Shown here: piece after piece, positions 1-45,480 of the stretch
How the letters are laid out: every line of letters starts with the position of its first letter
How positions within the stretch are numbered: position 1 is the first letter of the stretch
Assembly: GCA_009936775.1 (NCBI GenBank)
Contig: JAACDW010000247.1
Coordinates: 1 to 45,480 of the forward strand
Source of the DNA: Pseudomonadota bacterium
GTDB taxonomy: Bacteria > Pseudomonadota > Gammaproteobacteria > Pseudomonadales > Azotimanducaceae
Direction: 5' to 3'
DNA length: 45,480 bases
The notes under the pieces: generated by a model
What the model was told of the DNA's origin: nothing
What the model saw: only the letters and a program-made list of their open reading frames with translations
Database searches by the model: none
Position numbers and translations under genes: made by a program

Positions 1-1478
1 TCCTCCACAATGGGGGCAAGCCACAAGCCGCCGATAAAGCCTAAAATAACCGTAGGCAGAGCGGCCATAATTTCAATACCGGGCTTGACCCAACTGCGCA
101 TGGAGGGAGCCATAAAGTAAGCAGTATAAATGGCCCCCATAATGGCGATGGGCACGGCGAAAAGCAGGGCATAGAAGGCGGCCTTCAGGGTGCCGAAAGC
201 CAGCGGCGTCAGAGAGAATTTTGGCTCAAAGTCGTTGTCCGCAGAAGAAGACTGCCAACTGTAAATTGGCTCGTTGTAGCCCTCGTACCATACCTTGGCC
301 CACAGGCTGCTAAAGGAAATCTCCGGATGCTCGTTATGCAGCTCGTACAGATCAATCGAACTACCGGTAGGCGCGCTAACCAGTACATTTGATCGGGGCG
401 CGATGGCCAGTGGCGTGGCAGGTGCAATATCAGCAGCGTAGCTGGCCAACTGGCGGCCTGATGTCGGGTACATAAGGTGCGCTGCGCCATTTGCATCAAT
501 GGCCATAAAGCCTTTTCGCCGTGGCTCGGTGACAAAACGCTCAACTTGTGCGGGTACCTGAAACTGCCGCAGGCGATCCAGCCGAGTACCCGAGGCGTCG
601 CTATATAGACCAAATTGAGTGACGTCACCATCATCGGTGGCGACTACCAAGGAATAACGACCGAGCAGTGGCGTCACGGCTGTCAGTTGCTGTCCGGGCT
701 GAATTAAAGAACCTCGATACATGCGGGTTGGCCGCTGCAGTGAGGCAATGCCGAAAATTTCCAGCTCGCCACTGGTCCCCAACACATAGATCCATTGGTT
801 GCGTGGGCCAATGTACAAAGACGCGACATCAAAGCCCGCGCTCAACGTCATTTGTCTAGGACTCGGCAGATCGTAGCCAAGCTCAACGTTGGCGTATTTT
901 CGCAATACGACGTTGCTACCTTGTGCCGCCGCAATTAGCAGCTCATCGTCAAACAGGTGGGTGTCAAGGGCGTTTGTAGCGCCAATGTCGATACCAGCCC
1001 GCCCGAGCGGGAAATCCACAGAGGATGCCAGCTCACGCTTATTGTTCACGAAGTTCACCACATGCTGAGAGCGCACAAAGTGCAGACGATCGTCTGTATC
1101 AACAAGGGCGTATAAGTCCACCAGCGGGTAGGTGCGTTGAATGGTGCGGACCTCAAGACCTAGATCAAAACCGGCGACCGCAACGCCGCTGGCTTGATCG
1201 TAAAATTCCACAATACCAGCGTCGCTAAAGCGCGAGACCACCTCGCCATTTTCACTGATATCCACTAAGGCCGTGGACCGTTCTACTGTGTTAATGCGGT
1301 TGCCCGCCTCGATATCAGCGCTTGCGAAGATGGGCGCTACGACCCACAGCAGGTAAGCAAAGATGAGAGTAATCGCGACGATCACCGCGCCGCCGCCAAC
1401 GCCAACTACGGATTCGGTAACGCGGTTAATCCAGTAACGACGACGTGAAAGACGTCCCATAAGATCGGTATCGGTCAT
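1..1478 (-). CDS. pstC: Phosphate ABC transporter permease PstC, long form with large periplasmic domain (3' end outside window)
   Basis: Manual translation from ATG at 1478 (MTDTDLMGRLSRRRYWINR...) is open to the window edge and contains LWAKVWYEGY..WQSSSADNDFEPKFSLTPLAFGTLKAAFYA..EIMAALPTVILGFIGGLWLAP; lies directly downstream of pstS. Confidence 0.92.
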   Translation of the reverse strand, partial: MTDTDLMGRLSRRRYWINRVTESVVGVGGGAVIVAITLIFAYLLWVVAPIFASADIEAGNRINTVERSTALVDISENGEVVSRFSDAGIVEFYDQASGVAVAGFDLGLEVRTIQRTYPLVDLYALVDTDDRLHFVRSQHVVNFVNNKRELASSVDFPLGRAGIDIGATNALDTHLFDDELLIAAAQGSNVVLRKYANVELGYDLPSPRQMTLSAGFDVASLYIGPRNQWIYVLGTSGELEIFGIASLQRPTRMYRGSLIQPGQQLTAVTPLLGRYSLVVATDDGDVTQFGLYSDASGTRLDRLRQFQVPAQVERFVTEPRRKGFMAIDANGAAHLMYPTSGRQLASYAADIAPATPLAIAPRSNVLVSAPTGSSIDLYELHNEHPEISFSSLWAKVWYEGYNEPIYSWQSSSADNDFEPKFSLTPLAFGTLKAAFYALLFAVPIAIMGAIYTAYFMAPSMRSWVKPGIEIMAALPTVILGFIGGLWLAPIVE

Positions 1479-1496
1479 CAACTATGGCCTGCTTAA

Positions 1497-1532
1497 AATA
1501 AAAAAAGTCCGCCGACAGAGTCGCGGACTTTT
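1497..1532 (-). terminator. Stem-loop with U-tract between pstS and pstC (terminator/attenuator or mRNA stabiliser)
   Basis: Minus strand AAAAGTCCGCGACTCTGTCGGCGGACTTTTTTTATTTT: GC-rich stem followed by a long T run. Confidence 0.75.
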
Positions 1533-1561
1533 GTACATCAGTAGTATAGATCGCACCACAA

Positions 1562-2656
1562 CTACAACAGTTTAGCGAGCTCACGTCGAGCGACTTCCGC
1601 AGAAACGGGCACATAACCATCTTTCTGCACAATTGCCTGCCCCTCTTGCGACAACACGAGCTTGATGAACTCGCGCTCCAATGGTGACAGCGGTTGTCCG
1701 GGCTTTTTGTTGACATAGACGTAGAGATAGCGCGACAGGGGATAATCGCCACTTAACGCATTCTCAGGGGTCGCCTGCACTGCAGCAGCGCCATCTTCAG
1801 ACAGCGCCAGCGCTCTGACGCCAGAGGTAATGTAACCAATACCTGAATAGCCGATGCCGTTTAAAGAAGAGGCAACGGCTTGCACAACCGACGCTGATCC
1901 CGGCTGTTCGTTCACGCTGCCTTTGAAGTCACCGGAGCAAAGACCGACTTTTTTGAAGTAGCCATAGGTGCCTGATACTGAATTACGGCCATACAGTTGA
2001 ATCGGACGCTCTGCCCAACTACCTGTCAGTCCTAGGTCGCCCCATGCATCCAGGCTGGTGGGGGCACCACATCGCCGCGTCTCTGAAACGGCTGCATCCA
2101 CTTGGGCAATGGACAGCTCTTGCAGCGGGCTGTCTTTGTGTACATAGACGGCCAAGGCATCAATGGCCACGCGGATTGCCGTGGGCTTATAGCCAAAGCG
2201 ACTTTCGAAGGCCTCTATTTCTTTGTCTTTCATGGCCCGGCTCATGGGGCCAAAATTTGCTGTTCCTTCAGTCAGAGCGGGTGGCGCGGTGGAGGAACCA
2301 GCTGCTTGAACCTGGATGTTGACGCTGGGGTAGTTGCGTTTGAATCCCTCAGTCCACAGGGTCATAAGGTTGGCCAAGGTGTCGGAACCAATACTGGACA
2401 AGTTGCCAGAAATTCCAGTGACCGCTTCGTATTGCATCAGCTCGCCACCAGCGTCGGCTGTATTACTCGCCGCCGCAGTGCTTTGCTCCACAGGTGCAAT
2501 GGCCACCACATCAACTGCAGTGGCCGCCTGCGCGGCTGCAGCGGGTTTTGCCGCTTCTTCGCTTCCGCACGCGGCAACTGTAACCGCTAAACCGAGTAGG
2601 GTTGCAATCCGCGCGGCTTGCAATCGTCGCTTAAGAACACTCGCATAAGGTTTCAT
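1562..2656 (-). CDS. pstS: Phosphate ABC transporter substrate-binding protein PstS, probable lipoprotein
   Basis: [36 protein letters not shown] and [10 protein letters not shown] motifs; start moved to ATG 2656 behind an AGGAG RBS; signal peptide ends in VAAC lipobox. Confidence 0.93.
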
Positions 2657-2708
2657 CTTAACTCCTGTCTGAGTTTGGGTTTTGGTAACTGTTGCTAAAA
2701 AGGTGGTG

Positions 2709-4055
2709 CTATGAAGACCCAGCATCACCGCGTAAAGTCCGGTCCGCCTGTTGGCCGAGGCTTGAATCCATATGAACTGCATTTTGTTCGACGCCTAGCG
2801 CCAGAAACTCGCAGGAGAAACTGCTCCCCGAATTCAGCGCGCTTTCAATATGCAGGGCGGAGTTATGGCGCTTCAGTACGTGCTTAACTATGGCCAGACC
2901 TAGGCCGGTGCCAACCCGAGTATGCGCACCAACAACGTCGACACGAAAAAAGCGCTCGGTAAGACGGTTGAGATACTCGGTAGGGATGCCGCAGCCATCA
3001 TCCACAACGCTCAAGCGCACGCTATCGCCGTGATCTTTCCAACTGATTTCGATGTTCTGGGCACCACTGTGGCGAATAGCGTTGCTCAATAAATTGATAC
3101 AGACCGAGTGCAGTTCCTTTTCGCTGCCGAGAATTTTGCGCGAGGATTCCATTCGAACTGTTACTTGGCCCGGTGCTTTTTGCAGCGTATGCAGTTCTTC
3201 AACCGCGCCCTTTATCACCTGTGTCATCACTACCTCACGTAGCTCTGGCGTTGCCGTCGAACTTTCCAGCTGCGTAAGCAGCAGCAGATCTTCGACAAGT
3301 GACTGCATGCGCTTCATCGGCTTGGTAAATTTGTCGATCAGCTGCAAGCGCAGCTCATCCGATGCACTTTCGTCATTGATGGTTTCGAGGTAGCCGCCAA
3401 CAACGGTCAAGGGCGTACGCAGCTCGTGGCTGACATTGGCAACAAACTGTTGGCGCATGGTTAATAGGCGATTCGACGACGTTATATCTCGCACTAAAAT
3501 CAGTTTACTCTGGGTTTCGGAAATGAAACTCCGCGCTTCCAGCTGCTGCTCTGGGTTCAGCGGCGAACTAAATTCAAGCGGCGCATTCTCTGCCTCTTCG
3601 CCACGCAGGAATTCCGCAAAATCCGGGCTGCGCACAATGTTGGCAAGACCCAACCCGACGTCTTCTTTTTTCAGGTTGAACAATTTCCTTGCCGCGCTGT
3701 TCATGGATTCGATCGCGCCGCCTTCGTCCAGCAGGATGACCGCATCGGGTATCAGCTCAGTGACACCTACGATATCGCGCATTCGCCCAAGCATTGCCCG
3801 AGTTCGCTGCCGCTCCCGCCCCAGCTGCCGATAGGGGATCATTGCAAGTCGATACCAAGCTTCGTTTAGGTTGGGCGGTACCCGGAGCGGGTGCCTTGCC
3901 CATTGCCCAAAGCGCTCGTGCTGGCCGTATTGGATAATAATCCACACCAAGGCACCAAAACACAAAGACCAACCCATAAAGCCTGACAACAACCCCAAGC
4001 TGAGCGCCACTACGGCGATCAGCAGGATCAGTTGAACCTCGTTAGTCGGTTGCAT
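2709..4055 (-). CDS. phoR: Phosphate regulon sensor histidine kinase PhoR
   Basis: N-terminal TM region, PAS-like segment, H-box [22 protein letters not shown]-box [30 protein letters not shown]; pst context. Confidence 0.92.
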
Positions 4056-4120
4056 AGTCCTCGTTTCTCAGAACCGAATATCGGTCCGGTTAAAGCGCTG
4101 GCGAACACTGGATGCTTTGT

Positions 4121-4138
4121 GTGACGTTTTCATGACTG
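4121..4138 (-). promoter_or_regulatory. Pho box upstream of phoR
   Basis: Minus strand CAGTCAT-GAAA-ACGTCAC: two heptamers with 11-bp period resembling CTGTCAT; a weak -10-like CAGTGT lies 10 nt downstream. Confidence 0.7.
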
Positions 4139-4167
4139 AGTACCTCTGCAATCCCGCTTGGGGGCGA

Positions 4168-5433
4168 TCAGTACTTTACGACCAAGTCCAACATCAAACG
4201 CTGATAATCCTCGTCGTTACCAAGGTCCCGGTCACGATCATTGAGAAAAAGGGTAGCACCCAGTTTTACTTTCTTGTTGAGGCTATAGCTTGCCGACAGT
4301 TTGTGTCCCTGCGAGTCGGTACCGCCGCCTGCAAAATCTGAGTCGGTCAAGATAGCGTAAACCGCGTCAGCTTCAAGTTCCTGATAGGCCCAGCCCATGC
4401 TCCAATCACCAATCCCTAGCTTGGCGCCAAGGATATAACCGGTGTCATAGTCAGAGGCCGCAAGGTTTTGCACATAAGAACCATAAAGGGTCGTACTTCC
4501 TGAGGCAGTTGGAAACTTCAGCTGCGCAAAGCCCTCCAGCAGGTCAAAGCCGCTGACATAGCGCCCTTCGGCGGTAAGCCGATTGCCGCCGCTTTTTTCT
4601 GGCATCAGCTCAGCAGAGTTCTCAATACCCGTGTACTGGTAGTAGCCGACCCCGGTTGTCAGGCTAGCATTCGATAAAATGCTCTTTTGCAGGCCAAGCT
4701 GCGCACCAAGCAACAGCACGTCATCCCCAGATTTGGATTCATTGATCCAAGTGCCCAACGCATTGACGAACAAATCGTCACGCGCATATTTGACCGCGAC
4801 ACCTTCGGGACGCAGGTCGCCGTCCCAAAGCAGGCCGGAGCCACCGGCCCGATACAGCGGGTTTTTGAATTTGCCGGCAAAAACATCCATACCTTGAGCA
4901 GTGGGCTGCCAACGCAGATAGGCTTGGTCGATATTGACCTGTTTGGACGAAAAGTCATCGCCCAAGGACTGATGGCTAGAGACCGGGTCATCGCTACCGC
5001 TGGCGAGTCCAAAGCCAAGTAGCGTTGTTGCAGTAACAGGCGCTTTTATGCCAACTCGGGCACGCACACGATTGCGGTGGCGAGCGGGAGTGTCTTGAAT
5101 ATCGAAAGACTCAAACCGGTAACGAAAATCTGCATCGTAGCTGATGCTTCGATCTAGTGTGTTGGCCGCCGCAATTTTCGCCTCAGCAACTTGCTCTGCA
5201 GTTGCTTGCACCGCGGGTGCAGTGCTTGCCGAGACTTCCAGCGATGCTTGCTGTTGCGCCTCTAGGCGTTCAAGGCGCTCGCTGATGGCCTCTAACTGAG
5301 CGCGCAGAGCGGCAATGGTGTCATCGCGAGCGTCGGCCCAACCGAGGGGGGCGAACAAGCACAATGATAAAATCAGCGCTTTGTGGAGGGTCGAAAAGTT
5401 TGAGCCGAGTGCGCGCAACAGAATAGCGTTCAT
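4168..5433 (-). CDS. Putative outer-membrane porin (Porin_5-like) with N-terminal coiled coil, likely phosphate-starvation induced
   Basis: Signal peptide ending GWA-D, coiled coil, amphipathic beta strands (DFRYRFE, RNRVRARVG, DQAYLRW, DSDFAGGGTD), terminal aromatic residue (LVVKY); Pho box upstream. Confidence 0.8.
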   Translation of the reverse strand: MNAILLRALGSNFSTLHKALILSLCLFAPLGWADARDDTIAALRAQLEAISERLERLEAQQQASLEVSASTAPAVQATAEQVAEAKIAAANTLDRSISYDADFRYRFESFDIQDTPARHRNRVRARVGIKAPVTATTLLGFGLASGSDDPVSSHQSLGDDFSSKQVNIDQAYLRWQPTAQGMDVFAGKFKNPLYRAGGSGLLWDGDLRPEGVAVKYARDDLFVNALGTWINESKSGDDVLLLGAQLGLQKSILSNASLTTGVGYYQYTGIENSAELMPEKSGGNRLTAEGRYVSGFDLLEGFAQLKFPTASGSTTLYGSYVQNLAASDYDTGYILGAKLGIGDWSMGWAYQELEADAVYAILTDSDFAGGGTDSQGHKLSASYSLNKKVKLGATLFLNDRDRDLGNDEDYQRLMLDLVVKY

Positions 5434-5475
5434 AAAAACCCCTTAAAGTCGAAGCGCACACGATGGGCGCTCTTT

Positions 5476-5501
5476 ATGACACTTTCATGACAATATGACA
5501 G
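5476..5501 (-). promoter_or_regulatory. Pho box upstream of the porin gene
   Basis: Minus strand CTGTCAT-A-TTGTCAT-GAAA-GTGTCAT: a canonical 11-bp-spaced pair plus an extra perfect heptamer; -10-like CATCGT lies 10 nt downstream. Confidence 0.82.
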
Positions 5502-5611
5502 CTACTGCCCCTAGTGCGCGTTCTGCTCAACCAACGCTTATTGCCGCCCTTACTGCCCAGCGGTGTGACAGTACACTTAGCTGGGCAACGCTGAGTTTTG
5601 CAAGGGGATGT

Positions 5612-5638
5612 ACCTCGATCAGACCTCGATCAGACCTC
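5612..5638. repeat. 11-bp tandem duplication (ACCTCGATCAG x2.5) overlapping the SDR stop codon
   Basis: acctcgatcag acctcgatcag acctc read directly. Confidence 0.85.
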
Positions 5639-6511
5639 CATCGGCTTCAGCAGCTTGGGCCAGCGTTCCATGCTGGCTTCAATCGCCTCGCCTATGGCTT
5701 GTACGGTCCAAGGGCCTTCCATTGAATCTTTTTCTGCCAGAACATCAGACTGCCAAGACAGCAAAGTGGTGCGGTTGCCGCTCACGCAAAACTGACGCCC
5801 GGTAACTTTTGCCGCGGCGTCAGTGCACAGCCAAGCCACCGTTGGTGAAACCTTTTCAGGTGCCATACGCACAGCGGTTTCTTCGCTTTCGGGCATTAGG
5901 TCTTCGGTCATGCGCGACAGGGCAGCAGGGGCGAGAACGTTGACCGTAATACCGTATTTCATGCCCTCAAGGGCAAGCACACGCATAAAGCCAGCCATAC
6001 CTGCTTTGGCCGCGCCATAGTTGGCTTGGCCGAAGTTACCAATAAGGCCAGAGGTCGAACTGGTCATAATGATGCGGCCACCTTCGCCTTGAGCCAACAT
6101 TTGCTACCAAGCGTGCTTGGTGGCAAGGTAACTGCCACGTAGGTGGACATCGATCACAGCGTCCCACTCTGCATCGGTCATGTTTTTAAATGAACGGTCG
6201 CGCAAAATACCGGCATTGTTAATCAAGATGTCGAGTCGCCCGAAGTTATCCACCGCACACTGCACCATGGCAGCGGCTGCAGTATCGTCGGTAACCGAGC
6301 CATAGGTTGCAGCGGCTTGTCCGCCAGCGGCCTGAATCTCCGCCACAACGGTATCGGCCATGCTGGTACCACTACCGGTGCCGTCCCGCGCACCGCCTAA
6401 ATCGTTGACTACCACCGCTGCACCGTGCTCGGCCAACAGCAGTGCGTGAGCACGACCTAAACCGCCTCCAGCGCCGGTGACAATTGCTACTTTTCCGTCC
6501 AGTAATCCCAT
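5630..6511 (-). pseudogene. SDR oxidoreductase (MFE-2/3-hydroxyacyl-CoA dehydrogenase-like) interrupted by one in-frame TAG at 6104-6106
   Basis: TGAGGGLG, VVVNDLGG and NNAGILRD lie in the 5' half; SSTSG and NYGAAKAG (YxxxK) lie in the 3' half; halves are in frame: KHAW*QMLAQ; GGGAGA RBS before ATG 6511. Confidence 0.88.
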
Positions 6512-6641
6512 GTTGTTCTCCCTTCGATACGTTAGTGGATCAGTCAAAGGCTCGGTTATTCCCATGCAAGCTGGGCCTACAGCCAAATTCGTTATGCAAG
6601 TTCTTTTAACTGCTTGTTCGACACGGCGGTGGTAACCGCAA

Positions 6642-7853
6642 CTAGTACGAGCGGGGCATGTCTAAAACATGCTCCGCGACAAAACTGAGTATTAGATTCG
6701 TCGAGATCGGTGCGATTTGATAAAGCCTCGTCTCACGAAACTTTCGCTCAATATGGTACTCCTTGGCAAAGGCAAAACCGCCATGGGTTTGCATGCATAC
6801 ATCCCCAGCCTGCCACGAGGCCTCCGATGCCAACAGTTTAGCCATATTCGCCTCGGCACCACAGGGAACGCCACCATCAAACAAATTGGCTGCCTTTTCC
6901 ACCATTAAGGCCGCAGCTTCCACTTGCGTGAAGGCTCGAGCGATAGGGAACTGTACCCCCTGGTTGGCACCAATCGGGCGATTGAAGACCTCGCGCTGAG
7001 AGGCGTAGGCCGAGGCTTTGTCGATAAAGTAGCGGCCATCGCCAACGCATTCTGCGGCGATCAAAATCCGTTCGGCGTTCATGCCATCTAAAATCACCTT
7101 GAAACCCCCGCCTTCCTTGCCCAGCAAGTTATCCGCAGGTATCTCAAGATCATCGAAGAATAATTCGCAGGAGTGATGATTGATCATTGATTCAATAGGG
7201 CGGATGGTCAGACCATTACCCTTAGCCTTGGCCACATCGAGTAGGAACGCCGACAGACCTTCGGTTTTTTTGCTGACTTTGTCGCGGTCTGTGGTGCGCG
7301 CCAGCAGCACCATGAGATCCGAGTGCTCAATGCGACTGATCCAAACTTTCTGACCGTTGACGACGTATTTGTCGCCAACCCGTTTGGCGGTTGTTTGCAA
7401 ACTGGTGGTATCGGTACCTGTGGTGGGTTCGGTAACGCCAAAACTCTGCAGGCGCAGTTCACCCCGGGCAATCTTCGGCAGATAGGTATTTTTCTGCTCA
7501 TCGCTGCCGTGACGCAGCACGGACCCCATCACATACATCTGCGCATGGCAGACTCCAGCGTGAGCTCCGGAACGACAAATTTCTTCCATCACCGCAGCAG
7601 CCTCTAGGACCCCAAGACCGGCGCCACCGTACTGTTCGGGTATCAGCACTCCCAAGAAGCCGGAGTCAGTGAGCTCTCGCACAAACTCTGTCGGGTAGCC
7701 TGACTCTCGGTCCATCTGCAGCCAATAATCTTCGGCGAATTTAGCGCAAAGCTGGCGTACAGATAAGCGAATATGCTCTATGGCGGCCATTTTTTCGGTA
7801 TCCGATGTCGCCAAGTTTTGTTCGGCTTCGTCGCCAGACAGCGTCTTTGTCAT
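6642..7853 (-). CDS. Acyl-CoA dehydrogenase
   Basis: FGVTEPTTGTDT, NGQKVWISR, ERILIAAE and QTHGGFAF motifs; start set at ATG 7853 after AGGAGA. Confidence 0.9.
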   Translation of the reverse strand: MTKTLSGDEAEQNLATSDTEKMAAIEHIRLSVRQLCAKFAEDYWLQMDRESGYPTEFVRELTDSGFLGVLIPEQYGGAGLGVLEAAAVMEEICRSGAHAGVCHAQMYVMGSVLRHGSDEQKNTYLPKIARGELRLQSFGVTEPTTGTDTTSLQTTAKRVGDKYVVNGQKVWISRIEHSDLMVLLARTTDRDKVSKKTEGLSAFLLDVAKAKGNGLTIRPIESMINHHSCELFFDDLEIPADNLLGKEGGGFKVILDGMNAERILIAAECVGDGRYFIDKASAYASQREVFNRPIGANQGVQFPIARAFTQVEAAALMVEKAANLFDGGVPCGAEANMAKLLASEASWQAGDVCMQTHGGFAFAKEYHIERKFRETRLYQIAPISTNLILSFVAEHVLDMPRSY

Positions 7854-7992
7854 GCGCAAATTCTCTCCTTCTCCACCAAACATGGTGTGCTGCTGAGTCG
7901 CGGGAATCAAGACATCTGCGCAACAGATATGCATTGCAATTCGCATTTAACGTAGGCCAGTTGGCACCCATTAGCGTCACCAGCACGCTATA

Positions 7993-9294
7993 TCAGGTAT
8001 TTACTGCGATGCGACCCTCACGCTTCATCGCACGGTAAAGGGCATAAAACCCCCATCCGGCCAGACCACTGATAAGGGCTGCGGCACCGAATACCCAAGC
8101 ACCTATGCCTTGCCAAGTACCCGGGAGGAAGCCACCTGATTGCCAACCTGCGTAAAGCAAAATGCCAAGAAACGGCGCGATAGCACCGCGCACGCCGGTT
8201 AGCGTGACATGCAAGCCCATATAGGCCCCCAGTTGATCCTGACGCGCAAAGTCATTGTGCCCGAGTTGCCAAGCCAGCGAGCCGCCGCCTCTGGCAATGC
8301 CCATTATGGTCCGAGCGATCACCAGCCAGACCAATGATTCGAGCAGTGCGCCAAGCATGGTTAACAGTTGCCCGATGATCCACAGCACACTTTGTCTGGA
8401 GCGAAACTGGGCCACATGTACCCGATCCAAATAGTTGGCCCATATCGGCATGGAAAGAAGACTTACAGCGAAAGGAATCACCATGATCAGCACAATGGAT
8501 ACTGTGTAGGATGCCTGCATTTGCCGGGTGATGATGAAAATCAACGGTGCCTCTATGAGCATGTTGCCGAAGCCCGCACCAAACATGTTCAACTGATACC
8601 AGCGAAACCAAGGGTCACTGCGCAGAATTTGGGTAAAGCCCATGGACGGGGTGGGGTTGCGGCGTTCCCTACGCTCGCGTACCCGCTGCCTCGCCTCTCC
8701 AAGTACGCGCACCTGAGCAAAGAACAGCAGACCAAGGCAGCCAACGACGGCACCAGCCCAGTAAATCCAAGCGACGCTGTGTGGAAATAAATCCAGCAGC
8801 GGACCGATGGCAGAGGATATGGCGACGGTGACAACGGCGTTAATCATTTGCAGTTGGCTGGTTGCTCTGGCGCGCTGGTAGCGGGCGAAATTCAAACTCC
8901 AGATGACACTACGCACGGTAACCACGCCGGCCAATAAAATCCGCGAAACGATCATGCTGGAAACCAATACCCCAGCGCCCCACGCACCTGACGGCACAAT
9001 GGCCACAGCGACGACGCAGGCAATGATCAGCGCCTGTAAAATACACACGGCCGTTACCTTGGAGCGACCCGCAGACAACCTTCCCCAGAGGAAACTGGAG
9101 AGATTGGCAAACATGGGGGCGGCGCTGATCAGCGCTAGAGTAAAAGGCTCGACTTGATAGATTTTTGCCGCAATAACGCCAACTACGCCACCTTCCCACA
9201 GCACGAGGGCCGCAGGCATGGTGAGTTCTGCCGCGCGCTCAGCGCGAAAGCTGCGTCGAACCGACTGTGTTAACTGTAGATCAGTCCATGCCAC
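7993..9294 (-). CDS. MFS-type transporter
   Basis: About 12 hydrophobic segments in two halves separated by a charged central loop. Confidence 0.78.
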   Translation of the reverse strand: MAWTDLQLTQSVRRSFRAERAAELTMPAALVLWEGGVVGVIAAKIYQVEPFTLALISAAPMFANLSSFLWGRLSAGRSKVTAVCILQALIIACVVAVAIVPSGAWGAGVLVSSMIVSRILLAGVVTVRSVIWSLNFARYQRARATSQLQMINAVVTVAISSAIGPLLDLFPHSVAWIYWAGAVVGCLGLLFFAQVRVLGEARQRVRERRERRNPTPSMGFTQILRSDPWFRWYQLNMFGAGFGNMLIEAPLIFIITRQMQASYTVSIVLIMVIPFAVSLLSMPIWANYLDRVHVAQFRSRQSVLWIIGQLLTMLGALLESLVWLVIARTIMGIARGGGSLAWQLGHNDFARQDQLGAYMGLHVTLTGVRGAIAPFLGILLYAGWQSGGFLPGTWQGIGAWVFGAAALISGLAGWGFYALYRAMKREGRIAVNT

Positions 9295-9314
9295 AGGAAA
9301 TTATGGCAGCCGTA

Positions 9315-10373
9315 TCAGCGGTTCGGGCCTCGGTTCATGGGGTAGGGCTGCCAGCGCTCAAGCTGCACCTTGGGCAACACGGTTGGATTGACACAGCTCA
9401 TAGGCCAACGGTTACGCAGCACCAGCGCCACTTCGCGTCCCACCCGGCGTCGTGTCTCCGGGCGCATACGCGAAGTCGCCGACGCCACATGAGGACTGAC
9501 TAAGACATTTTCGCGGTGCAAGAGAGGGTTATCTTGGCTAGGCGGCTCTTGCTCCAACACGTCTAGCCCCGCTCCTGCAATGGCTCCGGCATCCAGCGCC
9601 GCAATAAGCGCCGCCTCATCGATAAGCGGTCCACGCGCCGTGTTTACGATTACCGCGGTTGCTTTCATTTTGGCGAAGGCATCGGTCGAGAACACGTGGT
9701 GGGTCTCTTCGTTGTGCGGCGCGTGCAGCGATAGGTAGTCAGAGCGCCGCAGCAACTCGTCCATGCTCACCGGTTCGATGCCATCTTCGGAAATCGTCAG
9801 TTCGCTGACGTAGGGGTCGAAGGCGATCACATGCATGCCAAAGGCCTTGGCGCGGCGTGCTGTGCAGCGCGCCACGTTGCCGTAGGCGAACAGACCCAGC
9901 GTCTGTCCCATAAGGCGAGGGGTGTGGTCAAGTAGCGGGCGTCCGGACCACCACTGGCCTTCCGCGGCCATGCGGTTCATGGTCTTCATCTGCCGGGCGC
10001 AACCTAGCAGTAGCATCAAGGCGTGATCGGCAACCTCCTCGATAAATACGTCTGGGACGTTGGTGACCACTATGCCGGCCTTGGTGGCAGCTTCAATATC
10101 CACCATGTCCACACCAACGCTGCCAACACCAATGACCACGCAGTTTTCCAGCTGTTCGATCAGTTGGGCGTCGATGCGGAATCCCCACGACGTGATGATG
10201 GCATCCATATCTTTTACACCGGCAGCAAATTCCTCTGGCGTTTGTGCCGCCACCTCGATGATTTCGGCCAGCGGCTCCAGCGCTTCCAACTCCAGCGAGT
10301 AACGAATGGCCACTTCCGCTGGGTTCGCCTGTCGAGGCAACTGAATACCAATTTTTTTCTTTTGCATGTCCAC
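9315..10373 (-). CDS. D-isomer-specific 2-hydroxyacid dehydrogenase (CtBP-like)
   Basis: GVDMVDIEAAT, NVPD..EEVADHA, VNTARGPLIDE, LDVLEQEP and SPHVAS motifs. Confidence 0.9.
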   Translation of the reverse strand: MDMQKKKIGIQLPRQANPAEVAIRYSLELEALEPLAEIIEVAAQTPEEFAAGVKDMDAIITSWGFRIDAQLIEQLENCVVIGVGSVGVDMVDIEAATKAGIVVTNVPDVFIEEVADHALMLLLGCARQMKTMNRMAAEGQWWSGRPLLDHTPRLMGQTLGLFAYGNVARCTARRAKAFGMHVIAFDPYVSELTISEDGIEPVSMDELLRRSDYLSLHAPHNEETHHVFSTDAFAKMKATAVIVNTARGPLIDEAALIAALDAGAIAGAGLDVLEQEPPSQDNPLLHRENVLVSPHVASATSRMRPETRRRVGREVALVLRNRWPMSCVNPTVLPKVQLERWQPYPMNRGPNR

Positions 10374-10503
10374 TCCGTCACCCCCTTATGCTGTATTGCC
10401 AGTGCTTTTTAGGCCGTGTGCCTGCGGCAGTGTATCAGGCTTGCCCCACAGGTTGGGTTATCCCATGCTTGGGCCTCGATTGATGCACATAGGAGGCGCA
10501 GGG

Positions 10504-11835
10504 GTGCCTGATCTTTTCGCGCTACTTTGGGTTGTATGCGGTATCTTGCTGGGTGCTTGCTTGGCGTTCTTGGGGCTAAAAAACCGCGCCCAACAAACCC
10601 TGCACAGCAAGGACAATGAACTGGCTGCCGCCCTTGCTAAGGAGACAATGCTAGCGCAACGCCAAGAAGAGTTGAGCCAACAAAACAACCAACTGCAAAC
10701 CGATCTTGCCGCTAAGCAAGGCGAGCTAGCAAGCCTGCAGGGGCGCATGGAAGAAACGCAGGCAAACTTCGTCGAAAGGGAAAAGCTGCTGCGCGAGTCC
10801 AACGAGCGCATGAAGGTAGAATTCGAAGCCTTGGCAAGTAAGGTGCTTAACGCTCAGGGTGCCCAACAGCGTCAGTCCTTGGATCTGATGCTGAACCCGT
10901 TTCGAGAGCAAATTGGCGACTTTCGCAAACGCGTAGAAGAGGTCTATCGCTCCGATACCAAGGAACGCGCTTCGTTGCTCAAGGAAATGCAAAACTTGCA
11001 ATCCGCCAGCAACCGCATTAACGCGGAGGCGGAAAACCTCACCAAGGCGCTGAAAGGCGACAACAAGGTACAGGGCAACTGGGGTGAGCTGGTACTCGAA
11101 CGTATTCTCGAAGATTCGGGTCTGCGAAAGGACCACGAGTACTTTGTGCAGCCGTCGAGCCGCGACGAACAGGGCAGACTGAAACGTCCAGATATTGTGA
11201 TTCGGCTGCCCGAGGGCAAGGATGTGGTCGTCGATTCAAAGGCAGCACTGGTGGCCTATGAACAGGCTCTGAGCACTGAGGATGAACAGGCACGGCAGGT
11301 CTTTCTTAAGCAGCACGTGGAGGCAGTGCGCGGACAGGTCAAAAAACTGGCGGAACAAGACTATGACCAGTTGCCAGATCTACGCTCACTGGATTTCGTG
11401 CTGTTGTTCATTCCCATTGAATCGGCCTTCACCTTGGCCATGGAGCTGGACTCAAAGCTTTTCATCGACGCTTTTAATAAACGCATCATGCTGGTAAGCC
11501 CAACCACCCTGATGATGGCTTTGCGCATCATCGACAACCTTTGGCAGGTCGAAAAACAAAACCGTAATGCACAAGACATCGCCCAACGCGCCGGCGCGCT
11601 GTATGACAAGTTGCAGGGTGTAGTCGAGGAGGTCGATAAGCTGGGCAAACAGCTTGGTACGGTGCAGGGCACCTACGACACCCTCTACGGACGGCTCGCC
11701 GGTGGCCGCGGCAACTTGGTTGGGCAGGCGGAAAAATTGCGCGAGCTTGGTGCGCCAGTAAAGAAAGTCATCGCCCCCCAACTCACCTCAGTTGATAGCC
11801 AATCTGACGTCCCAAATGACACCAAAGAACCCTAA
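10504..11835 (+). CDS. rmuC: DNA recombination protein RmuC
   Basis: N-terminal TM, long coiled coil, QGNWGELVLERILEDSGL, RPDIVIRLP..VVVDSK, DFVLLFIPIE, VSPTTL; GTG start after AGGAGG. Confidence 0.92.
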   Translation: MPDLFALLWVVCGILLGACLAFLGLKNRAQQTLHSKDNELAAALAKETMLAQRQEELSQQNNQLQTDLAAKQGELASLQGRMEETQANFVEREKLLRESNERMKVEFEALASKVLNAQGAQQRQSLDLMLNPFREQIGDFRKRVEEVYRSDTKERASLLKEMQNLQSASNRINAEAENLTKALKGDNKVQGNWGELVLERILEDSGLRKDHEYFVQPSSRDEQGRLKRPDIVIRLPEGKDVVVDSKAALVAYEQALSTEDEQARQVFLKQHVEAVRGQVKKLAEQDYDQLPDLRSLDFVLLFIPIESAFTLAMELDSKLFIDAFNKRIMLVSPTTLMMALRIIDNLWQVEKQNRNAQDIAQRAGALYDKLQGVVEEVDKLGKQLGTVQGTYDTLYGRLAGGRGNLVGQAEKLRELGAPVKKVIAPQLTSVDSQSDVPNDTKEP

Positions 11836-11843
11836 CCAGCGTG

Positions 11844-12317
11844 TCAGTCTTTGAGCATTTTTATAAAGGCTGGCGTGTCGCACAGGGTATAGGGGTGCAG
11901 TTGGTTGGCCTGCAGCGGCCAGCGCAGAGTTCGCGCACCTTCAAGCGCTTCTCTTTGCAGCTGTTCGTCGCTGGGCTTATGGCAAAGGCTATCGAGCTCC
12001 CGCCAAATCGGATTGAACGGCTGCAGGCGTTCAAAATAACAGCGACTTTCACCGCGAGAGTCAGGCAGCGCCAATACTTCAATGGCGCCGATCATTGCCC
12101 AGTGGGAAAACCACACCGCATCACCTTCACGCACCGCAAATAATAGCGGCATCTGCAGTTGCGAGGATTGCGCCGCGCGGAAAAACGCTGCGCCAACATG
12201 CCAAAGATGTTGGTCTTTGAATAGGCCGCCGCTATCCGCTTCCAGCATGGATTCAATACTCTTCTGCGATACGACAGTCGCCAAACAAAAATCCGCGACC
12301 TTGGGTTGTTCGCTCAT
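11844..12317 (-). CDS. Hypothetical protein, 157 aa
   Basis: Strong GGAGGT RBS; fills the gap between rmuC and the VRR-NUC gene; globular composition. Confidence 0.72.
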   Translation of the reverse strand: MSEQPKVADFCLATVVSQKSIESMLEADSGGLFKDQHLWHVGAAFFRAAQSSQLQMPLLFAVREGDAVWFSHWAMIGAIEVLALPDSRGESRCYFERLQPFNPIWRELDSLCHKPSDEQLQREALEGARTLRWPLQANQLHPYTLCDTPAFIKMLKD

Positions 12318-12427
12318 GCCGGCACCTCCCTAAATGGCCGCAAATAGCGCCACATCGCCCCAGACGACAAGGGACAACACTGCGCCAGTAAATGCCAGAA
12401 CTGTAAACCAACTGTTATGCTCTGAGC

Positions 12428-14077
12428 ATGGCATCTTCTGAACCTGATCCTAACGCGTTTGGCTCATACTCCCCAGCACCATTATTGCAGCCGCAACAGG
12501 CTGCCCCTGAAGACTATTATCAGAATATTTTCATCGAAGTATTCGGCTTCGTGCTTGGCCAATACGCTGCATTAATGCCCTGCGAGATGCGCCACTCACT
12601 GCAGTCTTTTCTGCACTCATGCAGTGACGCTCAGCGCCTTTTTGCGCGACTGCTGACGCGCAAGGGTCCAGTGTTCTTTGACACAAAGCTCGCATACCCC
12701 GAGGTTAGCAGCAGTGCGCATGCCCTCGAAGAACTGACCGCAGCGCAGCTGATCGGGCGCTGTCAACCAGTGCCCGGAGATCTTCTGCTTGAACGTTTGA
12801 CCAAGCAGGACATCACCGATGTCTGCTGCGCTGGCAGCAAATACGTCAAAGCACTGAGCAAGGACTCGCTCAAGAACGAAGTACTCAGTCGGCATACCGA
12901 CCAGCATTTACGTACTCTAATAGCAGAGAAAATGCCGTGGAGAACCATCAGCCAACCGCGACATTGGGAGCTGGTACAACTGCTGTACTTTGGGCGTGCA
13001 GGACAAGATTGGTCTGCCCATGTGCGCCGGGATCTGGGTCAGGTCACCTACGAAACCGTTGCCTTAAGTAAGTCGCGCCTCAGCAGTTCTGCAAGTTTCA
13101 ACAGCTTCCTGCACGAACGCGAACTGCGCCTGCGGGTATACCGCTTAGACGATTACCCAACCCTGCTGCCGGGGTTGCTGGCAGCCTTTGCACAGGCTCC
13201 CATCGGCGCACAGGCTGAAGCCCTGCGCCAGCGCAGTCTGCTGCGGGTGGGTAAATGGTGTGAGCAACGCCAGTATTGGGAGCAGGCCCTACGGGCTTAT
13301 GCGTTGGCACATATTCCTCCAGCTCGGGAGCGACGGGTAAGAATTCATCACAAACTCGGTCAGCGCCAGCAGGCCCAAGCGCTGCTGCTGCAGATGGGCG
13401 AACAACCGCTGAGTGCGACGGAGCAGATTTTCAGCCAACGCTTCGGTCGGCGCGGACAGGCTGCGCCACCAACCACTACGTGGCTGATCGAGGAAACCCC
13501 GAAGTATGTAGAGGGCTATGTTCTTGAGAGCCTGATCGAAGAGGGCGGATGGGGCATGCACTGTGAGAACACGCTTGTAAAAACTCTGACCGGACTGATT
13601 TATTGGCAGGCCATCTTCACACCGCTGCCCGGCGCCTTTACCAATCCATTTCAGGTCGCTCCCCACGATCTCATGCAGCACGAGTTCGCCCAGCAGCGCG
13701 AGACCTTGCTGAAGGAAATTGAGAAGAACACCGCAACAGATAAGGGCCTGATCAAGCAGATGCAGTCCATAGCCGCAGCCAAACAAGGCATCGCCAACCC
13801 ATTGGTGAGCTGGGGGTTGCTACAAAGTGTCGGTTTAGACGCTTGGTTAGAAGCGATACCACTAAAATGGATCAGACAGCTTAGCCATTTTTTAATTCGC
13901 AACCTCGGCGATTACCGCAGAGGCTTTCCTGACTTATTTATCGCCCATGCCGATGGCAGTGCCGAGTTCGTCGAGGTCAAGGGACCTACGGACCAGCTGC
14001 AGCCTCAGCAGCGAGCATGGTTTGAAACATTCGCTGCACTCGACATCGATGCACGAGTGATTAAGTTGAAGCTCTGA
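12428..14077 (+). CDS. VRR-NUC domain nuclease (bacterial FAN1-like)
   Basis: N-terminal YY..NF-like start and AQRLFARLLTRKG, TPR-like middle, HCENTL, C-terminal RRGFPDLF...FVEVKGPTDQLQPQQRAW PD-(D/E)XK motif. Confidence 0.9.
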   Translation: MASSEPDPNAFGSYSPAPLLQPQQAAPEDYYQNIFIEVFGFVLGQYAALMPCEMRHSLQSFLHSCSDAQRLFARLLTRKGPVFFDTKLAYPEVSSSAHALEELTAAQLIGRCQPVPGDLLLERLTKQDITDVCCAGSKYVKALSKDSLKNEVLSRHTDQHLRTLIAEKMPWRTISQPRHWELVQLLYFGRAGQDWSAHVRRDLGQVTYETVALSKSRLSSSASFNSFLHERELRLRVYRLDDYPTLLPGLLAAFAQAPIGAQAEALRQRSLLRVGKWCEQRQYWEQALRAYALAHIPPARERRVRIHHKLGQRQQAQALLLQMGEQPLSATEQIFSQRFGRRGQAAPPTTTWLIEETPKYVEGYVLESLIEEGGWGMHCENTLVKTLTGLIYWQAIFTPLPGAFTNPFQVAPHDLMQHEFAQQRETLLKEIEKNTATDKGLIKQMQSIAAAKQGIANPLVSWGLLQSVGLDAWLEAIPLKWIRQLSHFLIRNLGDYRRGFPDLFIAHADGSAEFVEVKGPTDQLQPQQRAWFETFAALDIDARVIKLKL

Positions 14078-14078
14078 T

Positions 14079-16604
14079 ATGGCTGATATGACTGACGTTG
14101 CGGTCCGTGATTTGACGAGTTTTGTGTTTCGCTGTGGTGACCTTTATCCCACCGGCGAGGGCCGCAGTGTCGAGGCATGGGAAGGCACTATTGCGCATGC
14201 TGCGATGCAAAAACAGCGCACGGCTGCTGATACCGGCTACCGCAAGGAGGTTAGTTTAAAACTCCCGGTGAAGCTGCTGGGTGAACAACGGCAGCTGCAG
14301 GGGCGGGTGGACGGAGTGAGCCGCAACAGCCACGGCCAGACGGTCATAGAGGAATATAAAACCAGCCGCCGGGCGCAGCCGCTGCTGCGCGGCCCAGACC
14401 AAGCCCAAGCTTGGCTCTACGCAGGCATGCTGTGCGCGATCGATAGCAACATCGAAGTGCTGGTCACCCGCGTCATCTACATCAGCCCTCAAGGAGAGGA
14501 ACTGGCTTGTTTTGAAACGAGTTTGAACACTTACAAGGCTCAGTTGTTCCTCAGCTTTGCGCTCGCGTGTTACTCAGCTCATTTGCAGCGTCAGCACTAT
14601 CGAAGCCTGCTGCGTTTGCAATGGGCCAAGACTCTTGAATTCCCATACCCCCGGTTCCGCAAGCACCAACGCGCCATGGCCGGGCAGGTGTTTAACAGCC
14701 TATCCAAGGGCGAAAATTTATTACTGGAAGCTGTTACCGGCAGTGGCAAGACTCTCGCGGTGCTTTTCCCAGCCATCAAAGCTCAAGCCATGGATGAACA
14801 ATTTTTCTTCCTCACCAGTCGAGGCCGAGGCGCAGACACAGCGCTAACAACACTCAAGCAATTGATAGCTCACTCTGCACCGCTGCGCGTCGTGCACATC
14901 ACAGCCAAGGAAAAAATTTGTCCGCGACCGCAGCTCACTTGTGATGCAAGCCTGTGTCCCAATGCCGCCGACTACTACAGTAGACTGCCTCAGGCGCTGA
15001 ACGAGTTAGCATTGGTGCCGCTGGCCGATCGCACAGTTATCGAGGAAAAGGCCGCCGAGCACAGCCTATGTCCTTTCGAACTAAGCCTCGATCATGGGTT
15101 GAACGCAGACCTCATCATTGGCGATTACAACTACATATTCGATCCATCTGCACGGCTGCAGCGTTTTCAGCAGGGGCGCCAACAGGCCCTGCTGATTGAT
15201 GAAGCGCATCAACTCAGCGCCAGAATCAGCGACATGCTAAGCGTTGATCTGACGCTGACTGATGTTGTGCGTGCCAAATCTCAGGCACCGGAAGCGCTAC
15301 AGCCAATACTTGCCGCTCTGACTGAGGAAGTGGTGAGAACCGCGGCCTCTGCAGGCGCTGATGGGCGCAGCAGTCAACAGGAGCTGGAAAATCCGCAAAG
15401 CCTCGCACAAACACTAGGCACCGTGTTAGCGGCCTGTGACGACATGCTGGGTAAGCCTACAGAAACGGCAGCTGAGCACGCCAGAACCCGCCTTAGAAGT
15501 GGCGCGCCGCAAACGGCAACTTTGTTTCCTGTCATCATGGATCAAGACGGCCCAACAGCGGAAACAAACCAGCGCGGGCGTGCAGACGACGCCAGACACT
15601 TGCTGCCAGAGGACTTACTCAAATTGTATTTCATTGCACTGCGCTGGCAGCGCTCAGAGCAGTGGACCGCCGCAGAAAACTACCGTTACATCGTGAGCAT
15701 CAGTGATTACCGCCACGCTGGCGAATCACTGGCTGTGCAGGGCGATGTAAGTATCAGCAAGCGTTGTATCGACAGCAGCTACTATGCTGCTCAGGTGATG
15801 GCCGAGCATCGGGCAGTAGTGCGGTTTTCCGGAACGCTTTCACCCCTTGATATGTACCAGCGCATGCATGGCCAACCGGCTCTGTCGCAGAGCGAACACA
15901 ACAGTCAGTCCGTCGCCCTGCGTGCCCGCAGCCCGTTTCGACCGGAGCAACTGCATATCTTGGCGATCACCGATATCAACACCCTTTATCGGCAACGCGG
16001 CCAATCTTTAACGAAGCTTTGCCAACTGCTGGCAACATTGCAGCGGGCGCATCCCGGGCGCTACCTCATTGCCATGCCGTCCTACGCATATCTTGATCAG
16101 CTGGCGGCATGTCCCGCCTTACCCGATTACTTTATGAGCCAAAGTAGGCAAATGGATGACGCGGCTCAACGCGCTTTGTTAGCGAGTTTCAGTGCCATGG
16201 AGCACGGCGTTCTTGGCATTGTCATGGGCGGCGTTTTTGGTGAATCTGTTGACCTTGGTGCAAGCCCGTTGGCGGGTGTAATCGTCGTGAGTTTGGCGCT
16301 ACCGCCTGCAGACCTAAGTCGCAGTCTGACCAGTAAACACTTCGAGCAACAGCATGGGCAAGGGCTCGGGCAGCAAGTAGCCTACCTGCAACCGGCGCTG
16401 TCGCGCATTGTTCAAGCAGCTGGCCGAGTCATTCGCGGCCCAAACGACAAGGGCGTAGTGTGTTTGGTCGACCCGCGTTTTCTTGACCCAAACCTTGCCG
16501 GCTTCTTTCCTGAGCATTGGCAACTACGACCAACCCATACAAATGGGGTAGAAAAGTCGCTCAAAGCCTTTTGGTCGAATGACTTATCTGCAGCAGCAGA
16601 CTAA
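14079..16604 (+). CDS. XPD/DinG-family FeS ATP-dependent DNA helicase with N-terminal PD-(D/E)XK nuclease-like domain
   Basis: QGRVDG..IEEYKT..QAWLYA; Walker A AVTGSGKT; four FeS-type Cys (ICP, TCD, LCP, LCPFE); IDEAHQL; QAAGRVIR; starts 1 nt after the VRR-NUC stop. Confidence 0.9.
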   Translation: MADMTDVAVRDLTSFVFRCGDLYPTGEGRSVEAWEGTIAHAAMQKQRTAADTGYRKEVSLKLPVKLLGEQRQLQGRVDGVSRNSHGQTVIEEYKTSRRAQPLLRGPDQAQAWLYAGMLCAIDSNIEVLVTRVIYISPQGEELACFETSLNTYKAQLFLSFALACYSAHLQRQHYRSLLRLQWAKTLEFPYPRFRKHQRAMAGQVFNSLSKGENLLLEAVTGSGKTLAVLFPAIKAQAMDEQFFFLTSRGRGADTALTTLKQLIAHSAPLRVVHITAKEKICPRPQLTCDASLCPNAADYYSRLPQALNELALVPLADRTVIEEKAAEHSLCPFELSLDHGLNADLIIGDYNYIFDPSARLQRFQQGRQQALLIDEAHQLSARISDMLSVDLTLTDVVRAKSQAPEALQPILAALTEEVVRTAASAGADGRSSQQELENPQSLAQTLGTVLAACDDMLGKPTETAAEHARTRLRSGAPQTATLFPVIMDQDGPTAETNQRGRADDARHLLPEDLLKLYFIALRWQRSEQWTAAENYRYIVSISDYRHAGESLAVQGDVSISKRCIDSSYYAAQVMAEHRAVVRFSGTLSPLDMYQRMHGQPALSQSEHNSQSVALRARSPFRPEQLHILAITDINTLYRQRGQSLTKLCQLLATLQRAHPGRYLIAMPSYAYLDQLAACPALPDYFMSQSRQMDDAAQRALLASFSAMEHGVLGIVMGGVFGESVDLGASPLAGVIVVSLALPPADLSRSLTSKHFEQQHGQGLGQQVAYLQPALSRIVQAAGRVIRGPNDKGVVCLVDPRFLDPNLAGFFPEHWQLRPTHTNGVEKSLKAFWSNDLSAAAD

Positions 16605-16613
16605 GCTGCAGCA

Positions 16614-18017
16614 ATGAAACGCCGTACAAAAATCATCTGCACCATTGGCCCTGCCACCGCCAGTTTCGAAGGCCTCAAGGGACTCTATGACGCCGGTATG
16701 AACATCGTGCGAATCAACATGTCTCACTCAGACCATGCCAGCGCGCTGAAGATCATCAACTGGATTAAAACCCTGAACCGACAGGTGGACTATCCGATAC
16801 CTATTTTGCTCGATACTCAGGGCCCGGAAATTCGCACCGGCGTACTTGACAACCCAATGCAACTAAACGCCGGCGATGTGGTGACGCTAAGTGTCCGCGA
16901 CGGGGACTTAGTCGAGCAGAGATCGATTCATGTGAACTACACGGAGTTGGTCGACGTGGTCGAAGTAGGGCGCATCATTACCGTCGACAACGGGCTAATG
17001 AATTTCAAAGTTCTGCAGAAAAAAGACCATCAACTCACTTGCGAGGTTATCGACGGCGGCACATTGGGCAGTCGCAAGCATGTCAATTTACCCGGCGTAC
17101 GAGTGAACCTGCCTGCAATCACATCCAAGGACCGAGACGACATCGCCTTTGGTATGGCTAACGATGTGGACTTTATCGCTTTGTCCTTTGTGCGCAGCCC
17201 TGAAGACATCCGCGAGTTGCGTAAGTTTTTGGGTAAGAAACAGCAGACCATCAAAGTCGTAGCGAAAATCGAAGATCAAGAGGGGGTCAGTAAAATCCAC
17301 GATATTGTCGCCGTATCAGACGGCGTTATGGTTGCCCGTGGCGATTTAGGTATCGAAACCGAACTGGCAGATTTACCCAATGTGCAACGGCGCATTGTGC
17401 ATGCCTGCGCGCGACAGGGAAAACGCTGCATTGTCGCAACTCATCTGCTTGAATCTATGATTGATAATCCCATTCCCACCCGCGCCGAGGTCACCGATGT
17501 AGCTAACGCCATTTATGAAGGCGTCGACTCAGTGATGCTATCTGGCGAGACCAGTGTGGGCAGCTACCCCCAGCGCTGCGTCGAGCAACTTGCGCAAATT
17601 GCCAAACGCACCGAGCCTTACCCGGGGCTGGGTTATGAAAAATCATGGGAAATCAGCACCGACAAAGAACATGTGGCCGTACATGCAGTAGCGTTGGCGG
17701 AAGCGGTGTCGGCGACAGGCGTCGTTGTCATTACGCGGCGCGGCTTTACCGCAGATTTCGTTACCGCCGCACGGCCCCACAACGTGCCAATATTCGCCTT
17801 TACCAACGACAGTCAAACCCGCAGACGCCTAGCAATGAATCGATCGGTGTTTGCTCATCGTATCGCCTTTAGCAGCGACCCTGAAAAAACCCTGCAACGC
17901 GCTTTTAACTTACTGCGCAAAAAAGAGAATGTTCCCGTAGACGCCAAGCTCGTGGTCATTTCCGATGTTTTGGCAGACCAACCTACCGAAGCGATCCAGA
18001 TCAGACGCCTGCATTGA
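16614..18017 (+). CDS. pyk: Pyruvate kinase
   Basis: RRTKIICTIGPA, RINMSH, LDTQGPEIRTG, AKIE, MVARGDLG, PTRAEVTDVANA, MLSGET. Confidence 0.96.
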   Translation: MKRRTKIICTIGPATASFEGLKGLYDAGMNIVRINMSHSDHASALKIINWIKTLNRQVDYPIPILLDTQGPEIRTGVLDNPMQLNAGDVVTLSVRDGDLVEQRSIHVNYTELVDVVEVGRIITVDNGLMNFKVLQKKDHQLTCEVIDGGTLGSRKHVNLPGVRVNLPAITSKDRDDIAFGMANDVDFIALSFVRSPEDIRELRKFLGKKQQTIKVVAKIEDQEGVSKIHDIVAVSDGVMVARGDLGIETELADLPNVQRRIVHACARQGKRCIVATHLLESMIDNPIPTRAEVTDVANAIYEGVDSVMLSGETSVGSYPQRCVEQLAQIAKRTEPYPGLGYEKSWEISTDKEHVAVHAVALAEAVSATGVVVITRRGFTADFVTAARPHNVPIFAFTNDSQTRRRLAMNRSVFAHRIAFSSDPEKTLQRAFNLLRKKENVPVDAKLVVISDVLADQPTEAIQIRRLH

Positions 18018-18056
18018 AACAGTGCTGGCTCTGCGCTCACACGCTGCAAGCGGCTT

Positions 18057-18845
18057 TTAAACCACCATGCGCACAGCAACTAGCACCAGCATGAGTGCAA
18101 ATACACGCTTGAGAGTCGCCGCCGGGAGACGCTGAGCGAAGCGCACGCCAAGAGGGGCTGCGACCACCGCACCGGCGACAATAAAAACGAACGCGCGTAG
18201 ATCAACATAACCCACCAAACCCGGCTCAGACGCAGCGGGCGCCAGCAACATATAGCTTAGGGCGCCTACCGCAGCAATGGGCACACCGAGGGTGCTGGCA
18301 GTCGCAGTAGCATTGTGTGCAGGCACGTTAAAGTAAATCAGGGTAGGTACGATGACGTTACCACCGGCAATGCCAGCCAAACCGGAAACCAAACCCGCGC
18401 CAAGACCAATGGGGCCGGTACCGACAACGCTGCTCGGCCACTGCCGATGAGCAGGCGGCTTCCAGTCGAAAAACATAATCACAGCGACCATGGAGATAAA
18501 TACCGCAAAGCCCACGCGCAGGAGATCAGCAGGCAGCTGAGGCGCCAGGTAACCTGCAGCGGCACTACCCAACAGCAAAAACGGCAGTAGCGGCAAGACA
18601 ATAGGCCAGAGCACGCGTTGACCCTTAATCTGTGCATAGGCTGCCGAGGCTGAAGTGAAAACAATACAGGCTAGCGACGTCGCAACAGCGACTAGCAGCA
18701 CGATGTCCGACGAGTACGCGCCCGTGCGCGAAAACAATAGGAATAAAACCGGTACGATAATGACGCCACCGCCGATACCCAGCAGGCCACCGATAAAGCC
18801 ACTGAACAATCCAACAGCGAGAAATAATGACAGAGAGAGTAAAAT
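18057..18845 (-). CDS. TauE/SafE (sulfite exporter family) membrane protein; apparent ATT start
   Basis: GLLGIGGGVIIVP and GLAGIAGGNVIVP repeats, AVATSLA; frame extends upstream to GGAGA-CAAC-ATT giving (M)LLSLSLFLAVGLFSGFIGG. Confidence 0.85.
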   Translation of the reverse strand: MLLSLSLFLAVGLFSGFIGGLLGIGGGVIIVPVLFLLFSRTGAYSSDIVLLVAVATSLACIVFTSASAAYAQIKGQRVLWPIVLPLLPFLLLGSAAAGYLAPQLPADLLRVGFAVFISMVAVIMFFDWKPPAHRQWPSSVVGTGPIGLGAGLVSGLAGIAGGNVIVPTLIYFNVPAHNATATASTLGVPIAAVGALSYMLLAPAASEPGLVGYVDLRAFVFIVAGAVVAAPLGVRFAQRLPAATLKRVFALMLVLVAVRMVV

Positions 18846-18900
18846 GTTGTCTCCAAGGACTCACGCACGGCGGTGCTTTAGTGTATCGGAGTTTCGACTA

Positions 18901-19854
18901 ATGCAGAATCGGTGGCGGTTGTTTCTCTGCCTATTGTCAATGTTCGGCTTGGCCCATGCCGACCGTGAACAGCTGACGCTACCCAACGGCGACCAGTACG
19001 ACGGCGAAGTCGTCGATGGTGTTCTCAGTGGCGAAGGGGTCTATACATGGGCTGACGGTGACCAGTATGAAGGCGGATTCGTCGCAGACTTACCGCATGG
19101 CAAAGGCGTTTACAGTTGGGCAAACGGACGGCACTACGCTGGCGACTTTCTGCGCGGCAGACGTCACGGCAAGGGTGAACTGCGCTGGCCCAATGGCGAC
19201 CGATACACGGGCGACTTTGCTGATAACCAAATGCAGGGCCAAGGCGTATTGCAGTGGAACAATGGTGATATCTATCGCGGCGGTTTTGCCGACAATAAGC
19301 GTGATGGCGCAGGCACCATGCAATGGCATAGCGGCCAAACCTATCGGGGCCAATTCGATGATGGGGCAATGCATGGCCAAGGCAGCTACGTCTGGCCTGA
19401 TGGCGCAAACTACGCAGGCACCTTCCAGCGCGGCAGGCGCACAGGTCTTGGACGCTATACGGATGCAGCGCAATCGAGCTTCGCTGGACGCTTTACTGAT
19501 GGTAGAAGAGAGGGTTTCGGCGTAGCCCGCCGTGTCGGTGAACTGCTGGAACTGCAACGCTGGCGACAGGGTGCGTTGGTCGAGAGTAAGGCCATCGAAG
19601 AAAGTCCACGCTGCCGCTGTGTTGATGACAACAGAGGTTGGATGGTCGAAGCCAGTGCATGCATCAATGGGTTAGCCCATGGCGAGGGAGTCGCCGTAAG
19701 CTTGGACGGTCGCCGCCTGATCGCCGCGGGCACATGGGTTTTAGGCAGGCTTACAGCGGGCGAAGTGACTGTGCTATCCGTGCAACCGGAACTTCCCGTG
19801 CAGCCTGTCAAGTCTCCCGAGGCCTCACTGACAAATGCTGCTAAGAATGGATGA
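18901..19854 (+). CDS. Secreted MORN-repeat protein
   Basis: Signal peptide MQNRWRLFLCLLSMFGLAHA, then about 8 repeats of YxGxFxxxxxxGxGxYxWxxG and a Cys-containing C-terminal domain. Confidence 0.88.
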   Translation: MQNRWRLFLCLLSMFGLAHADREQLTLPNGDQYDGEVVDGVLSGEGVYTWADGDQYEGGFVADLPHGKGVYSWANGRHYAGDFLRGRRHGKGELRWPNGDRYTGDFADNQMQGQGVLQWNNGDIYRGGFADNKRDGAGTMQWHSGQTYRGQFDDGAMHGQGSYVWPDGANYAGTFQRGRRTGLGRYTDAAQSSFAGRFTDGRREGFGVARRVGELLELQRWRQGALVESKAIEESPRCRCVDDNRGWMVEASACINGLAHGEGVAVSLDGRRLIAAGTWVLGRLTAGEVTVLSVQPELPVQPVKSPEASLTNAAKNG

Positions 19855-22114
19855 AACGATAGACGCAACCAACGCACAAGAACCTGAAGCCATGGTCGTC
19901 AATGGTTTTAAGGTCATTCGAGCACTGGATTGCAAGAACCCCAGTCGCACGCTACTTGTGCAACGCTCTGCCAGTTCAGAAGCCGCAGTGCTTAAGTTTA
20001 CTGCTGCGCAGAGCCTTGAAAGCGAGCTTCTCGAAAGCGTAGCGCACCCAGGCATATGCCAACTTATCGGTTCAGGCAAGCAGGGCGACAAGCAATATGT
20101 TTTGCTCAGTTACTACGGTGAACAGAACTTACTGGACCGAGTGGAACAGGGCCTATCCATTCGCGATTTTCAACATATCGTGCTGCGGGTAGCAGCGGCT
20201 CTGGAACACCTGCACGCCCAAGGCTATGCCCACGGCGATCTGCGCCCAGAACATGTGCTAATGAGAAACCAAGAACATCCGGTTCTGATTGATTTCGACT
20301 GCACCTACGCACTGCACAGCGCCGATGTCAGCAACACTGTCAACAGTTCACCGGCCTATCTCAGTCCTGAAAGAATTCGTCCCAGCACGACCAACGCGAC
20401 GCCAATACCCCGGGCGGCAGCCGATTTTTACAGTCTAGGTGTCATGGCCTATCAGCTTCTCAGCGGCCGGTTACCCTTCACCGATGAGTCAGTGGAGGCC
20501 ACGCTGCAGGCCCATTTACAGGACAACGTGCCCAAGCTCCCTGCTCATTTGCAGGATCTTCAGCCGCTAATCGACGGCTTAATGCACAAAGACCCAACCC
20601 GGCGAATAGTTAGCCGTGCCGGGATAAAAAGCGCAATGGGGCCGTTACGCAAAAGCGCGGAACTGCTCAGCAACGTCATCCGCAGTGCCGCCATTGATAC
20701 CAGCGAGCTTGGGGCACTATTTGCTGACCTGCGTCTGCGGCCAGACGAGCTTGCGCGGCAAACCAAACGTCTGCGCAGCAAACGACGGCGACGCATCGCC
20801 TTGCAGAGCACTCTAACCATACTGTTGGCCGGAGTGTTGCTCGCCGGGCTTCTGACCTTCCGTGAGGCACTACTGCCGGTGGTAGAAGAGGCCGCTGCTG
20901 CATTAGGCGTTATCGAAAATCCGGCGCTCACCGCGGCGTGGCGCGAAGCGCAGTCGCTGGCATCCGATCCAAATCAAGGACTGAGTACCATCGTCGCCGC
21001 TTACCGGCGGGTTATTGAGCTGGCTCCAGACTATGAGAACGCGCAACTGGCCCTAGACGCAACAGAAAAGAGTTGGAAGCAGTCGATTACAGCAGCCATG
21101 GCGGTAAACGAGTTAGAGCAGGCACAAACACGTCTCACCGAGGCACAAAGTGTTTTTGCTGCGGACCCGGAACTGACAGTGTTGTCGCTGAGCCTACAAA
21201 ACCGATTTCGCGCCGAACGGTTGCTGATCAGCACAGAGTCTTTGTTGCGCAGCAGTGGCCTTTCTGACGAAGCCAGTGCAGGCGCGGCGATACAGGCGTT
21301 CGAAGAAATTTTACGCATTGCGCCGGATCACGTTGCCGCCACAAAGGGCCTAACCCAAATCGGCCAGCACTATGGCCAGCTATCAGCTCAGGCGGCACGC
21401 GACGGTGACGTGGCGGAAGCGATCCGTCTGCTGCAACAAGCGACCGCTGCGCGCAGCGATTTGCGAGAGCTTGATCAGGTCCGGCAACTCATCTCCCAAG
21501 CGACGTCGATTCAGAGCGCAATTGCCGAGCTCCTGGCCACAGCCCAACAACTGCGCGCACAAAATCGCTTGATCAGCACCGATGATGAAAATGCCGCGCA
21601 AATTTATTTGCGCGTGCTGGCCACGGACCCTGACAATGCCAGCGCCGCATCTGGCTTGGCACAAATCACCACACAGGTGATGGAGCAAACCCAAGACCTT
21701 CTCGACCAAGGAGCGATCAACCTTGCTCAGGCACGGCTGGACCTAGCGGCAGAACAGGGACTCGGCGCGACCCCCATCGCCAACATGCGAGAGCGTATTG
21801 ACAGTGAAATCACGCGCCGCAGGCAAATTGCCATTGGCCTAGAACAAGCAAACGTTTTGTTTGCGCAGGGGTTTATAACCGCGCCGGAACAAGACAATAC
21901 GGTGGCCAAGCTGCGCGAAGTTCTGAGTTTGGATCCGGGCAATGAAGAGGCGCAAAAGCAACTGCTGGCCTGCGCCAATCGCCTCGCCCAAGTGGCCCAG
22001 CAAGCGCAACAAGCTGGCATGGTGCTTCAGGCTAAGACCTACCTGGACTTGGCGCTTGAGCTGCAACCAGATATGCCCCTATGGCTAGCATGGTCTGCCG
22101 AGTGGGAGCAATAA
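19847..22114 (+). CDS. Membrane-anchored Hanks-type Ser/Thr kinase-like protein with TPR-like C-terminal repeats (degenerate catalytic motifs)
   Basis: AHPGI, HGDLRPEHVL, LIDFD, YLSPE, DFYSLGVMAYQLLSGRLPF; RRRR followed by a TM helix; four repeats of the type RVLxxDPxNxxA; start overlaps the MORN stop. Confidence 0.85.
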   Translation: MDETIDATNAQEPEAMVVNGFKVIRALDCKNPSRTLLVQRSASSEAAVLKFTAAQSLESELLESVAHPGICQLIGSGKQGDKQYVLLSYYGEQNLLDRVEQGLSIRDFQHIVLRVAAALEHLHAQGYAHGDLRPEHVLMRNQEHPVLIDFDCTYALHSADVSNTVNSSPAYLSPERIRPSTTNATPIPRAAADFYSLGVMAYQLLSGRLPFTDESVEATLQAHLQDNVPKLPAHLQDLQPLIDGLMHKDPTRRIVSRAGIKSAMGPLRKSAELLSNVIRSAAIDTSELGALFADLRLRPDELARQTKRLRSKRRRRIALQSTLTILLAGVLLAGLLTFREALLPVVEEAAAALGVIENPALTAAWREAQSLASDPNQGLSTIVAAYRRVIELAPDYENAQLALDATEKSWKQSITAAMAVNELEQAQTRLTEAQSVFAADPELTVLSLSLQNRFRAERLLISTESLLRSSGLSDEASAGAAIQAFEEILRIAPDHVAATKGLTQIGQHYGQLSAQAARDGDVAEAIRLLQQATAARSDLRELDQVRQLISQATSIQSAIAELLATAQQLRAQNRLISTDDENAAQIYLRVLATDPDNASAASGLAQITTQVMEQTQDLLDQGAINLAQARLDLAAEQGLGATPIANMRERIDSEITRRRQIAIGLEQANVLFAQGFITAPEQDNTVAKLREVLSLDPGNEEAQKQLLACANRLAQVAQQAQQAGMVLQAKTYLDLALELQPDMPLWLAWSAEWEQ

Positions 22115-22240
22115 CAGGCCGCGACCGCTCGAGTCTGGATTGCAATCAGACCAGACGAATTCTATATTCTCGCAACTTTTACAGCCGCTTCACCAATCCC
22201 TTGGTGAGCAGACACGCGTAATCACCGAGGCAACAGCATC

Positions 22241-23143
22241 ATGGTCCAGATCCCATACCGACGAGAGTTAGAGTTCGACTACGGCAGGGTTGCCGAGCTG
22301 GCACCGGGCATTCGCCGCGTTATCGCTAACAATCCCAGTCCGTTTACATTCCACGGTACCGGCACCTACATTTTGGGCACTGGCAAAGTCGCTGTAATTG
22401 ATCCCGGTCCAGACGATGAGGCGCATATCGCGGCGATTCTTAAAGCTTTGGACGGCGAAGACGTGAGTCATATTCTCGTCACGCATACGCATATGGACCA
22501 CTCCCCGGGTTGCCGGCCACTGCAGGCAAAAACCGGTGCCCCCACTTACGCCTATGGCCCCCACGGCGCGGGCAAGATGGAGCAAGGGGTGCAAGTGGAG
22601 GAGGGCGGCGACATGGACTTCGCCCCAGATCACTTGGTCAAGCACGGTGATGTGATTGAAGGCAGTGACTGGACGGTGGAGTGCGTTTATACGCCAGGCC
22701 ATACCTCTAACCACGTTTGCTTCGCCTTACGCGAACAAAAAGCACTCTTTACTGGCGACCATGTTATGGGTTGGTCAACGAGTATTATCTCGCCACCAGA
22801 CGGCGACATGGCGGCCTATATGCACAGCCTAGAGCTGCTGCTCGAGCGCGACGACGCGGTTTATTGGCCCACTCACGGCCCCTCCATTATCGATCCGAAA
22901 ACCCATGTGCGTGCTTATATTGAGCACCGACTTGAGCGCGAAGAGCAAATACTCGACTGCATAGACAAGGGCACCCATCGCATACGAGACATGGTGCCCT
23001 TGATGTACCGCGACACGCCGGAATTCATGTATCCCGCAGCCGCACGTAGCGTGCTTGCGGCGATGGAGAACTTAGTGCGCAAGGGTAAGGTCAGCATGGA
23101 CGGCGATGCCTTGAGCATGGACAGCGCCTATCGTTTGGCCTGA
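22241..23143 (+). CDS. MBL-fold metallo-hydrolase (LACTB2-like) with C-terminal winged-helix-like tail
   Basis: ANNPSPFTFHGTGTY, THTHMDH, TPGHTSNH, TGDHVMGWST, PTHG. Confidence 0.9.
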   Translation: MVQIPYRRELEFDYGRVAELAPGIRRVIANNPSPFTFHGTGTYILGTGKVAVIDPGPDDEAHIAAILKALDGEDVSHILVTHTHMDHSPGCRPLQAKTGAPTYAYGPHGAGKMEQGVQVEEGGDMDFAPDHLVKHGDVIEGSDWTVECVYTPGHTSNHVCFALREQKALFTGDHVMGWSTSIISPPDGDMAAYMHSLELLLERDDAVYWPTHGPSIIDPKTHVRAYIEHRLEREEQILDCIDKGTHRIRDMVPLMYRDTPEFMYPAAARSVLAAMENLVRKGKVSMDGDALSMDSAYRLA

Positions 23144-23188
23144 CCAGCGGCGACTGCGGCATGCGCAAAGACTGCGTGAGCTTGAGGC

Positions 23189-25414
23189 CTAAGGCTCTGC
23201 TCGCAGCGGCGTTTGTGTGCTGGCCGCGGGCTTGATACCAGACTGGGTTGTTGGTGCAACCAGCGGCAGACGGATGACAAAGGCAACGCCGCTGCGATCC
23301 TCTAGATTGATCGCCATCACAGTGCCACCGTGATGCTCAGCAATGATCCGCACAACGTGCAAGCCTAAACCAAAGTGCAGACGGTTATCCGGGCCACGGT
23401 GGCTTACCATGGAATCAAAGATGGTTTGTAACTTCGCTTCTGGCAGCGCGGCTCCTCGATTTGCCACTACGATTTGCACTAGATCGCCGAAACACTCTAG
23501 CTGCACACGAATGGGCGTATCCGCACGATGAAAATCCACAGCATTGTCGACCAACTTATCGAGCATTTGTTCAATACGAAAATCTGATACCAGTGCCGGC
23601 GCTGGCGTGGCGCTGCCGTGATACCGGAAGATCACGTTGTTATGCGTCGATCCGCAGTTGGCCACATAGCTGGCAAGCAACTCGTTAAGGTCGATTTCTT
23701 CGAGTTCTTCGGCCTCTAGCGCCTCTTCTAAATTCGCCGCGTCGGCAAGGTTTTGTACGATAGAACCGATACGATTAACCCCACGCTTTGCGCTTTCTAA
23801 GTACTTGCTGGAATCTATATCCGGGTGCTCCTCAGCCAGGTTTTGCAGCGAAGTACTCAGCGTATTGAGCGGGTTATTAATTTCATGACGCAGCGTGCGC
23901 GGCATGTTTTCGAGAAAGCCATTGTGCTGCTTAAGCTTCTCTAACATATTAGATACGCTGCGTGCTAGATCGCCAATTTCGTCGCCAGCATTCATCTCGT
24001 TAAGCAGGCCACCGCGCCGCAACCGACCACGCACGTCGATAGCTGAAGCCGCCTCTTGGCGCAGGTTGCGAATACGCCAAGCCAAGCGTCCGGCAAAGGC
24101 AATCAACGCCAGAAAAATCGCAAACAGACTGAGCAGTGATAACGACAGCACCTGTTCTAGCGACGAGCGCTGAAAGCGCAAAATGTCGTCGATATTTTGC
24201 TCAACGATAACGGTGCCAATTACCTGATCGGCAGAAACAATGGGGTGAGCGGCCAAGATAATTTCCTGTCCATCCGCTAACAGATTACGCAGCGCGATGG
24301 GGTCGCCCTCTAAGCTGATGCGGATGGCGCGATCCCCCGGGCTCTCAACGGACGCCGCGCTCGCCCGTCCCGCCTCATTCACGGCGTTAAGGGGTTTAAC
24401 TGTTTTGGCGCGAAGAATTTCACCTATCCAATCGCCAGCACGAGTTAACTAGCGCGTCACCGTGTTGAACCGAATCGCAGCGCCGTCCGCTTCAACACTT
24501 TGGCGCGTATTGCCCACCTCGGCGCGAACGCGCTGCAGGCTGTCGATGACCAGAATTTTAGCTCCCGAATAACCCAGACCCTGCACAATATTGCGTACCT
24601 CCGGGGTTCGCAAAACCACTAAGTTGAAGCTTTGGTCCGCTTGCGCGGGAATAGTCCGGGTAGTGCGCACCACGTTGCGCTGCAATATGTCGTCAACGTC
24701 CACATAGGTCAGGCCAAAGTATTGCCGGGAACCCAGCAGGCTCAGCGGAATGCGGAATTCCAGAACCACTTCATTTTGACCCGCTACGGGACGCAGTACG
24801 CCCTGCACGCGATTGTCGGCACTCCCCGTCGCGGCGTAGCGCCACTGTTCGTCCATGGCAAAACCGGTGACTACGTTGGCAGTGTCAAAAACGAGCGACA
24901 TGCGACCTTCCTGCCCGTCCGCGGCAATAAAATTTAGCTGGATATGGTCAGCATTATCGAGGCGCAGGTACTCGGTATCGCGATACACCAATTGGTTGTC
25001 GCGTATCCGCATATGCGCGTATAAAAAGTCTGAGCGCTCGCCGAGTAGCAGGGTAAAGTCCGAATCTGCGCTGCCACTTGCCGAACCAAAGGCCAAATAA
25101 CCCGCCTCGCGGGCCTGCCCCCAATCCTCTGCATCACCGTCCAAGCGTATGGTGCTTTGCAAAGGCTGCGCATAAAGCGCCTGGAAATCCTCCAATGCCA
25201 CAGGCAGATCGTTGAACAGATCTTCGCGACCGTTAAACAGCGTGGAAATACCTTCGGCGGTGAGAAGTTGGGCTTGGGATTGACCCTGAATCAACAGACG
25301 TTCCATTTCCACTAATTGCAGATAGCTAAACCAAGGCACAACGAGCAGCGCTAGACCCATGAGCGCGAGCTTAGTGCCCAGTTTGGGACCGCGAAAAGTT
25401 AACCTAAACGCCAT
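23189..25414 (-). pseudogene. PdsS-like sensor histidine kinase interrupted by one in-frame TAG at 24449-24451
   Basis: N-terminal TM LVVPWFSY..EMERLL..GQ, IRLDG..DW periplasmic domain; in frame TVTR*LTRAGDWIGE... into second TM, HAMP (DEIGDLARS), LRHEINNPL, LDKLVDNA, HFGLGL. Confidence 0.85.
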
Positions 25415-25426
25415 TGCCCTGACGTC

Positions 25427-26128
25427 CTATTGCTTGGTCCAGCGGTACCCAAACCCGTACTCGCTCTTGATGCAGGCAAATTCTGCGTCCGCCGCTTCAA
25501 ATTTTTTGCGAATATTGCGCATGTGGGTATTGATGGTGTTATTCGTGACCAAACTTTGCATGGTGGCGTTCATCAGCGTTTCATAGCTCACCGCATGACC
25601 CGGAACCCGCACCAGTTTCGCCAGCATACGAAACTCAGTACCGGAAAGATCGATGCGCTGTTCTTTCCAGCTCACCAGCAAGGCATCCTGATCCAGAGCC
25701 AAATCGCCGATATTTTTTGCCGAACTGGCTTCGGTATTCGCCAGCGCATTACGCGCCTCGTTAATACGCAGCAACGATGAGATACGCTCTGCTAAATAAT
25801 CCAAGGAGATCGGTTTCGGCAGATAGTCCCAGGCACCCAGTCGCAGCCCCGAAATTTTGTCGATTTCGTTAATGCGTTCGGTTAAGAAGATAACCGGTAG
25901 GCTCGGCGAGCGGGCCAATAACTCGCGGCATAACTGGAAGCCTGCGTCTACTTCATCGCCAAGAATAATATCCAAGATGGCGAGATCAGGCAGGGCGTCG
26001 TCGAAGGCTGCAAGGGCCTCCTCTCGATTGCCATATGCGCTCACTTGATAGCCTTTGTTGGTTATCGCATCGGCATAATTCGAGCGCTGATCTGGATCGT
26101 CCTCAACGATGACTATATGTTTTGCCAC
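25427..26128 (-). CDS. OmpR-family response regulator, PdsR-like
   Basis: IVEDD..RSNYADA, LPDLAILDI.LGDEVDAGF.LC.EL, winged helix NTINTHMRNIRKKF..YGFGYRW; adjacent to the PdsS-like kinase. Confidence 0.88.
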   Translation of the reverse strand: MAKHIVIVEDDPDQRSNYADAITNKGYQVSAYGNREEALAAFDDALPDLAILDIILGDEVDAGFQLCRELLARSPSLPVIFLTERINEIDKISGLRLGAWDYLPKPISLDYLAERISSLLRINEARNALANTEASSAKNIGDLALDQDALLVSWKEQRIDLSGTEFRMLAKLVRVPGHAVSYETLMNATMQSLVTNNTINTHMRNIRKKFEAADAEFACIKSEYGFGYRWTKQ

Positions 26129-26310
26129 ATGCCAGTCCTTGCTGTGCTGAAAAGCGCTAGTCTAGCGGGTTTGGTCGGCAAATTTGCACCCACAACTACT
26201 CACGATTGCCTCCATGATCTTCAATGACTTCTCAACTGGTTTTCGCAAAAGTCTGGGTCTGCCTCTGCTTTACTGCGCTAGTAATTACTGGGGATGAGAG
26301 ATAGCAGCAA

Positions 26311-26625
26311 ATGACTACACAACAGCATCTCAACAGGCGTCATACGACCAACGCCACGGGTGCATCCATGGCGACGGGATGCTGCAAAAACGAAAGCGCT
26401 CCGAAAGTGGTGTTTTTACCGTTCTCCGAGAGTCTTATGAAAAGTCCACGCCAGCATACCGCCTGCTGGCAGCAGCGCAGCGAGTTGGCCTCGACGCGTG
26501 TGACTAACTATCCTGCAGATCTAAAAACCAATCAGACTAACAGCCTCATGCTGGTGCCCTTTGACCACGAATACATGTCTTTGAGTGTGCTTCGCCACGG
26601 TCGCTGGGAATCGCTAAACCAGTAA
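26311..26625 (+). CDS. Hypothetical small protein
   Basis: 104-codon ATG ORF with purine-rich upstream sequence, filling an otherwise empty gap divergent from the regulator; no recognisable motif. Confidence 0.45.
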   Translation: MTTQQHLNRRHTTNATGASMATGCCKNESAPKVVFLPFSESLMKSPRQHTACWQQRSELASTRVTNYPADLKTNQTNSLMLVPFDHEYMSLSVLRHGRWESLNQ

Positions 26626-26695
26626 CGCCTCTCCGCGGTTGCGCTCCCTAACCGCCCTAGGCAAGCTTCGCTGACCTTATCTTGGGAACGCGGAC

Positions 26696-27298
26696 GTGAC
26701 ATTTCTGATGGAAAACTGGCTTGAAGCTACCGGCCTCATCAGCGGCATTGCCTGCGTCTGGCTGTTGATCCGAGAACATGTTCTAACTTTTCCCATTGGC
26801 ATGCTCTACGCATTGATCACCATCGTTGTCGTCGCTCGCGCCATGCTCTTTGCCGACGTGGTGCTCAATATTTACTACGTTGTTATGAACGCCTATGGCT
26901 GGTACTACTGGCTTTATGGCGGACAGCAGCTACGCCAACCCGCGGGGGAACTGCTGCCCCAGAGAATCAGCTTGGCTAGGGCTGCAAGCCTCGTGGTTAT
27001 CACGCTGCTTGGTAGCATCGTTATGGGCTATGTCTTCGATGCCTATACACAGGCGGATTTGGCCTATATCGACAGCCTCACCACAGTGGCGAGTTTCGTG
27101 GCCATGTGGATGAGCGCACGCAAGTACTTGAGCAGTTGGCTTGCGTGGTTTGCAATCGACGTCGTACAGATTGGGCTTTATGTGGTGAAGGGCATGAGTA
27201 CGGACTCAGGTCTGTTCTTCTACGCGGGGCTATATAGCGTCTACTTAGTCATGGCCGTTTGAGGTTGGCTGCGTTGGCGTGAGCGCTTGGCTGAATGA
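26696..27298 (+). CDS. pnuC: PnuC-family nicotinamide riboside/vitamin transporter; premature in-frame TGA at 27260-27262
   Basis: CVWLLIRE, YGWYYW, DSLTTVASFVAMWM.ARK...SW..W..IDV; read-through gives MAV*GWLRWRERLAE* ending in an ATGA overlap with the next gene. Confidence 0.88.
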
Positions 27299-27834
27299 TC
27301 TGGGTATTAACCGGGCCTGAATCGTCGGGAAAATCGACCCTAGCCAGAGCCATCGCTGACCACATGGGGTGGCCTGCTTATGCGGAACAGGCTCGAACCT
27401 ACTTGCAGCAGTCCACTACTGCAGATGGGCCAACCGGAGCGACCTATCTTCCATCCGACTTACTCAACTTGGTGCAGATACAGCAGCAAATGGAGGCTGC
27501 GGTATCACCTACCGAAAACATCATCCTCGACACGGACCTGCTCACTTTGAGTATATGGTGGCAGGACAAATACGGACCACTACCACCGATCTTTCAGCAG
27601 GCTTGGGCCGAGCAACTGCCTCGATTTTATCTGCTGTGTCGGCCAGACCTGCCGTGGCAGCGCGATCCGCTGCGCGAAAATCCTCACGACCGAGACCGAC
27701 TGTTCGATTTGTATGCGCAGGCGCTTGTGCGCCGCCAATGCGACTTCGCTGTCTGCGAAGGCATCAATGAGGCCCGATTGGCCTGCACCTTGGCGCATGA
27801 GCGCAGGCGCGAGGCGATAATACGAGGTGATTAA
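27295..27834 (+). CDS. NadR-like P-loop kinase/ATPase (AAA_28; ribosylnicotinamide kinase-like)
   Basis: TGPESSGKSTLA, EQARTYL, ILDTDLL, PDLPWQRDPLRENP; coupled to pnuC. Confidence 0.85.
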   Translation: MIWVLTGPESSGKSTLARAIADHMGWPAYAEQARTYLQQSTTADGPTGATYLPSDLLNLVQIQQQMEAAVSPTENIILDTDLLTLSIWWQDKYGPLPPIFQQAWAEQLPRFYLLCRPDLPWQRDPLRENPHDRDRLFDLYAQALVRRQCDFAVCEGINEARLACTLAHERRREAIIRGD

Positions 27835-28706
27835 AAGGACGGCGATCGCTCAAGCTTGTGTTGAGCGATATCAACCTGAGCAAGGATCTCATCTCTGACG
27901 TTGCCTGCGTCTAACTGAAATTTAGCCCACGCCCATTCGCGCAACCAAAAGTGCCTAAACACTCGGCTGAGGCGCTCCGCGGGGACATCTGGCATGAACT
28001 GCCGAGCCAGCTCTGGCAGCGTCTGAGGGTCGAGTTCGAGCCCCTGATGCAGGCCAATCAGGTCGAATAGCGGGTCATTGCGTCCGGCGAACTCCCAATC
28101 AAGGGTTATCCAATCCGTGTCGGTCACCAATATATTCCATGGATTCAGATCGTTATGGCAGGTTTGATCGCTCCTATCTGGCTCAGCAGCAAGATCGGCC
28201 TGTAGCTGCGGAGCCAGCTTGGTAGCGGCAAACTCCAATTGGTCAGGCGCTAGAAACTCCGGCAGCAGGTCCGGCACATGGTAGGCGTGAGTAACTTTCG
28301 GCAGGTTAGCGTGCAGTTTGTGCAGGTAGTTCAACAGGTCTTGTTCCTCAAACTGCTGGGGGTAGGCATCGGCCAGCAGTTGACCTTCGATCCAAGGCGT
28401 AACCATAAGCCCGCTGGCTGCATCCAGTGCGGCTGGTCGAAGACCAATTTGCGCTGGCAGTTGCTGATACAACGCAACTTCAGCCAAACGATCGACATAG
28501 GGCTGCTGGCGTTGGGGAACGCGGAGCACATAGCGAGTCGTGCCATTGTCCGCTTGGCGGTCAAATACCAGGTTGGCATTGCTGTAACCGCCGCTTAAAT
28601 AACCAAAGTTCGTCAGTGCATCGTGCCGCCAACTTGGCAGCAAACCACGGATCAGAGTACTCAACCCGTCAACGGAGAATCCCAGCGCTTGCAGCTCTTC
28701 ATCCAT
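27831..28706 (-). CDS. Choline/aminoglycoside/thiamine kinase-family phosphotransferase
   Basis: LSGGYSN, YVLRVP, Brenner motif CHNDLNPWNIL, LDWEFAG.NDPLFDL. Confidence 0.85.
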   Translation of the reverse strand: MDEELQALGFSVDGLSTLIRGLLPSWRHDALTNFGYLSGGYSNANLVFDRQADNGTTRYVLRVPQRQQPYVDRLAEVALYQQLPAQIGLRPAALDAASGLMVTPWIEGQLLADAYPQQFEEQDLLNYLHKLHANLPKVTHAYHVPDLLPEFLAPDQLEFAATKLAPQLQADLAAEPDRSDQTCHNDLNPWNILVTDTDWITLDWEFAGRNDPLFDLIGLHQGLELDPQTLPELARQFMPDVPAERLSRVFRHFWLREWAWAKFQLDAGNVRDEILAQVDIAQHKLERSPSF

Positions 28707-28735
28707 CTAGCCGGGTACCTCGCTGCGCATCGACT

Positions 28736-29506
28736 TCAGTTCGCCCCTATGGCCAAACTTACCGCACGCTGCATCACTTCGCCGATGGCTTCATGGATTA
28801 CCAAGTCTGCCAAGGCGTCTTGATCTGTCGGTTCTCTATTAACGATAACCAACCCGGCACCCAGTTGCTTGGCGTACTGCGGGAATCCTGCAGCCGGATA
28901 GACCGTGAGAGATGAGCCCAGGACTATCAGCAGGTCGCAGGCCTCGACAAACTGCTGGGCCTTCAGCATTTGGTCTTCTGGCATGCTTTGGCCAAAAGAA
29001 ATTGTCGCGGTTTTGATCAGACCGCCGCAGCGCGAGCAGGGACTGACACTGCTGTTGCGATTGAAGTCATCGCGCAACTGGGCCAACTCGTAACGCGCCC
29101 CGCAAGACAAACAGCTGGCATAAGTGGCATTGCCGTGCAGCTCGACAATTTGCGCCTCGGCGACACCGGAATTTTGATGCAGGTTGTCGACATTCTGCGT
29201 AATCACTGCCCCAGCATGACTTGCAGCAAACCAACGCTGAATCGCTAGGTGCCCAAGGTTAGGCTTCGCCTCGCTGATCGCGTCGCTGGAAAATTTGCGC
29301 CGCCAAGATTCGTATCTGGCTTCTTCCGAATCGACAAAATCTTGAAATTCGATGGGCTTGATTTTGTTCCAAAGCCCGGTGCCGGGGCTACGAAAATCCG
29401 GTATACCTGATTCGGTACTGATGCCAGCGCCTGTAAAGAAGACCGTATTCTGAGCATCACGTAGGCGTTGGGCCAGTTCGTCAATGGCGGCATCAATCGT
29501 GTTCAT
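28736..29506 (-). CDS. cobB: Sir2-family NAD-dependent protein deacylase
   Basis: TGAGISTESGIPDFRS, ITQNVDNLH, ELHGN, CxxC...CxxC, GSSLTVYPAA, VNREPT. Confidence 0.92.
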   Translation of the reverse strand: MNTIDAAIDELAQRLRDAQNTVFFTGAGISTESGIPDFRSPGTGLWNKIKPIEFQDFVDSEEARYESWRRKFSSDAISEAKPNLGHLAIQRWFAASHAGAVITQNVDNLHQNSGVAEAQIVELHGNATYASCLSCGARYELAQLRDDFNRNSSVSPCSRCGGLIKTATISFGQSMPEDQMLKAQQFVEACDLLIVLGSSLTVYPAAGFPQYAKQLGAGLVIVNREPTDQDALADLVIHEAIGEVMQRAVSLAIGAN

Positions 29507-29630
29507 AACGCTCCTTATCAGCTCCGTTCGAAGGCGACATCACTCGGCCGTATTTTTATCAATGGTATCATCGTCCACAGTCTATGCCCGCAACTGCGGA
29601 TCGACTATGTCCCCACGCACTGGTACCGCT

Positions 29631-30608
29631 ATGAACATGACTCCGACATCTCTGCTAGGCAGAACTTATTGCCATCTGGCCAGAACCTTATACGCATCGC
29701 TGATTATCCTAGGTACAAGTTATTGTAGCGGGCTCGCTGCCGAGACTGCTGCGGTTAGCGTGCAATGGATGGGTTCAATCGAATCACCCCTGCTGGATGA
29801 GTCCAGCGGATTGGCTGCGAGCGCTCATCATGCGGACGTCCTGTGGTCAATAAACGACAGTGGTGGCAAAGCTGAGTTATTCGCGCTAACCACCCAGGGC
29901 AAGCACTTGGGCATCTGGCCAGTAGATTTGCCTGAGCCAATTGACTGGGAAGCGCTGACAAGCTTTGTGGCGGACGGCACAGCCTATTTGCTGATCGCCG
30001 ACATTGGCGACAACTTTGCTATGCGCCGCACCGTGTCATATGTCGTCGTCGAAGAACCCGATGCTCGGACTGCCTCGCCAGAGGAGGCTTTGCAACCTGT
30101 GCAAACCCGTTCATTCAGCTACCCAGACGGGCCTCGGGACAGTGAAAGCGTCGCCGTTGACACGCGCCGTGGTGAGGTGTTGGTACTGAGCAAACGCACA
30201 CTGCCACCACAGCTTTATCGGCTGCCTTTGCCAAACTTTTCAGCCGCCCCAAGTGAAGTAGCAACACAACAAGTCCAACGTGCCGAATTGCTTGGACCCC
30301 TGCAAGGCTTTGTGATCCCCGACCGCAGTACGGCGGACTTTTACGGCACCAACTTCGCCTATATGGCCAGTCCTACGGGTATGAGTCTTGCTGGTGACCG
30401 GCTACTGGTAACGACCATGGAACACGCCTATGTGTTTGACCGCGCAAATCTAGCCGCACCGCCACAAGTCCTCAGCTTGCCATACGTCGGTCAGCGCGAG
30501 GCCATTACCTTTGCCTTGGGCAGTGATACTCGGGCCTATGTTTCCCAAGAGCGGCCAAACGGCACACGTCACGCGCATATTTTGCGCTTGGACATCACCA
30601 GCCAATAA
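29631..30608 (+). CDS. Probable exported beta-propeller protein of unknown function (start uncertain)
   Basis: Hydrophobic leader; motifs ESSGLAAS, LWSINDSG, DWEAL, IADIGDN, YPDGPRDSES, QREAI. Confidence 0.7.
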   Translation: MNMTPTSLLGRTYCHLARTLYASLIILGTSYCSGLAAETAAVSVQWMGSIESPLLDESSGLAASAHHADVLWSINDSGGKAELFALTTQGKHLGIWPVDLPEPIDWEALTSFVADGTAYLLIADIGDNFAMRRTVSYVVVEEPDARTASPEEALQPVQTRSFSYPDGPRDSESVAVDTRRGEVLVLSKRTLPPQLYRLPLPNFSAAPSEVATQQVQRAELLGPLQGFVIPDRSTADFYGTNFAYMASPTGMSLAGDRLLVTTMEHAYVFDRANLAAPPQVLSLPYVGQREAITFALGSDTRAYVSQERPNGTRHAHILRLDITSQ

Positions 30609-30622
30609 CTTAGCGAACTCAA

Positions 30623-31231
30623 CTACTGCCTAAGACTCTGCAAGGCGAGGGGTGGCTGCTGCAAACGCTGCGCAATTGTCTGTGCTACCTCTGCCGGGTC
30701 GGCGGCGCTGGTATCCACCTCTAAATCGTAAGTAACGCCGTGCTCGTGGACCTGCTCGAAGTGGGCTCTCGCCGTACCGGGGAAGCGTCCCGGGCGTAGA
30801 GCCTCACGCTCATTGATGACATCGAGACTGCACTTCACACCAACAAACCAAGTCTTTTGCGGGTCTACTACCGCGGCGTAGTCCTCTAAGTAATCACGTT
30901 TAAACAGCAGGTCATCGACGATGACGTTGCAACCCAACTCGCTCAGAGTCGCCACGGTTCTACGCATTGCCGCCAACACCCGTTCACCATAATCGCCGAA
31001 CTGAATATGCGTAACCCATTTACCATTTAACTCACCGGGAACCACATTCAGGCCCGACGCGCCCGGATCTCCCGGCGGCGAGTTGAGGCCACGCACCCGA
31101 CCGGGCATACCATCGCGAAATTGATCCAGAGCAATATGCTGATAGGGTTCGCACAGCAGGTTTTGGAGCGCTAAAGCCAAGGTTGTCTTGCCTGCACTCG
31201 AGCAGCCGTTAAGCAAGATGACATTCGACAT
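30623..31231 (-). CDS. Chloramphenicol phosphotransferase (CPT)-family P-loop kinase
   Basis: VILLNGCSSAGKTT, NVIVDD, FVGVKC..REALR.GR..G.A, YDLEVDTS; start set at ATG 31231. Confidence 0.85.
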   Translation of the reverse strand: MSNVILLNGCSSAGKTTLALALQNLLCEPYQHIALDQFRDGMPGRVRGLNSPPGDPGASGLNVVPGELNGKWVTHIQFGDYGERVLAAMRRTVATLSELGCNVIVDDLLFKRDYLEDYAAVVDPQKTWFVGVKCSLDVINEREALRPGRFPGTARAHFEQVHEHGVTYDLEVDTSAADPAEVAQTIAQRLQQPPLALQSLRQ

Positions 31232-31346
31232 AATTTCGTTCCGTAGATAAGTGTTGCCTACCGCTCTTTGCCATGGTCGTTTACCCAGCGGCTTGGGCAG
31301 GGCAGGATACTGGCCCCATACTGCGACGAAAAGACTTGAGAGCAAT

Positions 31347-32006
31347 ATGCATTGGCATTGCGACATGCAACTAGCAACGGCCCTGCAGCCATCGTGGCCG
31401 TTGCTGCCAGAAACAGCGATGGTATTGCAGTCTAAAGAGTCTGCAAAGGGCCGCCTGCTGCAGGCAGAAATTGCAATGAGCATAACCATGCGCGCTAAGC
31501 GCCAGTTGGACTACACCTCCGGCCGCCACTGCGCCCACATTGCCCAAGAGTTGCTGGGCCTGCCGCCAAACCCAATTTTGCAGGCCGACAGGGCACCCCT
31601 TTGGCCAACAGGACAGTGCGGAAGCATCAGTCACAGCAAAGACTGGGCACTGGCGGCGGTATCCACGCACTTGCGCAGCGTTGGCGTTGACGTTGAGCAG
31701 GTGCAACGAGTGACGCCGAGGCTGCACAGCTCGCTGTTTCGTCTGGAAGAGCTCGATGCCTTTACCACACTTCCCGCAACAGCACCGGCTATCGCATTCT
31801 CGGCCAAAGAGGCGGGCTACAAGGCTATTTTCCCAATCGGCGCGGCGTTCATTGGCTTTCAAGAAGCCAGTATTCAACTGGACTGGCAGCGACAAGAGTT
31901 TCGCATTCGCTACCATGGTGCCCATGCGCCCAACATGGCGCTAGAATCTGGCCTCGGCCACTGGCGGTTACTCGACCAGCATGTGATCACGTTTTTCGCC
32001 ATTTAG
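31347..32006 (+). CDS. 4'-phosphopantetheinyl transferase (EntD/Npt-like)
   Basis: KRQLDYTSGRHCA, APLWPTG..GSISHS, VGVDVE, FSAKEAGYKA. Confidence 0.88.
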   Translation: MHWHCDMQLATALQPSWPLLPETAMVLQSKESAKGRLLQAEIAMSITMRAKRQLDYTSGRHCAHIAQELLGLPPNPILQADRAPLWPTGQCGSISHSKDWALAAVSTHLRSVGVDVEQVQRVTPRLHSSLFRLEELDAFTTLPATAPAIAFSAKEAGYKAIFPIGAAFIGFQEASIQLDWQRQEFRIRYHGAHAPNMALESGLGHWRLLDQHVITFFAI

Positions 32007-32020
32007 GAACATTAGCGACT

Positions 32021-33250
32021 ATGCAAGCACTTTTAGGAATAGTCGTACTGCTTGGTCTTGCCTGGCTGCTCAGCGAAAACAAACAAGCGGTCGCGTGGCG
32101 CTTCGTGGCAGTGGGCATTGTTGTGCAAATTCTGCTGGCGGCGCTATTTCTACGCGCGGCTTGGTTGAGCGGCATTTTGCTCGCCATCAACAGTTTTATT
32201 AGCGCCGTGGGTGAGGCCAGTACTGCAGGTACTGTGTTTTTATTCGGGTATCTCGGCGGTGGCGACTTCCCGGTGCCTAGTGTGACAGAAGCACCCTATC
32301 TGTTTGCCTTTCGTGTGCTCCCCCAAGTCGTCGTGTTCTCTGTCGTCGTCGCCTTGCTCTGGCACTGGGGTGCGCTGCGAGCCTTTGTTCAGGGTCTCGG
32401 TTGGGCGTTGCGAAGAACGTTTCATATCAGTGGAACCGTGGCAACAGCGGCAGCGGCCAGCCTGTTTCTTGGCATGATCGAAACGCCCTTGGTGATTCGA
32501 GCCTATTTGAGTCAACTGACACGCTCAGAATTTTTCACCGTCATGTGTTTGGGTATGTCTACAGTGGCAGGTTCGGTGATGATTCTTTTTGCCGCTCTGT
32601 TGGGCGACGTGATGGATGGCATTGCGGGGCACATCGTCGGCGCGTCTATGATCAACGCTGTCGGCGCGATCTATTTGTCTCGTTTATTCATCCCCGAGAC
32701 CAAACAAGTGGCTATCTCATCAGCGCAGCTGGAACTGAAATACGAATCGTCCATGGACGCGCTTACTCAAGGCACCCAAGACGGCATGGCCATGGCCGTT
32801 AATGTCGGCGCCATGCTGCTGGTGCTGATTAGCTTCGTCGCCTTGGGCAACATCATGCTCGCCGCCATTACGGGCAGCGAGGCGCTCACCATTCAGTCGA
32901 TCTTAGGCTTCGTTTTCGCTCCCCTAGCATGGCTTATTGGTATTCCCTGGAGTGAGGCAGGGGTTGCGGGCTCGTTACTAGGCACCAAGGTGGTACTCAA
33001 CGAAATTATGGCCTATGTGCAGTTTTCGGCGAGTGCCGGCGTATTTTCCGAGCAGTCACGCCTGATCATGCTTTATGCGCTGTGCGGTTTTGCCAATATC
33101 GGCAGCCTCGGCATTTTGCTTGGTGGCCTGTCTGTTTTGATTCCCCAGCGTAAGCAGGAATATCTTGTGATCGCGCCAAAATCTCTGCTCTGCGGTACCT
33201 TGGTGAACTTGCTCACCGGGGCCATTGTCGGCCTTGTTCACCTCGTTTGA
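32021..33250 (+). CDS. nupC: Concentrative nucleoside transporter (NupC/CNT family)
   Basis: AWLLSENK, FAFRVLP, FLGMIETPL, GMSTVAGS, GTKVVLNE, YALCGFANIGS. Confidence 0.9.
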   Translation: MQALLGIVVLLGLAWLLSENKQAVAWRFVAVGIVVQILLAALFLRAAWLSGILLAINSFISAVGEASTAGTVFLFGYLGGGDFPVPSVTEAPYLFAFRVLPQVVVFSVVVALLWHWGALRAFVQGLGWALRRTFHISGTVATAAAASLFLGMIETPLVIRAYLSQLTRSEFFTVMCLGMSTVAGSVMILFAALLGDVMDGIAGHIVGASMINAVGAIYLSRLFIPETKQVAISSAQLELKYESSMDALTQGTQDGMAMAVNVGAMLLVLISFVALGNIMLAAITGSEALTIQSILGFVFAPLAWLIGIPWSEAGVAGSLLGTKVVLNEIMAYVQFSASAGVFSEQSRLIMLYALCGFANIGSLGILLGGLSVLIPQRKQEYLVIAPKSLLCGTLVNLLTGAIVGLVHLV

Positions 33251-33280
33251 AGGCGTAGATACCGAGGCTTGATGCCGCCG

Positions 33281-34297
33281 TCAGTCAATACTAAAACCCT
33301 GAATCCCTCGGCATAGGGTTGCCAAGTCATCGGCGCTGATGTCGCGATGCAATACCCAGCGCGGGCGACCAACGCGAATCCCCAGTTCACTCAGATGCTC
33401 GGCAAGAGCGCCATACGTTTCATCCGGCAGGGTTAAGTGCACCATATTGGTGGCGGAACGAACCGCACTATCGCCAAAGTTATCCGCCACGCAGGCAGCC
33501 AACTCGGCAGCGTGAATGTGGTCTTGGGCAAGATCATCGCGCTGGTACTGCAGTGCATGCAGTCCCGCGGCGGCGATAACGCCAGCCTGCCGCATGCCAC
33601 CACCTCAAACTTTGCGCCATCGACGGGCTTCATCAATCAACACCGCCGAACCCACCAAAAGCGACCCTACCGGTGCGCCCAATCCCTTGGACAAACAGAT
33701 AGAAACCGAATCAAAGGGCGCGGCTAGGGCTGCTGGGGTTCGATTCTGGGCCAGAGCAGCGTTAAACAAGCGCGCACCGTCTAAGTGCATGGCAAGTCCG
33801 CGCCGCTGAGCGAGGCCGGCAACAGCTTCAGCGTAGCCCAAGGGTAGAGGCTCGCCGGCATGCGTATTCTCAAGACAAATAAGGCGGCTGCGGGCGAAGT
33901 GGAAGTCATCGGGTTTAATTACCGCTTCAATGGCGTCCAAGCCAAGCGTACCGTCCATTGCCATCGGTACGGGCTGCGGCGGGATGCTGCCAAGAATTGC
34001 AGCGCCTCCGCCCTCGTAACGAAACGTATGTGCGCTGTCGCCGACAATGTACTCGTCACCGCGATCACAGTGCGCAAACAGGGCTAACAGGTTGGACTGG
34101 GTACCACTCGGCGCGTACAGGGCGGCTTCTTTTTCCAACAGCGCCGCTGCGTACTCCTGCAACGCAATAACTGTGGGGTCTTCGGCATAGACATCATCTC
34201 CAACAACGGCATGCAGCATGGCGTCGCGCATGGCTGTTGAAGGGGTGGTGAGGGTGTCACTGCGTAGGTCGATCAAGGCGGACTCTTGTTGCTGCAT
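33281..34297 (-). pseudogene. ltaE: Low-specificity L-threonine aldolase interrupted by one in-frame TGA at 33605-33607
   Basis: [47 protein letters not shown]; conserved motif reads RRWRKV*GGGMRQAG in frame. Confidence 0.9.
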
Positions 34298-34338
34298 ATG
34301 CCCTGTAGAGTGTGCCGAAAGCCGTTACAAACGGCCAT

Positions 34339-34364
34339 AAAAAAGGCCCGAATACGGGCCTTTT
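34339..34364 (-). terminator. Rho-independent terminator after exbD (possibly bidirectional)
   Basis: AAAAGGCCCG-AATA-CGGGCCTTTT perfect stem flanked by A and T tracts. Confidence 0.88.
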
Positions 34365-34395
34365 GTGTTTCTGACTTGTTGTTTTTAAAAGCTAG

Positions 34396-34809
34396 CTAAT
34401 TATTTTGCGCAAGCGAGACGTTGTAGACCCCAGCTTGGCGCGCCGAATCCATAATGTGGATCATCACATCCGTTGTGGAATCCGCGTGTGGCTGAATAAT
34501 TACCGGCGCTTCCGGGTTCTCAGCATGCAGCCTTTCGATATTCGCGCGCACCGAGCGCCGATCGATGTCGCGGGAGGCAATAATGATTCGGTCACGGTTG
34601 GTAATGCGCACCACAATACTCTTTTTGTCAGGGTCAACGGTTTTGGGCTTATCATCTTCTGGCTGATTCACATCCAATCCCACTTCCTTAACGAAAGTGG
34701 CGGTCACAATGAAAAAGATCAACATGATAAATACCACATCTAACATTGGCGTTAGATTGATAGCTTCAGTTTCTTCCTCGCCTCTTCCTCGCCCAAACGG
34801 TCGTCTCAT
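34396..34809 (-). CDS. exbD: Biopolymer transport protein ExbD/TolR
   Basis: INLTPMLDVVFIMLIFFIVTATF. Confidence 0.9.
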   Translation of the reverse strand: MRRPFGRGRGEEETEAINLTPMLDVVFIMLIFFIVTATFVKEVGLDVNQPEDDKPKTVDPDKKSIVVRITNRDRIIIASRDIDRRSVRANIERLHAENPEAPVIIQPHADSTTDVMIHIMDSARQAGVYNVSLAQNN

Positions 34810-34853
34810 CCCGCACCCTCTATAAACTAGTCAAAGTCGGATCGCATGGTATG

Positions 34854-36308
34854 TCATGAGACCTTGCGATTCCATAGGGGCAATAGACAGATTGCAGCAT
34901 TTGCCAACAGGATTCCGAGCGTGATTGGCCGTTCCAGCAAATAGGCCAACTCGCCCGCACTGAGCTGCAGGGCGCGACGCAAATTTTCTTCGAACAAACC
35001 GCTCAAAATAAAGCCCAGTAACAATGGGGCCAGCGGAAAACCAAAGCGCTTTAACAGCGTCGCCCCCAGTGCGAGTAGCAACATCAGCGACAGGTCAAAG
35101 ACGCTAAAGGTGGTGAGCAGGACCCCGAGCAGCGAAAAAGTGACCACTAGTGGTATGAGAATTTGCTGCGGCAGACTGACGATACGCGCCAAATAGGGAA
35201 TCAGAGGCAGGTTCATGCCCAGTAAAAATATATTGCCGATGTACATGGAAACAATAACGCCCCAAAACACCTCAGGCTGGTCTGTGACCAGTGTTGGTCC
35301 CGGCTGCAGGCCATAAGCCAACATGACGCCGAGCAAGACAGCCGAGGTTCCTGAACCGGGAACCCCCAAACTCAGTAGCGGTACAAAGGAACCCGTCGAC
35401 GCAGCGTTGTTGGCCGCTTCCGGCGCGGTCACACCCGCTTCGCGGGAACCGTCGCCGACTCGTTTTTCTAGGTCATACGCGAAAAAACTCGCCAGCGTAG
35501 CACCAGCACCTGGCATCACGCCGATAAAAAAGCCCAACACGGAACTGCGTCCAGCAACTCGCGCCAAACCGCGCAGTAACGAGATTGGAATCAGCAGATC
35601 GCGCGCTGAAAACTGTCCCGGGGGTTGCGATAGCGGATGCATGGCAAGGCGAAACGCTTCTGCCAGGGCGAAGGTGGCCATAACCAGCAAGACGAAGGGG
35701 ATACCGTCAGTAAGCTCTAGCAAACCCAGGGTAAAACGCTGCGTGCCGCCTAGCTGATCGGTGCCAACGGTGCCCAACATTAGGCCCAGCAGTAGGGTAA
35801 TCAAGCTGGCATTACGCTCGCCAGGCTGAGCAAAAATCACCACGCAAGTCATGGCAAAGAGCACCAACGCTGCGTATTCAGCGCTTTGAATGTGCAGTGC
35901 TACTGCCGCAAGGCTTGAGGCAAAAGCGAGCAATATCAATGCGCCAGCGGTACCGCCAAAAAACGATGCATAGGCTGCGATAGCCAGCGCCTTGCCGGCC
36001 TGACCCTCTCGCGCCATAGGGTATCCATCAAAACTCGTTGCCACCGTGCTCGCGACACCGGGGGCATTAATCAAAATGGACGAAGTAGAGCCGCCAAAAA
36101 CAGCGCCGTAGTACACGCCTGCCATCATAATCAGCCCACCGGTAGGGTCGAGGGAGTAGGAGACCGGAATCATCAGCGCGATGGCACTGATCGGCCCAAG
36201 ACCCGGCATCATGCCGATCAGCGTACCGGCTAAGCAGCCAAGGGCCACCCACAGCACATTTTGCAGCGTCAGCGCTGTTGCAAGGCCAGTAAGGACACCA
36301 TCCAACAT
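34854..36308 (-). CDS. tctA: Tripartite tricarboxylate transporter permease TctA
   Basis: GMMPGLG, SILINAPG, DGYPMAREG.AGKAL, APEAANNA, LGVPGS, GLQPGP. Confidence 0.92.
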   Translation of the reverse strand: MLDGVLTGLATALTLQNVLWVALGCLAGTLIGMMPGLGPISAIALMIPVSYSLDPTGGLIMMAGVYYGAVFGGSTSSILINAPGVASTVATSFDGYPMAREGQAGKALAIAAYASFFGGTAGALILLAFASSLAAVALHIQSAEYAALVLFAMTCVVIFAQPGERNASLITLLLGLMLGTVGTDQLGGTQRFTLGLLELTDGIPFVLLVMATFALAEAFRLAMHPLSQPPGQFSARDLLIPISLLRGLARVAGRSSVLGFFIGVMPGAGATLASFFAYDLEKRVGDGSREAGVTAPEAANNAASTGSFVPLLSLGVPGSGTSAVLLGVMLAYGLQPGPTLVTDQPEVFWGVIVSMYIGNIFLLGMNLPLIPYLARIVSLPQQILIPLVVTFSLLGVLLTTFSVFDLSLMLLLALGATLLKRFGFPLAPLLLGFILSGLFEENLRRALQLSAGELAYLLERPITLGILLANAAICLLPLWNRKVS

Positions 36309-36754
36309 CAGCTGATTGGAATGCTCATTTGCAGCAGCTGCTCAATCGCCAGATAGCCTAGCAGTGATGCTGTGACGCTGATTGTGCTCAGCACTGGCCA
36401 GCGCCGCTCACCGCAAATGTACAGGCCGCAAAGGAGTAGACCCGCGACAGCAAGCCATAGGTTGAGCCAGTACAGGCTCATGATGAAAACAATGATCAGC
36501 ACAGTGAACGCCAGTAGTGGACGCAGTCTTACCGCTGGCTGGCCACTGGCTCCCTCATTGGTGGACCCAGCTCTGGGTAGGCGCAGGGCATAAACCATCA
36601 CCGCTAGGCAGAGCAGTATGCCGTAGAGCTGGGGAAGGGTGCGTGAATGCACAGTGTCGGTCGCACTCCACGGGTCCAGTACAATCTCAGTGGACAGCAG
36701 CAGATAGCCAGCGCCGATGGCAAAGAGCACGAGCAATAGTAGATGCCTACTCAC
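36308..36754 (-). CDS. tctB: Tripartite tricarboxylate transporter small subunit TctB
   Basis: Small multi-TM protein between tctC and tctA; stop overlaps the tctA start. Confidence 0.82.
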   Translation of the reverse strand: MSRHLLLLVLFAIGAGYLLLSTEIVLDPWSATDTVHSRTLPQLYGILLCLAVMVYALRLPRAGSTNEGASGQPAVRLRPLLAFTVLIIVFIMSLYWLNLWLAVAGLLLCGLYICGERRWPVLSTISVTASLLGYLAIEQLLQMSIPIS

Positions 36755-36761
36755 TCTTGGC

Positions 36762-37730
36762 TCACCGGCGGATCAACCCCAGATCGCGCATAACTCGACC
36801 CAACATGGCCTCCTGCTGCGCCAAATAGTCGCTAAAACGCGCCCCGGGCAACAACATGGGTTGCCAGCCGTACCGTTCCAATTGCTGCTGCCAAGCCGCT
36901 GTCTGGGACACAGCGATAAGCTGGTCTTGTAGCCGTTGGGCGTCGTCTGCCGACATGCCGCTGGGAGCAAATACGCCACGCCAGTTGTAAAACACCACGT
37001 CGACGCCTTGGCTAACAAAACTCTGAATCGCTGCCGATGTCGATACGCTGTTGGTTACGCCGAGAATACGGATGCTGCCAGCGCGCTGGGCTGCAAGCGT
37101 CTCGCCAAGACCGCTGACCATCAAATCAACTTCGCCGCTGAGCAGTGCTAACTGAGCCTTGGCGCCGCCGTCGTAAGCAAGATACCGAACCGAGCGTGGG
37201 TCTATGCCTTCGGCTTGGGCCAGCAAAGACAGGGTAATGTGGTCCAAACTGCCTTTCACTGAGCCGCCGCCAACAAAGGTGCGCGTATTCCGATCTTGTA
37301 GCAATGCGACCGCTTCCTGCCAGTTGCTGATGGGTGAATCTGCGCGCACTGCGATGACGCCGGGGTCTGCAATCAGCCCCGCAATGGGCGTCAAATCGCG
37401 AAAGGAGTGCGGAAACAAGCCCTGCAACGAACGCACGATTAATGGCGCTGAATTGACCAGTAGGGTGTTGTCGAGGGTGCTTGCATTGGCAACAAAGTAG
37501 GCCATCGCCTTGCCTCCGCCGCCACCGCTACGATTTTCGTAACTCACCGCATCGTCAAGACCTGAGTCAATTAACGCATTGCCAAGCGCTCTGGCCGTGG
37601 CATCGAGGCCGCCACCGGGACCCGCAGGAATAATTAGATGCAGACGTTCAGCAAAGCCAAGTGTTGCTGCGCCAGCAAGCCATACCGCAATCAACAAACC
37701 CAACAACGCGCGCCCCATCGAGGCGCTCAT
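36762..37730 (-). CDS. tctC: Tripartite tricarboxylate transporter substrate-binding protein TctC
   Basis: Signal peptide, IIPAGPGGGLDATAR, ENRSGGGG, YDGGA, NWRGVFAP; ATG 37730 overlaps the upstream stop (ATGA). Confidence 0.9.
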   Translation of the reverse strand: MSASMGRALLGLLIAVWLAGAATLGFAERLHLIIPAGPGGGLDATARALGNALIDSGLDDAVSYENRSGGGGGKAMAYFVANASTLDNTLLVNSAPLIVRSLQGLFPHSFRDLTPIAGLIADPGVIAVRADSPISNWQEAVALLQDRNTRTFVGGGSVKGSLDHITLSLLAQAEGIDPRSVRYLAYDGGAKAQLALLSGEVDLMVSGLGETLAAQRAGSIRILGVTNSVSTSAAIQSFVSQGVDVVFYNWRGVFAPSGMSADDAQRLQDQLIAVSQTAAWQQQLERYGWQPMLLPGARFSDYLAQQEAMLGRVMRDLGLIRR

Positions 37731-38635
37731 TTGTTCAAGAAATTCAGCGGCAAGCCAGCAACCGGCCAATCCATGCTGACCAGTTGGCCGGTAGACGACA
37801 ACGTGATATAGGCGGTTTTCAAATCCGCTCCACCGAAGCAGATATTTGTGGTTACCCGATCTGGCATGGCAACAAAGCTGGGTGGCTGGTCGGTTGCCGA
37901 TAGCGTCGTGATACCGCCATCCATCAGGGTCGCAACACAAACGTCGCCGTTAGCATCCACTGCCAACGAGTCGAACATGAAAAACCCGCTGCGCCCGTTG
38001 AGCAGACGGCGCGATGCCGCCGTGTCGATGCGACCCGGCCCCTGCAACGGGTAGGCCCAAACCCGGCCGGTCGGGGTTTCGGCAACAAACAGCTCGCTCT
38101 CGTCCGCAGACAAACCAATGCCGTTGGGTGCCTCAAGCGGGAATATGGCCTCTTCAATATGGCTGCCATCGGGCAGGGCATAAAACACTCCGGTGCGGTC
38201 TCGGTCACGGGGTCGGTTTTTGCCGTGGTCAGTAAACCAAAAACCACCCTGCGCATCGAAAACAATGTCGTTGGGGCCCTTCAGCGCCTCGCCATCGCAG
38301 TGGCTGTAAAGCGTAACAAATTCGCCGTTCTGCAAATTCACCCGCTGAATGCTGCCGCCGGCGTAGTCGGCGGGCTGCTCGCCCGGATATACCTTGTCGC
38401 CGCGCTCAATCCACTCAAAGCCACCGTTGTTGCACACATAGCAAAAACCGTCCGGGCCCATGGCTGCGCCGTTGGGGCCGCCGCCAAGTTTGGCAATACA
38501 GTGTGCCTCGCCGTCCTTGATGCGGGTCAGCTGGCCTGCCTTGATTTCCACCAGCACAATGGAGCCATCGCTAAGTGCGATCGGTCCTTCAGGGAATTGG
38601 AGTGCAGTCGCGATCAGAGTCAGTTGTGGTTGCAT
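37727..38635 (-). CDS. SMP-30/gluconolactonase/LRE family protein
   Basis: LQFPEGP, GGGPNG, GPNDIVFD..GGFWFTD, PNGIGLS, DSLAVDANG, TTNICFGG; AAGGAG RBS before ATG 38635. Confidence 0.9.
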   Translation of the reverse strand: MQPQLTLIATALQFPEGPIALSDGSIVLVEIKAGQLTRIKDGEAHCIAKLGGGPNGAAMGPDGFCYVCNNGGFEWIERGDKVYPGEQPADYAGGSIQRVNLQNGEFVTLYSHCDGEALKGPNDIVFDAQGGFWFTDHGKNRPRDRDRTGVFYALPDGSHIEEAIFPLEAPNGIGLSADESELFVAETPTGRVWAYPLQGPGRIDTAASRRLLNGRSGFFMFDSLAVDANGDVCVATLMDGGITTLSATDQPPSFVAMPDRVTTNICFGGADLKTAYITLSSTGQLVSMDWPVAGLPLNFLNK

Positions 38636-38696
38636 TGCTCTCTCCTTGTGGCCCAAGATTCCACTCCAACGCACAACAGATAGCAAGGATATTACG

Positions 38697-39005
38697 GTGA
38701 TACGGACCCTCGTATGCATGCTCGCCGCACTGACACTTAATTTTGGCTGCCAGTCTTACGTAGACGGATCCAAACGCACCGCCGGCGAATTCGCCGATGA
38801 CGCACAGATAACGGCCATGGTGAAAATCAATCTGTGGGATGACCCAGAGGTCAAAGGCTGGCGCATCAACGTCACCACGAAGAAAGGCGTGGTCATTCTC
38901 GAAGGCCGGGTGCCGTCAGGGTATGCGCGCGACAAAGCCGTCCGCATCGCTGGCGCCACCGGCAGCGTTATCGGTGTAGAGGACCGCCTGACCGTGGTTG
39001 AGTGA
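38697..39005 (+). CDS. BON-domain lipoprotein (OsmY-like)
   Basis: Lipobox-like NFGC, RTAGEFADDAQITAMVK, INVTTKKGVVILEG; GTG start after AAGGA. Confidence 0.85.
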   Translation: MIRTLVCMLAALTLNFGCQSYVDGSKRTAGEFADDAQITAMVKINLWDDPEVKGWRINVTTKKGVVILEGRVPSGYARDKAVRIAGATGSVIGVEDRLTVVE

Positions 39006-39044
39006 GTGACATTCTGAATTACAAAAATTCTATAAGCTATTAGT

Positions 39045-39920
39045 TTATAACCACTTTCTAGGCTTCAAATATGCCCCTAAAGCGGCCTCTCGACTGCCTG
39101 CTTCAGGCTGATATTCGTATATCCACTTTACCAAGGGCGGCAGCGAGGCGAGTACCGATTCAATACGCCTGCCACTTTGCAGTCCATACTTGGTGCCTCG
39201 GTCGATGGCCAAGTTGAACTCTGCATAGCGGCCGCGTCGATACAGCTGAAAATCGCGCTCCCTAGGGGTAAAGGGCGTATGCATGCGGCGAGAAAAAATA
39301 GGCTGGTAGGCCGCGAGGAAAGAATCGCCAACGCGCTTGACTAGGTTAAAACTTTCGTCATATCCACCGGTGGTCCAGTCATCAAAAAAAATCCCCCCCA
39401 CACCTCGAGTCTCATCACGATGACTCAAATAAAAGTAATCGTCGCAGCTTGCTTTGAAAGTATGGTAGTGCTCGCCCACGGCGTCTGCGGCGGTTTGATG
39501 CCAAAGCACGACGTCTTCTTCGACTGGATAACAGGGCGTCAGGTCGTAGCCACCGCCAAAATACCAAACTGGCTGCTCGGCCTCGACATAAAAGAAACGC
39601 AAATTCATATGCGTAATGGGCACATGCGGGTTGCAGGGGTGCACGATAAGCGAGATTGCCGTGGCCTGAAACGCGCTACCCGCCAAATGTGGATTGCGCT
39701 CAGTGGCTGCCGGCGGCAGTGCTGCGCCCTTGGAGTGGGTGAACTGCACGGCTGCTTTTTCAATATGCCTGCCGTCTGCCAGTACCCGCGGCTGGGACAA
39801 ACCTCCCGTGGGCGGCTTAATTTGCTGCAGCGAAAAACTGGCTTGTCCGTCGAGGGCCTCCAATGCAGTGCAAATAGTGCGCTGCAACTGCAAAAAATAG
39901 CCAACCACTGGCTCAATCAT
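39045..39920 (-). CDS. hemF: Oxygen-dependent coproporphyrinogen III oxidase
   Basis: HP.NPHVP.THMNLRFF, FGGGYDLTP, RGVGGIFFD, QLYRRGRYAEFNL..DRGT.YGLQSG. Confidence 0.95.
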   Translation of the reverse strand: MIEPVVGYFLQLQRTICTALEALDGQASFSLQQIKPPTGGLSQPRVLADGRHIEKAAVQFTHSKGAALPPAATERNPHLAGSAFQATAISLIVHPCNPHVPITHMNLRFFYVEAEQPVWYFGGGYDLTPCYPVEEDVVLWHQTAADAVGEHYHTFKASCDDYFYLSHRDETRGVGGIFFDDWTTGGYDESFNLVKRVGDSFLAAYQPIFSRRMHTPFTPRERDFQLYRRGRYAEFNLAIDRGTKYGLQSGRRIESVLASLPPLVKWIYEYQPEAGSREAALGAYLKPRKWL

Positions 39921-40084
39921 GACTCATCCTAGGGCGTTGAATAACCGCATCATTGTATCGAGAAAGCCCCATTCAAGCGCTACACAAAGCCTGTTTAGCG
40001 ACCGTACATGTCTAACTTTGAGGCCGAATTATCTACCGAAAACAGGCTGCGGCAATTCCTAGCTAAACGCTAATTGGGCATACT

Positions 40085-41671
40085 ATGCGGATGCAATATA
40101 CAGATTTTTTACCCTACTTGGACGCGCTGGACAGTCTGGTGCGTAAAGCCTGCGCCCACCTTCACGGCGATCTCGATGAGGAACAAATAGAGCTATACGA
40201 TCTAGCCTTCGTGCAAGCCGAGTTGCTCGCTGCCCGCACCTTGATAGCGGAGACCCAGCAAAACCGCAGCCTCACTTCAGTTTGCAACTATTTCTGCGCC
40301 AACGCTGTGGTGTCGATTACCCAAAAATTAGCTGTGCGTCCGCAAACCTTCGGTCTAACCGCTGCTGAGTTGCCTGAACTGGAGCCGCTGCAAGACCACC
40401 TTGCGCCAAGTGCCATAGCGGCGCTAGGGCATCAATATTTGCAGCACGGGCTTGCGGACGACCGGCTGGACGACGAAAAGCGCATTATCCGCAACACTTT
40501 CAAAGACTTTGCTGACGATGTGGTAAAGCCTCTGGCCGAAGAGGTTCATCGCAAGGACCTGCTGGTGCCCGCAGAAATTTTAGAGCCGCTCAAGCAAATG
40601 GGTGTGTTTGGCCTCAGCGTACCCGAACGCTTCGGCGGTCTGAAGCCGGACAGCACCGAAGACAGCATGGGAATGGTCATTGTGACGGAAGAGCTGTCGC
40701 GAGGGTCGCTAGGCGCAGCGGGCAGTCTAATTACTCGCCCAGAAATTATGGCAAGAGCGCTGCTTGAAGGCGGCACAGACGAACAGCAGGCACGCTGGTT
40801 GCCGCAAATCGCCTCTGGTGAAACGCTTTGTGCGGTGTCGGTAACCGAACCCAACACGGGTTCTGACGTTGCATCGGTCGCTTTAAAGGCCACGCGTACC
40901 GATGGCGGCTGGCACCTTAATGGCGGCAAAACTTGGTGCACCTATGCTGGTGCGGCTGGCGCATTACTGGTTTTGGCGCGGACGAATCCAAATGCCAAAC
41001 CCGCGCACAAAGGCCTATCGTTATTTGTCGTTGAAAAGCCAACCTATGATGGCCACGATTTCGAGTTTGAGCAAAACACCGGGGGGCGTATGTCCGGCAG
41101 GGCCATTCCGACCCTAGGCTATCGAGGCATGCATTCCTTCGAAATGTCCTACCAGGACTTTTTTGTACCGGACGATTGCCTAATCGGCGGTACGAGTGGA
41201 GAGGGTAAGGGTTTTTATTTTACCATGCGAGGCTTTATGGGCGGCCGACTGCAAACCGCGGCCAGAGCCTGTGGCCTGATGCGCGCTGCCTTTGAAGAAA
41301 GCGTGTCTTATAGCCAAGACCGGATGGTCTTTGGGCGCTCGGTCGCCAGCTATCCACTGTCGCTGGCAAAGCTTGCGCGCATGGGCGCTCTGATTACAGC
41401 TTGTAAGGCCTTTACCGCGCATGTGGCGGGTCTAATGGACCAAGGTCTCGGGCAAATGGAAGCCAGCTTGGTAAAGCTGTTTTCCTGTCGAGCAGCCGAG
41501 TGGGTAACACGCGAAGGCGTGCAGTTGCATGGTGGCATGGGCTACGCTGAAGAAGTTGCAGTCAGCCGCTATTTCGCAGATGCTCGCGTGCTTTCCATAT
41601 TTGAAGGTGCCGAAGAAACGCTGGCGATACGCGTAGTCGGCAAGTCCCTTATTGACCAAGCAAGGAATTGA
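40085..41671 (+). CDS. Acyl-CoA dehydrogenase with N-terminal extension (methylsuccinyl-CoA dehydrogenase-like architecture)
   Basis: EELSRGSLGAAGSLITRPEI, VTEPNTGSD, LGYRGM, RLQTAARA, QLHGGMGYA, IFEGAEE. Confidence 0.85.
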   Translation: MRMQYTDFLPYLDALDSLVRKACAHLHGDLDEEQIELYDLAFVQAELLAARTLIAETQQNRSLTSVCNYFCANAVVSITQKLAVRPQTFGLTAAELPELEPLQDHLAPSAIAALGHQYLQHGLADDRLDDEKRIIRNTFKDFADDVVKPLAEEVHRKDLLVPAEILEPLKQMGVFGLSVPERFGGLKPDSTEDSMGMVIVTEELSRGSLGAAGSLITRPEIMARALLEGGTDEQQARWLPQIASGETLCAVSVTEPNTGSDVASVALKATRTDGGWHLNGGKTWCTYAGAAGALLVLARTNPNAKPAHKGLSLFVVEKPTYDGHDFEFEQNTGGRMSGRAIPTLGYRGMHSFEMSYQDFFVPDDCLIGGTSGEGKGFYFTMRGFMGGRLQTAARACGLMRAAFEESVSYSQDRMVFGRSVASYPLSLAKLARMGALITACKAFTAHVAGLMDQGLGQMEASLVKLFSCRAAEWVTREGVQLHGGMGYAEEVAVSRYFADARVLSIFEGAEETLAIRVVGKSLIDQARN

Positions 41672-41758
41672 TCAGGCTAGCAACCAATCAACCGTGAGCG
41701 CCGCGGCGCTACTTGATACGACAATTAACGATTTTTTTATACCGGACCAGGAGTCATC

Positions 41759-42973
41759 ATGGATTTGAGTTTTTCAGAGCAGGATCGAGCCTTTCAGGCG
41801 GAAGTGCGCGGCTGGCTAGAACAGGCATGGCCTCAGGAAATGCGCGACAAGCAAGGCCGTAGCGCATTGGGCAAGCTTTCTAAAGAAGATCTCGTTGGCT
41901 GGCAAAAGCGCCTAGCAGAAAAGGGTTGGGCGGCAACAAACTGGCCCAAGGAGCATGGTGGCGCTGCTTTCACGCCCACCGAAAGCTATATTTTTGATGC
42001 CGAACGTGCACGCGTAGGCGCCCCGGGTGTCGTACCTTTCGGCATCACCATGGTAGCGCCGGTGATCATGAAGTTCGGTACCGATGAGCAAAAAGCAAAG
42101 TTCCTGCCCTCGATTTTGAACTCAGATGTCTGGTTCTGCCAAGGATACTCCGAGCCGGGCTCTGGCTCTGACCTTGCGTCTTTGAAAACCAAGGCCGAAG
42201 ACAAGGGCGATCACTATTTGGTGAATGGTGTTAAAACTTGGACCACCATGGCCCAGTACGCTGATTGGATGTTCTGTTTGGTGCGCACCAGCAACGAAGA
42301 CATCCGCCAGATGGGCATCAGCTTCATTCTGATGGACATGAACACCCCTGGCATATCGGTCAAGCCGATTGTCACCCTAGATACCCCAGCCGAAGGCTAC
42401 CAAGAAATCAACATGGTTTATTGCGAGGACGTCAAGGTACCGAAGGAGAACCTCGTCGGTGAGCAAGGCAAGGGGTGGACCTGTGCCAAGTATTTGTTGG
42501 AATGTGAACGCGGTAACGCCTACTCACCGGGCCTTAAAGGTGCCATGGCGCATCTGAAGCAGGCCGCAGCAGCCGAGCAGGACGGTCTAGGTCAAGCCTT
42601 TGCCGACAGCCCCGACTTCATGAAAAAGTTCAACGACGTTGAAGTGCAAATTCTTGCCATGGAAGCAACAGAGCTGCGTATTCTCGGAGCACTGGCTGCG
42701 GGTCAAAACCTTGGGCCGGAAAGCTCGATTCTGAAAACTCGCGGTACAGAACTGCAGCAAGCCGTTACTGAGCTGGCGCTGGAAATTACTGGCACCTATG
42801 CTGCGCCTCTGGATCAGTCCACTCCGGCGCCCGGCGATAACTTCCAGCCAGTCGGCCCGCAAGCGTCGAACGGCGTGACTCAAGAGTATTTCAATACGCG
42901 CAAGGTCAGCATCTATGCAGGGTCGAACGAGATCCAGCGCAACATCATGTCGAAGCTAGTCCTAGGTCTGTAG
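41759..42973 (+). CDS. Acyl-CoA dehydrogenase (PimC-like)
   Basis: MDLSFS, WPKEHGG, CQGYSEPGSGSDLASL, SIYAGSNEIQRNI. Confidence 0.9.
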   Translation: MDLSFSEQDRAFQAEVRGWLEQAWPQEMRDKQGRSALGKLSKEDLVGWQKRLAEKGWAATNWPKEHGGAAFTPTESYIFDAERARVGAPGVVPFGITMVAPVIMKFGTDEQKAKFLPSILNSDVWFCQGYSEPGSGSDLASLKTKAEDKGDHYLVNGVKTWTTMAQYADWMFCLVRTSNEDIRQMGISFILMDMNTPGISVKPIVTLDTPAEGYQEINMVYCEDVKVPKENLVGEQGKGWTCAKYLLECERGNAYSPGLKGAMAHLKQAAAAEQDGLGQAFADSPDFMKKFNDVEVQILAMEATELRILGALAAGQNLGPESSILKTRGTELQQAVTELALEITGTYAAPLDQSTPAPGDNFQPVGPQASNGVTQEYFNTRKVSIYAGSNEIQRNIMSKLVLGL

Positions 42974-42998
42974 GCAAGTTGAGTGCCCGGGGAGGGTA

Positions 42999-43028
42999 GG
43001 TAAAAGGCGGCTTAGGCCGCCTTTTACC
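42999..43028. terminator. Bidirectional Rho-independent terminator between convergent genes
   Basis: GGTAAAAGGCGGC-TTAG-GCCGCCTTTTACC, a perfect 13-bp stem. Confidence 0.88.
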
Positions 43029-43089
43029 ATTTTTCGTTTGTTCCAACGAAACGGTCGGTGCCAAAAGCCTCATTGCCTTGCGCAGCCTT

Positions 43090-43677
43090 CTAACTGTTGA
43101 AGTTCTCTCCTTCAAAATCTTCAAACAAGCGCTTTGCCAAATCGTCTGATATGCGCGTCCACTTTCCCAACCATCGGCCCAAGCGGCTAATGCCCACAGA
43201 GGGGTTGGGGCTTTCCTTAATGAGGTTCTGGTACATGGTCCGGCGCATGCCATCACCGCGATTGTGCAAAATGGAAGCAATATTGGTGACCAGCTTTATG
43301 GCAATGCGGGGGTGCTCAACCACAATCTTGTTATACACGTCGATACTCAAGTAAAGGTAATCGCATTCCGTGCGTGACACTACGCTGGCGGTACGCGTGG
43401 CTTGGAGGACCAGATTGGTTTCACCGTTCAGGCAGGGACCGGAAAAGTTTCCCGTGTTCATGGCAACCGTGGTGAGGTTTACCCGGCACTTATAAAAGAC
43501 GGAAAAGTCGCCATTGAGTAGCAATAACAGGTCACTGCCGGTATCACCCTGAAACAGCAGAATCGTTCCTGCAGCCGCATGACGCTGTTCCATATAGCCG
43601 ACCAGAGTTTCGACTTCGTCGGTTTCAAGGTCGGGAATGACCTTTGCCACGGTTTCAAGTATTTCAGCTTGTTCCAA
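43090..43677 (-). CDS. Cyclic-nucleotide-binding domain protein (no obvious CRP HTH)
   Basis: GTILLFQGD.G..L.LLLNG, GE.NL....RTASV, HPRIAIKL; TTG start after GAGGGG. Confidence 0.8.
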   Translation of the reverse strand: MEQAEILETVAKVIPDLETDEVETLVGYMEQRHAAAGTILLFQGDTGSDLLLLLNGDFSVFYKCRVNLTTVAMNTGNFSGPCLNGETNLVLQATRTASVVSRTECDYLYLSIDVYNKIVVEHPRIAIKLVTNIASILHNRGDGMRRTMYQNLIKESPNPSVGISRLGRWLGKWTRISDDLAKRLFEDFEGENFNS

Positions 43678-43739
43678 TTCCCCTCTCCCTATTCTAATCA
43701 GTACCGGGGAATTCTGCCTAAATAGCCCCTAGGCGAACG

Positions 43740-44570
43740 CTACAGCTTATGAGTTTGGCCTTCTGTGGCGATGATGGTATGACCTTCCAGAGCCTCCACT
43801 TGTTCCTTGATGAGGTCCAAGTCTTCATCGACTACACCGGGATTAAAGCCCGCAAGCGCGAGGGTCTTTACGTTAGAGAAGCGTGCGGTCTTATAGCCCA
43901 CCTGCCAAGTAGAGTGCCCCCAACCCTTGAAGCTTGGATATTCTTCATCGCTGTAGGCTGCGTCAAATACCAGCATATCGGCGTTTTCTGCCAGCGCGGC
44001 AACACCGGGGTGGACACCTTCCTCTTCGACATGTTCATGATCTAGGCAATAGGCCAATGCCTTGTTGCCGTATTGAATACGAAACCCAGAACTGTCGTTG
44101 GGGTGATTCATGGCTTGAGCCGTCACCATGACGTCACCAAAAGCACGAGTTGCTCCAGAGGCCATTTCCGTAACCGACTTCACCCCCTGCAGAGCGGCGA
44201 AAGGGACCGGGAAGTTTGGCGGCAGCATTTGTCGATCCAGACAGGTTGCCAAAGGCGCGCCTTCGCGCTTGGGTCCTACGATGTGGATCTCGTTGCGCGG
44301 ATCGTAGGCAAGCTGGAAGAAGGGTAGGCCTTGAATATGATCCCAATGGGTATGGGTCAGAAACAGGTTGATCTTTACCGGGTCAGAGGTGGTCGCCCGA
44401 ACATGGCGGCCGAAACTTTGAATGCCGGTCCCGGCATCGAGCAGCAAAATTGAATCACCGGCGCGAACCTCCACGCAGGGGGTGTTACCGCCATACCGTG
44501 CGGTCTGAGGTCCGGGTACCGGTGTGGAACCTCTGATACCCCAAAAGGTGACGGCCATGCGTGGATCCAT
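43740..44570 (-). CDS. MBL-fold phosphodiesterase-like protein (RNase Z/PhnP-like)
   Basis: FWGIRGSTPVPG..RYGGNTPC, DAGTG, THTHWDHIQG, NHP, DHE, GWGHS. Confidence 0.85.
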   Translation of the reverse strand: MDPRMAVTFWGIRGSTPVPGPQTARYGGNTPCVEVRAGDSILLLDAGTGIQSFGRHVRATTSDPVKINLFLTHTHWDHIQGLPFFQLAYDPRNEIHIVGPKREGAPLATCLDRQMLPPNFPVPFAALQGVKSVTEMASGATRAFGDVMVTAQAMNHPNDSSGFRIQYGNKALAYCLDHEHVEEEGVHPGVAALAENADMLVFDAAYSDEEYPSFKGWGHSTWQVGYKTARFSNVKTLALAGFNPGVVDEDLDLIKEQVEALEGHTIIATEGQTHKL

Positions 44571-44867
44571 ACTCGCCCTTTTAGTGTTTTAAGAAATTAC
44601 GCAGCGTGCTTCCCAACAGGTCGACCAGACCCGCGGGGCGGCAATTATAACCCTCTCGAATCGTTGATTTATAGAGAGATTTTTCACACTTTGGCAATTT
44701 AGACGAGGCGGCCCCTGGAAGTTAAACCTCTTTATAAGCGCCGATACTGTGTTGCACGAGGCGCTATCTTAAATTCATTTTCACCAAAGTGTTGCATGAG
44801 GCATGAAGCTCTTGTCTACTGAATGTTACTGGGATCAGCCAAAAACAATAAAAGGGTTGAAGGGTCC

Positions 44868-45480
44868 GTGAGCAAACGACTGAACGATCTTTTGATCGGC
44901 AAAATTCGGCACAATCTGAAGACCCATTTGAACATCGTTTGCGGTTTCTCTGAACTGTTGCTCGAAGAACTGGAAGACGATGAGGTCAGTGCGAGCGACG
45001 CCGCCGCCGCAGCCCTGCAAAGCATCAATCAAAGCGGCGACAGCATTGTGCAATATATCGACCAGATTTTTGCCGCCCACAACTTTTCCCTTGAAGATGT
45101 TTTCGCCCAACTGAATATCCAAGCTTAGGCGTTCAAAAGCACTACTGACGAATTCATCGCGCGCATAAACCAGCAACTGGATTGGTGGCGGCAGCAGGGG
45201 CCACAGGACTTTTATGCACAATTCACTGAAGACTTCAGTAAGATTGATGCTGCCACTGCGGGGCTACGCGATAATGTGGAGAGCCTACAAAGTGGCTCAA
45301 TTAGCTCTGTGGAAACACTGGTTGACCATCAGGTACTCAGTCAGGACGACATCAATCTCATTGGTAAGTTTTCTGACTCTCTGGAAGCCACGCCGGATGT
45401 TCTGGAGACCAAATATCCTTCCGCCATTCTTGTAGTCGATGACAACCCGGCGAACACCGAATATCTGAGCCGCAAACTCA
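44868..45480 (+). CDS. Signalling protein with HisKA-like helix and receiver domain (3' truncated); in-frame TAG at 45126-45128
   Basis: RHNLKTHLNIVCGFSELLLEE resembles an H-box; reading through NIQA*AFKS stays open to the edge and reaches AILVVDDNPANTEYLSRKL (REC start). Confidence 0.75.

What the first reader, a model, noticed from the sequence alone, without database searches (positions are those of the whole stretch)
5630..45480. Five otherwise intact genes each carry one in-frame stop, with no frameshifts
Seen: SDR (TAG 6104), PdsS-like kinase (TAG 24449), pnuC (TGA 27260), ltaE (TGA 33605) and the HisKA-REC gene (TAG 45126) all continue in frame with conserved motifs after the stop. pnuC read-through even restores an ATGA overlap with the next gene. 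TAG and TGA also end normal genes here (pstS and ACAD 42973 end in TAG; several TGA overlaps), so global reassignment is unlikely. Inference: (a) substitution-type sequencing or amplification error, the most parsimonious since each stop is one base from a sense codon; (b) very recent gene decay or a mutator lineage; (c) context-dependent read-through, suppression or editing.
Basis: partly seen in the sequence, partly recalled or inferred. Interest (0 to 1): 0.72.

Follow-up and report, generated by a model that had tools for sequence, protein, structure and literature searches.

The report
Four sequence errors, one real pseudogene
Four of the five premature stop codons in this stretch of a marine bacterial genome are ordinary amino-acid codons in other assemblies of the same species and are likely sequence errors, the fifth is a real broken allele shared with another data set, and nothing points to a new genetic code.

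Summary
All five in-frame stops are in the window. Contigs of public seawater runs read sense codons at four: CAG at 6104 and 24449, TGG at 27260, TTA at 33605. These four belong to 38 substitutions in 39,981 laid bases that are private to this assembly and look poorly selected (14 synonymous, 16 missense, 4 nonsense, 4 intergenic). Genome-wide there are 18 stops in 321,799 codons aligned to a sister genome (2 in the reverse control), using all three stop codons at many residues. rpsC, atpD, dapE and ftsK carry stops and atpA a frameshift, which a living cell is unlikely to survive; a 99.7% identical intact DapE exists elsewhere. So these are likely errors of this assembly, about 6 per 10,000 bases. 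The fifth stop (45126, a REC-adenylate-cyclase gene) is shared with run X1 and a 109.7-kb contig but is Gln in two other same-species sequences: an ordinary nonsense allele. Recoding fails every test made. Unexplained: an A-to-C excess in AA context, mutT-like rather than Illumina-like. The scan reached assembly-error verdicts before on other genomes.

The parts
5630..6511 (-). SDR oxidoreductase gene (293 codons); TAG at 6104-6106 is CAG (Gln) in runs X1, X2, X6 and in G014: private to this assembly
23189..25414 (-). PdsS-like sensor kinase gene (741 codons); TAG at 24449-24451 is CAG (Gln) in X1, X2, X6; intact 741-aa proteins P0014 and P0016 carry Gln; continuous in G014: private to this assembly
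26696..27298 (+). pnuC-type transporter gene (200 codons); TGA at 27260-27262 is TGG (Trp) in X1, X2 and G014 (X6, X7 do not cover it): private to this assembly
33281..34297 (-). ltaE low-specificity threonine aldolase gene (338 codons); TGA at 33605-33607 is TTA (Leu) in X1 and X2, Leu in G014 (X6, X7 do not cover it): private to this assembly
44823..45480 (+). 5' part (219 of 544 codons) of a receiver-domain class III adenylate/guanylate cyclase gene; TAG at 45126-45128 is shared with X1 and with a 109,735-bp contig, Gln in P0035, P0036 and G014: real nonsense allele; rest of the gene not in the assembly
5500..45480 (.). 38 single-base differences private to this assembly (14 synonymous, 16 missense, 4 nonsense, 4 intergenic), the background to which the four stops belong

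Best explanation
Four of the five stops are single-base differences found only in this assembly and are likely errors made between the cell and the consensus sequence, and the fifth is a real nonsense allele in one population of the species. Shown: other runs read Gln, Gln, Trp and Leu at the four sites; the assembly carries about one private substitution per kilobase; stops of all three kinds also hit rpsC, atpD, dapE and ftsK. Inferred: about 6-7 unselected substitutions per 10,000 bases were fixed in the consensus (roughly 1,700-2,000 in the genome, some 45 of them stops), mixed with a smaller number of true strain differences; about 3 in 100 random substitutions make a stop, and this contig, the longest of 293, drew four. 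The step that made them is not shown: the A-to-C excess in AA context would fit polymerase misincorporation during amplification from few templates better than Illumina miscalls. The cyclase stop is CAG to TAG and has likely inactivated a dispensable signalling gene that has paralogues.
For: Sense codons at four sites in runs of 2 or 3 studies (X1, X2, plus X6 at two sites). X1 covers all 39,981 laid bases and differs at 49 sites; at 38 X2 sides with X1 and no other covering run sides with the window (one partial exception: a second X2 contig at 33344). At the 19 private non-synonymous sites aligned to G014, G014 matches the runs at 13, the window at 0, neither at 6. Private coding sites are 14 of 34 synonymous against 24 of 29 for listed X2 strain differences (P=0.0009). 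18 stops in 321,799 aligned codons of 1,217 genes vs 2 in 322,313 in the reverse test; TAG 9, TAA 5, TGA 4 fits uniform random substitution (chi-square P=0.82); aligned residues E4 L3 Q3 W2 Y2 R2 C1 S1. Single-copy rpsC has a TAG (none in 3 of 3 relatives with a match), atpD a TAA (none in 4 of 4), dapE a TAA, atpA a 1-base frameshift at the Walker A motif. P0214 is identical to the dapE product at 392 of 393 positions with Glu at the stop. Rate implied by stops 5.6-6.8e-4 per base agrees with 7.3e-4 from the window's non-synonymous sites. Fifth stop: X1's contig over 42613-45480 has 5 differences, all listed and none at 45126; the exact 101-aa truncated protein is on record from a 109,735-bp contig.
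Against: No raw reads of the source library were available; all laid data are contigs, which drop rare variants. The private sites are more synonymous than pure noise (14 of 34 vs 24% expected, P=0.02), so some are real strain differences. Nonsense is over-represented among them (4 of 20 non-synonymous vs 4.4%, P=0.01), explained only by the window having been picked for it. The spectrum does not match the usual Illumina motif: 0 of 13 T-to-G changes follow GG, and 9 of 13 lie in 5'-AA (P=0.002), which is the context reported for mutT mutators. Outside the window only dapE was checked against same-species sequence; rpsC, atpD, atpA and ftsK were checked against other species only. One of the six stops checked proved real, so some of the other genome-wide stops may be real too.
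Confidence: 0.87

Rival explanations
1. The genome is a faithful copy of a real mutator lineage (oxidised-dGTP type plus C-to-T) that fixed many mutations recently under weak selection, so the stops are young pseudogenes.
For: A:T-to-C:G is the commonest private class (13 of 38) with a 5'-AA context in 9 of 13; mutT mutants show this class and 44% 5'-AA context (10.1101/2022.10.21.513255, passages). No mutT above the family cut-off in G000. One stop (45126) is real, and the private set holds more synonymous changes than noise.
Against: Stops or a frameshift in rpsC, atpD, atpA, dapE, ftsK, trpF, nadB and cca would have to coexist in one viable cell; essentiality is from general knowledge of proteobacteria, not tested here. 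The spectrum is mixed, not mutT-pure (25 of 38 are other classes). None of 5 relatives has mutT above the cut-off either, so its absence says nothing. The mutS part that is assembled has no stop.
Confidence: 0.08
2. The consensus is a patchwork of real but rare alleles from a mixed population, chosen by the assembler at bubbles in low coverage; each stop existed in some cell but never together.
For: At 11 of 49 sites where X1 differs from the window another run shares the window's letter, so the species is polymorphic; 14 of 34 private coding sites are synonymous.
Against: Lethal alleles such as a stop in rpsC should be too rare to be drawn at this rate (inference); listed strain differences include 0 nonsense in 29 coding sites (only P=0.12 against 4 of 34).
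Confidence: 0.04
3. The stops are read as amino acids in the cell by reassignment, suppressor tRNAs, context-dependent read-through or RNA editing.
For: Frames stay open and conserved after each stop; no frameshift in the laid part of the window; a tRNA-Sec(TCA) is present; only 27 tRNA genes were found, so the set is incomplete.
Against: The same species has plain sense codons at four sites. One codon would need several meanings: TGA faces W, L and C; TAG faces Q, W, Y, E, S, R; TAA faces E, Q, R. All three stops end normal genes (TAG 990, TAA 860, TGA 716 among ORFs). Both release factor genes are present without stops. No CTA or TTA anticodon; tRNA-Trp has CCA and a normal 5-bp anticodon stem. 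No Rfam match in the window.
Confidence: 0.01

Closest known systems
Local consensus errors in metagenome-assembled genomes (Chen et al. 2020, PMC7111523; passages seen)
   Same: Draft genome of 293 short contigs with unsupported bases that break protein-coding genes; other assemblies of the species read the genes intact.
   Different: Here the errors are dispersed single substitutions at about 6-7 per 10,000 bases, not local mis-joins; lack of read support, the paper's criterion, could not be tested.
Illumina substitution error profile (Schirmer et al. 2016, PMC4787001; passages seen)
   Same: Substitutions outnumber indels; T is the most often replaced base and G the preferred replacement.
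   Different: The GG motif that precedes the commonest Illumina errors is missing (0 of 13), and indels are not a thousand times rarer here (18 stops and 5 frameshift-like cases in the same comparison, plus atpA).
mutT / 8-oxo-dGTP mutator spectrum in E. coli (10.1101/2022.10.21.513255; passages seen)
   Same: Excess of A:T-to-C:G with a 5'-AA preference.
   Different: Only 13 of 38 private changes are of this class, and lesions hit genes that a living mutator could not lose.
Bacterial stop-codon reassignment, UGA to Trp (Mycoplasmatales and others) or Gly (Gracilibacteria, Absconditabacteria) (Shulgina and Eddy 2021, PMC8629427; passages seen)
   Same: In-frame stops inside conserved genes.
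   Different: Rare (5.6 per 100,000 codons), all three codons, no single residue, release factors kept, no cognate tRNA, and not shared by the same species.
Ordinary strain-level nonsense allele (young pseudogene)
   Same: The 45126 stop: one C-to-T step in a signalling gene with paralogues, present in some assemblies of the species and absent in others.
   Different: No difference seen; loss of function is inferred, not measured.

Membership tests
Assembly-private sequence error | Variant absent from independent data of the same species | tested here: met
   4 of 5 window stops and the dapE stop; not met for 45126
Assembly-private sequence error | Changes ignore selection (non-synonymous excess, random stop codons and residues) | tested here: met
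   14 of 34 synonymous vs 24 of 29; stop types fit random, P=0.82; a residual synonymous excess shows some real variants are mixed in
Assembly-private sequence error | Essential single-copy genes are hit | tested here: met
   rpsC, atpD, dapE stops and atpA frameshift; ftsK 4TM region; essentiality from general knowledge
Assembly-private sequence error | Consensus base lacks support in the source library's raw reads | not testable with these tools
   All 24 runs listed are kept as contigs; the source library is not known
Illumina base-calling error | T most often replaced, G preferred as replacement | tested here: met
   T-to-G / A-to-C is 13 of 38
Illumina base-calling error | Errors follow GG motifs | tested here: not met
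   0 of 13 contexts read; 7% of T follow GG in the window, so the test is weak
mutT-type mutator lineage | A:T-to-C:G dominates, 5'-AA context | tested here: inconclusive
   Commonest class but 13 of 38; context 9 of 13, P=0.002
mutT-type mutator lineage | mutT lost in this lineage but kept in relatives | tested here: inconclusive
   No match over cut-off in G000 or in 5 of 5 relatives
mutT-type mutator lineage | Essential genes spared | tested here: not met
Stop-codon reassignment | One stop codon used in frame with one consistent residue | tested here: not met
   TAG 9, TAA 5, TGA 4, facing 8 different residues
Stop-codon reassignment | Cognate tRNA present | tested here: not met
   27 tRNA genes, none with CTA or TTA; TCA only as tRNA-Sec; the set is incomplete
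Stop-codon reassignment | Matching release factor lost or broken | tested here: not met
   Two PCRF-domain genes, no stops inside
Stop-codon reassignment | In-frame codon shared across the species | tested here: not met
Selenocysteine / pyrrolysine recoding | Site aligns to Cys/Sec or Pyl in dedicated enzymes | tested here: not met
   Sites are Gln, Gln, Trp, Leu, Gln in the same species
Young pseudogene allele (45126 only) | Lesion shared by more than one assembly and absent from others | tested here: met
   Window, X1 and a 109,735-bp contig carry it; P0035, P0036, G014 do not. X1 may be the source sample, so independence is not shown
Young pseudogene allele (45126 only) | Further decay downstream of the stop | tested here: inconclusive
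   The 117 codons after the stop equal P0035; the rest of the gene is not assembled

The most novel reading that the evidence does not exclude
The assembly faithfully records a wild marine gammaproteobacterial hypermutator, with an oxidised-dGTP-like signature and some 1,700-2,000 unpurged substitutions, that survives stops in rpsC, atpD and dapE because extra chromosome copies or leaky termination mask them.
Probability: 0.03. Interest if true: 0.65.

Novelty: not a real feature. Interest (0 to 1): 0.08.

Why it matters
Mainly as a warning: a species-representative genome scored 93.9% complete and 0.22% contaminated likely carries about 6-7 wrong bases per 10,000 and some 45 false stops, so pseudogene, auxotrophy, dN/dS and recoding calls made on it are unsafe, and its truncated proteins are already in public protein sets (P0003, P0008). 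The real cyclase allele is a minor strain polymorphism. If the mutator reading were true it would be a rare natural case of extreme unpurged mutation load.

Tried and rejected
A sixth stop at 31511-31513 was rejected: it lies in a shadow frame upstream of the true start of the CPT-family gene, and the base change is Phe to Tyr in the gene on the other strand. An apparent split of the kinase in G014 was an effect of my stretch boundary; the gene is continuous. The first genome-wide count (202 vs 82) was dropped because shadow ORFs inflated it; one search kept 1,532 of 1,819 G014 ORFs and 2,402 of 2,711 G000 ORFs and required 20 aligned residues with 11 identities on each side, which misses three of the five window stops. 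Only 1.92 of about 3.0 Mb of G014 was compared. The 2 control stops lie near ORF starts and are probably start over-extension. A reference-free split-gene scan was too unspecific to count with (96 vs 45 candidates; 11 of 21 known stops recovered) and served only to find rpsC and atpD. A pattern scan of JGI metagenome contigs round 45126 found 0. Exact look-ups failed for 3 of 7 and 7 of 7 truncated products. A trend to more stops on long contigs was not significant without this window (P=0.11). No shared motif round the private sites other than the AA context (read by eye). Only 31 of the roughly 146 X2 differences not in the private set were displayed and classified. Five paper searches were for context; I make no claim that anything is absent from print. 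No supplements were read.
Full report
Observation. The window is contig C136, the longest of 293 contigs of G000 (2.875 Mb, 93.9% complete, 0.22% contamination). Source names of cluster members call close relatives Gammaproteobacteria and the runs that hold the DNA are marine or seawater metagenomes. All five stops are present and the frames continue. Read with X, the genes are an SDR, a PdsS-like kinase (TIGR03785 below cut-off), PnuC, LtaE, and the first 219 codons of a 544-aa receiver-domain class III cyclase.

Same-species DNA. I laid contigs of X1, X2, X6, X7 on 25500-45480 and of X1, X2, X6, X8 on 5500-25499. X1 and X2 read TGG at 27260 and TTA at 33605; X1, X2 and X6 read CAG at 6104 and 24449. 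X1 covers all 39,981 laid bases with no indel and 49 substitutions, all listed. At 38 of them X2 agrees with X1 and no other covering run sides with the window (one partial exception at 33344); at 11 another run shares the window's letter. X1 may be the source sample (the tool warns of this, and its contig ends at exactly 45480 like the window), but X2 and X6 come from other studies.

The fifth stop differs. X1's contig over 42613-45480 has five differences, none at 45126. The exact 101-aa truncated product is on record from Logan/ENA with a 109,735-bp contig, and an intact 741-aa kinase with Gln is on record with a contig of the same length; that these are one contig is my inference. Two full-length same-species proteins have Gln there: P0035, on a 13,784-bp contig that matches the length of X2's record, and P0036; G014 has CAG. 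So TAG is a real allele in at least one population. The rest of the gene is not in G000, which has three paralogous cyclase matches.

Nature of the private sites. After correcting three frame assignments, they are 14 synonymous, 16 missense, 4 nonsense and 4 intergenic. Listed X2 strain differences are 24 synonymous of 29 coding, none nonsense (P=0.0009). Random substitution predicts 24% synonymous and about 3% nonsense, so the private set looks like mostly unselected change with some real variants mixed in (P=0.02 against pure noise). Where G014 aligns, it sides with the runs at 13 of 19 non-synonymous sites and never with the window. Examples are Phe to Cys twice in a 96%-conserved acyl-CoA dehydrogenase and Glu to Ala four times.

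Genome-wide. Against 1.92 Mb of sister genome G014, G000 has 18 well-flanked stops in 321,799 aligned codons of 1,217 genes; the reverse test gives 2 in 322,313 (P=0.0002). They are TAG 9, TAA 5, TGA 4, as random substitution predicts (P=0.82), and face eight different residues. The genes include dapE, the ftsK membrane region, nadB, trpF, a prephenate dehydrogenase, cca, acnD and dusA. Family searches add a TAG in the single rpsC and a TAA in the single atpD, absent from relatives, and atpA is frameshifted at its Walker A motif. A DapE identical at 392 of 393 positions with Glu at the stop exists on three public contigs. The stop rate implies 5.6-6.8e-4 unselected substitutions per base and about 46 stops per genome, close to 7.3e-4 from the window. 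The window therefore has an ordinary load for this assembly but drew more stops than average (P=0.004 alone; 0.2 over 63 windows).

Recoding. All three stops end ordinary ORFs, both release factors are intact, there is no CTA or TTA tRNA among 27, tRNA-Trp is canonical with a 5-bp anticodon stem (a 4-bp stem variant is the subject of PMC13092985, of which I saw the listing and the start of the abstract), and Rfam finds nothing in the window. Known bacterial stop reassignments are UGA to Trp or Gly (PMC8629427, passages).

What is left open. The spectrum is T>G 13, C>T 9, T>C 6, C>G 4, T>A 3, C>A 3. T replaced by G fits Illumina profiles (PMC4787001, passages), but none of 13 follows GG and 9 of 13 are in 5'-AA (P=0.002), the context reported for mutT mutants (10.1101/2022.10.21.513255, passages). 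mutT is not found above cut-off in G000 or five relatives, so that test is uninformative. Because a cell with broken rpsC, atpA, atpD, dapE and ftsK is unlikely to live (general knowledge), I read the signature as misincorporation or miscalling outside the cell, fixed in a consensus built from few molecules; that step is inferred. Consensus errors that break genes in draft metagenome genomes are known (PMC7111523, passages).

Verdict. The cluster is not a biological feature: four likely errors (confidence 0.87) and one ordinary nonsense allele. Interest 0.08.

Noticed in passing
window 45480 (contig end): The window and run X1's contig stop at the same base, inside the cyclase gene that carries the real stop, while X2's contig runs on; the remaining 325 codons are not in G000. 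A fork or second lesion in this population is possible.
   Followed up: partly
window 5500-45480: A-to-C / T-to-G is the commonest private change and 9 of 13 cases lie in 5'-AA, giving repeated Glu-to-Ala and Phe-to-Cys changes; source unexplained.
   Followed up: partly
G000:C50 about 17170 (atpA) and 14084 (atpD, L168:1771): One ATP synthase operon carries both a frameshift in atpA and a TAA in atpD.
   Followed up: yes
G000:C180:11608 (L167:1759): TAG at codon 123 of ribosomal protein S3.
   Followed up: yes
G000:C123:2524: A paralogous cyclase gene has TGA at a conserved Gly; not checked against same-species data.
   Followed up: no
window 23189-26128: PdsS/PdsR-like two-component pair; both score below the TIGR03785 and TIGR03787 cut-offs, and no sortase partner was looked for.
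   Followed up: no
window 33281-34297: The threonine aldolase also passes the NCBIfam GntG-family aldolase cut-off (422 vs 230 bits); likely family overlap.
   Followed up: no
G000:C54 (contig start): A tRNA-Sec cut by the contig end; selenoprotein use not examined.
   Followed up: no
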